A stretch of DNA of 64,000 nucleotides from a virus (IMGVR_UViG_3300037419_000894:1-64000), one strand, 5' to 3'; numbered from the stretch's first letter, positions 1-64,000 are shown. Notes: generated by a model not told the origin, from the sequence alone. Program-made: numbers and translations.

Positions 1-262
1 TTTATTTGCAACAGGTGAATTTGCGGTCCAAGGTGGCCACTTGTGTGGATCTGTGGTATATACGCGCCCGCGGACGTTTTATTAGTTTGCATCAGGTCAG
101 AGATGGGATTTATTTTATTTTTTTTTTGGGATGGGGGTTCAACAAGACTAGAGGGGTATACCCTTTTATACTGTTGATAGTCTATCAGCGGAGGACTAGG
201 ATGATGTGCAGATTTCCACCCCGGCCCGCTGATGCACAGAATTTGGGCAGTTTACTTACGGA

Positions 263-1254
263 AACAAACGCGCACCCACGTTCCACGCACGTTCCACGCG
301 CGTATAAGCGCACGCAGCGCGCGCACGCTGTACCCCTAGCGCAAATTGTTCCACGCGCTTGTACCCACGTTCCACGCGGTTTAAACCGCATGCGCAGGGG
401 TAGCGCACCCGCATGCATAGCAGCGCGTACCACTGTCCATATCAACAGTGTTGTATCCACCCCACAAGACAAAAATATTTGCATCTACTGTATAAAAACC
501 CATTGTAATGCGCAGCGCACAGCGTACAATAAGCACTGTAGTAAGTGCAGTACGTAGTAAGGTGGTGCAGCGGTAAGCACCACTGGTAGCACCCCTGCTA
601 GCGCAACGCTACAGGTGGTACGTTCTTTAACAATGTGCAAGCGCACGTAGTAGCTACCCGTACATAGGTATCGGTAGCAGCGCAACCCCAGTAATACATA
701 CATAGCAATCGGTTCCTTACCCGCTGTGGCAGTTGCTAGCCAAAATGGTAAGTGGTGTAACAGCGCAGGGTACTCCCCTGTAACACAATGGTTGCTTCCT
801 GTATGTAACACATAGCTAGTAGCTATAGTGGGTAAAAGCTTAAACTGGTGCATTATTGCTATTTAGCAATACACTATTACATACCGTAATAGTGCACTTA
901 ACCTAAAGGGTAAACAAAATGGCTAAGCATACCAACACCAGCAACAATACCAACGCACAAGCTAACAATGCAGCTGCACTAGCAGCGCGCGTGCAAGCTA
1001 ACAACGCATACGTGCGTATGCAGCAGCGCATTGCAGCAGTGCAAGCGCAACGCGCAGCTAAGCATGCAGCACGCATTACCGCACGCAAGCAAGCAGCGTA
1101 CATGCAAGCAGTGCAACAGCTTGCTGCGCAATACGGTGTACCCGTACCTAACACCATGTCGGTGCGCGCATATAACAATGCGCAAAAGCACGCACCTAGC
1201 GCAGTACAGGGTGCATGTGCACGGGTGCACGCAATTGCTGCGCAGTACAACGGG
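263..1254. other. GA/TC-dinucleotide-depleted tract
   Basis: Manual count: 1 GA and about 15 TC in about 990 nt (about 60 each expected); none of either in 799-1158. Confidence 0.9.
280..377 (+). repeat. Four direct copies of GTTCCACGC
   Basis: Copies at 280, 291, 348, 369. Confidence 0.85.
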
Positions 1255-1380
1255 GACCGGGCTGCTACGCTTGCAGCATGCAAAGCAGAAGGTATTAACC
1301 CGGCTACCGCACAAACGCAGTATGCAAAGTACAAAAAGCTCCAGCAACAACAGCAACAGCAGCAAGAAGTAGAAGCATAA
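919..1380 (+). CDS. First early gene; Ala/Gln-rich protein with C-terminal putative DNA-binding domain (paralog family member 1)
   Basis: AAAGGG 8 nt before ATG; C-terminal GINPATAQTQYAKYK matches ORFs at 5805, 31746, 32589. Confidence 0.8.
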   Translation: MAKHTNTSNNTNAQANNAAALAARVQANNAYVRMQQRIAAVQAQRAAKHAARITARKQAAYMQAVQQLAAQYGVPVPNTMSVRAYNNAQKHAPSAVQGACARVHAIAAQYNGDRAATLAACKAEGINPATAQTQYAKYKKLQQQQQQQQEVEA

Positions 1381-1393
1381 TGCAACCGACCGC

Positions 1394-1418
1394 ACCCTGA
1401 CCCCAAGCGGGTCAGGGT
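1394..1418 (+). terminator. Hairpin after gene 919-1380, possible terminator or stabiliser
   Basis: Perfect 10-bp stem ACCCTGACCC/GGGTCAGGGT; weak U-tract. Confidence 0.45.
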
Positions 1419-1626
1419 ATTTCCACAAAGTAGCAATAATACACCAGTTTAGGCTAATCAAACACTTTGGGCCCGTAAAATGCGATACCTTACAAGTAAC
1501 GTTTCACGCACTAGGGCCCCGCATGCCCACGTGACAGGTGGCATGTGACTGCATCTTACCATAAAGGCCCTTCGGGCTATAGGGTGCAGTCACTGTACAA
1601 CATGCGTATATGATAGGAGAAATAAC

Positions 1627-1875
1627 ATGAACAAAGTCAACACCCCGGGCCATCAATTCCCAAATAACAAATACGTCAACACCTTCGCCTTGCTGCTTGG
1701 TATTACCTATGCAGCCCACGACGGTGTTAAGCGTAATGCAGTCGATGCGGAGTTGGAATTGCACGCACGCAAGCTAGTTGTGCGCGATTACATCCAAGAT
1801 AATCGCTTACCCGAAACTATCACCAAGGAACAGTCGGGCGCAATCATGCAAGCTTTTGTGTACTTCTATCTGTAA
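1627..1875 (+). CDS. Hypothetical early protein
   Basis: AGGAG RBS, 82 aa. Confidence 0.8.
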   Translation: MNKVNTPGHQFPNNKYVNTFALLLGITYAAHDGVKRNAVDAELELHARKLVVRDYIQDNRLPETITKEQSGAIMQAFVYFYL

Positions 1876-1924
1876 AGCAATTTACTAGCTATGCGTGCAT
1901 GGCTAGTGAGTGCGCTTTTGCACT
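1874..1924 (+). ncRNA. Junction pseudoknot motif copy E1
   Basis: AAAGC, 6-nt linker, hairpin 1885-1906, hairpin AGTGC-[GCTTTT]-GCACT whose loop complements AAAGC. Confidence 0.75.
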
Positions 1925-1941
1925 TGACAGGAGAAACAACT

Positions 1942-2238
1942 ATGAACACCTTTGACCCACGCACTGTAGTACCGTTCGTGAACGTAAAGCAATACATTCA
2001 CGCTGTACTGCAAGAAAACAACGTGTATGACCCTGAACTTGGGGATGACCAGTATTTCCTCGTTATGTACAATGCACGTGAAAAGCTGATTACTGACTGG
2101 CTGGACACGAACTACGGGGAGGACATCGAGGACTATGATGAGTTCTGCGTCCCTATGCACGAAATACATGATGTGTTTAACCACTACATGAAGTATGTGG
2201 AATACCTCATGTGGAACACAATTGCTAACAAGAAGTAG
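1942..2238 (+). CDS. Hypothetical acidic early protein
   Basis: GGAGA RBS before ATG 1942. Confidence 0.8.
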   Translation: MNTFDPRTVVPFVNVKQYIHAVLQENNVYDPELGDDQYFLVMYNAREKLITDWLDTNYGEDIEDYDEFCVPMHEIHDVFNHYMKYVEYLMWNTIANKK

Positions 2239-2295
2239 AGCCCTAGCTTATGACCACACTCTCACGGGTTGGTCATAGTCGAGCGCTCTTGCTCG
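2237..2295 (+). ncRNA. Junction pseudoknot motif copy E2
   Basis: AGAGC ... CGAGC-[GCTCTT]-GCTCG; first hairpin contains TGACCACAC. Confidence 0.75.
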
Positions 2296-2313
2296 GTACT
2301 ATAGGAGAATAAT

Positions 2314-2484
2314 ATGATTATGTTCCGTGGAATGGGTATCACGCATATTGTTGCAGGCGTGGTCCTGTGCGTAGCCCAAGCAATTGGCGTCAACATGGGG
2401 CCTGGTGACACGAACCTTATCATCGAGTCACAATTGTTTGGCGGCCTGTTTATGGCCGCGATTGGTTTCAAATTCAAGCTCTAA
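2314..2484 (+). CDS. Small membrane protein (56 aa, not in ORF track)
   Basis: AGGAGA RBS; MIMFRGMGITHIVAGVVLCVAQAIG...LFGGLFMAAIGFKFKL; two hydrophobic segments. Confidence 0.7.
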   Translation: MIMFRGMGITHIVAGVVLCVAQAIGVNMGPGDTNLIIESQLFGGLFMAAIGFKFKL

Positions 2485-2529
2485 GAGTTCTAGCGTTAGC
2501 CTTTGGGCTAACTCGAGCGCTCTTGCTCG
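2483..2529 (+). ncRNA. Junction pseudoknot motif copy E3
   Basis: AAGAGT ... GTTAGCC/GGCTAAC hairpin ... CGAGC-[GCTCTT]-GCTCG. Confidence 0.75.
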
Positions 2530-2556
2530 CAACCACCACATGAAAGGAGAAGCAGC

Positions 2557-2703
2557 ATGCACATTATCTGGTATCAACTCCTAAATGAAGAGACTGGTAA
2601 GCAGTACAAGATTGAATGCGAGCGGTTGGAAGAGGCTCAACTCGTCTGGGACTCGCTGGTCTACCTTCGCAATGCATACCGGGTCACCTGTAAGCGTCCG
2701 TAA
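2557..2703 (+). CDS. Small hypothetical protein (48 aa, not in ORF track)
   Basis: AAGGAG RBS; MHIIWYQLLNEETGKQY...TCKRP. Confidence 0.7.
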   Translation: MHIIWYQLLNEETGKQYKIECERLEEAQLVWDSLVYLRNAYRVTCKRP

Positions 2704-2753
2704 GAGCAATTTACAATCTCAGCTCGCTGGGATTGCGAGTGCGCTTTTGCACT
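2702..2753 (+). ncRNA. Junction pseudoknot motif copy E4
   Basis: AAGAGC ... CAATCTCAG/CTGGGATTG hairpin ... AGTGC-[GCTTTT]-GCACT. Confidence 0.75.
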
Positions 2754-2779
2754 GCATTCCACAACCAAGGAGAATCAAA

Positions 2780-2977
2780 ATGGCACAAGAGAAAGCATCC
2801 CCATTCGCATCGCTGTTCGAGGCAACTAACAAGGTCTCGAACGACGACCAAATCATCTTCAAGCTTCCCAAGGCGCATCGCGAGGCCTTCGCCGAGCTCT
2901 GCAAGAAGCACAACACCGACATGTCGACTGTGCTTCGCAAGTTCGTGGCAGCGCAAGTGACTTCGAGCGAGGAGTAA
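2780..2977 (+). CDS. Ribbon-helix-helix (CopG/Arc-like) DNA-binding protein
   Basis: IIFKLPKAHREAFAELCKKHNTDMSTVLRKFV fits the strand-helix-helix pattern; AAGGAG RBS. Confidence 0.65.
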   Translation: MAQEKASPFASLFEATNKVSNDDQIIFKLPKAHREAFAELCKKHNTDMSTVLRKFVAAQVTSSEE

Positions 2978-2981
2978 TGCC

Positions 2982-3239
2982 ATGACCACACAACAGACTT
3001 ACACTGTGGTCATCAACGAGTACCAGCGCAACATGCTGGCAGACATCCTGCAAGCTGTTTGTGCGCGCGACGATCTTAAGGATTTTCGCGACGTACTTAA
3101 GTCTCACGCTGGTGATGACAGCGTCTTTCTTGGCGAGGACAGCATGTACGAGGAAATGGAGACTTTCCTTGCGATGTTGAACGACATGCCACTCGCCGAA
3201 CGTTCTACACCGGGTTGCACTCACGGCTTCTGTTGCTAA
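2982..3239 (+). CDS. Hypothetical protein, probable paralog of 13741-14001
   Basis: GGAG RBS; shared I-x-E-x-QR-x2-L and ML-x2-[ML]P...G-x2-H patterns. Confidence 0.75.
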   Translation: MTTQQTYTVVINEYQRNMLADILQAVCARDDLKDFRDVLKSHAGDDSVFLGEDSMYEEMETFLAMLNDMPLAERSTPGCTHGFCC

Positions 3240-3242
3240 CGT

Positions 3243-3292
3243 AAAGTAATCTCCTGCCTTAGCGTGCTAGGGCAGTGGATGCACTTTGCATC
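3243..3292 (+). ncRNA. Junction pseudoknot motif copy E5
   Basis: AAAGT ... GATGC-[ACTTT]-GCATC; compensatory change relative to E1. Confidence 0.75.
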
Positions 3293-3311
3293 TCAACCTA
3301 AAGGAGCTATC

Positions 3312-3572
3312 ATGAAACTCGACGACAACCAAGTAGCAACCATTAGCCTTCAGGAACTGCACGACATCTTGGGCAACGGTGATCTTGGTATCACTGACCC
3401 AGCAACTGGCCAGCTCATGCTGCCTGCAGGATTCGAACTGGAGGTCATTGCTATGGACCCACAGACCGAAGGGAACATGAACAAGATCATGAACCGACTG
3501 AATGCTGTGCGCGACGAGCTCGCTAAACTTGACTCTGCGTTCCACGACGAGTTCGACGGCGCATACTGCTAG
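3312..3572 (+). CDS. Hypothetical acidic protein
   Basis: AAGGAG RBS before ATG 3312. Confidence 0.8.
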   Translation: MKLDDNQVATISLQELHDILGNGDLGITDPATGQLMLPAGFELEVIAMDPQTEGNMNKIMNRLNAVRDELAKLDSAFHDEFDGAYC

Positions 3573-3620
3573 AGTAATCTTACACCTCAGCGTGCTGGGG
3601 TGTTGGATGCACTTTGCATC
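3571..3620 (+). ncRNA. Junction pseudoknot motif copy E6
   Basis: AGAGT ... ACACCTCAG/CTGGGGTGT hairpin ... GATGC-[ACTTT]-GCATC. Confidence 0.75.
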
Positions 3621-3651
3621 GTCCCACCACAACAAATCCAAGAGGCTAAAA

Positions 3652-3855
3652 ATGTTAAAAATCAAAGTCTACTTCTACACCGCAGCATTCGCAGCAGTGC
3701 TCGCGGCAATTTATGGCATCAAGGCTGCGCTGAGCGGTTTGGAACGTGACCCTGTCAACGGCCCACTGTGTACAGCATTTACGATGGTTTCAATTGCTTT
3801 GTACATGATGTGCCTGGAAGCGAAGCAGCAGCTCAAACTCACTAAAGGAGAATAA
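3652..3855 (+). CDS. Small membrane protein
   Basis: GAGG RBS; two hydrophobic helices. Confidence 0.7.
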   Translation: MLKIKVYFYTAAFAAVLAAIYGIKAALSGLERDPVNGPLCTAFTMVSIALYMMCLEAKQQLKLTKGE

Positions 3856-3856
3856 T

Positions 3857-4132
3857 ATGCCTATCGCAGAACGCCAAAAATCCGCAGAAGCTAAGCCCTT
3901 GGACCAAATGACTATCCGGGAGCTTGCACTCACCATCCGCAATGCGTGGCCCAAGCCATACTTCGGCGCCAAGCCTTACATCGAGGCGATGCTGACGCTC
4001 GAGAAACTGAGCGACATGTATTTCTACGACAGCGGCCGCGACATCGTCACGTATTTCCTCGCGAACGCAGGCACATGGCGCGGCGGCATTGCTCAGATGG
4101 TCAAGGCTGAGCTCAAGCGCCGCCTGAAGTAG
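3857..4132 (+). CDS. Hypothetical phage protein
   Basis: AAGGAG RBS; 91 aa. Confidence 0.85.
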   Translation: MPIAERQKSAEAKPLDQMTIRELALTIRNAWPKPYFGAKPYIEAMLTLEKLSDMYFYDSGRDIVTYFLANAGTWRGGIAQMVKAELKRRLK

Positions 4133-4133
4133 T

Positions 4134-4192
4134 AAGAGTAATCTACAAGCTCGTGACCACACATCGCGGGCTTGTGGGTGCGCTCTTGCACC
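4134..4192 (+). ncRNA. Junction pseudoknot motif copy E7
   Basis: AAGAGT ... hairpin 4145-4175 with ACCACAC in its loop ... GGTGC-[GCTCTT]-GCACC. Confidence 0.75.
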
Positions 4193-4213
4193 TCCACCCA
4201 CAAAGGAGAAACT

Positions 4214-4432
4214 ATGACTACTCATATTATCAAATGCGACGAACACGGCGACGCCACCCTCTACGGTGAACTTCTTATTTGCCGTTACCTTGCAGGCGAC
4301 TGCGACACGATCGACTTCAAGAACCCAAATATGACGAACTTGAAGCATGCCCTGTACGATCTCCGCGAATGCAGCGATAAGATCAAGTACAGCGACAATT
4401 TCTCGATCGACGGCGTCGTCTTTACTGTTTAA
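4214..4432 (+). CDS. Hypothetical protein
   Basis: AAGGAG RBS before ATG 4214. Confidence 0.8.
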   Translation: MTTHIIKCDEHGDATLYGELLICRYLAGDCDTIDFKNPNMTNLKHALYDLRECSDKIKYSDNFSIDGVVFTV

Positions 4433-4449
4433 CAACAAGGAGAATTAAA

Positions 4450-4878
4450 ATGAGCCACACTATCGATTACAGCGCCCTTGAAGGTGACGCAAAACGCGAA
4501 GCAGCCATGAAAGATATCAAATTCTGGCTGGGCGAGGACACATTCAAGCGGATGCAAGCAAGTGTCGTGGCGGAGTACAAAGACAAGCCTTTCAGTCTTG
4601 AAACCTTCCGCTTCAGCGCATCGTTTGCAGGTGTCCAAGGTTACCCGGTCCAGGCCTGGTTCGAGACCGTTGTGGCGGAGGCTAAGATGGTTGCTATCAA
4701 GGGCGTGCGCGCCGACGGCATTGAAGTCTGGTACACCGGCAAAGCGGATGCAGAGTGGATCTCTGTATTTTCGGACGACGCCTTCATGGGCTACAACCTC
4801 GAGGGCGCCAAACGCAAGGCTGAGATCTTGAATCACTCGAGCACCATGACCGGCATCACTTTCGCGCCAGACGTGTAA
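4450..4878 (+). CDS. Hypothetical protein
   Basis: AAGGAG RBS; 142 aa. Confidence 0.85.
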   Translation: MSHTIDYSALEGDAKREAAMKDIKFWLGEDTFKRMQASVVAEYKDKPFSLETFRFSASFAGVQGYPVQAWFETVVAEAKMVAIKGVRADGIEVWYTGKADAEWISVFSDDAFMGYNLEGAKRKAEILNHSSTMTGITFAPDV

Positions 4879-4925
4879 AGCTGCAATGAAAGCCTCCACG
4901 CGGGGCTTTCGTGGCAATTTTGCCA
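4877..4925 (+). ncRNA. Junction motif copy E8 (imperfect pseudoknot pairing)
   Basis: AAAGCT ... GAAAGCC/GGCTTTC hairpin ... TGGC-[AATTTT]-GCCA; one mismatch. Confidence 0.5.
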
Positions 4926-4946
4926 GTCCCACCTAAGGAGAATCAA

Positions 4947-5144
4947 ATGGCTGTACATATCTGGATGGATGAAACATCTGGAGAAATCTCGATCAGTGCT
5001 TTTGAACCTGAAAGCACATTCTACGAAGCAAACCACATCATCTTGGTTGAAGATCGTGGCGGGAAAGTGAACAAACACCCATCGGTGCTCAACATCCTGC
5101 AGAATGTGTTGGAGCAAGCAGGCGTTCAAGTTATTCGTGATTAA
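4947..5144 (+). CDS. Hypothetical protein
   Basis: AAGGAG RBS before ATG 4947. Confidence 0.8.
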   Translation: MAVHIWMDETSGEISISAFEPESTFYEANHIILVEDRGGKVNKHPSVLNILQNVLEQAGVQVIRD

Positions 5145-5164
5145 ATTTTAACAAGGAGAATCAA

Positions 5165-5626
5165 ATGAAACAGAAACAAATCTTAGCCGTTATCGGTGGC
5201 GTCACCTTCACGAGCCTGCCTATTGGCGAGAAAGAGGCGCAGCATGTCCTAGACAGCTTCAGCCGCGCAGCCCCAAATTGCGATCCGCAAATCGTCGATG
5301 CCCAACCCGTGACCACACCCATCCGGAATGAGGATGTCGCGGCTGCTGTAAAAGCCGGACTGAAGAGTTATGATCGAGAGCTCTTAGCTCGAGGCAACAA
5401 TCTCGACGTTCTGCCAGCGAATCTGCTCAAGAACCTTGTGGATTACTACGTTGAAATGGGCGCGGCTCGCGACGAAACGGCTGCTCGTGCACTGCTGCGC
5501 ACCGCCTCCTTCGACGGTCTGCTCCGGGCATTCTGTGCATGGAACGGATACGGCGTGAATCCTGGTTCCTTGGCTAGTGCTGTGCGCCAGCTGTACAAAG
5601 CTGTTCATGGCGATAGCGATTCTTAA
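5165..5626 (+). CDS. Hypothetical protein
   Basis: AAGGAG RBS; 153 aa. Confidence 0.85.
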   Translation: MKQKQILAVIGGVTFTSLPIGEKEAQHVLDSFSRAAPNCDPQIVDAQPVTTPIRNEDVAAAVKAGLKSYDRELLARGNNLDVLPANLLKNLVDYYVEMGAARDETAARALLRTASFDGLLRAFCAWNGYGVNPGSLASAVRQLYKAVHGDSDS

Positions 5627-5706
5627 TAAAAAGCGTCCGCCCGGTTGTTAAATCGCAAGCCCACCGGGCATTTTTGCTGTACAATGGAGTTTGTGTTGTG
5701 CAAAAG

Positions 5707-5766
5707 CCGCGCTGATGAGACCTAAAAGGTCGAAACTTCCAGCCCGAAGGGGTTGGAGGTCCGCGG
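5707..5766 (+). ncRNA. Hammerhead ribozyme, type I (HHR-1)
   Basis: Stem I CCGCG/CGCGG; CTGATGA 5712-5718; stem II GACC-TAAAA-GGTC; GAAA 5732-5735; 10-bp stem III; GTC cleavage triplet 5759-5761. Confidence 0.92.
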
Positions 5767-5804
5767 ATGTCCGCGAATAACCACACCACAGGAGTATTAC
5801 CATC

Positions 5805-6509
5805 ATGGCAACTGACAAACAAGCAGCTCGCGCAGGTCGTAACGTCAAAGCAGCCGACGCAGTCGTGGCAAACGGCACGAAAGCTGCCAAAGCCCCGCGC
5901 AAAGTCCCGGCTGGCACACTGTCCGAGAAGCCGAAAATGGCTGAACCGACCAATCCTCCGGTCGAAATCACGGAAGAGCAGCGCAAGGCTGACCGTCGCG
6001 CTGACGACATCACCAAGAACGACGCAATGGCCAGGTTCGTGGCACAGCAGACTGGCGAAACCAAGCCGAAAGTCGACATAGCTGCGTTCGAGGCTGAAAT
6101 GGCTGCGCTGAAAGCTAAGTACGGCGTCACCGCTGAAGTGAAGGTCAAGGCCTCGAAAGGTGATAAAATCGTCCAGAACGGCGTGACCAGGCCTGCAGCC
6201 AGCACCCTATGCGGTAAAATCTGGGCCGCAGCCGACCGCATCAGCCAGCGCATTCACAGCGTGGCGCCGATCGCACTGCTGCGCGAGGATCCGGAGCTGA
6301 AGGGTGTGAATGACCACACTATCAAGACGCAGTACGCGAAATGGCGTGCGTTCAACAACGTCTCGGGCCGGCTCCCGCGCATCCAGGCTGTGCACCAGCC
6401 GGCGGAAGGCATCTACAACGAAGCCCTCCCGCATATCGTGCAACCGCAGGCAACTGAGCCTGCCAAAAGCGAGGAGCAGCCGGCTAGCGACGCACCAGCA
6501 GCTGAATAA
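5805..6509 (+). CDS. Ala/Lys-rich protein with putative DNA-binding C-terminal domain (paralog family member 2)
   Basis: CAGGAG RBS; GVTRP...CGKIWAAAD...GVNDHTIKTQYAKWR. Confidence 0.85.
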   Translation: MATDKQAARAGRNVKAADAVVANGTKAAKAPRKVPAGTLSEKPKMAEPTNPPVEITEEQRKADRRADDITKNDAMARFVAQQTGETKPKVDIAAFEAEMAALKAKYGVTAEVKVKASKGDKIVQNGVTRPAASTLCGKIWAAADRISQRIHSVAPIALLREDPELKGVNDHTIKTQYAKWRAFNNVSGRLPRIQAVHQPAEGIYNEALPHIVQPQATEPAKSEEQPASDAPAAE

Positions 6510-6531
6510 GCCTTCGGACTTGGTCCACACA

Positions 6532-6553
6532 GGGAGCTTCGGCTCCCTTTTTT
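6532..6553 (+). terminator. Rho-independent terminator
   Basis: GGGAGC-TTCG-GCTCCC followed by T6. Confidence 0.9.
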
Positions 6554-6583
6554 ATTGACTGTAACCACACTCAGGAGTATTAC

Positions 6584-6844
6584 ATGTTCGAATTACAAAG
6601 CATTGAAATCGTCAATAGTGCTCTGGCTGAAATTGAACCTGCAATGTTGAAAGCGTGCCTTGCCAAGGTTGCCGACCAAATCGTGAACAGCGGCCTGCGC
6701 AATCGTGCAAGGATTGTGATCTCCAAGCGCACTTCAACAGGTTGGCTGGAATACCCGATCACAATCTTCAATGAGGACCATGTGGCAATATACATTGTAG
6801 CGATACAGCGCACGGTCGATAGCGAAGTTGAGTTTCATTCGTGA
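6584..6844 (+). CDS. Hypothetical protein
   Basis: CAGGAG RBS; 86 aa. Confidence 0.8.
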   Translation: MFELQSIEIVNSALAEIEPAMLKACLAKVADQIVNSGLRNRARIVISKRTSTGWLEYPITIFNEDHVAIYIVAIQRTVDSEVEFHS

Positions 6845-7290
6845 CCACACTCCTGCGGTGCGAATAGGTGCTGTTTGACCTGCTCGCGCTGAGGTTCTGG
6901 TGTTGTGAATTGCATCAATTCATACCCTGTGACAGAGGGTATGTGTGGGAGCAATTAAATACGGGTGGCTACCCTAGTCACCATGCGTTTCACCCTACTC
7001 CGACTAGGGGGGTGCTCATTTGCCCGATTTGTAGGCATCCGACTACCCTCCCCTTACTTTGCCTAAATACCGAGCAAAAATGGTGTTCCAATAGACAGAA
7101 TATGGTATAAATAAGTAATTAAGATTTTTGGTGCTCTGTATAGGGAAAAGTAGTAGTAAATAGTAGTAATGCAATAAAAACGTTAGTCTTTGAAATAAAT
7201 ACAGGAGTAGGTAGGGTTTACTTTTACCCCTCGCACCCCCAACCCGCGCAAAACTCCTAATGCAATGGTCCTACCCCAACATTTTAAATG

Positions 7291-7299
7291 TGCTACAAT
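7291..7299 (+). promoter_or_regulatory. Extended -10 promoter element
   Basis: TGcTACAAT about 30 nt upstream of ORF 7332. Confidence 0.5.
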
Positions 7300-7331
7300 A
7301 GGGGCTCCCATACTTTATTTAAAGGTGCCAA

Positions 7332-8150
7332 ATGCTACAGCTCACTACCCACGTCTCCCAAGAGACTGCCTTTCGTTTCGATTATTTTCCATACACCTTC
7401 GGACACTATTGCCCGATTCGTGTTTGGGTGGACTCCAAGACCGGTAAGGGCCAGCGCCTAGCGTACCGCACGTTCAACCCAATTGACCGTGAGTGGACCA
7501 AACCCAAGTTGTCCGCATACTTCGATCTGGTATTCCTGTTCGAAAAACATGGGTTCGTCACCGAGCAGCTAATCAGCTTCCAAAGCATGCCTCTCGACGA
7601 CCTTCTGCACATTGTCTCGCACTACTACGTAACGTCAGAGCAAAAGCAGCGCATCCAAGCCTACCTAGCAACCGTGGCCAATGTAGGCCGCACAAACTGG
7701 GCAAGTCCTACAGAGCATGCGCAACATCCTGGAGGTTACGAGGTACAAGAGTTATCCATCACAAACAGCGACCCGCTGCTCACAACCAGCTCGCACCTCA
7801 TTGTTCCTGAACCACCTGCGATTGAGCAAAAGCAACTCGGGCGCCCGCCTAGCAAAAACTTGTGGAACGCGCCAAAGGTAGTGGAAGCCACACCAGACAC
7901 AAGTGTGGTCAACGCTCCCAAGCCTTGGTTGCGCGGTCCTCAGCAGCCTGCAATGTCTCAAGCAGCTACAACGTCCCTGCAAAAGCTCATTGATCAAATA
8001 CACGATCATACAGCACTGTTACTTAAGCGCGGAGACGAGCGTGACGAGTATTACATCAATCGAGGTCGTCAAAACCCGGACAACTTCAAGAGCGAAACAC
8101 AAGTGCGCAATTACGCCGCAGTTCTAGGCATCACACTCATCGAAGATTAA
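7332..8150 (+). CDS. Hypothetical protein with Pro-rich linker
   Basis: 272-aa ORF, AAGGT RBS. Confidence 0.8.
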   Translation: MLQLTTHVSQETAFRFDYFPYTFGHYCPIRVWVDSKTGKGQRLAYRTFNPIDREWTKPKLSAYFDLVFLFEKHGFVTEQLISFQSMPLDDLLHIVSHYYVTSEQKQRIQAYLATVANVGRTNWASPTEHAQHPGGYEVQELSITNSDPLLTTSSHLIVPEPPAIEQKQLGRPPSKNLWNAPKVVEATPDTSVVNAPKPWLRGPQQPAMSQAATTSLQKLIDQIHDHTALLLKRGDERDEYYINRGRQNPDNFKSETQVRNYAAVLGITLIED

Positions 8151-8174
8151 CCACACAACCCGAAAGGAACCATC

Positions 8175-8369
8175 ATGTACAACATCTTAGTCACAACCTT
8201 CGTACTCCGCGAGCAACAAATCGTCACCGTGGCTTCTGCCGTAATAAGCGCACCAACAACCGCCGAGGCCGACGCAATCCTTAAGAACGCCAAGAAAACT
8301 TGGTTTGCCAATGACAACCACATCATCCGCATGTTCGAACCGCTGTACAATCTCGGCAGCCCGATCTAG
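8175..8369 (+). CDS. Hypothetical protein
   Basis: AAAGGA RBS. Confidence 0.75.
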   Translation: MYNILVTTFVLREQQIVTVASAVISAPTTAEADAILKNAKKTWFANDNHIIRMFEPLYNLGSPI

Positions 8370-8377
8370 GACACCAA

Positions 8378-8623
8378 ATGACCACAATCGCAAAACGCCT
8401 CTCTAAGCACCTCGGCGGCAAGTGGGCCTACGACAATCTGTCTACTTGGTGGTGCGACGACAATAAGCGCAGCGTGTCCCGTTGCAGCGCGGGCGTCGAT
8501 GAGTTCGATAACGATCTCGGCCCTGCCCAATATTGGTTGTACGGCGACGGCAACCCCCGTCGTGCGGAGCAGTACATGTTCAAGCGACCATCACTCTTAA
8601 CACTCTTAAAGGACTCCCAATGA
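8378..8623 (+). CDS. Hypothetical protein
   Basis: AGGA RBS; 81 aa. Confidence 0.75.
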   Translation: MTTIAKRLSKHLGGKWAYDNLSTWWCDDNKRSVSRCSAGVDEFDNDLGPAQYWLYGDGNPRRAEQYMFKRPSLLTLLKDSQ

Positions 8624-8766
8624 ACCCGACCACAGTCTTCATCCACAGCAGTGGTATCCTTGCTGCCTACCTAGCTATCAGTTACACTACTCGCGGCGAG
8701 TACCTCCTAGCTTCGATTGAGGCAACCATTATGCTGTTCTTCGCCTCCCGCGAACCTAAGCCCTAA
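8620..8766 (+). CDS. Small membrane protein
   Basis: ATGA overlap with upstream stop; hydrophobic. Confidence 0.6.
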   Translation: MNPTTVFIHSSGILAAYLAISYTTRGEYLLASIEATIMLFFASREPKP

Positions 8767-8833
8767 AGCCCTAGCCAATGCCGACTAACCGCACGCCGGC
8801 ATTCCCGAGTGCTTTATCACCAAAGGAGCTACA

Positions 8834-9052
8834 ATGAAATTCAAACCATCGGAGCAAGTTGCCCACCCCCACATCCAACAATTGCGCAGTTCTGCAAGTT
8901 GGCTCGGTTCGTCCTTGCAGCACATTTATCTGAATTACGGTCTGTCCTACAAGCACCTCATGGAACGGCGCAACCAGCTGCTCAAAGGTCCAGGTCTCAC
9001 TGACAATGATCGCGAGCTGCTTAAAACGCTGGACGACATCCTTCACAGATAA
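8834..9052 (+). CDS. Hypothetical protein
   Basis: AAGGAG RBS. Confidence 0.8.
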   Translation: MKFKPSEQVAHPHIQQLRSSASWLGSSLQHIYLNYGLSYKHLMERRNQLLKGPGLTDNDRELLKTLDDILHR

Positions 9053-9070
9053 GCACAGATGGACCGCAAC

Positions 9071-9129
9071 AAGGTTCCACTGTTAGACGCTTACCACACA
9101 TGGCGGCGTCTAACGGGGCAATCTTGCCC
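9071..9129 (+). ncRNA. Junction pseudoknot motif copy E10
   Basis: AAGGTT ... GTTAGACGC/GCGTCTAAC hairpin ... GGGC-[AATCTT]-GCCC; 6-bp covaried pairing. Confidence 0.7.
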
Positions 9130-9144
9130 GACACAGGAGGTTAT

Positions 9145-10320
9145 ATGAAACGTTTCATTAGCACTCTCGCTGCGGCGATGGTTGCTGCTGGCGTCATGGC
9201 AGCTCCAAAGTCTGTAACACCCACTAAGACCGGAGCATTAACAGTCGCGTCTGGTCAAACGTGGTTTAGCGCAAACGGCATCACTTACGTTCCGGTGGGT
9301 CCGAAGTCGTATCCCGAAGGTGATTGGTATGTCCTCTGTGCTTACGATACTGTGGGCACCCTCAATTGCAAACGGCTCGTTCCAGTCTGGAGCATGAAAG
9401 GCATTTTGGTTCAGTCGCAACTTGGGGCGGATGGTACTCCAATCACAACCTACGCGCAAACTGAGATGTACAACGGCCAGGATGTCAGCGCGATGTCTCC
9501 AGTGGAAAAGGTGAATCTAGCGAAGTCTGTTCTAGACAGCCAGAGCCTAGCGATCGCCGTATTCGAAGCAAGGTTGGCTGACGCCATTACACAGTTCGAC
9601 AATGGTTGCGCCGCGGACGTCGGTTGCGAGACTTCGGCAAGTGCGATGCGCAGTGGTCGGGCGCCAAGCAGCTCGAGTGCCAAGGCAAGCAGCAGCGGTG
9701 CGAAGGCAGATTCGGAGCCTGAGCCTAGGAGCGCAAAACCTGCCGGTGGTAAACGCATGCAAACGGTGGAGGTTCCGGGGCAGATTCCCGACCCGGAATA
9801 CCCGCCCAACATGGGTGATCCTGTGCCTGATCCTGTGGCGGACCCAACTGCGCCGTCTGGTGATGGTGGCAACGACGCTGGCGGGCTGCCTGATCAGCCA
9901 GATGGTAGCGGAAGCTGGCGGAAATACAAGATGCCGAGCGAAACTTGCGTCGCGACTCCGCCGCTCCCCGGTATGCCTGTCGTCGGTGGTGGTTGCGTCG
10001 TCAGGGTTCCTGCACCGCACCCTGTTATTCCGCCGGACCCGGAGACCCAGCCGTTGCCTCCCCCGCCTACAGATTGGTGCAGGATCTTCCCGGGAGCCTG
10101 CGCCGGAGCTGATGGACTGCCTCCCAACGTCCCGAACCCGATGCGCGATATGTGCAATTCGCGGTTCTTGGTGAAGGCTATGCGTTGCTACCAGAAGCGC
10201 CTGGATGATCCAGCGCACGTGACCGACAGCGAAACGCGGGTCTGTGTTGCTGGAGCTCAGGCTCAGCTGGCGATCTGCGCCGCAGGAGCTCCGCCGGCGC
10301 TTGCTGCACCTAAGCAGTAA
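9145..10320 (+). CDS. Secreted Pro-rich, Cys-rich protein of unknown function
   Basis: AGGAGG RBS; signal peptide MKRFISTLAAAMVAAGVMA; 12 Cys; Pro-rich second half. Confidence 0.75.
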   Translation: MKRFISTLAAAMVAAGVMAAPKSVTPTKTGALTVASGQTWFSANGITYVPVGPKSYPEGDWYVLCAYDTVGTLNCKRLVPVWSMKGILVQSQLGADGTPITTYAQTEMYNGQDVSAMSPVEKVNLAKSVLDSQSLAIAVFEARLADAITQFDNGCAADVGCETSASAMRSGRAPSSSSAKASSSGAKADSEPEPRSAKPAGGKRMQTVEVPGQIPDPEYPPNMGDPVPDPVADPTAPSGDGGNDAGGLPDQPDGSGSWRKYKMPSETCVATPPLPGMPVVGGGCVVRVPAPHPVIPPDPETQPLPPPPTDWCRIFPGACAGADGLPPNVPNPMRDMCNSRFLVKAMRCYQKRLDDPAHVTDSETRVCVAGAQAQLAICAAGAPPALAAPKQ

Positions 10321-10379
10321 TCTGTAACCACGCCCGGTCGGAGATCATCCCGGCCGGGATTTTATCCACAGGAGGTACA

Positions 10380-10571
10380 ATGGACCCAAAGAAGCAACAC
10401 CGGTTACTCCGCAGTCAGGGAACCGACTGGTGGTACAGGGAACTGGCTGAACAAGCAGCTAACGCACGCATGGAGCGCGAAATTGCTGAATCGTTCAACC
10501 GTCCCCATCTGTACTTGATCGCGCACAACCCGCACATCCCATCCAAACCTAAATACAGGAGGCCAATGTGA
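10380..10571 (+). CDS. Hypothetical protein
   Basis: AGGAGG RBS. Confidence 0.75.
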   Translation: MDPKKQHRLLRSQGTDWWYRELAEQAANARMEREIAESFNRPHLYLIAHNPHIPSKPKYRRPM

Positions 10572-10945
10572 ACAAAATAACCATCTCTTGCGTACCCAAA
10601 TTCATCATGAACTTGTCGCTGGCAGAATGCCAGTTAATCCGAGCGCTAGCAAGTTGGCACTATGACGTAAAATGCAGAAATGCTGGCCACGTAGGCGGGT
10701 TCCTTTACGGTTGGATGAATCAGCTAACGCCTGCTGACGAGAACGACACCGAAGAAAGGTTCGTTAGCGCTTCGTTCGGTGAGCTCGACTTAGTCCTTAA
10801 GATCTTAGAGGTTATGCACTCTTGGCGAGATGATGCTGAGCGCAAAGCCCTTCGCAAAATAGACCTTCAAATAAGGACTGCGCTCAAAGAATCTAACCGC
10901 ATCATGCCAACTCTCAGCTTTGAAGTCGATCTGTCCCACATCTAA
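10568..10945 (+). CDS. Hypothetical protein
   Basis: Overlaps upstream stop; GGAGG RBS. Confidence 0.75.
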   Translation: MNKITISCVPKFIMNLSLAECQLIRALASWHYDVKCRNAGHVGGFLYGWMNQLTPADENDTEERFVSASFGELDLVLKILEVMHSWRDDAERKALRKIDLQIRTALKESNRIMPTLSFEVDLSHI

Positions 10946-10997
10946 AGCGAAAGCTAATGCTAGTTCCATGAGCTAGCATTGTCGAGCGCTTTGCTCG
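10944..10997 (+). ncRNA. Junction pseudoknot motif copy E11
   Basis: AAAGC ... AATGCTAG/CTAGCATT hairpin ... CGAGC-[GCTTT]-GCTCG. Confidence 0.75.
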
Positions 10998-11012
10998 TAA
11001 CAGGAGAAACAA

Positions 11013-11273
11013 ATGGAATTATCCAGAGCAGGTATGGTGTGGTCACAACAGGAGCTTGAACAACTCCGCACCAATTTCGGTTCAGGTATGGACCTTGAAG
11101 AGCTAATGCGGACGCAGGGTCGGTCTGCATACGCTATCATTGCGAAGCTTCAGGAGATGGGCTTGATTGTGCTGGTCGGCCGTAGCAGCTACCACAAGGT
11201 TGTTCCGGATGCGTGGATTACCTCCGAAGGTATCCACTTTATCAACAAGCAATCAAAGGGTGGCGCAAAATGA
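11013..11273 (+). CDS. Small Myb/SANT-like helix-turn-helix protein
   Basis: W-S-x2-E-x3-L...GRS-x2-AI-x2-KL pattern; CAGGAG RBS. Confidence 0.55.
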   Translation: MELSRAGMVWSQQELEQLRTNFGSGMDLEELMRTQGRSAYAIIAKLQEMGLIVLVGRSSYHKVVPDAWITSEGIHFINKQSKGGAK

Positions 11274-11590
11274 TCAACGCAAACCAAATACGACTCCAGC
11301 ATGTCACCGAGTTCCAACTTTGGGACGGCGAAATGACCGTGCATGCCTTTCAACATATCGGCGCCCACGGCTTCCCAAGCGCTGCAATCGTCATCACACG
11401 TATGGACGACCCAATCGAAACACGAGTGTGGTCAGGATACGGGCGTTACAAGCCTAGCGAAAAGCCAACTGAAGCTCACATGAGTCAGTGGATTGCAGAT
11501 CAACTTAATCGCTTAGCAACGGGCGCCTATGGCAGCACGTCAGCAATTGTTGAAATTCGTTCGCCTGATGTAAGGATCATCTATGGGTAA
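11270..11590 (+). CDS. Hypothetical protein
   Basis: ATGA overlap with upstream stop. Confidence 0.7.
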   Translation: MINANQIRLQHVTEFQLWDGEMTVHAFQHIGAHGFPSAAIVITRMDDPIETRVWSGYGRYKPSEKPTEAHMSQWIADQLNRLATGAYGSTSAIVEIRSPDVRIIYG

Positions 11591-11978
11591 GCACTACCGC
11601 GACCCGAAAGACAAGCCCACATTGTTGGAGCAACACTACAATGATGTGGACAAGTACCCGTCGCCTTACCACACTCTCAAAGACGTGTGCGAAGCACTGC
11701 TCAACGCTCCGGCCGACAGCGAGGGTGCACAGCGCGTGCTGTACGCTGTGCTAGTGCCTGAAAATCCGGTCCGCGACAAGCAAGCGCATTGCAGGTATTA
11801 TCTCACTTATGCAGGTGCTAAAGCTTGGATCGAAGGACATAACAGCACGCGCGTTACCAAGCAGAACGAAGGCAACAAGCGCAAGGCGAAATTGCTAGTG
11901 TACAGCCCTGATGAGATGCGTACCTACCTCATTCAACTTGCACCACAAAACAACGAGGGGAGCAATGAGTCTAGTTGA
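11583..11978 (+). CDS. Hypothetical protein
   Basis: AAGGA RBS; 131 aa. Confidence 0.75.
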   Translation: MGKHYRDPKDKPTLLEQHYNDVDKYPSPYHTLKDVCEALLNAPADSEGAQRVLYAVLVPENPVRDKQAHCRYYLTYAGAKAWIEGHNSTRVTKQNEGNKRKAKLLVYSPDEMRTYLIQLAPQNNEGSNESS

Positions 11979-12123
11979 CTTCTTATTCGAGAAACGCACC
12001 AAGCTCGAGCTAGCAAAAGAGCTTGCCAAGACGGCACACGAGAACGCAGCTCTGCGCAACCGCGTGTACGAACTTGAGCATGAGCTTTTCTGGCTCAAGG
12101 CAATCACACCACCACAGGAGTAA
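11965..12123 (+). CDS. Small coiled-coil protein
   Basis: GGGGAG RBS; heptad-like ELAKELAKTAHENAALRNRVYELE. Confidence 0.7.
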   Translation: MSLVDFLFEKRTKLELAKELAKTAHENAALRNRVYELEHELFWLKAITPPQE

Positions 12124-12233
12124 TTATGACTAATCCGACCAATCAAAAACAGCTCAAGTAGCGCCACAGCGTAAGCCCTTCAGTGGGCTTACTCGGTTGC
12201 ACTGCTGTCAATAACCACAACAGGGAGCTTACA

Positions 12234-12428
12234 ATGGAACAAGAAGAAATCTGGATTAACGGTGTGCAGTATGAAGCAAAGCGAGCAACGCTCAGCCACG
12301 GTTGCTCAGGTTGCGTAGCCTATCAACTGTTACCTAGCGGCTCGAGGTACATCAATCAGCAGTTGTGTGGTCAACTTCCGAAGTGTGTAGCACCTAATGT
12401 AGTCTTTACTCTCAAACAGGAGAAATAA
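12234..12428 (+). CDS. Small Cys-containing protein
   Basis: GGGAG RBS; CxxC plus two more Cys. Confidence 0.7.
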   Translation: MEQEEIWINGVQYEAKRATLSHGCSGCVAYQLLPSGSRYINQQLCGQLPKCVAPNVVFTLKQEK

Positions 12429-12908
12429 ATGCGTAAAGTTCAAATTCTGGCTCGTGAGCTCGATGCGGGCGACATCCTCGTCACGGACGATGCTCGCGAC
12501 GTTGTTACCCAAGTCATTGATACTGGTGAACCTCTGATCACCGTATGCGCAGCACGGTTAGGCCTGGGGAACTGCTCGGACTATCCTGTCAACTGGCATC
12601 GAGATTCGAAGGTCTTTGTCGAGCGTCCGCTGCCGAACCCAATGGATGGCTTGTATGCTATCGGTACGCCGGTGCTTGTGGACGTCGATGTGGACATGTT
12701 TCGCACTGGTGTAGTGTGCGGCGTAAGGGTGGAAACAAAGGTCGTCGCATCGCTTGTGAGCAACGTTACGCCTGAAAACGCAAGTTCAAATGTGCAATAT
12801 CAAATTATTTGGACCAAAGGGTCTGTAGGAACAAACCACCCTTGGTTCGAGCAACATCTCGTTAAGGCTACAGCATCTGAGTTTCATCAAATCAAAAAGT
12901 TCCTATAA
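12429..12908 (+). CDS. Hypothetical protein
   Basis: CAGGAG RBS; 159 aa. Confidence 0.8.
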   Translation: MRKVQILARELDAGDILVTDDARDVVTQVIDTGEPLITVCAARLGLGNCSDYPVNWHRDSKVFVERPLPNPMDGLYAIGTPVLVDVDVDMFRTGVVCGVRVETKVVASLVSNVTPENASSNVQYQIIWTKGSVGTNHPWFEQHLVKATASEFHQIKKFL

Positions 12909-12975
12909 CAGTGCTACAACGCAAGCTCCTGCCCATGCGGTGGGCTTGCTTGGTAACACTCACAAAGGAGGAAGT

Positions 12976-13263
12976 ATGAAACATACTACTGAAACAGAAG
13001 ATTTTGTCCTCGCAACCGAGGACGGCAAACAGTTCGTGCAGGTCAAGAGGGGTGCTTGGAATGATACACCGTACATCGAACTCACGACGGAGTTTGCGCG
13101 AGCTACTCCAATGAAGTCTGAGTCGGTCTTTCGGACGCACAGCATCACAATCAAAGATTATTGCGGAGCAACGCGCCGCATCCCAATTAAGATCACTCGC
13201 GTAGTCGAAGTGATGACTGAGGAGCTTAATTTTAACCTGCCTCCGGAGGACGGACATGGCTAA
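12976..13263 (+). CDS. Hypothetical protein
   Basis: AAGGAGG RBS. Confidence 0.8.
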   Translation: MKHTTETEDFVLATEDGKQFVQVKRGAWNDTPYIELTTEFARATPMKSESVFRTHSITIKDYCGATRRIPIKITRVVEVMTEELNFNLPPEDGHG

Positions 13264-13627
13264 CCCTGCGCACACTCGACGTGCTACAGCTCAGGAGGCT
13301 GTAGAATTTAATCAGATGCGGTGGCAGTCTAAAAACTGGCAGCGTCTGCATGAGTTGAGTCTGGAATTTGTTCGCACAGGTTCATTCAAGTGTAAAGAAG
13401 ACCAACAAGCTCACTCTGAAGTGACTAAGGCTTGGCATGCTGAACTTATGACTTCGAAGTTCCGCTTCGGGGCACATGGCTTGCAGGTGGTCAAAGAACG
13501 CAATGAGCGAGTTGTGCGCCCCAAGCGCACCGCAGGCAGGGCTTTTTACAGCCATTGTGAACTGTGCACAAGGCCTCTAGTTGGCGCAGAACGAAAGAGT
13601 CCTGCTTGTGCAGATTGCTCACCTTAA
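13256..13627 (+). CDS. Hypothetical protein with C-terminal zinc ribbon
   Basis: CELC...CADC; GGAGG RBS. Confidence 0.75.
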   Translation: MANPAHTRRATAQEAVEFNQMRWQSKNWQRLHELSLEFVRTGSFKCKEDQQAHSEVTKAWHAELMTSKFRFGAHGLQVVKERNERVVRPKRTAGRAFYSHCELCTRPLVGAERKSPACADCSP

Positions 13628-13681
13628 TTAACGGACCCAAATGCAGCATTGGTATCCGTGCGTGCGGGCGTATAACGCGCG

Positions 13682-13690
13682 TGTTATAAT
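13682..13690 (+). promoter_or_regulatory. Consensus extended -10 promoter element
   Basis: TGtTATAAT 50 nt upstream of ATG 13741. Confidence 0.6.
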
Positions 13691-13740
13691 GTTGTTTGCT
13701 GTACCTTTCACCTTGTAGTTCTACAATCAAAGGAACTAAG

Positions 13741-14001
13741 ATGACTAAAGTATCTGAAAAACGGCCCAACGGCCCGTTCGACCTGCGCATCAGCGAGCGG
13801 CAGCGTAAGCTGCTGGTGCGTGCGCTCACCGAAGGTTTGTCGGACGACTTCGTCCTGACACTCATGTCCGAGAACGCGCAGAGTGTGGTCATGGGCAACA
13901 ATCTCCAACAACTCCAAGAGTTGACCAGCATGCTCAGCACCCTTCCCGACAACAATGTAGCGGGCATGCTGCACGCTCTTTTGCATGCGAGCGAACGATG
14001 A
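13741..14001 (+). CDS. Hypothetical protein, probable paralog of 2982-3239
   Basis: AAGGA RBS; ISERQRKLL...MLSTLP...GMLH. Confidence 0.75.
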   Translation: MTKVSEKRPNGPFDLRISERQRKLLVRALTEGLSDDFVLTLMSENAQSVVMGNNLQQLQELTSMLSTLPDNNVAGMLHALLHASER

Positions 14002-14288
14002 CCACACAACAGCGCACAATCAAGACGGTTTACCGTTTTCAAGGCGAAGAGACCAAGGTGACCACAGCCTGCAATCCCAACCGCGCTGTCGCTAAATGCG
14101 TCGAGCACTTGCAAGTGAATGACTACGGCGCAACGGTTGCCGAGGTCTACGATCGCGAAAGCGGGGTTTTGCACGCCATTGTCAAGCGTAGCATTAACGG
14201 TAGCATTAACATTGCCTACCGTTACAACCCTGAAGACTTCAAACCCATGCGTCTGTCTCTCGGCGCACTGCTGGAGGAAAAGAAATGA
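13998..14288 (+). CDS. Hypothetical protein
   Basis: ATGA overlap; 96 aa. Confidence 0.75.
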   Translation: MTTQQRTIKTVYRFQGEETKVTTACNPNRAVAKCVEHLQVNDYGATVAEVYDRESGVLHAIVKRSINGSINIAYRYNPEDFKPMRLSLGALLEEKK

Positions 14289-14548
14289 CCACACCATCAT
14301 TCAGAACGCTCAAGGCGCTACGCATGTGGCACTGGCAGCAGATGAAGACGCACCGTGCAGAGCAAGACCGCTTGGAACGGCTTGTGGATCAATCAACTCG
14401 CGCGCACCACAAGAAAGAGTATCGCGAGGAGGCGCGTCAGCACCGCATGCTAGCAGACCTCCACCTATCTGCTGTGCAAGTGCTGAACGACAGTGTGCCT
14501 GGAACTGCTGAACAAGACTGCGCAGAGGAGGACGCTCAAAAGACTTAA
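14285..14548 (+). CDS. Hypothetical helical protein
   Basis: GGAGG RBS; ATGA overlap. Confidence 0.75.
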   Translation: MTTPSFRTLKALRMWHWQQMKTHRAEQDRLERLVDQSTRAHHKKEYREEARQHRMLADLHLSAVQVLNDSVPGTAEQDCAEEDAQKT

Positions 14549-14596
14549 AGTTCCAGCGTATGCCCTTCACCGGGCATACTCGGGCGCTTTGACCCG
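14547..14596 (+). ncRNA. Junction pseudoknot motif copy E12
   Basis: AAAGT ... GTATGCCC/GGGCATAC hairpin ... CGGGC-[GCTTT]-GACCCG (one bulge). Confidence 0.7.
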
Positions 14597-14622
14597 TAAC
14601 CTCCACAAACAAAGGAGCTTGT

Positions 14623-16077
14623 ATGTCAAGAACTTGGTCACCCTATCAACAAACCATCTTTGCTTTCGTTGCTGAAGCGAATGCTGGTAACGCAATCGTG
14701 AACGCAGTTGCTGGTTCTGGTAAATCTACAACTATTGTCGAAGCCTGTAACCACATCCCGTCCGGGCAAACGCACCTCATGCTCGCGTTCAACAAGTCGA
14801 TCGCAGAGGAGCTGAAGGAACGCGGCGTCAACGCTCGCACCTTCCACTCGCTGACGTACACGCCTGTGACGCGTGCTAAAGGCACGTCGTCGGTGGATTC
14901 GAACAAGCTGCGCACCATCTGCAAGATGAAGATGCCCAGCAAGGACGAATTCTTGTACGCCAACTTCTGCTGCCGGCTGGTTGGCATCGTGCGCCAAATG
15001 GGTATCGGGTTTCTATGCCCGGATGAGCGCTGGGTGTACGAAGACGTCATCGATCACCACATGCTCGAACTGGACAGCGAGAATGCTGAACTGGACGTGG
15101 CAATCGACTACGCCCAAAAGCTGCTCACATGGTCCAACGCTAGCCCGGTGGTCGATTTTGACGATCTGCTGTACCTCGCAGTGAAAGACAATATTGCGCT
15201 GCCGAAGTACGACTTCATCTTCGTTGACGAAGCCCAGGACACCAACGCTATCCAGCGTGAAATCCTGCGCAAGATCATGAAACCAACCTCGCGCATCATT
15301 GCAGTGGGCGACCCGGCACAAGCAATCTACGGCTTCCGCGGCGCCGACAGCAACTCGCTCAAGCGCATTGAAGACCAGTTCGGTGCAACCAACCTGCCGC
15401 TGACCGTTTCGTATCGCTGCGGCACCGAGATCGTCAAGTACGCTCAGCAGTGGGTGCAGCACATTGAACCCGCGCCGGGTGCTCCGGCAGGTGTGGTCAA
15501 CGATCTCAACAAGGACTGGAACACTGGCATGTTCCAGTCGGACGACCTTATCGTCTGCCGTACAACGAAGCCACTGGTCGCGCTGGCGTACAGGCTGCTG
15601 CGCGATCGCATCCCAGCGAAAATTATGGGGCGCGACATTGGTGCGGGTCTGATCTCACTCATCAAGCGTCAGAAAGCTACCAGCATTGATCAGCTGATCG
15701 AACGCGTTAGCAACTGGGCAGCGCGTGAAGCGGATGCAGCATTGCTGCAAGGTAAGGAGTCCAAAGCGCAGGCGCAACAGGACAAGGCTGACGCTATTAT
15801 CGTGCTGTGCGAAACCCTGCCGGAGCACGAGCGCACGGTCGAACATCTGGTGGAGGTCATCAACAACCTGTTCACCGACCGCGCGAGCAACTGCCTCACC
15901 CTTGCCACTATCCACAAGGCTAAGGGCATGGAAGCTGACCGCGTGTGGTGGCTCAACCGCCGGCAGTGCCCTGCAAAATGGGCCAAGAAAGACTGGATGC
16001 AAGAGCAGGAACGAAACCTTTGCTATGTCGCCACGACGCGAGCAAAATCTGAACTCAACCTTATTGAGGAGCGTTAA
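14623..16077 (+). CDS. UvrD/Rep-like SF1 helicase
   Basis: AVAGSGKST, FVDEAQD, VGDPAQAIYGFRG, TIHKAKGME, YVATTRAK. Confidence 0.95.
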   Translation: MSRTWSPYQQTIFAFVAEANAGNAIVNAVAGSGKSTTIVEACNHIPSGQTHLMLAFNKSIAEELKERGVNARTFHSLTYTPVTRAKGTSSVDSNKLRTICKMKMPSKDEFLYANFCCRLVGIVRQMGIGFLCPDERWVYEDVIDHHMLELDSENAELDVAIDYAQKLLTWSNASPVVDFDDLLYLAVKDNIALPKYDFIFVDEAQDTNAIQREILRKIMKPTSRIIAVGDPAQAIYGFRGADSNSLKRIEDQFGATNLPLTVSYRCGTEIVKYAQQWVQHIEPAPGAPAGVVNDLNKDWNTGMFQSDDLIVCRTTKPLVALAYRLLRDRIPAKIMGRDIGAGLISLIKRQKATSIDQLIERVSNWAAREADAALLQGKESKAQAQQDKADAIIVLCETLPEHERTVEHLVEVINNLFTDRASNCLTLATIHKAKGMEADRVWWLNRRQCPAKWAKKDWMQEQERNLCYVATTRAKSELNLIEER

Positions 16078-16078
16078 A

Positions 16079-16282
16079 ATGCAATCATTAAAGAGCCCGA
16101 CTCACGAACAACTGATTCAAGCTCACACCGACATTGTAAGCGTTGACGAGAATGTCGAAATTGTCGTGGACAAAATCGGTCACGTTGTGTGGGTGAACAT
16201 CGCGGGCGCGTGCGTCCTACGTGTTCACGGCGCAAGGAATGTGGTCATCAAGGACGAACGCAACAAAAAACCAGCCAACTGA
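16079..16282 (+). CDS. Small hypothetical protein
   Basis: GAGGAG RBS; its TGA stop lies inside the HHR-2 core. Confidence 0.75.
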   Translation: MQSLKSPTHEQLIQAHTDIVSVDENVEIVVDKIGHVVWVNIAGACVLRVHGARNVVIKDERNKKPAN

Positions 16283-16335
16283 AGAGCTCTCGGTCTAATA
16301 TGAGCGAAACGCCCAGAACATCGGGCGTCTTGGTT
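16273..16335 (+). ncRNA. Hammerhead ribozyme, type I (HHR-2)
   Basis: Stem I AGCCAA/TTGGTT; CTGAAGA 16279-16285; stem II GCTC/GAGC; GAAA 16306-16309; stem III CGCCC/GGGCG; GTC 16327-16329. Confidence 0.9.
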
Positions 16336-16359
16336 AATCCACAAACAAAGGAGAACACA

Positions 16360-16746
16360 ATGGCTGCAATCAACAATCGAGATTTGAACTTTATTCTGAC
16401 CACTGTCATTGAAGGTGGTAGCGCCTACTGGGCGAATGATAGTGATGTGTGTCAAACTGTTGAAATCAAACGTGAAGCAGACTCTGATGAAGATTTGCGC
16501 TCATTGAAGTTGGTTAGTGAGATCAAAATAACCACAGACGTCGATGGCAAAGGTTGGAAAACTCAGACCATTACTGCAACTGAAATGCGCAAGGCGCTGA
16601 AAGCAATGAAGGAAGATCAGAAATTGCCTGAGCATCTGCGCAAAATGGCTCGTAAGCTTCTGAATAATGGCGACGAAGATTACGATGCTGGCGACGCTGA
16701 CGTGATCTTTCAATACGCTCTGTTTGGTGAAATCGTGTTTGGTTAA
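16360..16746 (+). CDS. Hypothetical phage protein
   Basis: AAGGAG RBS; EGGSAYWA...DAGDADVIFQYALFGEIVFG. Confidence 0.85.
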   Translation: MAAINNRDLNFILTTVIEGGSAYWANDSDVCQTVEIKREADSDEDLRSLKLVSEIKITTDVDGKGWKTQTITATEMRKALKAMKEDQKLPEHLRKMARKLLNNGDEDYDAGDADVIFQYALFGEIVFG

Positions 16747-16903
16747 GCTAGCTGCGCACCGCAACAGCGCTAAGCACGCACGGCAAGCACCCGCCATTGC
16801 GCTCCTGCAGGGTTGCGCATACCCGCACTAGGGTGCACACTGTTAAAGCGCTTGTAGCGCGCATTTAAACGTGCTACAAGCGTGCCTCAAATTTGGAGAT
16901 TAG

Positions 16904-17155
16904 ATGGGAGCAACTGCTGAAGAGTATCAAGGGTTTCAACGAGCTGTTGCATTAGCTCTTGCAAAAGAACGACAAAAAGTAAAAGAGCAAGCGCCAACAG
17001 AAGTGGTTAGGTACATTGCTCAGTTTATGATCGCTGGCAAACCTAAGAAGGTTGAGAATACCGACTTTGACGTTTTCGAACAGATTATACTTCAGTACAG
17101 TAAGTCATTTCCGAACGTCCCGATTAATTTGTTTTCATATACGGAGTTAAAGTGA
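16904..17155 (+). CDS. Hypothetical protein
   Basis: GGAG RBS. Confidence 0.75.
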   Translation: MGATAEEYQGFQRAVALALAKERQKVKEQAPTEVVRYIAQFMIAGKPKKVENTDFDVFEQIILQYSKSFPNVPINLFSYTELK

Positions 17156-17628
17156 CCAAAACACCCAAACTCACGAAGCGAGCGCAAGAAGACTTGATTA
17201 TCTCTCAAGCGCTTGCAATCATCAACCGGCGTATGCATCGGAAGGATTACATTCTCAATCAGCCCAACGTGCTTGAAGATTACTTGCGGCTCAAGCTTGA
17301 CCACATGGACCGCGAAGTCTTTGGTGCACTGTTTCTAACAACTACGTTTCAGCTTATCGACGACGAAGTGCTATTTCAAGGCACGCTGTCGCATACACAA
17401 ATCGTACCGAGAGAGATTGTGCGCGCAGCGCTCAAGCACAACGCTGCGTTCGTGATCTTTTACCACAACCATCCACACGGGGACGACAACCCGAGCGGCC
17501 AGGACTTGATCATTACCAAGTCTCTAAAGACTAGTCTTGCAACCGTGGATGTAAAGGTAGTCGACCATATCATTGTACCGCGTGGCCGACAGAACGTATT
17601 CTCTTTCTCAACTGCCGGAGTGCTGTGA
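17152..17628 (+). CDS. RadC-like stand-alone JAB/MPN domain protein
   Basis: REVFGALFL, PREIVRAALKHNAAFVIFYHNHPHGDDNPSGQD, VDHII. Confidence 0.9.
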   Translation: MTKTPKLTKRAQEDLIISQALAIINRRMHRKDYILNQPNVLEDYLRLKLDHMDREVFGALFLTTTFQLIDDEVLFQGTLSHTQIVPREIVRAALKHNAAFVIFYHNHPHGDDNPSGQDLIITKSLKTSLATVDVKVVDHIIVPRGRQNVFSFSTAGVL

Positions 17629-17927
17629 TGCCTAACATGGGTCTGTACAGACGCGCACCTGCTCCAAAGAGGGTAGAACGTCTGTGCAAGCAGTGTGGTC
17701 AAAAGTTCTCGCCACGGGCAGTAGATGTCGCGCGTGGCTGGGGTCTGTTTTGCAACAAGGGCTGCAAAGCTGTATACCAGTCGGGTCACGCTCGACCAAG
17801 ACAACAACCCAAGCCAAACAAGCCTGCCGCTGCGCACGAAGTTGAGCATGCAGCAGTGCAGTCAAATTTCGACGAATGGGACCGTATTTGTGCTCAGGAA
17901 GATGCTTTATTAACTCAACGGAGATAA
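17628..17927 (+). CDS. Zinc-finger protein
   Basis: CKQC...FCNKGC. Confidence 0.7.
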   Translation: MPNMGLYRRAPAPKRVERLCKQCGQKFSPRAVDVARGWGLFCNKGCKAVYQSGHARPRQQPKPNKPAAAHEVEHAAVQSNFDEWDRICAQEDALLTQRR

Positions 17928-17928
17928 A

Positions 17929-18501
17929 ATGGATAATGACCATACAACCGCTGCAGAACTAGCCTATTTGCTGCAATGCGCCGTGGAGAACATGCGCAGC
18001 GCTGATCCGGAAAATGCAGAGCGAATTCGCGAAGCACGTTATCGAATCGCGTTTAAGCTCGAACAGGCTGCGAAACAATTGCTCGCTGCCCCGAGCAGCA
18101 CCGAGGTCAGCGCACAGACTGCTCCTGCATGGGATTGGGGTGTCGCTTTTACCGGCTACCAGATCGGACGATCCCAGCCCGCCGCCAGCTCCGAGAGCAT
18201 CGATACGCCGGAACTGCGGGCGTTGATGGAGGGTGACACGCTTTCTGCAGAAGCGCGTATTGCCCACATCGAATCCCTGATCGCTGCGCGGGTAGCACAG
18301 GCCGCGCCGGATGCGGTGCGCAATGCGGCGCTGGAGGAAGCGGCGCAAGCAATCGACAAATACGGCGACGCGAGCCTTGAGAGTGAGCAGCTTGAGGCGG
18401 CCATCACCTGCATGCATATTATCCGCGCCCTCAAGCGCACCCCGGCAGACGACAGCCAGCCCGCTGTGGGCGCAGCAGGTCAGGAAGGCGGTGTGTCATG
18501 A
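17929..18501 (+). CDS. Ala-rich hypothetical protein (GC-rich block)
   Basis: GGAG RBS; 190 aa. Confidence 0.75.
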   Translation: MDNDHTTAAELAYLLQCAVENMRSADPENAERIREARYRIAFKLEQAAKQLLAAPSSTEVSAQTAPAWDWGVAFTGYQIGRSQPAASSESIDTPELRALMEGDTLSAEARIAHIESLIAARVAQAAPDAVRNAALEEAAQAIDKYGDASLESEQLEAAITCMHIIRALKRTPADDSQPAVGAAGQEGGVS

Positions 18502-18797
18502 CGCGACAGGAAAAACTCTTGGCGCTGGCCGACCGCATCGACCACGAAAAGCTGTGGAGGCGGCCCGCCATGGACCGCCACAAAATGACAGACGACCAGC
18601 AAACGCGCCTTGATGCTGGCGTGATGCTGCGCCGCTACGCCGACATCCTGACCCCTGGCCGGTGGCTTTTGATTCCGCCAACCGGGTCCGTGCAGTTCAG
18701 CGCAAGCACCTTGGACAAGGTCGTGGAAATGGCGAAGCGCGATGGAGCGAGAGCATCCGCCCAGCAGGCAGATGACAGCCAGAAAGGCGACGAATGA
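18498..18797 (+). CDS. Hypothetical protein
   Basis: ATGA overlaps at both ends. Confidence 0.75.
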   Translation: MTRQEKLLALADRIDHEKLWRRPAMDRHKMTDDQQTRLDAGVMLRRYADILTPGRWLLIPPTGSVQFSASTLDKVVEMAKRDGARASAQQADDSQKGDE

Positions 18798-19069
18798 AAA
18801 GCAAGCACTTGGAAAAGCGGGAAGTCGAGTTCATCAACGACCCGCTGGAAGATGGCGTTCTGTACGTGTCGCGCCGCTTTCAACTGGCGATCCACCTGTG
18901 CGCGTGCGGCTGCCGAGAAAAGACGGTCACGCCGCTGGATGACGGGACAAGCGGCTGGAGGCTTACCGAGGAACCGAACGGCGTCACGCTCCATCCATCC
19001 ATCGGCAACCAGAATTTCAATTGCCGTTCGCACTACTGGATTACAAACGGCGAAGTCGTGCCGTGCTGA
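18794..19069 (+). CDS. DUF6527-like small Cys/His protein
   Basis: HLCACGC...TLHPSIGN...CRSHYWITNGEV. Confidence 0.75.
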   Translation: MKSKHLEKREVEFINDPLEDGVLYVSRRFQLAIHLCACGCREKTVTPLDDGTSGWRLTEEPNGVTLHPSIGNQNFNCRSHYWITNGEVVPC

Positions 19070-19084
19070 TACCAAAGGACAACC

Positions 19085-20053
19085 ATGACCGACAAGACCA
19101 CCCCCGCAGGCATCGACCTGGACCGCGATACCGTCCGCGCCGTGTTCATGAAGCACGGATTCACCATCAAGGAAGGGCAAACCGATCTCAAACCGTATGT
19201 GTATGCGGCAGCGGCAGAACTGATTGCGATCGCCCGTCAGCCGCGCGTGAGCGAACAGGCGGACGGGCGGGCGCTGCCGGCGTTGCCTGAGCCAATCCAC
19301 ACGTATGAGGCTCACATGGGGTTGCGCGTACCAGCCTTTTCCACCGAGCAGATGCATGCTTATGCCCGCGCCGCCCTCAACCTGCACGCTGCGCCCGAAG
19401 CACCAGCCACCCAGCAGGCAGGATCGGCTGTCGAGGGAACATGGGAACCAATGGGCAAGTTCGCTGAACGGTTAGTACCTGCGGCCACCACGGCAAGCGC
19501 CCTGCCCCTCATCACCGATGCCGACCTGCCAGCGACACTCGAGCCTGGCTTCTACCTTGTGGGCGTCACGGCAAGCGCGAGCGGGGAGCCCTTCATGTGG
19601 TTCGATCCGGAACAGGTCGAGCGGGCAAAGCTGACGGACTACGCTGACCACATCGGCATCTTCGGGTCGAGCGTCAAGTTTGGTAGCTTTACGGCACCAC
19701 TCTACCGCACCCCAGTACCCAGCCGTGAGGCTGCACCGCTGGACAATGGAGAAGTCGCCCGCCTACGCCGTGTGGTGCGTGCCCTCAACATGGAGTCGCA
19801 AGTTCCTGACGATGATGCGACGTTGCGGGGCTGCCTGTTCTCCGTACTCGGGATGATCGCGTACAAGCTGGAGTGCGCAGCCCGCGCCGAGCAGGGCGCA
19901 GGACAGGTAGCACAAGAAATCTCCAACGGTTTGGTCCAATTCTTTGATGAATGGGAACAAATTATCCCGCAAGATGCCCGTGCAGCACTCCAAACGATTG
20001 TGAGTAAGTGTAGGGAATCTCTCACTCCAACACCAACCAAACAGGGAGAATGA
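19085..20053 (+). CDS. Mosaic Ala-rich hypothetical protein
   Basis: AAGGA RBS; 322 aa. Confidence 0.75.
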   Translation: MTDKTTPAGIDLDRDTVRAVFMKHGFTIKEGQTDLKPYVYAAAAELIAIARQPRVSEQADGRALPALPEPIHTYEAHMGLRVPAFSTEQMHAYARAALNLHAAPEAPATQQAGSAVEGTWEPMGKFAERLVPAATTASALPLITDADLPATLEPGFYLVGVTASASGEPFMWFDPEQVERAKLTDYADHIGIFGSSVKFGSFTAPLYRTPVPSREAAPLDNGEVARLRRVVRALNMESQVPDDDATLRGCLFSVLGMIAYKLECAARAEQGAGQVAQEISNGLVQFFDEWEQIIPQDARAALQTIVSKCRESLTPTPTKQGE

Positions 20054-20054
20054 C

Positions 20055-20174
20055 ATGCCAGTCTATACAATGATCGACCAAATGTCTCGTATTGCCATTG
20101 ACATTTACATGGAATGGTGGTTCCAGTTGTGGTCACCGAACTGGCTGGTGCTACCTCCCGTGCAACCAGAGTAG
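20055..20174 (+). CDS. Small protein (39 aa, not in ORF track)
   Basis: GGGAG RBS; MPVYTMIDQMSRIAIDIYMEWWFQLWSPNWLVLPPVQPE. Confidence 0.5.
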   Translation: MPVYTMIDQMSRIAIDIYMEWWFQLWSPNWLVLPPVQPE

Positions 20175-20268
20175 ACCCTGCCTGTTGCAAATAGTTTAGT
20201 ACGAACGTTGTGATAAGCGCTGGGGGTGTGTAATAATACCCCCTCGCAACACTTTGAGCTTAAATAAG

Positions 20269-20520
20269 ATGCAAACCAGTAATAACACATCCATCCTGGA
20301 TGCTCAAAAAGAGTTTGACGACAAATACATAACGGCGTCCGAAGTGATGCAGTTGTTGGACATTGATCGGTCCGTCTTATTGTACGCCCGTAACCACAAC
20401 AAACTTCCCGCGCCTATCTCCGCGAACGGCGGGCGTGTGCTGTTGTGGGAACGCAAAGTAATCCAGCCTTATTTGGATAATTGGAAAAAGAGCCTGCAAA
20501 CTCGCCGGGGTGAGCGTTAA
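20269..20520 (+). CDS. AlpA/excisionase-like HTH DNA-binding protein
   Basis: YITASEVMQLLDIDRSVL...KLPAP...LLWER pattern; abuts the primase start. Confidence 0.7.
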   Translation: MQTSNNTSILDAQKEFDDKYITASEVMQLLDIDRSVLLYARNHNKLPAPISANGGRVLLWERKVIQPYLDNWKKSLQTRRGER

Positions 20521-23066
20521 TGCCATTTAACTACGACAACATCCCTGAAGAGCTGCGTTGGATGCGCCAGTGGTACATTGCTGGTCCTGACGAGCACGGC
20601 AACTTTAAGTCACCACACGCCAAGGGGCGTAAGGGACTCTTCCATGTTAGCCCAAAGGATGAGCAACATGGTCAGGATTTCGAAACCATTGTCGAGTTTG
20701 TGTCTGCAAATTCACCGTGTGGTCTCGGGTTCATCCTTCGTCGTGGGGACGGCTACACGGTTATCGATCTCGATGTTAAAAATGAGGTCAATTATCCAAA
20801 CAAAGTTGACCATCTTGGTAGGCCTGTAAAATGGACTACCGAGGATGAGCTTTCTAGGTTCCACAAAATCATTGAAGCTTTTGATAGCTATACTGAGCGC
20901 AGTGCGAGCGGTCAAGGTTTCCACATTTGGGTGGAGGGAACCATCCCAAGCCGCGACGGCATGGGTATTAAGCGCGACGGTGTGGAGGTCTATTGCCAAG
21001 AGCGCTTTATTGTGTGCACGGGTGACGTGTTCCTGGACCGCCCAATCCGCAGACAGCAAGATTTGCTTGATATGCTGGTGACCGAGATTGAAGCTGGGCA
21101 GAAACAGTCGCAACGTTTCGATCTGGTTGAAGAAACGGAAGTAAAGACAGACGACGAAATCTTCGCTGAAGCCTGCTCGGCTGAAAACTCGGAAAAGTTT
21201 GTAAGTCTGTGTGAGGGTAACATTGACGGGTATCCGTCACAGTCTGAAGCAGACCTTGCATTAATGTCAATGTTTGCGTTCTACTCAAAATCGAACGCAC
21301 AGTGCCGGCGCATGTTCAGGCTAACCAGACTTGGCCAGAGATCCAAAGCGAACCGCAATGATGTGCACTTGGATCGAATCCTGCGCATTATTCGGTCTAG
21401 GCAATCGCTGGAGGAGCAAGCACAGGAATATGCTGAACGGATGACTGCTGCACTGGTGGCAAACCTGCGGCCCGGTGCACCCGTAGCACCCCCGCCGGTA
21501 CGCCCGGCAGCACAGCAAAGCACACCGCACAGCGCTCCCGCACCTGTACCGCCTGTGGTAGCACCCGCACCTGTACAAACTGCACCAGTAGCACCGCAAC
21601 CGATTCCGTACACGCAACCGCTTGAAGTCTCGCACATCCCATTCCCGGATGAAGTTGAACCGGAGGGTGACACATTCGAGTACGAGGAGACTAATAGGCC
21701 TGCTGGTATCGATTGGCCGCCAGGCATGGCTGGAGCGCTAGCGCGTTACATCTACAATAGCTCGCTGCGACCCGTGCGCGAAGTGTCGATTGTGGCCACA
21801 CTGGGCCTGCTTGCCGGAGTGTGTGGTAAAGCATTCCAAATCCCGCAGTCGGGCTTGAACCTGTACATCACATTGGTCGCACGGTCAGCAGTTGGTAAAG
21901 AGGCGATGCACAGTGGTATTGCTAACGTCATGAACTTTGTGCGCGATGCAGTGCCCAATGCTATGTCGTTTGTTGACTTTGCGGAGTATGCGTCCGGTCC
22001 TGCACTAACGAAAGTCACAGCAGCTAACCCATCGTTCGTGAACGTGTCTGGTGAGTGGGGTCGCCGTCTAAAACGTCTTGCAATGGAGGATGGCAGGGAC
22101 GGTCCGATGCAAAGCCTCCGGACGGTAATGACCAACCTGTATCAAAAGTCCGCATCGACGTCCATTGTTGGCGGTATTGGCTACTCCGACCAAGAAAAGA
22201 GTGTGGCTAGTGTTTCTGGTGTAGCGTACAGTATGATTGGTGAGACAACACCAAACACTTTCTATGAGTCGCTGACAGATAATATGATGGAAGATGGCTT
22301 TTTGAGCCGTTTCACCATTATTGAATACACTGGTGAGCGTCCACCTGAGAATGAGAATCCGGTTATGAAAGCGGACCCCATCCTCATCGAAGCTGTCTGT
22401 GCCCTGATGGCACAAGCTGTCACACTTAACGAGCGCTTTACAGTGCAACAGGTTCTGAGGAGCCAAGCTGCCCACGACATGTTGCGAGCATTTAATCTGG
22501 AGTGCGACGCAGAGATTCATGAAAGTGGCGATGATGAGAGTCGTCGTCAGATGTGGAACCGTGCGAGCTTAAAGGCTAGCCGAATTGCTGCTCTACTTGC
22601 TGTTGCAGATAACCATGTCAACCCGGTCATTCAGCAGAACCACGCAGAATGGGCTCTTGATGTGATTCGCCGTGACATTGCACTTATGCGCAGGCGCATT
22701 AACTCCGGTGACGTTGGTGTCGGTGATGCAACTCGTGAAAAGAAAGCCTTGTCGCTCATCCATCGCTATTTGGTGTCATCCTTGCCGCCGAGCTACGGTA
22801 TTCCGGAGCGCATACGTCAGGACGGCATCGTGCCTCGCAAGTATTTGCAATTGACCACACAACGCATTGCGTCCTTCACGACGCACAGGAATGGTCAGAA
22901 CTTAGCGCTCGACGCGACGCTTAAATCGTTGGTTGATAGTGGCTATCTAGTTGAAGTGCAAAAAGAGAAGATGCTGACACAGTACAACTTCTCCGGTCGA
23001 GCGTTCCGTGTAGTCTCCCTTCCGCCTAATATAGGCGAGAAGAAAAGTAGTGCAAAGCGTCAATAG
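20520..23066 (+). CDS. Primase-polymerase (AEP, NrS-1-like N-terminus and helix bundle) with DUF3987-type C-terminal domain
   Basis: VIDLD, SASGQGFHIW, EVY-x3-RF, SQSEADLAL; Pro-rich linker; E-x-G...P-x3-FLSRF. Confidence 0.8.
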   Translation: MPFNYDNIPEELRWMRQWYIAGPDEHGNFKSPHAKGRKGLFHVSPKDEQHGQDFETIVEFVSANSPCGLGFILRRGDGYTVIDLDVKNEVNYPNKVDHLGRPVKWTTEDELSRFHKIIEAFDSYTERSASGQGFHIWVEGTIPSRDGMGIKRDGVEVYCQERFIVCTGDVFLDRPIRRQQDLLDMLVTEIEAGQKQSQRFDLVEETEVKTDDEIFAEACSAENSEKFVSLCEGNIDGYPSQSEADLALMSMFAFYSKSNAQCRRMFRLTRLGQRSKANRNDVHLDRILRIIRSRQSLEEQAQEYAERMTAALVANLRPGAPVAPPPVRPAAQQSTPHSAPAPVPPVVAPAPVQTAPVAPQPIPYTQPLEVSHIPFPDEVEPEGDTFEYEETNRPAGIDWPPGMAGALARYIYNSSLRPVREVSIVATLGLLAGVCGKAFQIPQSGLNLYITLVARSAVGKEAMHSGIANVMNFVRDAVPNAMSFVDFAEYASGPALTKVTAANPSFVNVSGEWGRRLKRLAMEDGRDGPMQSLRTVMTNLYQKSASTSIVGGIGYSDQEKSVASVSGVAYSMIGETTPNTFYESLTDNMMEDGFLSRFTIIEYTGERPPENENPVMKADPILIEAVCALMAQAVTLNERFTVQQVLRSQAAHDMLRAFNLECDAEIHESGDDESRRQMWNRASLKASRIAALLAVADNHVNPVIQQNHAEWALDVIRRDIALMRRRINSGDVGVGDATREKKALSLIHRYLVSSLPPSYGIPERIRQDGIVPRKYLQLTTQRIASFTTHRNGQNLALDATLKSLVDSGYLVEVQKEKMLTQYNFSGRAFRVVSLPPNIGEKKSSAKRQ

Positions 23067-23143
23067 TCCAAAGCTAGCGCCGCGCCCCTACATGCGTTAT
23101 AATGGGGTGCAGTACGTTAATAACCACACAACAAGGAGTCACA

Positions 23144-23698
23144 GTGTTGAAGAAAACCACATTTGAGCTCGTGTCTGCAATGAACGAAACTTTCGGCAAC
23201 CCAAAGGGCGATCCGAGCAATATCAACTGGGCACGAGTGCGCAACCAGTTCAAGAATGTCGGCCATGAGTTCGTGGAGCTGATGCAGGCGTTGGGACTTG
23301 ATCCGGCTTGTGTAGAGAACATTCTCGGAGCCATTGACCGCAACACCAACCCTGAGCAGTTCACCCAGCCTATCAACCTGTATAAGGTGCGTGACGCGTC
23401 CCGGGATGTGGTCGTGTTTGCAGATGGTGGACACCACTTGATGGGTATCAACGGCGACCGCGACATGCAGTCGGTAATCGACGGCGTGATGACCCGCTTC
23501 GTGAAAGACGATGCTGACATGAAAGCGACGCTGGAAAAGCATCACGCAAAGGGTATCAAGCACACTTACATCGAGGGGTCGTACCCAACTCTGATCCTGA
23601 AATCAGCAGCTGACCAGCCTGACGCTCCCTACGGTAAGTTCCTGAAATCTGCCAGCTACCGGGAACCGGTGTTCTATGACCCGACTGCGGAGGCCTGA
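23144..23698 (+). CDS. MazG/PRA-PH-like nucleotide pyrophosphohydrolase
   Basis: AAGGAG RBS with GTG start; MNETFG, EFVEL, RDASRDVVVF, GKFLKS pattern. Confidence 0.7.
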   Translation: MLKKTTFELVSAMNETFGNPKGDPSNINWARVRNQFKNVGHEFVELMQALGLDPACVENILGAIDRNTNPEQFTQPINLYKVRDASRDVVVFADGGHHLMGINGDRDMQSVIDGVMTRFVKDDADMKATLEKHHAKGIKHTYIEGSYPTLILKSAADQPDAPYGKFLKSASYREPVFYDPTAEA

Positions 23699-23699
23699 C

Positions 23700-23852
23700 A
23701 TGGACCGTGCTGTTGAATTTTCAACTAATCATCCGGAGCCCTACAACGGCGCTCCGGTGCAGGAGTTAGACCCAACTGATCCGCGTGATCACGATGCGCC
23801 CGGTTGCGTAGGCAACCTGAACCACTGGACCGACGAAGTACGTCCGCGCTAA
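23700..23852 (+). CDS. Small protein (50 aa, not in ORF track)
   Basis: GGAGG RBS; MDRAVEFSTNHPEP...DEVRPR. Confidence 0.6.
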   Translation: MDRAVEFSTNHPEPYNGAPVQELDPTDPRDHDAPGCVGNLNHWTDEVRPR

Positions 23853-23859
23853 TGCGCGT

Positions 23860-23998
23860 GCACCCGAAAGGGTGCCAACATTTGAGCCAATTGTAATGAG
23901 GTCACTTCGTTAAGACTGACGAAGCTCTCAGCGCCTAGAGCCAGTGGGTGTTGACCGAATAGATTGGCAATTAGTTTCCGCAGTTGGCTCAAATGTTG
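23860..23998 (+). ncRNA. Structured intergenic element A
   Basis: GAAA-capped hairpin 23860-23875, then perfect 15-bp stem 23876-23890/23984-23998 enclosing branched helices. Confidence 0.65.
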
Positions 23999-24035
23999 TT
24001 CCGTAGTAGTGTCCCACCACAACAGGAGTGAAATT

Positions 24036-24485
24036 ATGTCAGACGACAAAGAAGTGCCTAAGACCGCCCTGCCGGTCGTTGAAGTTGTCACGCAGGAAGA
24101 AATGAATGAGTGGTACGAGCTCACTCAGAAGATGGCGGAAATGAAGACCCGCGAATTGGTCCTCCGCAACAAAATCTTCAACAGCTACTTCCCCGATCCG
24201 GTGGAGGGCACCAACAACATCCCGCTCGAAGATGGCTTCGTGCTCAAGGCCCAGTACAAGCTGAACCGCACCGTCGACGAAGCTGTGCTCTCCGAGAAGG
24301 CTCAGGAGTTCAAGGATGCCAAGATCCCCGTGAAAGATCTGGTGGTGCTCAAACCCGAACTGTCAACCCGCGTCTACCGCGAACTGACCGAAGAACAGCG
24401 CGCCCTGTTCGACAAGGCGCTGGTTATCAGACCCGGCACCCCGCAACTGGAAATCACCAAAGCCAAGCGCGCGCTGCGCAAGTAA
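24036..24485 (+). CDS. Replication-module protein of unknown function
   Basis: CAGGAG RBS; 149 aa. Confidence 0.8.
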   Translation: MSDDKEVPKTALPVVEVVTQEEMNEWYELTQKMAEMKTRELVLRNKIFNSYFPDPVEGTNNIPLEDGFVLKAQYKLNRTVDEAVLSEKAQEFKDAKIPVKDLVVLKPELSTRVYRELTEEQRALFDKALVIRPGTPQLEITKAKRALRK

Positions 24486-24492
24486 CCACACA

Positions 24493-24530
24493 GCCGGCGG
24501 CCTGCGGGCCGTCGGTTTTTTTCTTTTTTT
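24493..24530 (+). terminator. Rho-independent terminator
   Basis: CCGGCGGCC/GGCCGTCGG stem followed by a long T-run. Confidence 0.85.
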
Positions 24531-24540
24531 AAAGGCTATC

Positions 24541-24876
24541 ATGACTGAGAATGTGAAAGGTGAGTTCACTGGTGGTAACGTGAACTACTACCTTGTCGAC
24601 ATTAAAAAACCGAAGCGGCTGCTCCCTTACACAGCGGAAGCTGAAGATATCATTGAAGCTCTTGGCATGAACTTCGCCGAGGGTTGCGCGTTCAAGGCCA
24701 TTTGGCGTAGCTGCGCTGCAAGGCAACTGGGCCTCTTCAAGGAGGGCATGGACGTTCACGGTGTGTATGACGCTGAAAAGACCGTGTACTACGGCAATCG
24801 CATGTTGGCACAGCGCACCCAAGAGCGCGACCAACAGCTCAGCTTGCCTAGCATTCCGCCGGTTCCAACCAAATAA
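24541..24876 (+). CDS. DUF3310-like protein
   Basis: VNYY...EDIIEALGMNFAEGCAFKAIWR...DAEK. Confidence 0.7.
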   Translation: MTENVKGEFTGGNVNYYLVDIKKPKRLLPYTAEAEDIIEALGMNFAEGCAFKAIWRSCAARQLGLFKEGMDVHGVYDAEKTVYYGNRMLAQRTQERDQQLSLPSIPPVPTK

Positions 24877-24881
24877 CGGGA

Positions 24882-25829
24882 GTGGTCATGGTAAAGAATT
24901 GCATGCTAGCAGATGATTTAGAAGAAGATAAGCTGAGGTTCCCGCTGGGAATGCAGATGAAGATTGACGGAGTCCGAGGCTGGTATCCGAAAGACAAGCT
25001 GCTCGCACGCAGCAACAAGGAATTCGGCAACCGCTACACACAGCGCTTTTTCAGCGACCCGATCTACCAGTACCTCGACGGTGAGTTTGCAGCTGAGCGG
25101 GAAACGCACCCTGCACTGGCCAGGCTTACCAGCAGTGCAACGCGCACGTTCGAAGGTGAACCGTACCTACTCTGGCATGTGTTCGATTATCTACATCCAG
25201 ACGTCATCGGGCTGCCTTACGAGCAACGATATGCTGCGCTCGCAGAACACGTCAAGCAATTGTGGCAACGTGGCGAAGAACACATTCGACTCGTTCCAAT
25301 GGTTGTGGTCAATAGCCTCGAAGAATACCTTGCGCAAAAGAAGGTCTGGCTTGACATGGGTTACGAGGGTGTCATTGTGCGCTGCTTGAAAGGTTTGTAC
25401 AAGCACGGACGCAGCACGGTCAAGCAGATGTGGCTCTTGCGCGGAAAGGACTTCATCGACTTCGAGTTTGTGGCCACACGCATCACCGAGGGCCGCACAA
25501 ACCTGAACGAAGCCACGACCAACGAGCGCGGGCTAACCGAGCGCAGCACGCATCAGGAGAACATGGTGCCTAACGGAATGGTGGGCAACCTTATCGGCAA
25601 CGTGTGCAAGGACGTGAAAGACCCGCAGACCAAGCAGGTTTTGCTCACCGCTGGTCAGGAAGTCACTGTCAGCCCGGGCGAAATGGACCACACAATGCGC
25701 AAGCATTATTTCGAGAACCAGCATCTGATTCTCGGGCAAATCAATAAAGCTAAGTTCTTTCCCAAGGGACATAAGGACAAGCCGCGTTTCCCGATCTGGC
25801 AGTCTTTGCGCGCAGCGGAGGACATGTGA
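24882..25829 (+). CDS. ATP-dependent DNA ligase
   Basis: KIDGVRG (KxDG), LDGEF, VFD, GYEGVIVR, PRFP. Confidence 0.93.
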   Translation: MVMVKNCMLADDLEEDKLRFPLGMQMKIDGVRGWYPKDKLLARSNKEFGNRYTQRFFSDPIYQYLDGEFAAERETHPALARLTSSATRTFEGEPYLLWHVFDYLHPDVIGLPYEQRYAALAEHVKQLWQRGEEHIRLVPMVVVNSLEEYLAQKKVWLDMGYEGVIVRCLKGLYKHGRSTVKQMWLLRGKDFIDFEFVATRITEGRTNLNEATTNERGLTERSTHQENMVPNGMVGNLIGNVCKDVKDPQTKQVLLTAGQEVTVSPGEMDHTMRKHYFENQHLILGQINKAKFFPKGHKDKPRFPIWQSLRAAEDM

Positions 25830-26059
25830 AATTTATTGACCCGAACGACTACAGTAGACAAGTATCAATCTGTCTAGAAATTGATCAAGTTATTAGACAG
25901 GAAGTTGGTGGCATGCCATGGGTCTATGGTAGCGAGATAAACTCTTTAAAAGCGCAAGTTGAGACGTTGACTAACATCTTGGTCATCATGGCGAATCATA
26001 TGCCCGAGCGCTGCAAGCAGACGATTGCACAGAGCCTCGGTTACACACCTGCAGACTAA
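25826..26059 (+). CDS. Hypothetical protein
   Basis: GGAGG RBS; GTGA overlap. Confidence 0.7.
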   Translation: MKFIDPNDYSRQVSICLEIDQVIRQEVGGMPWVYGSEINSLKAQVETLTNILVIMANHMPERCKQTIAQSLGYTPAD

Positions 26060-26080
26060 AACATCCAACGCGAATATCAC

Positions 26081-26109
26081 TTGCGTTAGCGCAAAAAGTC
26101 GCGCACAAT
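26081..26109 (+). promoter_or_regulatory. Sigma70-like promoter overlapping palindrome TTGCG-TTAG-CGCAA
   Basis: TTGCGT-N17-CACAAT; the same 15-mer recurs at 31131. Confidence 0.5.
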
Positions 26110-26189
26110 ACCTGTTACCCGCACTGCGGAGTTTATAACCGGACGCCCTGACCACACAGCAGGGCCGTTCACTAACTATTGGAGTCACA

Positions 26190-27029
26190 ATGTCGATTCT
26201 TAGCATGGTCAGCACGCAAACCGCCCGAGCTGGTGTGCGTGTGGTCATTGCGGGAACCGAGGGCATCGGTAAAACGACCCTTATGGCCAGCGCACCCCGC
26301 GTGCTGGCGGTCCCGCTCGAAAACGGCCTCGTGGGTGTCAACGTAGCGAAGACGCCACCGCTGGAGCACTATGATCACGTCATGATGCTGCTGGACGAGA
26401 TCGAAGGAAACATCAAGGCTGGGCAGTTCCCCTACATGACACTCGCTGTGGACAGCGCCACCGCACTGGAACGCCTGATTCATCAGAAGGTGCTCGAGAC
26501 CGACCCGACCTACGGCAAAGGCAATAAGAAGGCCCTGACCATGGAATCGGCGCTCGGCGGTTACGGCAAGGCGTACCAGTACGCCAACGAATTGTTCGAC
26601 AACTTCCTCAAGAAGTGTGATGTCCTGTCGCAGTGGTACGGCCTGAATATCATTCTGACCTGCCACGTTTTTTCCGCACAAGTTCTCGACCCGACCGCCG
26701 GCGAATACAACTGCTGGGATCTCCTGCTGCACTCGCCAAAGAACCAGAAGGCCTACGGTAAGCGCGAGATGCTGACGCAGTGGGCGGACATCGTTGGCTT
26801 CCTGTACGAACCCATCTTCGTCACCGAGGGTGACAACATGAACAAGGGCGTCAGCGCAGGCAAAGGTCGTCTGCTTGGCGTCACCCGTGAGCCAGGCTTC
26901 GTCGCCAAGAACCGCTTCAACGTCGGTCCGCCGATCCCCATCCCGCGTGAGCAAGGCTGGAACCAGCTTGCGCATGCGATCTACCAGGCCAGCGGTTACG
27001 ACTGCTACAACCGCGACGTTCCGCAATGA
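26190..27029 (+). CDS. Sak4-like AAA ATPase (single-strand annealing recombinase)
   Basis: GTEGIGKTT Walker A, TLAVDS, WADIVGF, AKNRF; followed by SSB and nuclease genes. Confidence 0.85.
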   Translation: MSILSMVSTQTARAGVRVVIAGTEGIGKTTLMASAPRVLAVPLENGLVGVNVAKTPPLEHYDHVMMLLDEIEGNIKAGQFPYMTLAVDSATALERLIHQKVLETDPTYGKGNKKALTMESALGGYGKAYQYANELFDNFLKKCDVLSQWYGLNIILTCHVFSAQVLDPTAGEYNCWDLLLHSPKNQKAYGKREMLTQWADIVGFLYEPIFVTEGDNMNKGVSAGKGRLLGVTREPGFVAKNRFNVGPPIPIPREQGWNQLAHAIYQASGYDCYNRDVPQ

Positions 27030-27304
27030 CCGAATTCCGTGTGAGTAAGGTTGATACAACTACGATCACCTTGACCAAGAAAGGATGCTGCATAATGCCT
27101 CGTAGCAAGATGCAGGAGCGAATCGACATATTCGCACAGGCCCGCAGATTCAGCGGTTCCCCTAATTACATGATGAAGCATCTTCCCGCTATCATCAGCA
27201 ACCTGTTTGCCCGCGGCCTACCCCACGGCTGGGGTAATTAAGATTTTTCAACCCGCATAGCCGGCCTGCGGAAAAGGTCGGCGTCCTCAATATAGGGAAT
27301 TAAA

Positions 27305-28198
27305 ATGCCAGTTATCAATTTCGACCCGCGTACCGTTGCCCCGGACGCAGGCCAACCCGATGCCCTGCCGAACGGCTGGTACGTGTTCATCGCCAAGGAA
27401 ATGGAAGTCAAGCCTGGCGACAACGGCTGGAGCCTGAGCACCATGTTCGAAGTTGTCGAGCCTGCGCAGTTCAAGGGCCGCAAAGCCTTCCACAACTTCA
27501 ACATGGAAAACACCAGCGAAAAGGCACAGAACATCGGCCGCGCGCAACTGAGCGCCCTGTGCTACGGTGTGGGCCACTTGGACATCGTTACCGATACCGC
27601 GCTGCTGTATGACCGCCCGTTCAAGGGCAAGGTCGCCTTCAAGCCTGCAGAAGGCCAATACCAAGCGAAGAACGAGTTCAAGGCCTTCAAGCCGATGTCC
27701 GAAGACGTCGTCCTCGGCCCGTCGGGTGGTGCAACCCCCGCCAAAGGTGCACAAGCGCCGACCGGTCCCGCAGGCTTCCCGCCGCCCGCGCAACCTGTCA
27801 CCCCTCCGCCGATGCAGCAACAACCGCAATGGCAGCAGCCTGCCCAACAGCCACCGATGCAACAAGCTCCGGTCCAGCAAGCCCCTGTTCAACAGCTAAT
27901 GCAACAACCGGTCCAACAGCAGCAACAGCCATGGAACAACGGCGCTCAGCAACCGTGGCAGCAACCGGCCGCGCAAGCTCCGATGCAACAGCAGGCTCCG
28001 GTCCAACAGCCCCCGATGCAACAGCCGCCGATGCAGCAACAAGCTCAGCCGGCCTGGGCAGCAGCACCTGCCTATGACCCAAACGTCGGGGCTGGTGCGG
28101 CCAACTCGGCTGCCCCGGCCCAGCAGCCGACTACTGCCCCGTCACCGGAAGCCCAAGCTGCCCAATCGGCTCCGCCGCCGTGGGCTCGTCAAGGCTAA
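27305..28198 (+). CDS. DUF669-like ssDNA-binding protein with long Gln/Pro-rich tail
   Basis: LPNGWY...GRKAFHNFN...QLSALC...KNEFKAFK; PPW C-terminus. Confidence 0.8.
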   Translation: MPVINFDPRTVAPDAGQPDALPNGWYVFIAKEMEVKPGDNGWSLSTMFEVVEPAQFKGRKAFHNFNMENTSEKAQNIGRAQLSALCYGVGHLDIVTDTALLYDRPFKGKVAFKPAEGQYQAKNEFKAFKPMSEDVVLGPSGGATPAKGAQAPTGPAGFPPPAQPVTPPPMQQQPQWQQPAQQPPMQQAPVQQAPVQQLMQQPVQQQQQPWNNGAQQPWQQPAAQAPMQQQAPVQQPPMQQPPMQQQAQPAWAAAPAYDPNVGAGAANSAAPAQQPTTAPSPEAQAAQSAPPPWARQG

Positions 28199-28210
28199 AG
28201 TGACCACACA

Positions 28211-28362
28211 GCCTGCCTTCGGGCAGGTTGTTTAAAGCTGACGATGCCGCGTAAGCGGAGCTACGGTCTGCTAATCTGCCTGGAATACACGCCACGGGAA
28301 CCGTGACACGGTAACGAAGCATTTTAGTCGCTGGATGCCTTCCAGCCGTCAGCTTTAAACAA
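28211..28362 (+). ncRNA. Structured intergenic element B
   Basis: TTCG hairpin 28212-28227, then perfect 16-bp stem 28228-28243/28347-28362 enclosing three hairpins; ends at the RBS. Confidence 0.65.
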
Positions 28363-28371
28363 GGGAGAACT

Positions 28372-29334
28372 ATGGGTATTCAGCTTGCAATCAAAACACT
28401 GGACGCGATTGCGACTCAAATTGAGTCGGACCAAGGCGCGAAGTTCCGCACTCACCTCGGTCAAGTGATCCCACACATTGGTGATGCCTACCGTGGTGAG
28501 GACAGCGGTTTCCGTTCGCACCTTGGCGCGTCCATGATTGGCAGGCCGTGTGGTCGTAGTCTGTGGTTCAATTTCCGCTGGGTCAAGAAAGCCCGGTTTT
28601 CTGGACGCATGCTGCGTCTGTTCAATAGGGGACATCTTGAAGAAGCTCGCTTCATTGCTATGTTTTTGGCGATTGGTTGCCAAGTTTATCAGCAAGATGC
28701 TAATGGTAATCAGTTTAGGATTTCTGAGCTGGGTGGTCATTTCGGGGGTAGTGGTGACGGCGTTATTGTTGGGATTCCTGATCTCCCTCCTAACACCCCC
28801 GCTCTAGCTGAATTCAAAACCCACAACCTCAAATCATTCACCAAGCTGCAAAAGTCTGGTGTGCGCGAAGCCAAGTTCGAACATTTTGTGCAGATGCAGA
28901 TGTACATGCGCAAGATGCAGCTTCCAGTAGCGATCTATGGTGCGGTATGCAAAGACAACGATGAGCTCCACTTAGAAATCGTCTACCCAGACCAATACTT
29001 TGCAGACCAGTACCTTGAACGTGGGCGCACCATTGTTATGATGCGTCAAGTCCCCGAGCCAATCAAGAACGCTTCGCCTGGCCTGTTCGACTGCAAGTAT
29101 TGCGACTACAACGGTATCTGCTATGACCGTGAGCCTCCCGAGCACAACTGCCGGACTTGCGTACATTCTGAACCGCGTGCAGATGGGACTTGGTGGTGTG
29201 GTGATAAGAAACGACACATGGCAATGTCGTTTGGTAATCTGAGTGACGATGACCACACTCCAGGCGAAACTCTCCAGCTTAGTAAGGAACGTCAGCTCAA
29301 AGGCTGCAAGACCTTCTACGCCTCGGTGATGTAA
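28372..29334 (+). CDS. Cas4/AddB-like PD-(D/E)XK exonuclease
   Basis: ASMIGRPC, GSGDGVI, EFKT, QMQMYM, CKYCDYNGIC. Confidence 0.88.
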   Translation: MGIQLAIKTLDAIATQIESDQGAKFRTHLGQVIPHIGDAYRGEDSGFRSHLGASMIGRPCGRSLWFNFRWVKKARFSGRMLRLFNRGHLEEARFIAMFLAIGCQVYQQDANGNQFRISELGGHFGGSGDGVIVGIPDLPPNTPALAEFKTHNLKSFTKLQKSGVREAKFEHFVQMQMYMRKMQLPVAIYGAVCKDNDELHLEIVYPDQYFADQYLERGRTIVMMRQVPEPIKNASPGLFDCKYCDYNGICYDREPPEHNCRTCVHSEPRADGTWWCGDKKRHMAMSFGNLSDDDHTPGETLQLSKERQLKGCKTFYASVM

Positions 29335-29335
29335 T

Positions 29336-31123
29336 ATGTCGGCGCCTCTTATCCCTCGGGACTACCAAACCGAGGCAGTCAACTCTATTTGGCACTATTT
29401 TCAGACGCATGCTACGGGTAATCCGGTTGTCGCATTGCCAACAGGCACAGGCAAGGCATTTTGCATTGCCCTATTCCTGCAACAAGTGCTGATGCAATAC
29501 CCTAACCAGCGTATTCTGATCGTCACGCACAGCAAAGAGCTTATCGGACAGAACTACGAGGAGTTCCTAGGGCTGTGGCCAACCGCACCAGCCGGCATCT
29601 TTAGTGCTGGTCTTAAGCGTAAAGACTTGTTCAACCGCATTACGTTTTGCGGCATCGCGTCTATTAACAAGCACATAGAGAAGTTTGGTCACGTTGACCT
29701 CATGCTTGTGGACGAGTGTGATCTGATCAGCGATAAAGAAACCACGATGTACCGCAAGGTCATTGCGAAGCTGACAGAAGTTAACAAGTACCTCAAGCTT
29801 GTCGGTTTCACCGCAACCCCGTGGCGCACTGGTCAGGGTATGATTACGGACGAAGGTGGTATCTTTACAGATATCTGCTTCAACGCTACGGACATGGCTT
29901 CTTTCAATTGGTTTATTGAAGAAGGCTATCTCATTCCACTTGTATCGCCTATTACCAGCACCTTTATTAATCTTGAAGGCGTGCACGTCCGCGGTGGAGA
30001 GTTTGTAGAAAAAGAACTCCAAAAAGCATCCAGCAACGACGAAGTCACATTTGCAGCAGTTCAAGAAACTGTAGCAGGTGGGTTGGCTCGGAACCGTGAA
30101 CATTGGCTCGTGTTTGCCACAGGTGTCGCAAATACAGTCAAGGTAACCGAGATGCTTCAGTATCTGGGTATCCCCGCGCGCTGTGTCCACAGCAATATGT
30201 CGGACGGCGAACGCGACCAGAACATCAAGGACTGGAAGGACGGCAAGTTCACTGCAATGGTGAACAACGGTATCTTGACCACAGGCGTCAACTACAAAAA
30301 GATTGACTTCATCATTATGTTGCGCGGCACAGCATCGTCCCGCTTGTGGGTGCAGATGCTTGGTCGTGGAACTCGACCAGACTACGCTCCCGGTTACGAC
30401 CTCACCACTAAAGCTGGACGCCTAGCTGCCATTGCTGCCAGCCAGAAGCATGATTGCTTGGTCTTTGACTTTGCACGTAACGTAGAGCGGCTTGGACCGA
30501 TTAATGACCCTGTTATTCCAAAACAGAAGGGTAAGGGAACGGGTGAATTACCCATCAAAACCTGCGATACCGAGAAGCTGCTGCAACCGGACGATAAAAA
30601 TGCACCGAAACTCAAAGGTTGTGGGATGTACAACCATCCGAGCGCGCGGTTCTGTGGAGGTCACCCTTTTAAGACAGAGTTTGGTTGTGGCGCCGAGTTC
30701 AGCTTCAAGAGCAAAATTGTGGCCGAGGCGAGCACTGGTGAGCTTATCCGTACGGTTAAAGAGGACGATGCTCCAGTCTTCAAAGAGTTTGTGGTCAAAC
30801 ACATCACTTACGATATCCACCGGAAGATTGGCAAACCTGAATGCCTGCGCGTCACTTACTGGTGTGGTAATCAGAAGTTCAACGACTTTGTGTTTTTTGA
30901 GCACGAAGGCGGGGCACAGCGAAAAGCCCGTAAGTGGTGGGCAGAGCGAACAAGTGCCGAGTTTCCATCAAGCACCGCCAAGGCTCATGAACAAATTCAC
31001 ATGCTGCTTGAGCCGAAAGCTGTCAAGGTCTGGATGAACTGCCACCCATATCCTAAAGTTCACCAAGTAAGTTTTACTGGAGCCTTCCAAAAACCAATCG
31101 TTGGGGATGAAGTTCCTTTTTAA
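29336..31123 (+). CDS. SF2 DExD helicase (RadD/YejH-like)
   Basis: LPTGTGK, DECD, TAT, QMLGRGTR; Cys cluster near the C-terminus. Confidence 0.93.
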   Translation: MSAPLIPRDYQTEAVNSIWHYFQTHATGNPVVALPTGTGKAFCIALFLQQVLMQYPNQRILIVTHSKELIGQNYEEFLGLWPTAPAGIFSAGLKRKDLFNRITFCGIASINKHIEKFGHVDLMLVDECDLISDKETTMYRKVIAKLTEVNKYLKLVGFTATPWRTGQGMITDEGGIFTDICFNATDMASFNWFIEEGYLIPLVSPITSTFINLEGVHVRGGEFVEKELQKASSNDEVTFAAVQETVAGGLARNREHWLVFATGVANTVKVTEMLQYLGIPARCVHSNMSDGERDQNIKDWKDGKFTAMVNNGILTTGVNYKKIDFIIMLRGTASSRLWVQMLGRGTRPDYAPGYDLTTKAGRLAAIAASQKHDCLVFDFARNVERLGPINDPVIPKQKGKGTGELPIKTCDTEKLLQPDDKNAPKLKGCGMYNHPSARFCGGHPFKTEFGCGAEFSFKSKIVAEASTGELIRTVKEDDAPVFKEFVVKHITYDIHRKIGKPECLRVTYWCGNQKFNDFVFFEHEGGAQRKARKWWAERTSAEFPSSTAKAHEQIHMLLEPKAVKVWMNCHPYPKVHQVSFTGAFQKPIVGDEVPF

Positions 31124-31128
31124 AATCA

Positions 31129-31157
31129 TTTTGCGTTAGCGCAAACCCGTGTATAAT
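31129..31157 (+). promoter_or_regulatory. Sigma70-like promoter overlapping palindrome TTTGCG-N4-CGCAAA
   Basis: Consensus TATAAT at 31152; second copy of TTGCGTTAGCGCAAA. Confidence 0.55.
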
Positions 31158-31200
31158 TAATTGTGCTAAAAATATTTAACTCGGCAGAAAGGAACTAACT

Positions 31201-31743
31201 GTGTTGTCCAATTCCCAAAATTACATCTGCACTGCCACAGGCGGTTTCTTCAACTTTGATGAACCTGAACAGAACGTTTTCAATATTCGTGATATTGCAC
31301 ACGCGCTGTCGCGTATCTGCCGCTTCACCGGGCATACGAGTCGCCATTACTCTGTCGCCCAGCATTCGGTGATGGTATCCCATATTGTTCCGCCCAAGTT
31401 TGCGCTGCAAGGTCTAATGCACGACGGATCGGAAGCATACCTCGGGGATGTGTCTTCGCCTCTCAAGCGTTTGCTGCCCGATTACAGGCGTATTGAAAAG
31501 CGTGTAGAAGCTGCTCTTTTCTCCGCATTTGGATTACCAGATCAACTAGACGAATCTGTCAAGAAGGCAGACATGATACTCCTTGCCACTGAGCGCCGCG
31601 ATTTCATGCCTGTAACGTGGGACAAATGGGAGTGCTTGACCGGTGTGCAACCTCTTGAAAAGAAAATCATACCGTGGTCGAACGACGGTGCGAAGCTTGC
31701 CTTCCTGACCCGGTTTGAAGAGCTTATTTCTGGTAAGGCATAA
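31201..31743 (+). CDS. HD-domain phosphohydrolase (YfbR-like)
   Basis: DIAHALSRICRFTGH, YSVAQHS, LMHDGSEAYLGD, VKKAD. Confidence 0.9.
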   Translation: MLSNSQNYICTATGGFFNFDEPEQNVFNIRDIAHALSRICRFTGHTSRHYSVAQHSVMVSHIVPPKFALQGLMHDGSEAYLGDVSSPLKRLLPDYRRIEKRVEAALFSAFGLPDQLDESVKKADMILLATERRDFMPVTWDKWECLTGVQPLEKKIIPWSNDGAKLAFLTRFEELISGKA

Positions 31744-31745
31744 CC

Positions 31746-32480
31746 ATGTTTATTCTGTTGGACCTCGAAGAGATGTGCGTGCGCTACCGACATCCAAATC
31801 AGAACGTGCTCTTTAATCTTATGACTATCGAGTTCACGAATGCGGCGGTAGCATGCCAAGCAGACGACGATCCTGCGTCGTTCACGCGTTACACGGACCT
31901 GGAGCTCAAACTCTTGTTCCAAAACCTTACCGGACAAAAGTACACGGGCTACAGCCGGGAAATTCTGGTCAAGACCATTATTGCACTCATTGCAACCATT
32001 GAACCCGTGCAAGTCAATGCGTTGGAGCTGCGTGCGCAATCTCTGCACATCAAGGATGAGGAGCAAGGCTTCTTTAAGTACGTGCCTGGGCGCGTTTCGC
32101 CTACCCCGATGCCTGATGGTTACAAACCGCAAGCGCTTACAGCGCGCGCTGGGGTTGCCCCCATAGTTACCCCTAACCCTCCCGCTTTAACGCTGCCTGC
32201 GCGCGCTACGCAAGCGGCAGCTACCCCCGCACCAGCGCCGCAGCGCACCGCTAACCACACTCCAGCGGAGGCGCCCAAAGCTGGAGGTAAGACTGCTAGG
32301 GTTTGGGAGATTGCTGACCGGCAATTGCAACTCCAGCGTGAGGCAAATGAGAAGACTGGTGCAGCGTTAGACCTGAAAGCTCTACGCAAAGCTGTTGCAG
32401 CAGCCTGCGAAGCTGAGGGAGTGAACCCAAGTACCATGAGTGTCCAATTTTCCAAGTGGAAGAGCACCAAAAATTTGTAA
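31746..32480 (+). CDS. Two-domain protein, paralog family member 3
   Basis: C-terminal TARVWEIAD...AEGVNPSTMSVQFSKWK. Confidence 0.8.
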   Translation: MFILLDLEEMCVRYRHPNQNVLFNLMTIEFTNAAVACQADDDPASFTRYTDLELKLLFQNLTGQKYTGYSREILVKTIIALIATIEPVQVNALELRAQSLHIKDEEQGFFKYVPGRVSPTPMPDGYKPQALTARAGVAPIVTPNPPALTLPARATQAAATPAPAPQRTANHTPAEAPKAGGKTARVWEIADRQLQLQREANEKTGAALDLKALRKAVAAACEAEGVNPSTMSVQFSKWKSTKNL

Positions 32481-32498
32481 GTATCCAGAAAAAATCGC

Positions 32499-32527
32499 TT
32501 GCCCCGCATTAAAGGCTTTGTTATAGT
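32499..32527 (+). promoter_or_regulatory. Sigma70-like promoter
   Basis: TTGCCC-N17-TATAGT upstream of ORF 32589. Confidence 0.6.
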
Positions 32528-32588
32528 AATCACTCGCAGCCAAATTATTCACCTGTAGTTCATCTCAAACCACAACTAGGGAGTCATC

Positions 32589-33185
32589 ATGGAAAACCAA
32601 GCCGCCCCGGTCGAAAAGACCGCCGAACAAATCGAAGCTGAAAACAAAGCTGCTGCAAAAGCTGCTGCTGACGCCGCCAAGGCTGAAGCTAAAGCCCAAA
32701 AGGAAGCTGCAAAAGCTGCCGCTGATGCTGCCAAGAAAGAAGCCAAAGAAAAGGCCGATGCTGCGCGCGCTGAAGCTAAGAAAGCCAAAGAAGAGGCTGC
32801 TGCCGCCGCCAAGAAGGCTAAGGAAGATGCCGCTGCTGCCGCTGCCAAAGCAAAGGCTGATGCTGCCGCTGCTAAGCAAGCCGAAAAGACCAAGGTCGTC
32901 ATGCCCAGCCAGAACGGCATCACCCGCCCGAAAGCAGACGGCGCCTGCGGAAAGGTCTGGGCCCTGGCCGACGCTGAATCCGCACGTCTGCAACAACCGG
33001 TGCCGATCTCGAATCTGCTGACCGCCGCCCGCGCTGCTGGCCTGAACGACGCGACTACCCGCACGCAGTACGCCCGCTGGAAGACCTTCAACGGCGTATT
33101 CGGCTCGGTGCCGAAGATTGTCGAAGTTGCGCCGGCCGCTGCTGAAACTGCATCGAACGACCAAACCAACACCGCAGCCGCCTAA
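32589..33185 (+). CDS. Histone-H1-like Ala/Lys-repeat protein, paralog family member 4
   Basis: AAKA/EAKK repeats, then GITRP...CGKVWALAD...GLNDATTRTQYARWK. Confidence 0.85.
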   Translation: MENQAAPVEKTAEQIEAENKAAAKAAADAAKAEAKAQKEAAKAAADAAKKEAKEKADAARAEAKKAKEEAAAAAKKAKEDAAAAAAKAKADAAAAKQAEKTKVVMPSQNGITRPKADGACGKVWALADAESARLQQPVPISNLLTAARAAGLNDATTRTQYARWKTFNGVFGSVPKIVEVAPAAAETASNDQTNTAAA

Positions 33186-33324
33186 TTCGGCGCCGGCCTG
33201 GTCCAAGTAGTTGTAGCAAAGAAAACGCGAGCGCCCTCCTCCACTCATAGACGCTCGCGCTTTCCCCTCCTATAAACCCGTACTCGACAAGCTAAGGGCT
33301 TGCTCGATCCTCGTGAGGTTGTCA

Positions 33325-34053
33325 ATGATTCCTATCAACACCCAAGCGCCTGAAAAACGGCGCCAAGCTGACGACGGCTCCAGCTTGGAGGTGCACTCCC
33401 TCTTCTACACAATCCAAGGCGAAGGACCGTACTGCGGTTATCCGTCCGTGTTTGTGCGGCTGGCCGGGTGCAACCTTCAATGCCCGTCCTGTGACACGGA
33501 GTACACCGAAGGTCGCGAGCATTTGCACATCCACATCCTCGGTCCCAGCGCATGCAGGCTCTTTCCCAAAGAAATGAACCACAAGCTTGTGGTCATTACC
33601 GGTGGTGAACCCTTCCGCCAAAACATTGGTCCGTTTGTAAAAGGATTGATTGCAAACGGGACGCATGTTCAGATCGAAACAAACGGCACGCTCGCACCAT
33701 CCGAAGAGTTCCTTGAGGTGATCAACAAACACCCTGACGACGTCACGATCGTTTGCAGCCCAAAGGCTGGCAAGGTCAACCCGTCTCTGTGGCCACACAT
33801 CGACGCCTACAAGTACGTGCTGGATTATAACAGCATGGACCTCGACGGCCTACCGATCCGTGCGCTTAACCACACATGCGCCCCGCGCGTCGCTCGTCCC
33901 CACGAAGGGTTCAACGGTCCGATCTATCTGCAACCAATGGACCCAAAGCATGACGCGGATTACATGCGCAACGTCCGCGCTGTCAAGCGTAGCTGTATGC
34001 AGCACGGATACATCCTCCAATTGCAGATCCACAAAATCATAGGGGTCGAATAA
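33325..34053 (+). CDS. queE: 7-carboxy-7-deazaguanine synthase (radical SAM)
   Basis: FYTIQGEG, VRLAGCNLQCPSCDT (CxxxCxxC), ITGGEP, IETNG, QIHK. Confidence 0.95.
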   Translation: MIPINTQAPEKRRQADDGSSLEVHSLFYTIQGEGPYCGYPSVFVRLAGCNLQCPSCDTEYTEGREHLHIHILGPSACRLFPKEMNHKLVVITGGEPFRQNIGPFVKGLIANGTHVQIETNGTLAPSEEFLEVINKHPDDVTIVCSPKAGKVNPSLWPHIDAYKYVLDYNSMDLDGLPIRALNHTCAPRVARPHEGFNGPIYLQPMDPKHDADYMRNVRAVKRSCMQHGYILQLQIHKIIGVE

Positions 34054-34238
34054 TGGCGGGTGCTAAATCTAACGTTATCGTCCAAAAGGCTTTTCAAATG
34101 GTCCTTACCTTGGACGAGGACGAGGTTCGTATGTTAAAGGGTATGGTGCAGAATCCTTACCATCCGGACGAAACTCAAAAAGAAGCGGACCTCCGCGCCA
34201 CAATCCACAACGCAATCTTTGCAATGGGAGTCATGTAA
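34053..34238 (+). CDS. Small hypothetical protein
   Basis: TAATG coupling at both ends. Confidence 0.7.
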   Translation: MAGAKSNVIVQKAFQMVLTLDEDEVRMLKGMVQNPYHPDETQKEADLRATIHNAIFAMGVM

Positions 34239-34459
34239 TGTCTAAGAAACAAAAGCGCGTCTTCGCGTACAGCAATCTGCCGGCTCGCCCGGGCAACGTG
34301 CTCACGCAGGCAATTGCAGTGGGCCTGCTCATGGACCGCTTGAATGCGCCGGGCTGGGTGTGGGGCGCAGTGGGCCTGTTTTACGCACTCATCTTCATTG
34401 TTGCCATTGTTGCTTCGTTCACTCAAGTCCAGATCGATTACTTCAACAACGAGAAATAA
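34238..34459 (+). CDS. Small membrane protein
   Basis: Two hydrophobic helices; TAATG coupling. Confidence 0.7.
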   Translation: MSKKQKRVFAYSNLPARPGNVLTQAIAVGLLMDRLNAPGWVWGAVGLFYALIFIVAIVASFTQVQIDYFNNEK

Positions 34460-34460
34460 C

Positions 34461-35258
34461 ATGTCCAAACAGAAAGCTCTCGTCGTGCTGAGCGGCGGCC
34501 AAGACTCCACTACCTGCCTAGCCTGGGCTATTGCCCAAGGCTTCGACGTCCACACCATCACCTTCGATTACGGTCAAAAGCACGCAATTGAAATTGCGTC
34601 AGCGTTCAAGGTTGCCAAGATTCTTGGTATCCCGCCGGCCAAAATGGAACTGGTCCAACTCGGTGAAGGCATCCTTGCGGGTACGTCGCCGCTGGTCAAC
34701 CGGGCGGTTGAGCTCGAGCAGTATGCTGATCACCACAGTCTGCCTGGCGGCCTGGAAAAGACGTTCGTGCCGATGCGCAACCAACTGTTCCTGACCGTCG
34801 CTGCGAATCGCGCCTATGTCATGGGCTGCAACGTGCTGGTGACGGGCGTCTGCCAAGAAGACTCCGGCGGCTACCCTGACTGCCGTGCGGTGTTTATCAA
34901 CGCCTTGCAAAGTACGATCAACCACGGCACGTTCACCGGCGAACCGGGCACCCTGCCGCCGCTGCGTATCCTTACCCCGCTGATGTTCCTCACCAAGGCG
35001 CAGTCGGTCAAGCTGGCTATGGAACTGCCAGGCTGCATGGAAGCGCTCGCGTATAGTCATACCAGCTACGACGGCGCCTATCCTCCGGTCGGACACGATC
35101 ACGCAACCCTGCTGCGCGCCAAGGGGTTCGAAGAGGCTGGCGTGCCTGACCCGTTGGTCGTGCGTGCGTGGAAGGAGGGCTTGATGGATTTGCCTAAAAC
35201 CCGGAATTATAATAATGTGATCCCGAATATGGAGGCTGCACAAAGGGCAGTGGAATAA
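34461..35258 (+). CDS. queC: 7-cyano-7-deazaguanine synthase (lacks the Cys4 zinc motif)
   Basis: LSGGQDST PP-loop, FDYGQ, VPMRN, YPDCR, TPLM. Confidence 0.95.
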   Translation: MSKQKALVVLSGGQDSTTCLAWAIAQGFDVHTITFDYGQKHAIEIASAFKVAKILGIPPAKMELVQLGEGILAGTSPLVNRAVELEQYADHHSLPGGLEKTFVPMRNQLFLTVAANRAYVMGCNVLVTGVCQEDSGGYPDCRAVFINALQSTINHGTFTGEPGTLPPLRILTPLMFLTKAQSVKLAMELPGCMEALAYSHTSYDGAYPPVGHDHATLLRAKGFEEAGVPDPLVVRAWKEGLMDLPKTRNYNNVIPNMEAAQRAVE

Positions 35259-35758
35259 TGACTTATCAATCAACTAAGACATTCGGTCACGAGCTCGGCC
35301 TGTCCGCATGCTTCCGGCAGCATGCAGCAACTCACTCGCATTGCTCACTTTTGCACGGCTACGCGCTGTCGTTCAAGTTTGTCTTTGAAGCGGACACTCT
35401 AGACGACCGTAATTGGGTCCAAGACTTCGGGGGTTTAAGAGAACTGAAGCGCCAGCTGCAAGCAACCTTTGACCACAAGCTTGTTGTCGCTGAAGATGAT
35501 CCAAACTTGGACGCAATCTGCTCTCTCAACGGCACAATTGCAGATGTGCTGCTATTGCCCGCTGTTGGATGCGAAGCCTTTGCAAAGCTGGCTTATGATA
35601 TGGCAGTGCAGGTCATCCAAAATGCCAATAACAGGGAGTTCGTAGCCAAGCGCGCGAAAGGTTTGGTGTGGGCAGAAAGTAATCGCGTCCGCGTTGTCTC
35701 GTGCGAGTGTGCTGAACACGGCGCCAATAGCGCCATTTATATCGGAGAAAAGAAGTAA
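35258..35758 (+). CDS. queD: 6-carboxy-5,6,7,8-tetrahydropterin synthase
   Basis: HSHCSLLHGY, DFG, FDHK, C-terminal E-H-x2-NSA. Confidence 0.9.
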   Translation: MTYQSTKTFGHELGLSACFRQHAATHSHCSLLHGYALSFKFVFEADTLDDRNWVQDFGGLRELKRQLQATFDHKLVVAEDDPNLDAICSLNGTIADVLLLPAVGCEAFAKLAYDMAVQVIQNANNREFVAKRAKGLVWAESNRVRVVSCECAEHGANSAIYIGEKK

Positions 35759-36396
35759 TGGAATACCTTCACAAAGACATGGTTGAAATCGACGGTGTGC
35801 AGTACGTCCCGGTGACCGATTTCGACAACGACCGGCAACTCGTCGAGCGCGATGAGATTGTGCGAGCACTTCTTCGCATGGTTGGTGAAGATCCACAACG
35901 CGGCGGTCTGCTGGAGACCCCGAACCGTGTGGTTAAAGCTTGGCAAGCGTGGACGTGCGGTTACAGAATGCAGCCAGCTGATATCCTGAAGGTCTTCGAG
36001 GATGGCGCCGAGAACTGCGATGAAATGGTGGTGCGCAAAGACATCCCCATCTACTCGCACTGCGAACATCACCTCGCACCGATCATCGGCCGCTGCACAA
36101 TCGCCTATATCCCGAACGGCAAGATTGTCGGCTTGTCGAAGATGGACCGCCTGGCGGACGTTTTTGCTCGACGCTTGCAAGTGCAGGAGCGCATGACCAA
36201 CCAAATCGCTGATGCAATGTACGAGCATCTGCAACCCAAGGGCGTCGGCGTGTGGATCAGCGCGCGTCACATGTGTGTCGAGTCACGCGGCGTCCGCAAC
36301 TCCAACAGCGAAACGGTGACGAGCGCTCTGCGCGGCGTCTTCAAGTCGGAAGCAGCAACGCGCGCTGAATTCCTATCGCTGGTGCAGGGGCGCTAG
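35758..36396 (+). CDS. folE: GTP cyclohydrolase I
   Basis: LLETPNRV, SHCEHHL, IVGLSK, RRLQVQER, HMCVESRG. Confidence 0.96.
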   Translation: MEYLHKDMVEIDGVQYVPVTDFDNDRQLVERDEIVRALLRMVGEDPQRGGLLETPNRVVKAWQAWTCGYRMQPADILKVFEDGAENCDEMVVRKDIPIYSHCEHHLAPIIGRCTIAYIPNGKIVGLSKMDRLADVFARRLQVQERMTNQIADAMYEHLQPKGVGVWISARHMCVESRGVRNSNSETVTSALRGVFKSEAATRAEFLSLVQGR

Positions 36397-36403
36397 TCCA
36401 GCT

Positions 36404-36661
36404 ATGACCACACTTGTCAAAGAGGAGTATCTGGTCTTTAACTATGTAGTTGAAGAGATGTTTTACTTTCACCAGAGCAACGCGAAACGCTGGCCTGCTT
36501 GCGTAGAACTGCCCGAGCCCCTCTTTGGCAAGTTGGTCAAGCAGAACTTTCCAGCGCTAGCATTCGTGTCTCACGTTGAGATCAACGCGGTTCCAGTTTT
36601 TCCTGTTAAACAGGCTTATCCGTCGTTTATCGACGAGTACGGTATTCGACACTTCATCTAG
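36404..36661 (+). CDS. Hypothetical protein
   Basis: 85 aa, in-cluster position. Confidence 0.7.
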   Translation: MTTLVKEEYLVFNYVVEEMFYFHQSNAKRWPACVELPEPLFGKLVKQNFPALAFVSHVEINAVPVFPVKQAYPSFIDEYGIRHFI

Positions 36662-36671
36662 GGAGAAAAAA

Positions 36672-37061
36672 ATGAATAAAAACGCCGTCATCACAATCCT
36701 GCTCTTTTGTGCAGCCATTATCTTAGCTCTGCTGAGCGGCTGCAATAACTCGCCAAGTGTCGCGCCACCGCCATCGGTCGTCTATCAGCAACAACCTCAA
36801 CCGCCAGCCTACCAGCAGCAACCGGTCATCATCCAGCAAGCGGCGCCACAACAGGCTCATTCGGACACCGGGGCACTGCTCACGGGCGCTGCGCTCGGCG
36901 CGCTTGCAACCCATGCAATGACCACACCCAGCCGGCAAGCGGTTGCTCCTGCACCTGTCATCAACCGCACCGTTATCAAGAAGACCGTCGTTGTGAATCG
37001 TTACGTCCCGCCGTCGCGTCCGGTGTCGAGCCCTCAGATGTCCAGCTTCCGCAAGCGTTAA
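36672..37061 (+). CDS. Lipoprotein, Gln/Pro-rich
   Basis: GGGAG RBS; lipobox LSGC; TGALLTGAALGALA segment. Confidence 0.8.
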   Translation: MNKNAVITILLFCAAIILALLSGCNNSPSVAPPPSVVYQQQPQPPAYQQQPVIIQQAAPQQAHSDTGALLTGAALGALATHAMTTPSRQAVAPAPVINRTVIKKTVVVNRYVPPSRPVSSPQMSSFRKR

Positions 37062-37175
37062 AACGCGCTGTACGCTGCGCAACTTACGGGGTACACTTGC
37101 ATACGTGCACCCCGCTTTGAACCGCTTGCCAGCGCTGTACGTGCGCGGCAGCAGTACCCTAACCGGACCAACACC

Positions 37176-37397
37176 ATGCAAGCATTAGAGTTCATTATTT
37201 CTATCAGGCCTGCTGTTCCGTTCTCAGTGGAGAAGCCATGCCAGCCTGCTAGCAATAGCGAGATTCGACGCTGGTTTAACAACAGAGCTATACGTATCAA
37301 CGGAACATTCCCAAATTGGAATGACACCGTAGTGTTACCAGTTAGTGACCTAGTATTCTTCCCTAAGTCCGTCAATCGTAGAACAACTATCTTTTGA
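37176..37397 (+). CDS. S4/alpha-L-motif-like small protein
   Basis: SNSEIRRWFNNRAIRING resembles the S4 motif S-x-S-EARR-x6-V-x-ING. Confidence 0.5.
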   Translation: MQALEFIISIRPAVPFSVEKPCQPASNSEIRRWFNNRAIRINGTFPNWNDTVVLPVSDLVFFPKSVNRRTTIF

Positions 37398-38329
37398 CCA
37401 TGAATTTGTTTTTAGCCGCGGTCTACACGAACAGCTACATGAAGACCCAAAATCGGTACTCAAAGCTTACCGAGGTTGAGCAGCGGATTATGGACCGAGT
37501 ACCTCACATTCTGGAAAGTTTTCACTATGTCAACGGACAAAAATATGTCGACGTCATGCGGCAACAAGGTGCAAAAGTTTTTCTTGACTCTGGTGCTTTC
37601 TCCGCTCATTCTTTGGGCGTTAGCATCGATATTAATGCTTATTGTGATTACATTATCCGCAATCGTGATATTCTACGGGTTGAGGATGGTGCAGTCATGG
37701 CTTCTGTACTTGACGGTATTGGTGACCCATTACAAACCTACCGCAATCAGCTCTACATGGAAGCAATGGGTGCGAAGCCGTTGCCTTGCTTTCACTTTGG
37801 AGAAGACCCCCGTTACCTCGAATACTACGTTGCGAACTATGACTACATCACCATCGGTGGCCTGGTTCGCAAAACTGCGCAAGACCAAAAAGTCTGGCTC
37901 GACCGCATCTGGCCGCTAATGCTCGACGGTAGCGGTAGACCGAAGCTTAAGGTGCACGCGTTCGGTATGACTGCGCCGTGGCTGATGGAGCGTTACCCTT
38001 GGTGGAGTGTGGACTCTTCGTCTTGGATTCAGGCTGCTGCATTCGGCAGCATCTTCACCAGCGAGCACGGCCCAATTGCTGTGTCAAAGGACTCACCTGC
38101 AAAGCATGACGCAGGTCGCCATCTTAGTACGCTTAAAGACGTGGAACGGCAGGCAATTGAAATGATGCTTGACCTTAAAGGCTTCAACTTCGAGCGTTTG
38201 TCCACAGTCTACGAGTCGCGAGCTTGTTACAACACGCTCGGCTATATGGAACTGAACGATATCATTAACGACCGAATTTCCAGAAACGGCGGTCGGTTTG
38301 AAGTAGAACAAATACAAGAACTTTTCTAG
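37394..38329 (+). CDS. dpdA: DNA 7-deazaguanine transglycosylase (TGT fold)
   Basis: FLDSGAFS, VLDGIGD, PCFHFGE, IGGLV, VHAFG, SVDSSSW; next to folE/queD/queE/queC. Confidence 0.88.
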   Translation: MTMNLFLAAVYTNSYMKTQNRYSKLTEVEQRIMDRVPHILESFHYVNGQKYVDVMRQQGAKVFLDSGAFSAHSLGVSIDINAYCDYIIRNRDILRVEDGAVMASVLDGIGDPLQTYRNQLYMEAMGAKPLPCFHFGEDPRYLEYYVANYDYITIGGLVRKTAQDQKVWLDRIWPLMLDGSGRPKLKVHAFGMTAPWLMERYPWWSVDSSSWIQAAAFGSIFTSEHGPIAVSKDSPAKHDAGRHLSTLKDVERQAIEMMLDLKGFNFERLSTVYESRACYNTLGYMELNDIINDRISRNGGRFEVEQIQELF

Positions 38330-38338
38330 GGAGTCAGT

Positions 38339-38611
38339 ATGGCAATCTATAACGACAACACGATGGACGTATTGTGTAACGGCAGGGTTGAACGTCGACC
38401 ATGTATCCTGACTGCTCGCTTACCGCTGTCCCGCCCCAAGTCCATGACCACACCTCCTGACGTACAACCTGTGCTCCAACCGGGTGAGGATGTACAATAC
38501 TTCAACGGCAGCCCAATCCCGCACATTGTCCCAATTCAATGGCCTGAGCCCGAGCGCTGCGGCACGCTGGTCGAGCGGATTAAGTGGGACGGAGTCGGAG
38601 GTGCGGAATGA
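38339..38611 (+). CDS. Hypothetical Pro-rich protein
   Basis: GGGAG RBS. Confidence 0.7.
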   Translation: MAIYNDNTMDVLCNGRVERRPCILTARLPLSRPKSMTTPPDVQPVLQPGEDVQYFNGSPIPHIVPIQWPEPERCGTLVERIKWDGVGGAE

Positions 38612-39030
38612 GTGTGGTCAACCGGTTCAGCGGGGAGTACGCATTCCTGTCGAACTTCTACCCTTCACCAGTTGTGTTCATGGGCAAGGAATACGCAAGC
38701 GTTGAACATGGGTTCCAAGCGCACAAGATGACGACACCCAAAGACCATGAGCGGGTGCGCCTTGCTACCACTTCGGGGAACGCTAAGCGTATTGCGCGCG
38801 CTTACCCGATGCGTGAGGATTGGGACTTGATTCGGGAGGACGTTATGCTTTATTTCCTGAAGCTCAAGTTTCAGATTCCCGACTTGCGCGCAGCACTCAT
38901 CAAGACAGGTGATGCTCAGCTCATTGAAGGTAACACTTGGGGCGACACCTACTGGGGCATCTGCAAAGGCGAAGGGTTGAACCGCTTGGGCATATTGCTC
39001 ATGCAAATACGTTCGGAGATTCAACAATGA
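38608..39030 (+). CDS. NADAR (YbiA-like) hydrolase
   Basis: FLSNFYPSP, SVEHGFQAHK, K-F, LIEGNTWGDTYWG, G-x-NRLGILLM. Confidence 0.92.
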   Translation: MSVVNRFSGEYAFLSNFYPSPVVFMGKEYASVEHGFQAHKMTTPKDHERVRLATTSGNAKRIARAYPMREDWDLIREDVMLYFLKLKFQIPDLRAALIKTGDAQLIEGNTWGDTYWGICKGEGLNRLGILLMQIRSEIQQ

Positions 39031-40001
39031 CCGACATCCTCACCGCACTCAAGTTCGTTCGCGGCAGTGTGGCGAAAAAGGACTTCGTGCCTGCGCTCAA
39101 GCATTTCGTCATCGAACATGGCCTGGTGCGCGGGTTCAACGGCGTGCTGGCGCTGTGCACGCCCATCCCTTTTGACATCTCCTGCAAACCACACGCTGAA
39201 ACGCTTATCAAAGCGATTGCAAACTGCAAGGATACGGTGCAGCTGAGCTTGACACCTGCAGCCAGGCTTGCGGTCAAATCCGGCACATTCAAAGTGTTCG
39301 TCGACTGCATTCAAGAGGACACACCACATGCGATGCCTGAAGGTACGCATATTGCTATCGACGGGACTGCACTGCTTGCAGGCTTACAGGTTGTCGCACC
39401 TTTCATGAGTGACGATGCTGCTAGGCGTTGGTCCAATGGCGTGCTTGTGGCTGATAACTGCCTACAAGTCACCAACAACGTGATCGCTATCCAGCGCTGG
39501 GTCGGCTTCAGCTTCCCGCAACCGGTAACCATTCCAAGCGAAGCAGTCAAAGAAATGCTGCGCATTGGCGAGCCTCCGACGCACGCGCAATTGACGGACG
39601 GCAGCATAACGTTCCATTACGAGGGGAATCGCTGGCTGCGCACCCAGCTTTACGAGTCGGACAAGTGGCCCGACTTTAACCGCATCCTGGATAACCCTGA
39701 CGCGCTCTTAACAGCAATTGACGAAGAAATCTTTGTCGCTGCTGAGTCGCTTAAACCATTTGTCGAAAAAAGCGGTGCGCTGTACTTCAACATGCAGCAG
39801 TTGGCCACCAGTGCAGCGGAAGCTGGTGGCGAAGGCGCCACCTACGACGTACCAAGCCTTATGAACGAAGGTAGCTATCACGTCGACCATCTGCTTCTAC
39901 TGCAAGGTGTGGCCACACACATTGATTGGAACCTGTACCCTAAGGCTTGCATCTTCCAAGGTGAAATGCTGCGCGGTGCAATTATCGGGAGAAAACGGTG
40001 A
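39027..40001 (+). CDS. Sliding-clamp (DNA Pol III beta-like) protein
   Basis: About 324 aa; beta-clamp-like repeat pattern ending RGAIIG; upstream of the polymerase. Confidence 0.65.
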   Translation: MTDILTALKFVRGSVAKKDFVPALKHFVIEHGLVRGFNGVLALCTPIPFDISCKPHAETLIKAIANCKDTVQLSLTPAARLAVKSGTFKVFVDCIQEDTPHAMPEGTHIAIDGTALLAGLQVVAPFMSDDAARRWSNGVLVADNCLQVTNNVIAIQRWVGFSFPQPVTIPSEAVKEMLRIGEPPTHAQLTDGSITFHYEGNRWLRTQLYESDKWPDFNRILDNPDALLTAIDEEIFVAAESLKPFVEKSGALYFNMQQLATSAAEAGGEGATYDVPSLMNEGSYHVDHLLLLQGVATHIDWNLYPKACIFQGEMLRGAIIGRKR

Positions 40002-40189
40002 AACTGTTACTTAAGCCTGGCATCAAGCCTGGTAAGGCAAAGAAGCGCAAGTTCGTGTGTACGGGTGGACCATTTGACAAAGCAGAGCTTTATCTTGAAT
40101 CTGGTTCAACAATGCACTTGAATGTAAAGGGTTTGCAGGGGCGCTATGTGAAGCATGGTGTCTCAACTCTAATATGGGAGACAAAATGA
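39998..40189 (+). CDS. Small basic protein
   Basis: GTGA overlap. Confidence 0.65.
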   Translation: MKLLLKPGIKPGKAKKRKFVCTGGPFDKAELYLESGSTMHLNVKGLQGRYVKHGVSTLIWETK

Positions 40190-40590
40190 TTACAATCGAC
40201 AAGGTGCTCATCTGTGGTGGGCGCGAGTTTGCAGATCAAGCTCTGTTTAACCACACTCTGCATTGCTTGCCCGCGCTCATTTCGGAGCACTTCAAAGGGC
40301 AGCGCAGGCTGGATAGCGAGTATTGCATCATTCAAGGTGAAGCTAAAGGCGCCGACCGCATGGCCAAAGTCTACGCCAAGTATGCTGGCCTACCTTGCAT
40401 GGGGTTCGAAGCAAATTGGCACTACTACGAGAACGCAGCCGGGCCAATCCGTAATCGCTGGATGAAGAAGTTCGGGCAACCTCAAATTGGCTTGGCGTTC
40501 CCGGGCGGTAGTGGTACGCGGGACATGATGAAAGCGCTGGTTGCAGCGGGTGTCCCGGTATTTGATGTTGAAAAAAGCTGCTGGCTCTAA
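40186..40590 (+). CDS. DUF2493/YspA-like SLOG-family protein
   Basis: VLICGGREF, IIQGEAKGAD, AAGPIRN-x2-M, AFPGGSGT. Confidence 0.88.
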   Translation: MITIDKVLICGGREFADQALFNHTLHCLPALISEHFKGQRRLDSEYCIIQGEAKGADRMAKVYAKYAGLPCMGFEANWHYYENAAGPIRNRWMKKFGQPQIGLAFPGGSGTRDMMKALVAAGVPVFDVEKSCWL

Positions 40591-40639
40591 ACCCTACAGT
40601 GTTGGCCGTCACTCAATACGGTACTTATAGAGGAATAAG

Positions 40640-42889
40640 ATGTCACGACGTTCTGACGCCATTGGCATGTTTTGGGAGGACCATGCAAAAGTCAAACCTC
40701 CCAAGGTTGAAAAGGTAAAGCGTACTCCGCCGCATCCGTTTTGGCTTGAACCTGATTACTTGCCGAACTACGAGCAGGCACTGGCGTACAAGCCTGACTT
40801 GTTCTCGGACATGGAGCTCCTAGCTGCGCAGCAGCGCGGAGAGCGCTTGTCTTACGATATTGAGATCTACCCGAACTACGCTCTGTTCAGCTTTAAGGGT
40901 ATTGATTGCGGCAAGGTGCTCATCATGGAGGTCCACCTAGACCCTCTTGAACATCACGAATATCCCTTGGACATTCCCAAGCTGACATGGGTGCTCCATA
41001 ACTTCTGCATCGTCAACTTCAATGGCCGCAAGTATGACTTCCCTGTGACCACACTCGTGCTTGCGGGGCACTACGATCCTGAGCAACTCTGGGACGCAAC
41101 GGTCATGCTCATCGCTGAGCGATTGCAGCCTAAAGAGGTCTACAAGAAGTACAAGACGCACGCGCTCAAGATTGACCAGATTGACCTTATTGAACTGACT
41201 GCACTTGCTCCCGGTTTGAAGGTGTGCGCTGGGCGCCTGCATGCACCGCGCTTGCAAGACCTGCCATTCAAACCCGGTACGTATCTAACCCAGCAACAGA
41301 TTGTTGTTCTTCGTTACTACAACATTAATGACTTGGACAACACAATCATTCTGCACAACAGTTTGATTGAACAGATTCAGTTGCGGGAAGCTGTCGGCAA
41401 GAAATACAATATTGATCTTCGCTCGCACTCAGATGCGCAGATGGCGGAAGCCATTATGTCGAGTGAGATACGCAAGCTGAAGCGGATTAAGTATCTGCCG
41501 AAGCCTGTGGTCAACCCAGCGTTCGAACACAAGTACAAACCACCAGCGTACATCCGGTTTCAGACTCCGCTCATGAACCATGTTATGAGTGTGGTCACAA
41601 ATGCGGTGTTCAAAGTGGATGGCTTTACTGGTGAGGTTATCCCGCCGAAAGAATTTGACGATCTTGTTATCCGAATGGGTAACAGCAACTACAAGGTTGG
41701 CATCGGTGGCATGCACACGCAGGAAAAGAACGTTGCGCATGTAGCAGACGACGAGTACGAAGTGATTGACACTGACGTTACGTCGTACTACCCGTTCCTT
41801 ATCCTGAATGCAGGCCTTGCACCAGCAGCCCTCGGCGTCGACTTCTTGCGCGTGTTCCGGGCAATTGTTGAAGCGCGCGTGAAGGCTAAAGCTGCCGGCG
41901 ACACGGTCACTGCTGACAGCCTTAAGATTGTTATTAACGGTACGTTCGGTAAGCTTGGAAGCAAGTGGTCGATCATGTACTCACCTGACCTGTTGTTGCA
42001 AGTGACACTTACCGGCCAGTTGTCGATTCTCATGCTTGCTGAAGCATGCGAACTCAATGGCATCGAAGTTTGCTCGGTCAACACTGACGGTATTGTGGTC
42101 AAGTGCCACAAGTCCAAACGTGAATTCTTTAATTCGCTGGTCAAGTGGTGGGAACAGGCAACTGGCCTGAACACTGAGGAGACTCGCTACTGTGGCACAT
42201 ACAGCAAGGACGTGAACAACTACATTGCTGTCTACGAGAAACCTCAGAAGGGTGAACTATTTAAAACGAAAGGTCTGTATGCGAAAACGTCGTCTAAAAA
42301 GAACGCGGTTAATGAGGTCTGCATTGACGCGGTCAAAGCGTTTATTCAAAACGGCACTGCGCCAGACGTTACAATCCGCGCATGTCGAGAGATTAAGAAG
42401 TTCACAACGATGCGCGCAGTTAGTGGTGGAGCTGTTAAGATGTCAGGTAGCATGTATGACCCAAACGCTTCAGTACAAGAAATGCTGTCAGTTGTCCAGA
42501 AAAACGGATGGGTTCCATGGCATGCGGATAAATGGATTCATCAGCCCTCCCATCAAAACTTGGACGAGGGCTGCACTCTTGCGGAGGCATACAAGTTGTG
42601 TTGCCCCGTCACCCAAGGCGAATACCTCGGGAAGCTCATACGTTGGTACTATGCTGTTGACGCGCAGGGGGAAATCATATCTGCCAAGACTGGCAATAAA
42701 GTTGCGCGAACTGACAATGCGAAACCGCTGATGAACTTGCCTAGTGAGTTCCCGACCGACATCAATTATCAGTGGTACGTAGACGAAGCTAATAAGATCC
42801 TTAAGAAAGTCGGTTACCTTAAGGATGGACCAGTTGTGCCGGATGGGTCCGAGGAAGAGGAAGAAGATGACGAGGAGGAAACCGCTTAA
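40640..42889 (+). CDS. Family B DNA polymerase with 3'-5' exonuclease domain
   Basis: YDIEIY, FNGRKYD, DVTSYYP, KIVINGTFGK, NTDGI. Confidence 0.93.
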   Translation: MSRRSDAIGMFWEDHAKVKPPKVEKVKRTPPHPFWLEPDYLPNYEQALAYKPDLFSDMELLAAQQRGERLSYDIEIYPNYALFSFKGIDCGKVLIMEVHLDPLEHHEYPLDIPKLTWVLHNFCIVNFNGRKYDFPVTTLVLAGHYDPEQLWDATVMLIAERLQPKEVYKKYKTHALKIDQIDLIELTALAPGLKVCAGRLHAPRLQDLPFKPGTYLTQQQIVVLRYYNINDLDNTIILHNSLIEQIQLREAVGKKYNIDLRSHSDAQMAEAIMSSEIRKLKRIKYLPKPVVNPAFEHKYKPPAYIRFQTPLMNHVMSVVTNAVFKVDGFTGEVIPPKEFDDLVIRMGNSNYKVGIGGMHTQEKNVAHVADDEYEVIDTDVTSYYPFLILNAGLAPAALGVDFLRVFRAIVEARVKAKAAGDTVTADSLKIVINGTFGKLGSKWSIMYSPDLLLQVTLTGQLSILMLAEACELNGIEVCSVNTDGIVVKCHKSKREFFNSLVKWWEQATGLNTEETRYCGTYSKDVNNYIAVYEKPQKGELFKTKGLYAKTSSKKNAVNEVCIDAVKAFIQNGTAPDVTIRACREIKKFTTMRAVSGGAVKMSGSMYDPNASVQEMLSVVQKNGWVPWHADKWIHQPSHQNLDEGCTLAEAYKLCCPVTQGEYLGKLIRWYYAVDAQGEIISAKTGNKVARTDNAKPLMNLPSEFPTDINYQWYVDEANKILKKVGYLKDGPVVPDGSEEEEEDDEEETA

Positions 42890-42985
42890 AACGTGCTGTA
42901 CGGTGCGCAGGGCGCGGGAGGGGGTTTGCTACGGGGTGCAGGGTTTGCGCAGCGCCTGCACCCCTTGCCGTGTGCGGCAGGGTCG

Positions 42986-43519
42986 TTACTTGCTCGTTGC
43001 TGCCGGTGCCTGCGCAAGCAGTTCGGTCTTGCGACCGCTGTCGTGGGTCGTGCCGAACCAGAAGGCCATGACCACACCCCAGCCGGTGCTCAGGGAACCA
43101 AGCATCAGTAGGAGCGCCTGGGAGTCCGACACCTTCAGCCACCCCGTCATCATGCCGACGAGGATAAAGAAATACCCGAAGGTTACAGCGATCGACAGCG
43201 CTGCCGGCACCCATGAACGAGTAGCCTTCTGCATATCCCGGGCATCTTTGCGGTCTGCCGCCGCAATGGCTTCCAGGTCGGTAACATTCTTGAAGCCGAG
43301 TTCCTGCATCTGCAGCGCAAAGGTGTTGTCAGCATTCTTCAGCGCCAGCATCTGCTCTGGGGTTGCACCGGACAGCGCCTGCTTTAGCGTGTCGGCGGTT
43401 TTCTCGGACAGTCCAAGGGCCTTGCCCGCAGCTTCAACAGCCATGCCGCCCAACGGTCCACCAATTGCGGTGCCGATCCACGGCGCGACAGTTTTCAGGA
43501 GTGCAGAGAAGTCCATCAT
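42986..43519 (-). CDS. Holin-like membrane protein (3TM holin type)
   Basis: APWIGTAIGGPLGG N-terminus; DRKDAR; C-terminal TMs ending FWFGT; adjacent to endolysin. Confidence 0.75.
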   Translation of the reverse strand: MMDFSALLKTVAPWIGTAIGGPLGGMAVEAAGKALGLSEKTADTLKQALSGATPEQMLALKNADNTFALQMQELGFKNVTDLEAIAAADRKDARDMQKATRSWVPAALSIAVTFGYFFILVGMMTGWLKVSDSQALLLMLGSLSTGWGVVMAFWFGTTHDSGRKTELLAQAPAATSK

Positions 43520-43932
43520 TTCACCTCCTTTCCAGCCTTAAGGTCAGCAATGCTTAGCCCGCCCGTGTACTGGCAGTGAGCGGTTTCCTTGAACGTCTTC
43601 CAGCGCCCAGCCCACTCCAGGCCGACACTTTCCGCGATTTGACCACACTTCAGGTACAGTGCAGCGTCGCCCCATTGCGGTTTGCTACCAACCATCGGCA
43701 CCCAATCAAAGGCGCAACGATAGTTGTGGTACGACTCACCAGCCCTGGCATTGGTGACAACCTTGCCCGGTTTGGTGCGACCCATCGCGTACAGACCTGC
43801 TTGGCACTCGTTGTCGCGATAGGTGCAATAGATCATCACTTGCACGCCCTGCTTCTCGCATGCTGCAAGAAACGCAAGAGCTTTCGTCCGGACTACCGGG
43901 AGCAGTTCTTCAAGGCTTCGACTGTCGATCAT
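43516..43932 (-). CDS. Endolysin, M15-family L-Ala-D-Glu peptidase
   Basis: YR-x3-Q-x2-LY-x2-GR, SYHNY-x2-AFD, WAG-x-W...E-x2-H. Confidence 0.93.
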   Translation of the reverse strand: MIDSRSLEELLPVVRTKALAFLAACEKQGVQVMIYCTYRDNECQAGLYAMGRTKPGKVVTNARAGESYHNYRCAFDWVPMVGSKPQWGDAALYLKCGQIAESVGLEWAGRWKTFKETAHCQYTGGLSIADLKAGKEVK

Positions 43933-44116
43933 TTTGTTTCTCCATTTGCTCAAGCTGCCTTTGTTTCAGGCGGTTGTCCAGAATGCCGCCTCGGATCCGG
44001 ATGCACATCCAAATAAACGCCGCGAGTGTGGTCAAACCGGGGACCAGGCCTAGCAAAGCGCTCACCCACGTAGTAATGGATAATACGTCAGCAAGATGCT
44101 TGAGGTCGTCGGTCAT
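43910..44116 (-). CDS. Small holin/antiholin-like membrane protein
   Basis: Hydrophobic central segment and charged C-terminal tail, upstream of endolysin. Confidence 0.6.
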   Translation of the reverse strand: MTDDLKHLADVLSITTWVSALLGLVPGLTTLAAFIWMCIRIRGGILDNRLKQRQLEQMEKQNDRQSKP

Positions 44117-44182
44117 TTTAGGGCCTGAGAAGAAGTTGCGTGTTTGCAATTGTACGCTCCTGTAGCACCCTACGCAAGGATT

Positions 44183-44683
44183 TTACACAACAGTCCTGAC
44201 CTCCAGTTTAATGGACAACTCATCCACCAATTCGCCAGGTGAAATCATACGACTGTGTTCGGACCATCCTGCCATCTCGTAGATTTGCACCGACCCGCCA
44301 GAACAGACAATGATCTTGCGCCAATGGATGAATATCTTGAGGCGTAACGCACATTTTAAACCGATGATTGGGAACGCGAGGAACCCGTAATCGATTTGTT
44401 TCGCTAACCAGTCGAACACTGCACGCTCAATGTCATCACGATTCAAACCTGAAGGCGGGTCGCACACGTCGAAATTAGACAGTTGGGACACAGCGGTCAG
44501 ATGATTGCGCCCACTGTTTAGGTCTGCTATAAATAGCCTCTCCCCTAACCACACTGCCACGCCTGTGTGGGTGTAAGGTGAATGGGTGAAGACCTGAGTG
44601 AGAGTTCCGAGGATGTTATGCACATCCCGCACAGCAATCAGGTCACCAGTTTGAATCTGAACGCGAGCAGCAGCATAATCCAT
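44183..44683 (-). CDS. Permuted papain-like NlpC/P60 (YiiX/YebB-like) protein
   Basis: TGDLI, SPYTHTG (His) preceding IVCS (Cys). Confidence 0.8.
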   Translation of the reverse strand: MDYAAARVQIQTGDLIAVRDVHNILGTLTQVFTHSPYTHTGVAVWLGERLFIADLNSGRNHLTAVSQLSNFDVCDPPSGLNRDDIERAVFDWLAKQIDYGFLAFPIIGLKCALRLKIFIHWRKIIVCSGGSVQIYEMAGWSEHSRMISPGELVDELSIKLEVRTVV

Positions 44684-44711
44684 GCGAAACTCCTATGTTT
44701 GGTTTGTTGTG

Positions 44712-45254
44712 TTAGATGCCCAGTTGAGTGCGAAGGTTTGAGATAAAGTTTGACCACACATCGACCGCAGAGGTCAGTTCTGCAGGTGTGGTAGCTGCGC
44801 GCATAGCGGACTGGCTGGCGAAACGCTGATTTCGCATCGCCAGCTTTGCGTTCGCGAATGCATCTGCTCTTTGAATGATTTGGTTAGCAGCCCATTGGTC
44901 GGTCTGCACTTCACCAGTCGGGTTATGAAGGGTGTAGCCGTGCACGTAATCGGATGCTGTACCGGTATAACCTGCCGCTGCGAAAGCACGCGCTTCCACT
45001 TCCGCATCCTTGTATTCTTCGGTGCGGTTGCCTACAGCATCCACATAAATACTGTCAACATCCGTGTAGCACTTGGCAATGGCGGCGCTCTTAAGCGCTT
45101 CGAGGTCAATTACATCCGGTACATCGACTTCATCAATCCCCATAGCAGCCCGGTTATCTGCATCATAAAACCAACCTACCGGGTACTGAACATCGTCAAT
45201 AATGTGGATGTGGTTGATGTCGAACGGCTCCCCGTTTCGTGTATATTGAATCAT
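44712..45254 (-). CDS. Tail-fibre-associated/assembly protein (DUF4376-like)
   Basis: Follows a fibre gene; helical C-terminus similar in type to 59858-60397. Confidence 0.55.
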   Translation of the reverse strand: MIQYTRNGEPFDINHIHIIDDVQYPVGWFYDADNRAAMGIDEVDVPDVIDLEALKSAAIAKCYTDVDSIYVDAVGNRTEEYKDAEVEARAFAAAGYTGTASDYVHGYTLHNPTGEVQTDQWAANQIIQRADAFANAKLAMRNQRFASQSAMRAATTPAELTSAVDVWSNFISNLRTQLGI

Positions 45255-45263
45255 TGTTATTCC

Positions 45264-46307
45264 TTAGAAGAAGGCTGCGAAATTTGGAAGAGCCTTGTAG
45301 AAGGTAATGCCCGTGTTGTTGCCAAGGTCCGTGCTAGCACGGCCAACAAACGTACTGGTGGGGGAGAAGCCAATGTCCTTGATTGAACAGTAGTCTAGGT
45401 AGACAGTACCGCCACCAGTTTTAGTCAAGAATGCTCGGTTACCTGCTGTGCCTGATTGCAGAGTGATCCCGTTCCCTGCCACCCCCGTAATGGAGAACGA
45501 TGCAGCTGTCAGCGTTCCGCCTGACATAAAGCGAACGGTACATCCGGGTTGCACTGTCACACTACTGAACGTGTTAGCATTAACAAACGTCACTCCACCT
45601 GAGCCTGTGGCTGAAATTACAATTGCTGTATTTCCAGATGTACCAGAAATCTTACCATACAGCTGCTTCGCGGTTGCACTGGTATCTGTGATATTCACAG
45701 TACACCCTGCCCCGCTGGTAACGGTCAACCAAGTATCATCAAACACTGTTCCTGAGCCTGTGAAGGTCCAAGTACCACTGCCCATGTTTACAGTGACCGT
45801 TGCGGCAGACGTATTAGTCAGCTTACCCAATGTGAAGCTGTACCCGCTGGCGTTGATTGTATAGGGTAGCTCTGTAGTGGCGTCTGTATCAAGTGCTTTA
45901 TCAAGCGTTACGTTTCCAGTTACGACAACATTAGATGCAAGGGTTAGTCCTGTCGCCACACCCAACGTACCAATAGAAACATTAGCTGCGGTTAGAGTGA
46001 CTACATTAGTATTGCCGAGCTGCTGGTCAACATTTAGTGTAGCCACACTAACCATGCCCGACAGATTGCACACAGTTCCGTAAGCACCGATAGTCCCTGA
46101 GAACGTCATTGCTGCCGCCCCGGTGGTGTTAATATTCTGAACTGAGATGTTCCCCGAGATAGTCCTTGCGGACCCGGAGTTGGCGTCAAAGATTGCCGTG
46201 TCGTTAATCGTCGGCTTCGACCCGTTGGAAGCTCCACCAGAAGTGTTAGACCATCCCCCTGTTACGTTTAGGTCAGTAAGGGATGGAAGTGCATACATTG
46301 TCGCCAT
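45264..46307 (-). CDS. Tail fibre/receptor-binding protein, beta-helix-like
   Basis: Thr/Gly/Asn-rich, WS-x-TSGG motif, tail-distal position. Confidence 0.65.
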   Translation of the reverse strand: MATMYALPSLTDLNVTGGWSNTSGGASNGSKPTINDTAIFDANSGSARTISGNISVQNINTTGAAAMTFSGTIGAYGTVCNLSGMVSVATLNVDQQLGNTNVVTLTAANVSIGTLGVATGLTLASNVVVTGNVTLDKALDTDATTELPYTINASGYSFTLGKLTNTSAATVTVNMGSGTWTFTGSGTVFDDTWLTVTSGAGCTVNITDTSATAKQLYGKISGTSGNTAIVISATGSGGVTFVNANTFSSVTVQPGCTVRFMSGGTLTAASFSITGVAGNGITLQSGTAGNRAFLTKTGGGTVYLDYCSIKDIGFSPTSTFVGRASTDLGNNTGITFYKALPNFAAFF

Positions 46308-46317
46308 TGTCCACCTC

Positions 46318-47178
46318 TTACATATTGTTGATCGCTGCGATCAAGTCCCATTTAGTGTCAGCAGCGTTGTAGATAAAGCCAAGATACAACGTCTTGCCCA
46401 CGACGGTAGTGGACGGGAAAGGTAGTTCGACTGATGCACGATAAATGGCATTATATGCGATTGTTCGTGCTACGCCGTTGTCTTTGATTCGGTACATCAA
46501 ACCTTGACCGTCAGATGGCGTCCCCGTTGGGGCTCCAATAGTCAACGAGCCTGCAAGTGCAGTAATAACGTAGAGGTCTGTTGTCGCGATATTCGGATTT
46601 GGGGCCGTGTTTGAAGCTACGCTAGTTACACGGCGAACCAATGTGCCCGGAGGGCCGATGTCACCTGTGCGCTGGAAGTACAGTAGGACAGCGTCCCCGT
46701 TAACAAAAGGGCTGGAAGAACTGCCGCCTACATTGACAACAGTAAGAGTGTGATATCCACCCGGTCTACCTACCGCTGTGACATTAAATGTCTGCCATTT
46801 TGTTGGGTCGGAAACTTTTACGATTCGCACTGCGCCTTTAACTACGCTAGACGATGCGTCCATGTTATCTAGATCGCCCGCATGGGTAGTCCCATCAGAA
46901 CCAAGATCATCCAGTACAAGCGTTGTAGCAGTGTACTGCAAGGTAGCTTGGTTCATCCTCATTTTGCCGTTACCCGGATCACTAACGGTCGTATTGATGT
47001 CGAACGTGTACGGAATCGCATACGCCCCGCCTGCTGCAATGCTATTCAAGTTAGCAGCAAGCGCATTTGCATCACTAACGAAAGTAGGCAGTGCAGCAAT
47101 CCAGGTGTTCATCGTCGCCACATAAGTGGCGGAATCCATCAGGCGGGTCGGAGCCGGAGGAAGGAGTGTGATAGCCAT
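46318..47178 (-). CDS. Minor tail protein / fibre
   Basis: MAITLLPPAP... N-terminus; position after the distal tail protein. Confidence 0.7.
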   Translation of the reverse strand: MAITLLPPAPTRLMDSATYVATMNTWIAALPTFVSDANALAANLNSIAAGGAYAIPYTFDINTTVSDPGNGKMRMNQATLQYTATTLVLDDLGSDGTTHAGDLDNMDASSSVVKGAVRIVKVSDPTKWQTFNVTAVGRPGGYHTLTVVNVGGSSSSPFVNGDAVLLYFQRTGDIGPPGTLVRRVTSVASNTAPNPNIATTDLYVITALAGSLTIGAPTGTPSDGQGLMYRIKDNGVARTIAYNAIYRASVELPFPSTTVVGKTLYLGFIYNAADTKWDLIAAINNM

Positions 47179-49007
47179 TATGTCAAACTTTCAATTTCAA
47201 TGTGGAGAGTCGCGTGCTCGACATAGTCGGCACCCATGCTGTATTCCTTGTAGAACCCGTACTGCATTGAGCCAGTTTCAGAATCGTCACCAACATACAC
47301 AACCGGGATTGCGCGATAGCTGTTAAGCAAGTCCAAGAACATCTTTACTTTAGCGCGGTCAATGAATGCTGTGAGCGTCATTGTTTTTGCAAAAGGACGT
47401 TCTTGGACATAGGTCTGACCAAAGTCATTCGTGTCTTTAACGGAGTAGTCTTGACTACTCATCGACATACCGGATTGAGTTGGTCCGAATACCTTTGACA
47501 GACCCATCAGGCAAAGACCGCAATACACGGTTTCCCCGGTACTGCTGAACAGCGCGATCGATATTATTGCGTCCGAGTATGGCGGCAGATTGAAGAACGC
47601 AACGTCCGTCAGTCGTACAATCGGCTCAAAGCAGTAAGTATATGGATCGGTTATCCCGTCTGTTGAAATCAAGCTAACCGTCTGATCATAAACTACTCCG
47701 TCTACAGGGTGCAGCATAGCCACACGCGCAGCAGTTGCGCCCGAAATGTTTTGCAGGACAATGCTGTCAACAAGACTATCCGAAGGTGTGGTCAGTCCCG
47801 CGCAGATTGCACCAACGTTGGAAGTCTGGGAGCCGACGGATTTGTCAAACATTGCCCATTTATTCGTAGAACCTGCGTCCAACCAGTAGTCGGTGTTCGG
47901 GGGTACTTTTCCGTAGTTTGTGGACGCTCTCGCTGTAGCGCTTCCAACCGACCCGCTGGTGTTGATGTTCGTTGTGCCGTTCACAGCTGCCACAAGCTGG
48001 AACGAATTGGCCAGGAGGTTAGTGCTTGACACATAGTACACAGTGTTCAGCGCCAGACCCGTCGGAACCGTCCCTGAAGTGAATTGTACAGGCGTATTTG
48101 CAGCCAGCCCGTGGCCATTCCAAGTGACCACACATGGACTTGCTGCGCTGATTGAGACTGTGGCCGTGCTACCAGTCGCAGACTCGTAGACTTTGTGTTG
48201 TCCCGTTGAGGTATCCATCACACGGTCACCAATTACGTACAGCTTGGTCACGTCGTGCAAAGGATAGTCGGTTTCCGTAAGTGTGCTGATCAATCCCAGC
48301 GTGTTGACATCGGCTGCACGGGTGACAGGGCCAGTCGTTGTAAGGATGAAAGATGTAGCAACACTTCCCACTTCGACTTGAGGACCAAACATATCAACCG
48401 TAAGCGCTGCTCCGAAGTCGTCTCGGTACAAGTGGAGAGTCCTGTTCCCGGTCGAATCAGGGATAAAGGTCACGGCAGCACGGACCCAGCCACCTCCAAC
48501 GTTAGTAAATTTGATAGTTGCGCCACCTGTTGTACTCAGTACCTGTAATGTCACAGGGTTAAAAACTGCATATTGGCTAGGCGACTCCAGTCCGAATTGC
48601 AAATTTCCCGTTCCACTTACGTAGCGAAAGAACACGCTCAGAGTGTGAACAGCCCCGTCAGTCATAACACCGGCGCCAGCCTGCCCGCTCCGCATGTAAT
48701 ACCCATCACCTATCCCGGAAAGTGCCCAACGGGCGGCCCCGGTAGCCCCTGTCGGGTCGGTACTTGGACTGGCAGAAACCACACCACCGTTAAAAAACCA
48801 TGAAGGACCGAAGCCACCAGCAAGATTGGTAGCAACAGGTTCGATCAGCAGACACGGAGGTTTAGTTAAATCCGTTGGATCATAACTAAACCGTGGGACG
48901 TCATTTGCAACCGTTATCAACGTCCCGGTTTTGTCCCACATGGTAGCAGATGAGGCCCGGCTAAAGGCCCCGCTGTCTTTTATTGCAGCTGGTCGAATAA
49001 TTTTCAT
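47178..49007 (-). CDS. Distal tail/baseplate protein with inserted carbohydrate-binding-like domains
   Basis: Directly after the tape measure gene; lectin-like N-terminal region; C-terminal SQDYS...FG...R pattern. Confidence 0.65.
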   Translation of the reverse strand: MKIIRPAAIKDSGAFSRASSATMWDKTGTLITVANDVPRFSYDPTDLTKPPCLLIEPVATNLAGGFGPSWFFNGGVVSASPSTDPTGATGAARWALSGIGDGYYMRSGQAGAGVMTDGAVHTLSVFFRYVSGTGNLQFGLESPSQYAVFNPVTLQVLSTTGGATIKFTNVGGGWVRAAVTFIPDSTGNRTLHLYRDDFGAALTVDMFGPQVEVGSVATSFILTTTGPVTRAADVNTLGLISTLTETDYPLHDVTKLYVIGDRVMDTSTGQHKVYESATGSTATVSISAASPCVVTWNGHGLAANTPVQFTSGTVPTGLALNTVYYVSSTNLLANSFQLVAAVNGTTNINTSGSVGSATARASTNYGKVPPNTDYWLDAGSTNKWAMFDKSVGSQTSNVGAICAGLTTPSDSLVDSIVLQNISGATAARVAMLHPVDGVVYDQTVSLISTDGITDPYTYCFEPIVRLTDVAFFNLPPYSDAIISIALFSSTGETVYCGLCLMGLSKVFGPTQSGMSMSSQDYSVKDTNDFGQTYVQERPFAKTMTLTAFIDRAKVKMFLDLLNSYRAIPVVYVGDDSETGSMQYGFYKEYSMGADYVEHATLHIEIESLT

Positions 49008-52000
49008 ACGCCCGAGGTCGCGTCGCGAATAAAGATACCTTGAGTTTCAAGTCGCTTCAACTTGCTTGCTGTCACTGCCGTGTCACGCTGCAATGCAACC
49101 ATACCTGCCTTGTTTTCCGCGCGGAAGCCTGCAAACTGCGCTTCCAGTCGTTGAACCGCTGAGACAAACACTGCACTATTGTCCGACCGCTTCATCCGCA
49201 GCAGCGACATCAGTTCGTTGTTATCTGCTTTAGGCATGACTCGCTCACCCTCATGGAGAAGCGCAGGCATGGTTTTCGGCACAACGTTGATACCATCTGC
49301 AAACGGATGCAACCACTTGTATTCGTTGCTCTGCATAATTGCACGACCCACATCAGCAATCGTAGCGCCACGGTTCTTAATTGCGTCCTGCCAGAAGGCT
49401 AACCCTTCTGCATCACCCGGACGACCGAGAAGCTGCTGATACAGGACGTCCAAGCCCATGCCGTTCGCACTTTCAAAGCTGCTGCCAGTTGGAGCGTTGA
49501 CCACAGCCTGCTGAGCTTGTGCAATCGTTGCAGAGTTGTTGAACGCTACCAGCGCATCGCGAACCGACAAGACTGAGCTATTGATACCCTTCAGAAGATC
49601 GTTGCGTTGCTTTGCATCGTTAAGGATTTTATCCTGTTCAGCAATGTCCGATTTGTACTTAGCATCGAGAGCAGCGAGCTGAGCGGCGGTTCCAGAGTCA
49701 ATTGCTGCAATGGTAGCATTAATGCCGTCGATTTGCAACTGGGTATAGTCTTCTTGCGTCTTGGAACTTTGTCCCAAAGTCTCCAGGATCTGCTTTGTAC
49801 GAGCTTGATCCCGCATAAAGTCAAGCTCAGTTGCAAACATCTTTGTAGACACTTGCGAAACATTTGCCAATGCATCGTCAAGACCGCCAGCTTTTGTTAG
49901 ATCTGCACCACTGCTCGACAGGTTAGTTAGATACTTCTGAGCAGCCAATCGACGCGAGTAGTCAAGCTGTGTTGAGTGAACAATGGTGCTCTTGATAGCA
50001 TTTTGGATGCTGGAGGTCACATGCTGGATGGCATTTAGATAATCCTGGGCAACCTTCAGTCGCCCCTGCGCATCCTTTTTTGCAACGTCCGCAGCACTTT
50101 GAATCGAATCCTTTTGTACGTTGTAAGCATCCTCAATAGCGGTCTTTTGCGCGCTCACTGCATCGGACAGACGGCTGTAATCGCTGTCGGCTTGTTTCAG
50201 CAGACTGTCGAGCAGGTCTTGTGACGCTTGCTTAGCCTTAGTTGCTGCGTCAGCTTCATCTTGAAGTGCCCACACACGCTCCTGCAACGGGCGCAGGCTT
50301 GCATCCATACTATCCAACTCCATCTGACGCTGCGCAGTGACCACACGCTGCTTCTCGACGCTGTTGTTAGTGAGGTCCGCGAGCTGGGACTCAAGGGCTA
50401 GGCGGTCTTTTGTGAGACCCTTCTGGAATTCCTGGACCTTAAAGAAAGCGTCCTGCACAGACATGATATCAGCCAATCGCTTGACACCGTCTTGAGTAGA
50501 CAGGTCGAGCCCAGCGACCACAGCTTTGAGCTGTGCCTCAGTTTGGATACTCGACAGACCCAACTTGTCAAGCGCATCCGATACAGCTTTTGTGAGCGGA
50601 GCAATCTTTTCTGAGTCGGTAAGATAGTTCTGCGTGTACGAGTTAATGGATGCATTAACTGCATCCAAGCCACCCATCATGCTCACAAGTTGTTCACGGA
50701 CCGAATCCGACGCCAAGCCTACTGCCCCAAACGCCGTCTTGGTATCTTTTCCAAGGGCTTGCGCCGCAAGGTCTGTCACCTTGAAGACATTGTTCAGGCG
50801 CGTCAAAGTTTGAGACGCAGTTTCATTAGCTTGGCTAAACTCAGCAATGTTCGGAATGACCTGTTTGGCCATATCGTCGCTGAGGCTAGAGAAATAGTCC
50901 GTGAGGGCTTTTTGGTTAGCAGCAGTATCGTTCGTCAACGTGATATCAAACGTTGTTTGGAACCTATCAATCGCTTCAGTAGACAGACCAAGGTCGCTCG
51001 CAGCTTGATGAGCGGTAGTCCGCAGAGCTAGGAAACTTTGATACAACGTATTGGTGAAGTCCTTTGTAAGGTCTTGACCAGCCATCCAGCTGCTATCGCT
51101 ACGGAACCAACCACCCTTCTCCTTAATATTCTGATACGAGATACCTCCCGCAGCCGAACCATCGATCCAGCCTTTAATACCTTGGCTTTGAACCTCAGCT
51201 GGACCGTGCCCAAAAGCTTTGTCCCATAGGGCAGCGGCAGCTATCACACCTCCAATCCATGGAAGAGCTGCTGCGGTGGCTGCACCGAAGGTGGCAGCAC
51301 TAGCCTCAGCTGCCATACCTGCGCTTGCGAAGGTTTCCGCAGCTCCGGTCATCATTGTAAAACCGCCAGCCATTGGTACAGTACCAGCCATACCTGCACC
51401 GAAAGCGGACAAGCCGCTTCCACCGAGAGAGCCCAAACCGAAGTAAGATCCAACAGAGCTCAATCCGTTACCGACACCAGCGATAGCAGTACCAGCCCCG
51501 CCAAACACGTTGCCTTTAAGCAGATTGTACGAGTTAGAGATAGATGACGCGGTTCCGAGCAGATTAGCCCCCGAGCCTGCAGCCGTAGCATTCGGGCTAA
51601 CCACACTTGCTACAAAGTTGCTCACAGGTTCAATGATTGGGTGCAGGATCGTTTTTGCAAACGATACCTCCATATCATGGATGAGCTTTTTCAAGCCTTT
51701 GCCGCCACCGTCGACAATTGCGCTCGCAAGGTCGTCACCAATCTTTTTATTGGTTTGTTTCCAAAGCTGGTCAGCTTCTTTTTGAGCAGCAGCAGCAGCT
51801 TCTAATTCCGCACCACGGTTAAGTGTGCCGGAGTATTCTCGACGCTTTTCGATGATTTGCTTCAGCTTGTCAAGCTCAGCCTCATACATCTTCTGAGCCT
51901 CGCTGCCCACACTCGCGTAAGTTACACCAAGCTCGGTCCAAATAACACCCTTCTCGAGCAGCAATTGTATTGCGTCTGCTTGTGCCTGAAGCTCGTTGGT

Positions 52001-54748
52001 TGCAGCGTCCTCTTGAGCCTGCTTGTACAGGTCGATCTGCTCTTTGGTCTTGCCAATCTCCCCGTTCTTTTCTTTTTGTTTATCGATCAGCTGGTTCAGG
52101 CGTTTAAGTTCATCGTCACCGGACTTATTGATCGCTTTGACGTATTTGTCAACTTGCTGCTCGTTGAACTGTTGGTCAGCCAACGCTTGGGCAGCAGCAA
52201 TCTTAGCCCTGCCTTCGTTGTATGCGTCAATGGTAGCCTGGATCTGCTTACGGACGTTAGCTGCGTCTACGTTGTTCAGCGGCTTGTACTTCTCCAAGAT
52301 TGCAAGCTTGGCCTTTTCTTCGTTTTCGAGTGCAGTGAGTTCTTCAGCACGAGCAGCCTTAGCTTGCTCGTATGCATCCTCTTGGCTCAGGCTACCTTTC
52401 TTAAACTGGTCTTGAATCAGCTTAATGCGTGCATCACCAGACTGCTTCGCCATGTTGAACAAGGCAGTCTCATGATCCAATGCACCCTGCAAGTCTTGCT
52501 TGCGTCCGTCGTTTTTGACCGCTGCAACCTTTTGCGTGTGAGTCTTAATAATATTTTCTTCACGCTCAGCAAGATATGCTGCATTGTCTTTTTTATAACC
52601 CGGTAGTCCCGCTTCAATAATATCGTTTTCTTGATGAAACTTGTCCAAAGCGTCTTTAAGCTCGCTTTGGGACTTCTTCATCAGCCGCACGTCTTCAATA
52701 GCACGTACAGTCAGTAAGTGCTTTGCATCAGCAGCCTTCTGCTCTTGGTCAGCCTGCTTTGCTGCTCGCTCATTCTCGTTGCCAATCTTTTGCTCGAGAT
52801 CATAATACTGCTGCAAAAGCAAGATGTCTGTTTTAGACATATGGGTCGTGTCAGTCTTAATCGACCCATCGTCATTCTTCGCAAGCTTGTTTATTAAAGT
52901 TTGTTCTTGGTTGGCTAGGCTGCTTTTCTTGCCAATATCAGCCATTGCCTGAATTGCACCCTTGACGGCGCCGGTTACAGCATGCCAGCCACGCTCAATC
53001 CAACCAATGTACTCGGTGGAAGCTTCAGCTTGCCGCTTAGTTTCTTCTGCATAAAGCTTGATCGCAAGTGCAGAGGCTTCCCGAGACTTACCTTCTTTCT
53101 CAAGCTGGATAATTGCTTCCATCTGCGAGACGGTAAGGAAGTGGTAATGCTCGTCAAGCTTTTCAATCGCCTTACTGACTTGGAAATAACCATTAATGCC
53201 TGAAGTGGTTCCGCGAACAACAAGCGTTTCAAATTCGGAGATCGTCTTATTGACTTCCACGCCAAAGGCGTGCGCTAGCCCGGTTGCGCTGGCAGTGATT
53301 TCGTCAATCTGGTCTTTAGTGAACTTCCCCGACGAAGTTAGCAGCGCGGCCGACTTGTATGCGTCCGTGTAAGCCCCGTGCACCTTGCCCACACTCTGCG
53401 CGAGTGCTTCAAGGCTGTCGCGGGTTTCGCCTGCAAAACCGTTAGTCCGGTTAATTGCATCGTTAAATGCGCGTGTCTGCTGCTCACCACGATTGACTTC
53501 GTAAGCAAGAACACCGAGCGCAGCAACCACCCCAAGTGTGGTCATGCTAAAACCTGTCAGCGAGATGGATGCGGAGTTGAGATACTCCATCATAACCATC
53601 AGCGATCCCGGAATACGAGTAAAGCGGCCTTGCAAAGCTTCATGGGCAATAACGATTGCTTCGGTCCGCACTCGGTTATTGCCGAAAGCTGCGCTAAGCC
53701 CGTTAGTGGCCTGTGTAGCGTCTCGTGCTCCGTGTCCTACTGATGCGAGTTGTTGCACAAGCGCATCGTAGTTCGGCAAGTCGCGAATAGCGGCTGCGCT
53801 GAACGTGTTTTCAATTGTACCTTGAGAGATCGCGGGGTTGGCTTGGTACGCCCGCAAACGGTCAAGAATCGCAACCTTTTGTTTAGCAGATGTCTCAGCC
53901 CACTTGATTTCTTCGATTGCTTGTTTTTCTGCAAGTGCAATGCCCTTAGCAACCGCTGCATCCTGCGCAGCAAGTTCACGCTCCCAAAAGGCTACATAAT
54001 CAGCCTCTTGTTTCTGGCGCATCTTCCACAGCTCCACGTCGCGTCGCTGTTGGATTTCAATCTGCTTCGCAACCGCAGCCTCTTCAGCAGCTGTCTGTTT
54101 CGCCAATGCAGCATCTTGAGCAGCCAGGGTCTTCTCCCACCAGCCCACGTATTCGACAAGTTGCTTGTTGCGCTGTTCGTTTAACCACACATCGCGCTCT
54201 TGTTCAATGCGGGTTATCTCTTGGTAGGCGCGCACCTGCTCTTGATATACCTCGATGTCGCGTTTCTGCTGAAGCGTATGCTCCATTTCTGCGCGAGTGA
54301 GACGCTCCAAGTTTGCAATGAGTGGTTCAGCGTCGTTTATAACCCCGAGTTGAGCAGCACGATAGCGATACAGCTCCTCAGTAGACATGCCAAAGGTTGC
54401 ATTGAGCTCGCGTAGCTTAGCAACAAGGTTGCTGCCAGCGTCAGCTGTCGCTCGTTGGATACGCTCAATCTCTTTCTCAGCTTCAATTTGCGCAAGGATG
54501 GACCTTTGGAGATCGTCAAAACCTTGCTTAGTGACAACCGTGCCGGTCTTGAGGTCTTCGAGCTTTTTAACAGCACGGATCGTAGCAGTGCCAATCTTGG
54601 TTCCAACCAAGTCAGCAGTATCTGCCACTTGATTGAGAGACTTCTCCAACTGTTCAACTTGCTTAATCCCGTCCCTAGTGTCCACACCAAGGGAAAGAGT
54701 TGCCGTGTCGCCGTTTCCGCCGTTGCCGCCAGTTGGAGTGCTCATCAT
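49004..54748 (-). CDS. Tail tape measure protein with C-terminal DUF4214-like domain
   Basis: 1914 aa, helical Ala/Gln/Glu-rich; LYQQLLGRPGDAEGLAFW...MQSNEY near the C-terminus. Confidence 0.93.
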   Translation of the reverse strand: MMSTPTGGNGGNGDTATLSLGVDTRDGIKQVEQLEKSLNQVADTADLVGTKIGTATIRAVKKLEDLKTGTVVTKQGFDDLQRSILAQIEAEKEIERIQRATADAGSNLVAKLRELNATFGMSTEELYRYRAAQLGVINDAEPLIANLERLTRAEMEHTLQQKRDIEVYQEQVRAYQEITRIEQERDVWLNEQRNKQLVEYVGWWEKTLAAQDAALAKQTAAEEAAVAKQIEIQQRRDVELWKMRQKQEADYVAFWERELAAQDAAVAKGIALAEKQAIEEIKWAETSAKQKVAILDRLRAYQANPAISQGTIENTFSAAAIRDLPNYDALVQQLASVGHGARDATQATNGLSAAFGNNRVRTEAIVIAHEALQGRFTRIPGSLMVMMEYLNSASISLTGFSMTTLGVVAALGVLAYEVNRGEQQTRAFNDAINRTNGFAGETRDSLEALAQSVGKVHGAYTDAYKSAALLTSSGKFTKDQIDEITASATGLAHAFGVEVNKTISEFETLVVRGTTSGINGYFQVSKAIEKLDEHYHFLTVSQMEAIIQLEKEGKSREASALAIKLYAEETKRQAEASTEYIGWIERGWHAVTGAVKGAIQAMADIGKKSSLANQEQTLINKLAKNDDGSIKTDTTHMSKTDILLLQQYYDLEQKIGNENERAAKQADQEQKAADAKHLLTVRAIEDVRLMKKSQSELKDALDKFHQENDIIEAGLPGYKKDNAAYLAEREENIIKTHTQKVAAVKNDGRKQDLQGALDHETALFNMAKQSGDARIKLIQDQFKKGSLSQEDAYEQAKAARAEELTALENEEKAKLAILEKYKPLNNVDAANVRKQIQATIDAYNEGRAKIAAAQALADQQFNEQQVDKYVKAINKSGDDELKRLNQLIDKQKEKNGEIGKTKEQIDLYKQAQEDAATNELQAQADAIQLLLEKGVIWTELGVTYASVGSEAQKMYEAELDKLKQIIEKRREYSGTLNRGAELEAAAAAQKEADQLWKQTNKKIGDDLASAIVDGGGKGLKKLIHDMEVSFAKTILHPIIEPVSNFVASVVSPNATAAGSGANLLGTASSISNSYNLLKGNVFGGAGTAIAGVGNGLSSVGSYFGLGSLGGSGLSAFGAGMAGTVPMAGGFTMMTGAAETFASAGMAAEASAATFGAATAAALPWIGGVIAAAALWDKAFGHGPAEVQSQGIKGWIDGSAAGGISYQNIKEKGGWFRSDSSWMAGQDLTKDFTNTLYQSFLALRTTAHQAASDLGLSTEAIDRFQTTFDITLTNDTAANQKALTDYFSSLSDDMAKQVIPNIAEFSQANETASQTLTRLNNVFKVTDLAAQALGKDTKTAFGAVGLASDSVREQLVSMMGGLDAVNASINSYTQNYLTDSEKIAPLTKAVSDALDKLGLSSIQTEAQLKAVVAGLDLSTQDGVKRLADIMSVQDAFFKVQEFQKGLTKDRLALESQLADLTNNSVEKQRVVTAQRQMELDSMDASLRPLQERVWALQDEADAATKAKQASQDLLDSLLKQADSDYSRLSDAVSAQKTAIEDAYNVQKDSIQSAADVAKKDAQGRLKVAQDYLNAIQHVTSSIQNAIKSTIVHSTQLDYSRRLAAQKYLTNLSSSGADLTKAGGLDDALANVSQVSTKMFATELDFMRDQARTKQILETLGQSSKTQEDYTQLQIDGINATIAAIDSGTAAQLAALDAKYKSDIAEQDKILNDAKQRNDLLKGINSSVLSVRDALVAFNNSATIAQAQQAVVNAPTGSSFESANGMGLDVLYQQLLGRPGDAEGLAFWQDAIKNRGATIADVGRAIMQSNEYKWLHPFADGINVVPKTMPALLHEGERVMPKADNNELMSLLRMKRSDNSAVFVSAVQRLEAQFAGFRAENKAGMVALQRDTAVTASKLKRLETQGIFIRDATSGV

Positions 54749-55586
54749 TGACCTTTTTCAGCTTTTTTCCGACTCTCAGAATAAGAGTGGAGGAGGAAGG
54801 CGCGATCAACTGCCATTAATGCTCTTACTTCAATCGGGAGCAATTCAATCTGAAGATTAAACGCCCAATTTCGAATCTCGGTATGGGTGATCGGCCCATG
54901 CGCCATAAAGCTTTGCCGCGTTGCGTCCAGCTCTGTAAACCATGACCACACATGCTCAAGTTCCCAAGGGCAAGGAACTTCAGGTGGTACGTCCTCGAAG
55001 GTCTGATCCGTTATGACTTGGGGAGCGAAGCAGTTCTTCTTTGCCGCATTGACATGCTCCGTCGTTGTGGCTCCGTCGTCCTGCTTGCTCCCCCAAAAGA
55101 ACTTGCACTTGGCAAACTCTACCAGCCTACGGATCAGATCTTCATAAAATTTCCGTCAGCTTCCAGACCCTGGCTGATTTTGGTGCGCCACAGCGGGTAC
55201 TGCGTCAGCAGGGTGTCGACAATCTTGCGGTCGAAGGTTGCAGCCTGGCCCTCGTCGCCGAAGCCGAACCATCCGACGGTCACTGCGACCGCCATGCCGT
55301 GCTCGCTCTGATCAACGCTGTCAGCGATGACCTTGGCGCCTTCTTCGGTGGAGCTGTCGACCTGCTGGGTGCGGGTTGCTGCGCGCATGATGCCCGTGAT
55401 GCGCTGACGAGCTTTCTCGTCTTGGTATTCTTGACTGTTCTTGCCGACGATATAGAAGCCGGCAAGCGGCTTGCCTTCAGCATCAAAGACAACTGGTACT
55501 GAATGCTGGGTCTGGTTCAGACCCGATTGGGTAAGACGGCCGATTTCGATCAGGCCGTTGACGAGGATTTGTTGCGCGTTCGACAT
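54745..55586 (-). CDS. Tail assembly chaperone, -1 frameshift fusion (gpGT-like)
   Basis: Slippery A-AAT-TTT (complement of 55146-55152); the -1 frame is open from there into ORF 54745-54951. Confidence 0.8.
55134..55586 (-). CDS. Tail assembly chaperone (gpG-like)
   Basis: Between tail tube and tape measure genes; 150 aa. Confidence 0.85.
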   Translation of the reverse strand: MSNAQQILVNGLIEIGRLTQSGLNQTQHSVPVVFDAEGKPLAGFYIVGKNSQEYQDEKARQRITGIMRAATRTQQVDSSTEEGAKVIADSVDQSEHGMAVAVTVGWFGFGDEGQAATFDRKIVDTLLTQYPLWRTKISQGLEADGNFMKI

Positions 55587-55613
55587 GTTATATTCCTTGT
55601 GTTGTTACGGTTT

Positions 55614-55642
55614 AAAAAGCCCCTCGGGAGCTACCCGAGGGG
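55614..55642 (-). terminator. Rho-independent terminator after the tail tube gene
   Basis: CCCCTCGGG/CCCGAGGGG stem plus T5 on the - strand. Confidence 0.8.
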
Positions 55643-55682
55643 AAAGCGCACAAGCCCGGGAGTCACCGCGAGCTTGTTAAGA

Positions 55683-56918
55683 TCAGACGTACTGGCTGTC
55701 CTGAATTGCCATGACGGTTTGGAAGTTAGTCTGTCCAGAACCGCCAGCAATGCATTCCAGTGCGGTGAACGGTGCGGTCAGGACCAGACCTTTCTCACCA
55801 TCGTCCTTACCAGCACCTCCCATTTTAACACGGGGCAAGGAAATTGCAACGAAATCCGCGTTTGCTGCGTTGCTGGCCGTGAAGGCAGCGTACAGCGACA
55901 CTTCCACTTCGTTGACGAAGTAGTCGCGGATCGTTGCATCGGTGAACAGCACCGTGGCCTGGCCGCTGACCTCGATGACGCCCGGCAGGATGTCCGGGTC
56001 AACGTTTGAGCCAACCACACCGCCGATGACGTTGTAGTTACCCTTGACGGTAACGTTCAACCCTGTCACCAGACCGACAGCGACGCCATTCAGGTACAGG
56101 ACGCCGTTCGATGCTGCCAGGCTGGAACCCGTGGTCACCGGAGTCGGGCTGACGAAGTAGCCTGCGGTGCTCGTGGTCATGTTAAGACCCTTCACGCCGA
56201 AGTCGACGGTCGCCATGCCGGTCGGCGGCAGCTTGATGTCAGCCTGGTCGATCACGCAGTCGGTGAACTGTTCCGCCTGCACGATGTCCTGGAAGTTGTG
56301 CTCGAAGGTGAAGTAGTCGCGGGTATGACCGGTCTGCGGGACGTAGGTATGCTTGCCAACGGACGTGATGGTAACTGCTGCGGTTTCAGTCTTCGCAACC
56401 ACAGGCTGGCCGTCCAGGCGGCAGACAGTCATAACCTTGTCGGTCAGGTTGGTGATCATCATGTTAGCTGCGTTGTTGGCGGTCGCCGTCGTGGTGAAGC
56501 CCGATGCACGAACCACCATGCCGATCTTGAACTTGTTGCCAGTCAGGAAGCTTGCAGTGGTTGCGGTGAGCGTGCCCGTATTGGTTCCGGTCGAGGCAGA
56601 GACAATATCACCAGCTGCTCCAACCACAGACACAGCGCTGACCACACGCTGACGAAGGATAGCCTCGAAGAACTGCTGATGGGTGGCTACACTCAGCTCA
56701 CCAGAGACGGTGCCGTCAACACTGCGCACGCCGTGACGGAAGTCAGCGCGTTGCTGCGACGGTCGGATCTCGCTTGACTGGTAGGTAGCCTTTTTCAGAT
56801 CCAGATTCGAAGTGGTACGGCGCAGATTCTGGCCCGTACCGGTGCCAGCTGCTTGTCCCAGGCCTGGTTGACGCTTGAACGTTACAAGCTTATTTACGCC
56901 GGAGGCGATGGTAGTCAT
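55683..56918 (-). CDS. Major tail tube protein
   Basis: 411 aa; SEIR-x-S...R-x-G-x-R-x-V-x-G pattern; position. Confidence 0.88.
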   Translation of the reverse strand: MTTIASGVNKLVTFKRQPGLGQAAGTGTGQNLRRTTSNLDLKKATYQSSEIRPSQQRADFRHGVRSVDGTVSGELSVATHQQFFEAILRQRVVSAVSVVGAAGDIVSASTGTNTGTLTATTASFLTGNKFKIGMVVRASGFTTTATANNAANMMITNLTDKVMTVCRLDGQPVVAKTETAAVTITSVGKHTYVPQTGHTRDYFTFEHNFQDIVQAEQFTDCVIDQADIKLPPTGMATVDFGVKGLNMTTSTAGYFVSPTPVTTGSSLAASNGVLYLNGVAVGLVTGLNVTVKGNYNVIGGVVGSNVDPDILPGVIEVSGQATVLFTDATIRDYFVNEVEVSLYAAFTASNAANADFVAISLPRVKMGGAGKDDGEKGLVLTAPFTALECIAGGSGQTNFQTVMAIQDSQYV

Positions 56919-56980
56919 AATTTCCTCTCTGTTTAAGAACCCGCCAAAGCGGTAATTGAGCCGCCCTCAGCGGCAGGTTA

Positions 56981-57628
56981 TCAACTATTAAAAATGTCTG
57001 CTTGGTATTCGATTACTACGGGCACAACAAAGTATTCGTCCACAGGATGCCCGCCAATGATTGCCGGGGTCTTAAGGATCTTTACATCCACACCGTCTGC
57101 ACTAAACACAGCTCCGCGCTTAAACGTAGACCGGATTAGTTCAGCGCGTGTGGTCACGGCTAATGTACCAAGGCCTGTCGGATAGTTGAGCATGATCTGG
57201 AACATGCCCGTTTCCCGAATCAAACTGTTGCCGTAACTTGGGTTCTCAGGGGTAGCTGGAAGCAGATATGCGCGCTGGTAGGCAACCCCGGCAAGCGGTT
57301 TAAAGTAAGCACCCTCCCATGCGGTAAGCTTTGCGCGCGCAACCCCGCCAGCACCCGCTGCCGTGCTTGCTATGGGGGTGTTCGTAACGGGGTGCAGCAG
57401 CGTAAAAGTGCTTGACCCCGTCACGTTCACTGTAAATGCGCCGTTCAATGCTCCAACCGAGTGACCTTGAATTTCAACAAGCAGACCGCTCTGGAGGTTG
57501 TGCGTAGCCTGTGTGGTTACAGTGACCACACTCCCGGAGGTAGAGCTCACGATCACTGCATCTGGGATGATTCCAGGCAGGCTATCGAGTGCGCTCTCCA
57601 ACGCTTGTCGGATCTTTACCAGAGACAT
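56981..57628 (-). CDS. Tail terminator (DUF4128-like) with inserted beta-rich domain
   Basis: IRQALE...AWE...GMFQI-x-L-x-YP-x-G-x-G; insert about aa 24-98. Confidence 0.7.
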   Translation of the reverse strand: MSLVKIRQALESALDSLPGIIPDAVIVSSTSGSVVTVTTQATHNLQSGLLVEIQGHSVGALNGAFTVNVTGSSTFTLLHPVTNTPIASTAAGAGGVARAKLTAWEGAYFKPLAGVAYQRAYLLPATPENPSYGNSLIRETGMFQIMLNYPTGLGTLAVTTRAELIRSTFKRGAVFSADGVDVKILKTPAIIGGHPVDEYFVVPVVIEYQADIFNS

Positions 57629-58111
57629 TTATTTACCCTCGCTAGCAATGTAGTCCAGCTCTGCTTGACGGCAAATCTGAGCAAACTCCATGCGCGTTAG
57701 ACCAACAATGCCTTGAGGCGGAACCTGCGTGCTGTGTAGACCAGTCTCAAGCAAAGCGGCGTAAGGTACATTGTTCACAAAGTAGTACACATGCCCGACA
57801 GGCCACCTAGGGATTGCCTTCCTCATGCGCTCCATTGACGCATGGCCCATCTTATCAGATCCGGGAATCTCACCAGTCGGGACTGTGTCCACTCCAAGCT
57901 GCCAGTTGTTCTTAAAGTGGCCCGGGACATACCCCTTTGGCCAGTATGGAGGATGCCACAATTCAGGATTGCCGACAACCGACCGATACACAAGCTTCCA
58001 AGAGATTTCTTCCAGCACCATTCGCGTAACTTTCTGAACGGCACCCTTACCCTTGAGCACGAAGCGGAACATGTCGTCCCGCGCTTTCATGTTAAGCTCT
58101 TTCGCGCTCAT
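57629..58111 (-). CDS. Tail completion protein (HK97 gp10-like)
   Basis: G-x-FKNNW, NNVPYA-x2-LE-x-G-x-S-x-Q-x-P-x-G. Confidence 0.8.
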   Translation of the reverse strand: MSAKELNMKARDDMFRFVLKGKGAVQKVTRMVLEEISWKLVYRSVVGNPELWHPPYWPKGYVPGHFKNNWQLGVDTVPTGEIPGSDKMGHASMERMRKAIPRWPVGHVYYFVNNVPYAALLETGLHSTQVPPQGIVGLTRMEFAQICRQAELDYIASEGK

Positions 58112-58494
58112 GCTCGTAGCACCAAAAGATAGAGCAGCGGGACCGGTCCTGGCCGTTGCTCCTGAATGTTGACGATTGTGTAGGTGAGACCGTCAAGAAT
58201 TACTTGATCCTGGAAGTTCGGTTTCGGACCCACTGCATCCATATATACCCATTTTTCTGATTTTTGTGAGAGGCTATTGGGTACAAGTGTCTGGCCGAAC
58301 TGTAGTGCAATGCGCAGGCCAGGCTGGTCCATTGTAACGACATATCGCGTGGACTCCACAGGGGCAACAGTTTCTATCATGCCTGTGGACGGATCGTAAG
58401 TTCCTGATCCTAAGGATTGCTGGCGCAATGTTGCAGCCCGTCCAAATTTTTGGATCGTTTTTGCAACGTTGGTAGCAACCCTGTTATAATCCAT
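58108..58494 (-). CDS. Head-closure protein
   Basis: KFGR-x2-TL...YDP-x-TG; position. Confidence 0.75.
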   Translation of the reverse strand: MDYNRVATNVAKTIQKFGRAATLRQQSLGSGTYDPSTGMIETVAPVESTRYVVTMDQPGLRIALQFGQTLVPNSLSQKSEKWVYMDAVGPKPNFQDQVILDGLTYTIVNIQEQRPGPVPLLYLLVLRA

Positions 58495-59022
58495 TTAAGT
58501 CCTGCTAAGCTTCATTGTAGCACCGCCAGTCCGGCCAGATAGATACGGTTTCAAAATTGCGTCAACAGCGGGGTATTGTTTTTGCCGGATGCTGTAAGGA
58601 TCATATTCCGTGGTGATTGGCCCTATGGTCTCCAGCAATACAGCCTGTGACGTGTCCTCCGTTAATTCCCCCATGCTAGCACGTAGAGCGAGCTCAATGC
58701 AAGCCCTTTTTACTTCATTGGGAACCTTGTCAAACGGGAAATAATTGAAACCGTAGACCCACTCACCGTCTACTGTGATTTGCACATTGACTCGCGGCCA
58801 GTCAAGAGCCTGCTCGATGGTGCGCCGCGCGCCAAGCCATCTACCTCGATAATTCTGAGTCATGTAGTCCGTCGCGCGACGCAAAGCTTGTTCTTTTTCA
58901 ACAACAGTTACATCACCCCAAATGGTGATGCCGCGGTTGGTGAAGTAAGTGTCGGCATCATCTACCGAAGCGTAGGACTCCGCATCGCTAATACCTTGAC
59001 CAATTTCGATAGTAAGAGCCAT
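58495..59022 (-). CDS. Head-tail adaptor (DnaT-like domain)
   Basis: ESYASVDDADTYF, QALDWPR, VPNEVKRACIELA, ETIGPITTEY. Confidence 0.85.
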   Translation of the reverse strand: MALTIEIGQGISDAESYASVDDADTYFTNRGITIWGDVTVVEKEQALRRATDYMTQNYRGRWLGARRTIEQALDWPRVNVQITVDGEWVYGFNYFPFDKVPNEVKRACIELALRASMGELTEDTSQAVLLETIGPITTEYDPYSIRQKQYPAVDAILKPYLSGRTGGATMKLSRT

Positions 59023-59023
59023 T

Positions 59024-59857
59024 TTATTTCTCCAATGGATATTTCTGACGCCGCCCCTTTAGCGGATAAGCTTGTTGGCGCCCGTACAGCGGGAAGTGCC
59101 TTGGTATCACAATACCACTCAGCAAGCTCACTGAGGGGCAAGAGTTCACTTGCCTACACAACGTTACAAGGATTTCATGCCGCTGCGTAACTAATCCGCC
59201 CAATGATTGATTTACTTGGCTACACGGGGAGGACAGAAGCCTATAATGTTGCGACACCGATCCTGCGCTACAGCTGTTTGCTTGGTCCACAGCTGCACCA
59301 GTTAATTGATAATGCTGTTGGACACTCCCGCTATCTGCGGAATTGACCTGAGTGCACTCAGCGGCAGTTAACGTAGCTCTGCCTTGAGTTGGAATTGCAC
59401 CTGTGGAGCTACTGTTCGTCTGGCTGCAATCGCTAGCTGTGAGTTCATGGTGCTGTATAACCACACTACCGCTTGAAGTGTGGTTATTGACATCGCTACC
59501 GCCAATGAGTTCGTGATGTTGCACTACCAGTGCAGACAAGCTCAAGTTCACCTGCGAGCTGTCCGCAGCTAGTAGTTTGTGACGCGATGCCACAACCCCA
59601 GAACCAGATGCATTCGCTTGTGAGCTATTTTCTGCGGTCAGCTCATGACGGACCCCTGTGACCACACCTACTGAAGAAGTATTGGTCTGGGTGCAATTCG
59701 CACCAATAAGTTCGTGGTGTTGTGTTACAACACCGGTAGCGCTGGAATTGACTTGAGCAGAACCAACTGCGGTCAAAGTGTGGCGGGTGACCGTTGTGCT
59801 GGTGCGCGCACCGAGGCCGAGCGATCGTAGGCCTAGCGGTATTAGGCCGAGCGCCAT
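59024..59857 (-). CDS. Virion protein with ten approximately 22-aa repeats
   Basis: Repeat unit (R/H)HELT-A-x2-(C/S)-x-Q-x-N-SS-x-G-x-V. Confidence 0.75.
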   Translation of the reverse strand: MALGLIPLGLRSLGLGARTSTTVTRHTLTAVGSAQVNSSATGVVTQHHELIGANCTQTNTSSVGVVTGVRHELTAENSSQANASGSGVVASRHKLLAADSSQVNLSLSALVVQHHELIGGSDVNNHTSSGSVVIQHHELTASDCSQTNSSSTGAIPTQGRATLTAAECTQVNSADSGSVQQHYQLTGAAVDQANSCSAGSVSQHYRLLSSPCSQVNQSLGGLVTQRHEILVTLCRQVNSCPSVSLLSGIVIPRHFPLYGRQQAYPLKGRRQKYPLEK

Positions 59858-60397
59858 TTACACCTCCGGCCAGCCGGTTGAGTAGTCGTAAGCAACCACA
59901 GCTTCAACAGTCTCCAGTGCCATGATAGCGTCACGGTGCTTGCCGTCAGTTCCGCCAATTGCGGATTCAGCTGCTTCGAACCGAGCCGCGTTCGCGTGCA
60001 CCTTAGCAACCAGAGCAGCTAGAGAGATGCCTCGTTTTGCAGCTTCATCGGACAGCATGGCGTATGGCGCACCAGCATCACCTTCACTATCATAACGGAT
60101 GGCACTGTCCCGTTTAATCGACCAGCTTGCCATCTCACCCTTGCTAACAAGCTCAACGACTTTGTCGCGTAGACGCTTAGAGTGCAATAGCACCTCCCGA
60201 CATTTATCCGCCTTTACGGAAGATAGGAGATCGGGGGCGGTAAAACTGTCAATAATGGCTTGCACGGCAGCAGCATCGTCCGCATACCACACATCGTTAT
60301 TGCATTCAAGGGCATAGCCGGCATCAGCTATAGCCTCGCTTAATCCAGGATAGCTTCCGGGAGCTATAGTTACCTTGTGATTGTTATCGTAGATCAT
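59858..60397 (-). CDS. Fibre-associated protein (DUF4376-like)
   Basis: Helical, ends V-x-AYDYSTGWP. Confidence 0.6.
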   Translation of the reverse strand: MIYDNNHKVTIAPGSYPGLSEAIADAGYALECNNDVWYADDAAAVQAIIDSFTAPDLLSSVKADKCREVLLHSKRLRDKVVELVSKGEMASWSIKRDSAIRYDSEGDAGAPYAMLSDEAAKRGISLAALVAKVHANAARFEAAESAIGGTDGKHRDAIMALETVEAVVAYDYSTGWPEV

Positions 60398-61311
60398 TTC
60401 ACCATCACCAAAGGTTGTCCACCAGAGCTTCGGGTCGTAGCGCCGGACATGGTTGCAAGGCTATCAGCAGATGCTGGAGCTGCGCCATAAGTTGCATCCT
60501 TGTACAGGTACATAACATCGCGTGAGTTAGTAATACCTGCGCCCATGTTCGTCGCTGGGTTAGCAAACAGCAATTGTATTGCGGCATCAGCCTGCAGCAT
60601 AAACCAGTACCAGCCACTCGGCAGGAAAAGAGGGTTTGCAGGAGTGATAGATTTAGCTCCAGTAGCAGTGTTCACAGCGATTTGCGCTGCGGATGTGAAT
60701 TCCTTGATCAGGTTTCCGGGCCCGCCGTCGCTACCCCAATCGTAGACAGAAAGACGCACATTGCCGGTAGTGGCGATGGAGGTAGCGTTCACCGCAAGCG
60801 TCGTAATTGGTTTACCGAAGATAAATTCGGAAGGAATGTACATCCGACGACCTGCGGTTAAGGCCACCCCTCCAGAATTGGAGTCAACTATGATGCGGTT
60901 GTTAAACGGGGCGTAGCTATCAGTAATGGCGCCAGACATCACTGGAACTGATGGGAGCGCAGGTCGCAGCGAGCCCGACTTTGCGTTCAGCATGATGTCG
61001 ATGTTCGCTGCGGTGCTACCAAAGTTGAGCGGAGTTGCGCCCGTCGATAGATACGTATTACCTGAGCTCACCCAAGTGGTGTGGACCTCGTCGCGGGTGA
61101 GGACACCTGTCGACAGGTTCAAAACACCTCTACCCTCCTCAGCCTGCACAACGGAGCTCCTAGCGGAGTCCCACTCTACAATATTGTATTCAACACGACG
61201 GCTTCCGGATACCCCGAGCACATCCGTCGGCAGTGGGAGCCCTCCTGCGCGAGCTGTGGTAAGCGCTCCCGTGCCGCCCGTGCTGCTAGTGCAGCTGACG
61301 AAGTTAAACAT
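60394..61311 (-). CDS. Fibre/decoration-like virion protein
   Basis: Ser/Thr/Gly-rich; RLSVYD-x4-GGPG-x-L pattern. Confidence 0.6.
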   Translation of the reverse strand: MFNFVSCTSSTGGTGALTTARAGGLPLPTDVLGVSGSRRVEYNIVEWDSARSSVVQAEEGRGVLNLSTGVLTRDEVHTTWVSSGNTYLSTGATPLNFGSTAANIDIMLNAKSGSLRPALPSVPVMSGAITDSYAPFNNRIIVDSNSGGVALTAGRRMYIPSEFIFGKPITTLAVNATSIATTGNVRLSVYDWGSDGGPGNLIKEFTSAAQIAVNTATGAKSITPANPLFLPSGWYWFMLQADAAIQLLFANPATNMGAGITNSRDVMYLYKDATYGAAPASADSLATMSGATTRSSGGQPLVMVK

Positions 61312-61313
61312 CT

Positions 61314-61700
61314 TTACACCGGCTGCGCCGAGTTATAGGTAACGACCGGGAAATCAACCGGATTACCCGAAGTAATCACCTGATTGGAAGTCTCGTCCGT
61401 CACCCACAACACTTTCGAGTTGACGGTGTCCAGGAACGCGATATGCAGATCCGGTGACGCGCCCGACGTCGCTGTGGCGTTCGCACTCTTGCTTGCAGGA
61501 GTTGCCAAGCGTCGGTCATTGACGTTGTTGGTCAGGGTGTAGTCACCCGCGACTGTGGCAACGGACGCAAGCTTTGCGGCGTTGACGGTCGCGTAACTAT
61601 CGCCAAAAGCATAACCTGAAATGAGGGCCATCAGGTTAGCGTTAGCCTTGATGTACGCAGGGCCGTTGTCCAGAACATCAGGGTGTGCGTATTTAGCCAT
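61314..61700 (-). CDS. Virion structural protein
   Basis: 128 aa in the head cluster. Confidence 0.7.
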   Translation of the reverse strand: MAKYAHPDVLDNGPAYIKANANLMALISGYAFGDSYATVNAAKLASVATVAGDYTLTNNVNDRRLATPASKSANATATSGASPDLHIAFLDTVNSKVLWVTDETSNQVITSGNPVDFPVVTYNSAQPV

Positions 61701-61718
61701 GGTATCAACCTTAAAGGC

Positions 61719-61916
61719 TTACTTGCGCAGCCACGGAGCAGCCTGCTCTTGCACAGGCGGCGCGACCGGTTGTTCCGGGGTCGGTTGCAGCGCCACTTCT
61801 TCGTCGAACAACTCATGCTGGTCCGCGTTGAAGTCAGATTTGTTGATGACGTAAAAGCCGAGGTCGTTGCCCGGGACTTTGTCGCACTTGACGCGAACGG
61901 TTTCACAGGTGTTCAT
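61719..61916 (-). CDS. Small head-associated protein
   Basis: GGAG RBS; INKSDFNADQHELF; follows capsid gene. Confidence 0.7.
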   Translation of the reverse strand: MNTCETVRVKCDKVPGNDLGFYVINKSDFNADQHELFDEEVALQPTPEQPVAPPVQEQAAPWLRK

Positions 61917-61935
61917 TTTGATCTCCAATTGGACT

Positions 61936-61964
61936 AAAAACCAACCCGATCGCTCGGGCTGGTT
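61936..61964 (-). terminator. Rho-independent terminator after the capsid gene
   Basis: AACCAGCCCGA-GCGA-TCGGGTTGGTT plus T-run on the - strand. Confidence 0.8.
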
Positions 61965-61985
61965 CTAGATTACAAAGCGCAGTGA

Positions 61986-63149
61986 TCAGCCCAGCAGCTG
62001 AGCCGCGTGCGCCGCCTTGATGCCGCCCGTGCCCCAGGCCGCCGACACCTCGTACTGCATTTGGCGGTATTGAGCGTACATCGCTACCTCGAAGGTGATG
62101 CCCGAACGCGGATCGGTGATCAGCATGCGGTCGACCGCGGAATCGCCACCGGACGGCAGCGCCGGGGCGCGAGTCGCCAGCAGCATCGACGACTTATGGA
62201 AGGCGATGTTGGCGGTTGCGTTGGCGCCGACGGTGACGGCGACTGCGGATGCTGCGATTGCTTGGACCAGGCCCGGCTTGTTGAGGGTCAGGACACCGGC
62301 GCCGTCGGTGCCGAGGTCTTTAGCTGCGACGTACTTGTTCGGGTCACCCGCGAAGGTCACGACGTCGCCGGCCAGAATGGTGCCGGTGCCGGTAATCAGC
62401 GTGATGGCGCGCGATCCGACCGCATAGCCTGCGGTATTGGTCGTGTAGCTTGCAGCAGTACCCTTGGCGATCGACTTGGGCGCCAGCGACTCGTGGAAGG
62501 ACAGACCGTTCAGGTCCAGCAGTTCGCCGGAGCGCAGGGTCAGCGTGGTGCCAGCCTCGTTCGCCTTGATCAGGTTCGGGATGGAACGCAGGTTGACGCC
62601 AGCGGTCGAGTTGATCACCAGTGCGCGTTCGCCGCCCGGGGCGCCATTGTCGTCCAGGATCTGGCGGATGTACGCGGAGTCGGCGATGCCAGCGCCAGCT
62701 GGGTTGAACGGGGTGGAGCCGGCGGTGCCGTAGGCCCGCGAGCAGGCGCGGCGCGCTGCCAGCCACATGTCCGTTTCCATTTCGTTGACCAGCGTGCGGA
62801 TTGCTTGGGTCATCTGGTCAGCTTGGATAGCGGCCGGCGCGGTGCCGGACGAGCGCAGCGCCTGTTCTTGTTCGCCGTTCCAGCGGAACGGTACGCGGCG
62901 CGATTTGGTAATGCGGAACTCGTTGGAGTCGATGGTCTGTTCACCGTCGTCCGGCGGCAGCATGCCCGGAACAATGTCGGTGGCTTGCGACGGGTTCGTC
63001 TCGAACGAGTACAGCACTTGGCCGATTGCGGCGCGTTCAGCGTTGGTGTCCAGCGTGACACATGGGATCATGCCCACCATCTCTTGTGAGACAATGTCCA
63101 GCGAGCGGTACAGCGGGCCGATCAGGTTGGTAAGGGTATTTTGTGCCAT
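61986..63149 (-). CDS. Major capsid protein (HK97 fold, P22 coat-like)
   Basis: 387 aa with strongly biased codons; follows scaffold; terminator downstream. Confidence 0.88.
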   Translation of the reverse strand: MAQNTLTNLIGPLYRSLDIVSQEMVGMIPCVTLDTNAERAAIGQVLYSFETNPSQATDIVPGMLPPDDGEQTIDSNEFRITKSRRVPFRWNGEQEQALRSSGTAPAAIQADQMTQAIRTLVNEMETDMWLAARRACSRAYGTAGSTPFNPAGAGIADSAYIRQILDDNGAPGGERALVINSTAGVNLRSIPNLIKANEAGTTLTLRSGELLDLNGLSFHESLAPKSIAKGTAASYTTNTAGYAVGSRAITLITGTGTILAGDVVTFAGDPNKYVAAKDLGTDGAGVLTLNKPGLVQAIAASAVAVTVGANATANIAFHKSSMLLATRAPALPSGGDSAVDRMLITDPRSGITFEVAMYAQYRQMQYEVSAAWGTGGIKAAHAAQLLG

Positions 63150-63162
63150 TTAAGGCTCCTTC

Positions 63163-64000
63163 TTAGTCGACGATTTGGGTGCCCGCGCTGATAACCGTAG
63201 CCTTTTCAGTCGGCTGCAGAGCATCGAACGCAGAACGTTTCATGGTCTTCCCGTTGCCACTCGCCTCACGAGCGTTACCGGAACCGCTACCCGACGTTGC
63301 TGCCGGGAACCAGTGCGGCTTTGCTTCTTTTTGCAGCTCCATCCATTCGGACGGACCGAACGGGGTTTTGCCGTCTTTGCCCAGCTCGGGTTGACCGTTC
63401 GGGCCGAGTTTCACAGCCCGGCCCTCGGCGTCGAGCGTGAAGATGTTGCGGGCCAGCATCAGGGCGTCTTCCACAGCACCCTTGTGCAGGCCACCGGTCA
63501 CGGACAGGATCTGGTTGTCCAGGACCGCACCTTGGTACTTTTTGGCCTGTTCCTGTGCAGCCTTGATCTGCTCTTGCAGGGAGTTGACCTTCGACTCGTG
63601 GTCGTTGCGCATGCGCTGCGTGTACTTGTCGATCAGTTCGCTGGTCTTGCCCTCGGAAATCAGGCGCGCGTCTTCGTCTTGGTCCAGGCGTTGCTGGTAA
63701 GCGGTCAGCTTCTCGATGTCCAGGCCTTTCAGCTTGGCAGGGTCGAGTCCCTCGAACGCCTTAGCAGCGTCCTTGAGCGTGCGGACAGTGCCCAGCAGCT
63801 CGTCGTTTTTAGCCTTCAGGCCGGAAACCTGCGTAGCAACCGCGTCCGAGATCGCCTTTTCGAAGTCCGCCTTGCTCATGGTGACGTTGCCGTCGCCGCC
63901 ATCACCACCGTCACCACCGTCACCTTCGTGGATGGACAGGATGGTCGGTTCGTACTTCGCCGTGTAGCCTGCGTTCTTCATCAGGTTTTCGAACAGTTTG
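63163..64000 (-). CDS. Capsid scaffolding protein (5' end probably beyond the window)
   Basis: Coiled coil GLKAKNDELLG; PHWFP...GSGSG; reading frame stays open to the window edge. Confidence 0.8.
   Translation of the reverse strand, partial: KLFENLMKNAGYTAKYEPTILSIHEGDGGDGGDGGDGNVTMSKADFEKAISDAVATQVSGLKAKNDELLGTVRTLKDAAKAFEGLDPAKLKGLDIEKLTAYQQRLDQDEDARLISEGKTSELIDKYTQRMRNDHESKVNSLQEQIKAAQEQAKKYQGAVLDNQILSVTGGLHKGAVEDALMLARNIFTLDAEGRAVKLGPNGQPELGKDGKTPFGPSEWMELQKEAKPHWFPAATSGSGSGNAREASGNGKTMKRSAFDALQPTEKATVISAGTQIVD

Follow-up and report, generated by a model that had tools for sequence, protein, structure and literature searches.

Introduction

The closest described counterparts are the dPreQ0 systems of phages iggy and CAjan, which rely on dpdA, folE, queD, queE and queC. 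In iggy, DpdA recognizes only GA, and at least 97% of these sites carry the modification (PMC10484667); in CAjan, it acts on both GA and GGC (PMC7544227). Both papers describe near-saturating modification of GA (PMC10484667, PMC7544227). Term searches of both texts returned no mention of motif-free stretches, and no paper describing GA/TC-poor islands of the kind reported below was found in the literature. Bacterial RNA polymerase tolerates 7-deazapurines with mid-sized 7-substituents only partially in vitro, with initiation probably affected (PMC4838386).

Here we analyzed a window of 64,000 nt (IMGVR_UViG_3300037419_000894:1-64000), the first 64 kb of the 74-kb genome of an uncultured soil phage. 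A sequencing-run search found the phage itself only in short-read contigs of soil and rhizosphere metagenomes and listed no RNA sample with it, and megablast of 24 kb against a phage collection gave no match. The phage carries the same five genes as iggy and CAjan, and islands in its genome avoid exactly the words published for those systems. Unlike the iggy and CAjan findings, which concern an enzyme, the islands belong to the architecture of the genome, and this phage is known from its sequence alone.

Results

GA/TC-poor islands exceed chance genome-wide

A first-pass annotation had listed six short islands almost free of GA and TC, and its counts matched ours exactly: 1, 1, 1, 1, 1 and 2 GA+TC in 146, 157, 144, 116, 103 and 147 nt (I1 to I6). 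At the genome rate of 0.116 per nt, 12 to 18 are expected in each. We scanned the genome for 100-nt windows with at most 20% of the expected GA/TC and found 1,095, compared with a mean of 6.7 and a maximum of 42 in dinucleotide-preserving shuffles of the whole genome. Equally poor windows numbered two for the control words AG/CT and zero for CA/TG. The avoidance is thus specific to GA/TC. The scan added two islands, one of 1 kb at 294-1365 (I0) and one at genome positions 68160-68288, outside the window. Two weaker spots, near 7.2 and 13.65 kb, showed partial depletion only (10 GA/TC over 221 nt and 2 over 68 nt, respectively).

The gene labels given to the islands (primase, paralog gene, convergence of two arms, tail terminator) hold. 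I2 (21445-21601, plus strand) lies in a Pro/Ala-rich linker of the primase-helicase gene (20520-23066). I3 (32117-32260, plus strand) occupies the linker before the C-terminal domain of gene 31746-32480 (phrog_7864), a domain shared with the first gene (919-1380). I6 (57267-57413, minus strand) is located in the tail-terminator gene (56981-57628), at the junction between an N-terminal extension and the conserved domain; the PHROG tail-terminator match spans residues 99-211.

The islands could be a by-product of Pro/Ala-rich linkers, GC-rich hairpins or a repeated element family lacking GA/TC by chance, or else of the erosion of a mutagenic modification site under weak constraint. Two of the intragenic islands are Pro/Ala-rich and contain neither Asp nor Glu, the intergenic islands share motifs, and patches poor in AC/GT or in GG/CC, of compositional origin, also occur in the same genomes. 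Against this, a codon-aware null, in which the protein was kept and the codons were resampled 2,000 times, left 1 or 2 GA/TC observed where 10 to 12 were expected in the three intragenic islands (I2, 1 vs 11.6; I3, 1 vs 9.9; I6, 2 vs 10.7). For the first gene, 1 was observed and 17.9 were expected. No resampling was as low in any of these four coding islands (0/2000; z -3.6 to -5.3), and amino-acid or codon composition does not account for the depletion (1-2 observed vs 10-18 expected). The other nine dinucleotide classes were mostly close to expectation under this null; the classes that moved most were CA/TG, AC/GT, TA and GC, which rose in compensation. The islands survived both the genome-wide scan and the codon-aware null, which had been named as the test able to overturn them. 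In addition, at least 30 ordinary intergenic gaps had normal GA/TC (0.09-0.16 per nt), and the observed/expected ratio over the whole genome was 0.92-0.93. Variable positions of orthologous islands stay GA/TC-free in relatives of 40-62% GC: among eight orthologous copies of I4, 235 mismatches had created 6 GA/TC, compared with ~58 expected. The codon-aware null, the ordinary gaps and the I4 mismatches largely refute the by-product explanation, which we regard as very improbable, and show that selection acts on the islands.

An AC/GT-free stretch of 270 nt at 32628-32897 was considered as a second kind of island and rejected; it encodes an Ala/Lys/Glu-rich low-complexity tail.

The phage encodes a preQ0 pathway and a DpdA

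Genes for preQ0 synthesis were found on the plus strand at 33313-36396: queE (33313-34053; PHROG QueE, 2.5e-58), queC (34344-35258; Pfam QueC, 3.6e-51), queD (35258-35758; Pfam PTPS, 1.9e-11) and folE (35758-36396; Pfam GTP_cyclohydroI, 1.6e-70). They are followed by dpdA (37394-38329, plus strand; phrog_887, E 9e-80), whose product is a DNA guanine transglycosylase and the presumed reader of GA and GGC. In tblastn, this DpdA was 57-63% identical over 99% of its length to the annotated DpdA proteins of Seuratvirus, Nipunavirus and Iggyvirus; a Pfam search at the default threshold gave no match for it. As judged by these homologies, the full preQ0 pathway together with DpdA constitutes the machinery for 7-deazaguanine modification of DNA. 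The modified base would probably be dPreQ0, because the QueC lacks a Gat domain.

GGC is depleted together with GA

In the islands of G000-G004, GGC/GCC reached 30-59% of the dinucleotide-shuffle expectation (z -5.6 to -10.5). I0, which covers the early control region and the first gene, contains 17 GA/TC vs 125 expected and 5 GGC/GCC vs 35. The depletion of GGC/GCC in islands is two- to threefold and not complete; in the short ones the word occurs at about the genome-wide rate. GGC/GCC was likewise depleted in the islands of all 17 IMG/VR loci with a DpdA at least 71% identical, and in those of the CAjan-like phage KurtStettler (ratio 0.52). It was not depleted in the islands of the iggy-like phage PBPA162 (327 vs 312). 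Co-depletion of GGC therefore matches the motifs published for DpdA in each of the two groups, CAjan-like and iggy-like, and this depletion of GGC/GCC in islands is described here for the first time. Island composition and the published relatives of this DpdA (58-63% identical) together suggest that its target words are GA and GGC.

A reader other than DpdA could also impose such a ban, namely a host defense nuclease, a phage nuclease acting at GA/TC sites, or a process at the RNA level, such as reading by an RNase or mimicry of ribosome-binding sites (GGAG includes GA). A dinucleotide ban could in principle serve any GA reader, and a stretch without GA can contain neither a GGAG-type ribosome site nor a TGA stop. 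However, GA and TC are avoided equally on one strand, which places the avoidance at the level of the duplex rather than of RNA. The GA steps that do remain in islands are in the GGAG context in 23% of cases, compared with 4.6% genome-wide, the opposite of ribosome-site avoidance. Co-depletion of GGC tracks the published motif sets, and among the phages without DpdA that were checked, lambda and YuA had no islands and T1 had one. We therefore consider another reader improbable.

Islands recur among relatives

In 26 related loci (443 kb, 40-62% GC), we detected 68 GA/TC-poor segments and 5 AG/CT-poor ones. Four whole relatives have 7 to 11 islands each, and the islands of relatives are often at matching places; the avoidance is conserved. 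GA/TC-poor islands occur in PBPA162, a cultured iggy-like phage, as well, including a divergent control region near 42.9-44.0 kb and the linker of the gene that follows the RadD-like helicase. In contrast, few islands or none were found in Seuratvirus, Nonagvirus, Nipunavirus and Vid5, although these phages modify their DNA. For the iggy/PBPA162 group, nanopore modification data have already been published, for iggy itself (PMC10484667).

Intergenic islands lie at transcription-unit boundaries

The intergenic islands sit at the boundaries of transcription units. I1 (16741-16886; 1 GA/TC in 146 nt) separates the early block from the replication block, and the intergenic gap at this place (16747-16903) has 4 GA/TC in 157 nt. 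It contains a 14-bp hairpin (~16848-16883) and, at 16865, a TWAAACGYG box located ~20 nt upstream of the ribosome site of gene 16904-17155. I4 (37050-37165; 1 in 116 nt) lies between the queuosine gene block and dpdA. The stop codon of gene 36576-37061 and the I4 box (37059) overlap; a hairpin (37088-37113) and a TGCC...GGCA inverted repeat come next. Modules of this type were found upstream of dpdA in at least eight relatives. I5 (42880-42982; 1 in 103 nt) marks the convergence of the two arms, with the stop codon of the polymerase gene at 42889 and that of a minus-strand gene at 42986. It has a box at 42887, a 10- to 13-bp hairpin (42933-42964) and the palindrome GCCG-N4-CGGC. Relatives have an island ~5-7 kb downstream of dpdA, comparable to I5. 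The island at 68.2 kb in the genome is just upstream of putative terminase genes, and the weak island at 7111-7331 has a degenerate copy of the box.

TWAAACGYG occurs five times in the genome. Four of these copies fall in the four short intergenic islands; each carries an extra C and points in the direction of transcription. The box is likewise concentrated in islands of G001-G004 and is specific to this clade. We rejected it as a -35/-10 promoter since its hexamers are inconsistent between copies. No promoter was recognized in the islands with sigma-70 and sigma-54 patterns; the sigma-54 search gave no match, and a generic scan for sigma-70 promoters and terminators over 30-45 kb gave no more matches than shuffled sequence did and failed to single out the islands.

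Hairpins with T-runs behind them covary among relatives. In the window, strong hairpins at 37088-37113 and 42933-42964 are followed by weak T-runs; orthologues have covarying stems followed by TTTT(T)AA, and the generic terminator scan missed the copies in the window. RNAalifold returned no consensus structure for the I4-type module from a crude alignment of 11 sequences, which was too noisy for the purpose, and single-sequence folds were used instead. Whole-island folding energies were unexceptional (z -1.6 to +1.7).

Intragenic islands, shared words and spacing

Intragenic islands have no special fold (I2, z +0.5; I6, z +1.7) and are variably present among relatives. The linker orthologous to I2 is GA/TC-free in G001 and G003 and not in G002 or G004. 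Linkers orthologous to I3 are GA/TC-poor in G001, G003, G004, NP1 gp41 and PBPA162 gene 3013-3672, and I6 is shared with G001 only. These islands occupy protein segments that tolerate recoding. We found no recognizable element in them, and several close relatives lack them; in the iggy-like phage, many islands lie inside structural genes. Since islands occur within genes and are patchy among relatives, control DNA cannot be the whole story.

The islands had been said to share GGGTGCA/TGCACCC, GCGC and GTAC, and to lie in several cases about 5 kb apart. Compared with shuffled islands, GGGTGCA/TGCACCC stood out (7 observed vs 0.4 expected) and was common to intergenic and intragenic islands. GCGC was slightly enriched and mostly fails as an island signal; GTAC fails, and both GTAC and TGCA were discarded as by-products of composition in the same test. 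Three of eight gaps fall in the range of 4.5-6 kb, a weak excess (P ~0.025, uncorrected). The gaps range from 4.7 to 16 kb and are more even than random (coefficient of variation, P 0.008-0.018) in G000, G001 and PBPA162 and not in G002-G004. A true period is absent, and on both counts a strict 5-kb period was rejected.

These observations bear on the possibility that the windows, although unmodified, have another purpose, as landing pads on which proteins of replication, recombination or packaging could work where modified DNA would block them. Such sites might include an origin within the linker of the primase, comparable to lambda ori in the O gene linker, first-round priming sites on a fully modified incoming genome, and a pac site before the terminase genes. 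Such roles would suit islands within genes, including the structural genes of PBPA162, where transcription punctuation is unexpected. They would also suit I2, in the linker of a replication initiator-type gene, the position of the 68.2-kb island before the putative terminase genes, the even spacing in three of six genomes, and the GGGTGCA word found in both classes. On the other hand, neither iterons nor an AT-rich unwinding element is evident, close relatives do not conserve the intragenic islands, even spacing fails in G002-G004, and the best-conserved islands bear terminator-type hairpins at gene ends. Landing pads are thus an unlikely explanation overall, if a less remote one than another GA reader.

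Discussion

We favor the reading that selection has cleared the words of the phage's own DpdA from the islands, that the islands are canonical DNA, and that the intergenic ones are punctuation kept readable (probability about 0.6). Selection would have stripped GA from both strands almost fully and taken out some two thirds of GGC. Outside the islands, a target word would occur every ~7-9 bp, which would give a packaged genome dense in a 7-deazaguanine. The islands, lacking GA and in part GGC, would probably stay ordinary DNA, canonical on freshly replicated and fully modified molecules alike. I0, I1, I4, I5 and the 68.2-kb island would then act as punctuation between transcription units, with an oriented TWAAACGYG box, covarying terminator-type hairpins and small palindromes as their contents. 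The most likely benefit of leaving them unmodified is that RNA polymerase and DNA-binding proteins read incoming and replicated DNA alike. The intragenic islands probably hold cis-acting DNA sites of some kind.

The first-pass annotation had proposed deliberately unmodified windows in a hypermodified genome. The encoded machinery, the identity of GA with the published DpdA word, the codon-aware null and the avoidance of GGC speak for this proposal; the 5-kb spacing, GTAC and, for the most part, GCGC drop out of it. "Deliberately" is to be understood as selection keeping the islands, and nothing further.

Several known phenomena resemble these islands in part. Vertebrate CpG islands are unmethylated windows at control regions of a methylated genome. 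By analogy only, short control-region windows there also escape a genome-wide modification aimed at a dinucleotide; in CpG islands, however, the word is kept and the enzyme excluded, whereas in this phage the word itself is removed. Restriction-site avoidance is also selection on short DNA words in phage genomes, but it is genome-wide and concerns palindromes of 4-6 bp, whereas a dinucleotide is banned here in about ten local patches on both arms. The 1-kb I0, at the start of the early region, recalls the modification-free leading regions represented by T5 first-step-transfer DNA and the T7 early region. I4, I5 and their orthologues resemble intrinsic terminators in having covarying GC-rich hairpins and then T-runs (weak in the window) after stop codons. 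Ordinary terminators, however, are not GA/TC-free, and the ban extends 100-160 nt past the hairpin and occurs inside genes as well.

It is about an even bet that phages with motif-directed guanine hypermodification generally have this architecture, with selection maintaining deserts of 100-1,000 bp where transcription units meet, in the first early cassette and in permissive gene segments. There, host or phage proteins would require canonical DNA, and the words missing from the deserts (GA only, or GA and GGC) would report the specificity of DpdA from sequence alone. If this is true, hypermodified phage genomes are not uniform and contain selected windows of plain DNA. These windows would reveal which DNA transactions do not tolerate 7-deazaguanine, would be weak spots for restriction enzymes and CRISPR in otherwise resistant phages, and would make the target words of DpdA predictable in uncultured phages.

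GA/TC-free islands in the genome

The window covers the initial 64 kb of a single virus contig of 74,241 bp (53% GC), whose sequence was found solely in soil and rhizosphere metagenomes. The + strand carries the genes up to 42889, the - strand those from 42986 on. Genome-wide, GA/TC occurs at 0.116 per nt. The first-pass annotation had counted only one or two GA/TC in each of six islands of 103 to 157 nt, and these counts are exact. Three islands are intergenic (16741-16886, 37050-37165 and 42880-42982) and three intragenic: 21445-21601 in the primase linker, 32117-32260 in the linker of gene 31746-32480, and 57267-57413 in the tail terminator gene. Screening 100-nt windows for at most two GA/TC recovered all six islands, plus a 1-kb one at 294-1365 and another at genome positions 68160-68288, beyond the window. 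The real genome has 1095 such 100-nt windows, whereas 100 whole-genome shuffles that preserved dinucleotides had a mean of 6.7 and a maximum of 42; the equally frequent mirror pair AG/CT gave two. Other classes that stood out were all compositional (AC/GT in an Ala/Lys/Glu-rich tail, GC in AT-rich patches). The nearly AC/GT-free 270 nt at 32628-32897 (gene 32589-33185) was rejected as a second kind of island: it encodes an Ala/Lys/Glu-rich, histone-H1-like low-complexity tail, of a type that recurs in four whole relatives (G001-G004), NP1 and PBPA162.

Among 41 intergenic gaps of at least 50 nt, most had 0.09-0.16 GA/TC per nt, and depletion was confined to the island gaps. Therefore, general decay of GA/TC in weakly constrained DNA is not the cause. 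The eight strong islands are separated by gaps of 16.0, 4.7, 10.7, 4.9, 5.8, 14.4, 10.9 and 6.8 kb. A spacing of about 5 kb had been proposed; three gaps do fall at 4.5-6 kb (P ~0.025, uncorrected), but a 5-kb period did not hold. Gaps were more even than random in this genome, G001 and PBPA162 (P 0.008-0.018, the first two not being independent of each other), and not in G002-G004. Evenness of this kind would be expected if transcription units were similar in size.

Codon choice in coding islands

The codon-aware null called for at the outset was run with the protein sequence fixed and codons redrawn by genome-wide usage (2000 resamplings). GA/TC was observed once versus 11.6 expected in the primase linker, once versus 9.9 in the linker of gene 31746-32480, twice versus 10.7 in the tail-terminator island, and once versus 17.9 in the first gene (919-1380). 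In each of these four coding islands, 0 of 2000 resamplings were as low. The remaining nine dinucleotide classes were mostly near expectation, the largest shifts being compensating rises in CA/TG, AC/GT, TA and GC. Thus, codon choice itself avoids GA/TC, over and above the effect of amino-acid composition. Pro/Ala-rich coding, suggested earlier as part of the cause, does lower GA/TC through the lack of Asp and Glu, but is not sufficient alone.

Conservation among relatives

Searching IMG/VR for DpdA yielded 26 loci (443 kb, 40-62% GC, DpdA 48-85% identical), which contained 68 GA/TC-poor and 5 AG/CT-poor segments. Many had one island directly upstream of dpdA and a further one where the polymerase gene ends, about 5-7 kb downstream of dpdA. 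The whole relatives G001-G004 (69-72 kb) had 7-11 GA/TC-poor segments each, and the cultured, iggy-like phage PBPA162 had 14-22, the number varying with the threshold. NP1, Vid5 and a Seuratvirus had three per 41 kb, a Nonagvirus one, T1 one, and lambda and YuA none. In PBPA162 (MK816297.1), whole small genes are nearly free of GA/TC (e.g., 16-254 and 15174-15399), as is a divergent control region of roughly 1 kb at 42877-44045; GGC/GCC is not depleted there.

Eight orthologous copies of the island at 37050-37165 differ from the window copy at 235 aligned positions, and together contain 6 GA/TC versus about 58 expected from unconstrained changes. These sequence comparisons thus indicate that the ban is under selection in its own right and not carried along with a conserved motif. 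Composition and mutational erosion are largely excluded as causes, as the codon-aware null, the normal ordinary gaps and these mismatches all speak against them.

Island words and DpdA

The + arm encodes the primase-helicase (20520-23066, 53% identical to its counterpart in Pseudomonas phages PaMx25 and NP1), helicases, a ligase, a Cas4-type exonuclease, a clamp and DNA polymerase. It also contains, all on the + strand, a complete preQ0 pathway (queE, 33313-34053; queC, 34344-35258; queD, 35258-35758; folE, 35758-36396) and dpdA (37394-38329; phrog_887, E 9e-80). DpdA identity is 63% with Seuratvirus, 62% with Nipunavirus and 58% with Iggyvirus. Because QueC lacks the amidotransferase domain present in NP1, 9g-like phages and Vid5, dPreQ0 would be the expected base.

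In published work (PMC10484667, PMC7544227), G in GA is the sole target of the iggy DpdA, with at least 97% of sites modified, and the CAjan DpdA modifies GA and GGC. A search of the pooled islands for other depleted words, made with no particular motif in mind, ranked GGC/GCC as the most depleted trinucleotide (0.37 of Markov expectation versus 0.89 genome-wide). Against dinucleotide-preserving shuffles of each island, short islands contained 30 GGC/GCC versus 84 expected in this genome, 36 versus 95 in G001, 39 versus 66 in G002, 47 versus 105 in G003 and 21 versus 49 in G004 (z -5.6 to -10.5). In absolute terms, the window's short islands have GGC/GCC at about the genome-wide rate, and the deficit shows only when their richness in GC and GG is taken into account; near-absence of GGC/GCC is limited to the 1-kb island. 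The ratio was 0.15-0.70 in 17/17 loci with a DpdA at least 71% identical to the window's, and 0.52 in the CAjan-like phage KurtStettler. PBPA162 islands had 291 versus 274 expected (z +1.6). Seven islands of IMGVR_UViG_3300017754_001794 (62% GC, DpdA 64% identical) were PBPA162/iggy-like, with a GGC ratio of 1.07, which suggests a GA-only DpdA. Across lineages, island words therefore track the two experimentally known motif sets. No other indirect evidence points as strongly to DpdA as the reader avoided.

A reader of the words in RNA is unlikely and largely excluded, because GA and TC are equally avoided on one strand. Residual GA in pooled island interiors (this genome and G001-G004) lay in GGAN in 47% of cases versus 22% genome-wide, and in GGAG in 23% versus 4.6%; TGAN was rare. 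These may be contexts poorly modified by DpdA, or merely G-rich hairpin stems. Since GGAG is enriched, avoidance of ribosome-site mimicry is likewise unlikely and largely excluded. The GA-containing word TGACCACAC has 48 copies on both strands of the 74-kb genome (e.g., window 2251-59667) and none in islands.

Intergenic islands

Intergenic islands lie at the start of the replication block (16741-16886), between the queuosine block and dpdA (37050-37165), at the convergence of the two arms (42880-42982), upstream of putative terminase genes (genome 68.2 kb) and in the divergent early region (294-1365). The box T[TA]AAACG[CT]GC has four genomic copies (16865, 37059, 42887 and, on the - strand, 68271), one per short intergenic island and each oriented with local transcription; at 37059 and 42887 it overlaps the upstream gene's stop codon. 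Of the copies of the shorter form TWAAACGYG in G001 to G004, 6/11, 3/4, 3/5 and 2/7 lie in islands (expected 0.1-0.2), and none was found in PBPA162 or NP1 islands. In modules of the type at 37050-37165, a GGGG...CCCC hairpin comes after the box, its stem kept while its sequence varies among relatives, and then a TGCCG-N4-CGGCA-type inverted repeat. TTTT(T)AA follows the hairpin in relatives, where it therefore seems terminator-like; T-runs are weak in the window's own copies. Of the words said to be shared by islands, GGGTGCA/TGCACCC is enriched (7 versus 0.4 in shuffled islands) and also present in intragenic islands, but GTAC is not enriched, nor is TGCA. The GA-poor gap at 13.65 kb (13655-13700) contains the extended -10-like TGTTATAAT, a possible promoter ahead of gene 13696-14001.

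Intragenic islands

The intragenic islands occupy permissive protein segments: two are Pro/Ala-rich linkers, and the third lies at the junction of an N-terminal extension and the tail-terminator domain. No unusual fold was seen in the three (z +0.5, -1.1 and +1.7). They are evolutionarily unstable among G001-G004. The tail-terminator island is common to G001 only, the primase-linker island to G001 and G003, and that of gene 31746-32480 to G001, G003 and G004, the latter also being found in the orthologues of NP1 (gp41, E 1e-16) and PBPA162. The N-terminal extension of the tail-terminator gene (56981-57628), about 100 residues, is present in this phage, G001 and G004 and absent from G002 and G003. 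The first gene and gene 31746-32480 resemble each other over about 26 C-terminal residues (54% identity, E 5e-8). This motif, which NP1 gp41 also retains, could be a DNA-binding module whose sites might lie in the islands. PBPA162 has many islands within structural genes, the tape measure included, for which transcription punctuation cannot account. A cis-function as origin, priming site or binding site is possible for intragenic islands.

Islands as probably canonical DNA

The islands are best read as stretches that have been purged of DpdA target words and would therefore remain canonical DNA. For the intergenic islands this is probably because control DNA has to be read in the same way whether or not the molecule is modified. 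Bacterial RNA polymerase only partly tolerates 7-deazapurines with ethynyl- or vinyl-sized groups in vitro, the block probably being at initiation (PMC4838386); the preQ0 cyano group is of about that size. Term searches of the iggy and CAjan papers and of a 2026 preprint on a Seuratvirus, together with full-text literature searches, found no description of motif-free stretches. The cultured PBPA162 is suitable for studying the islands in the laboratory.
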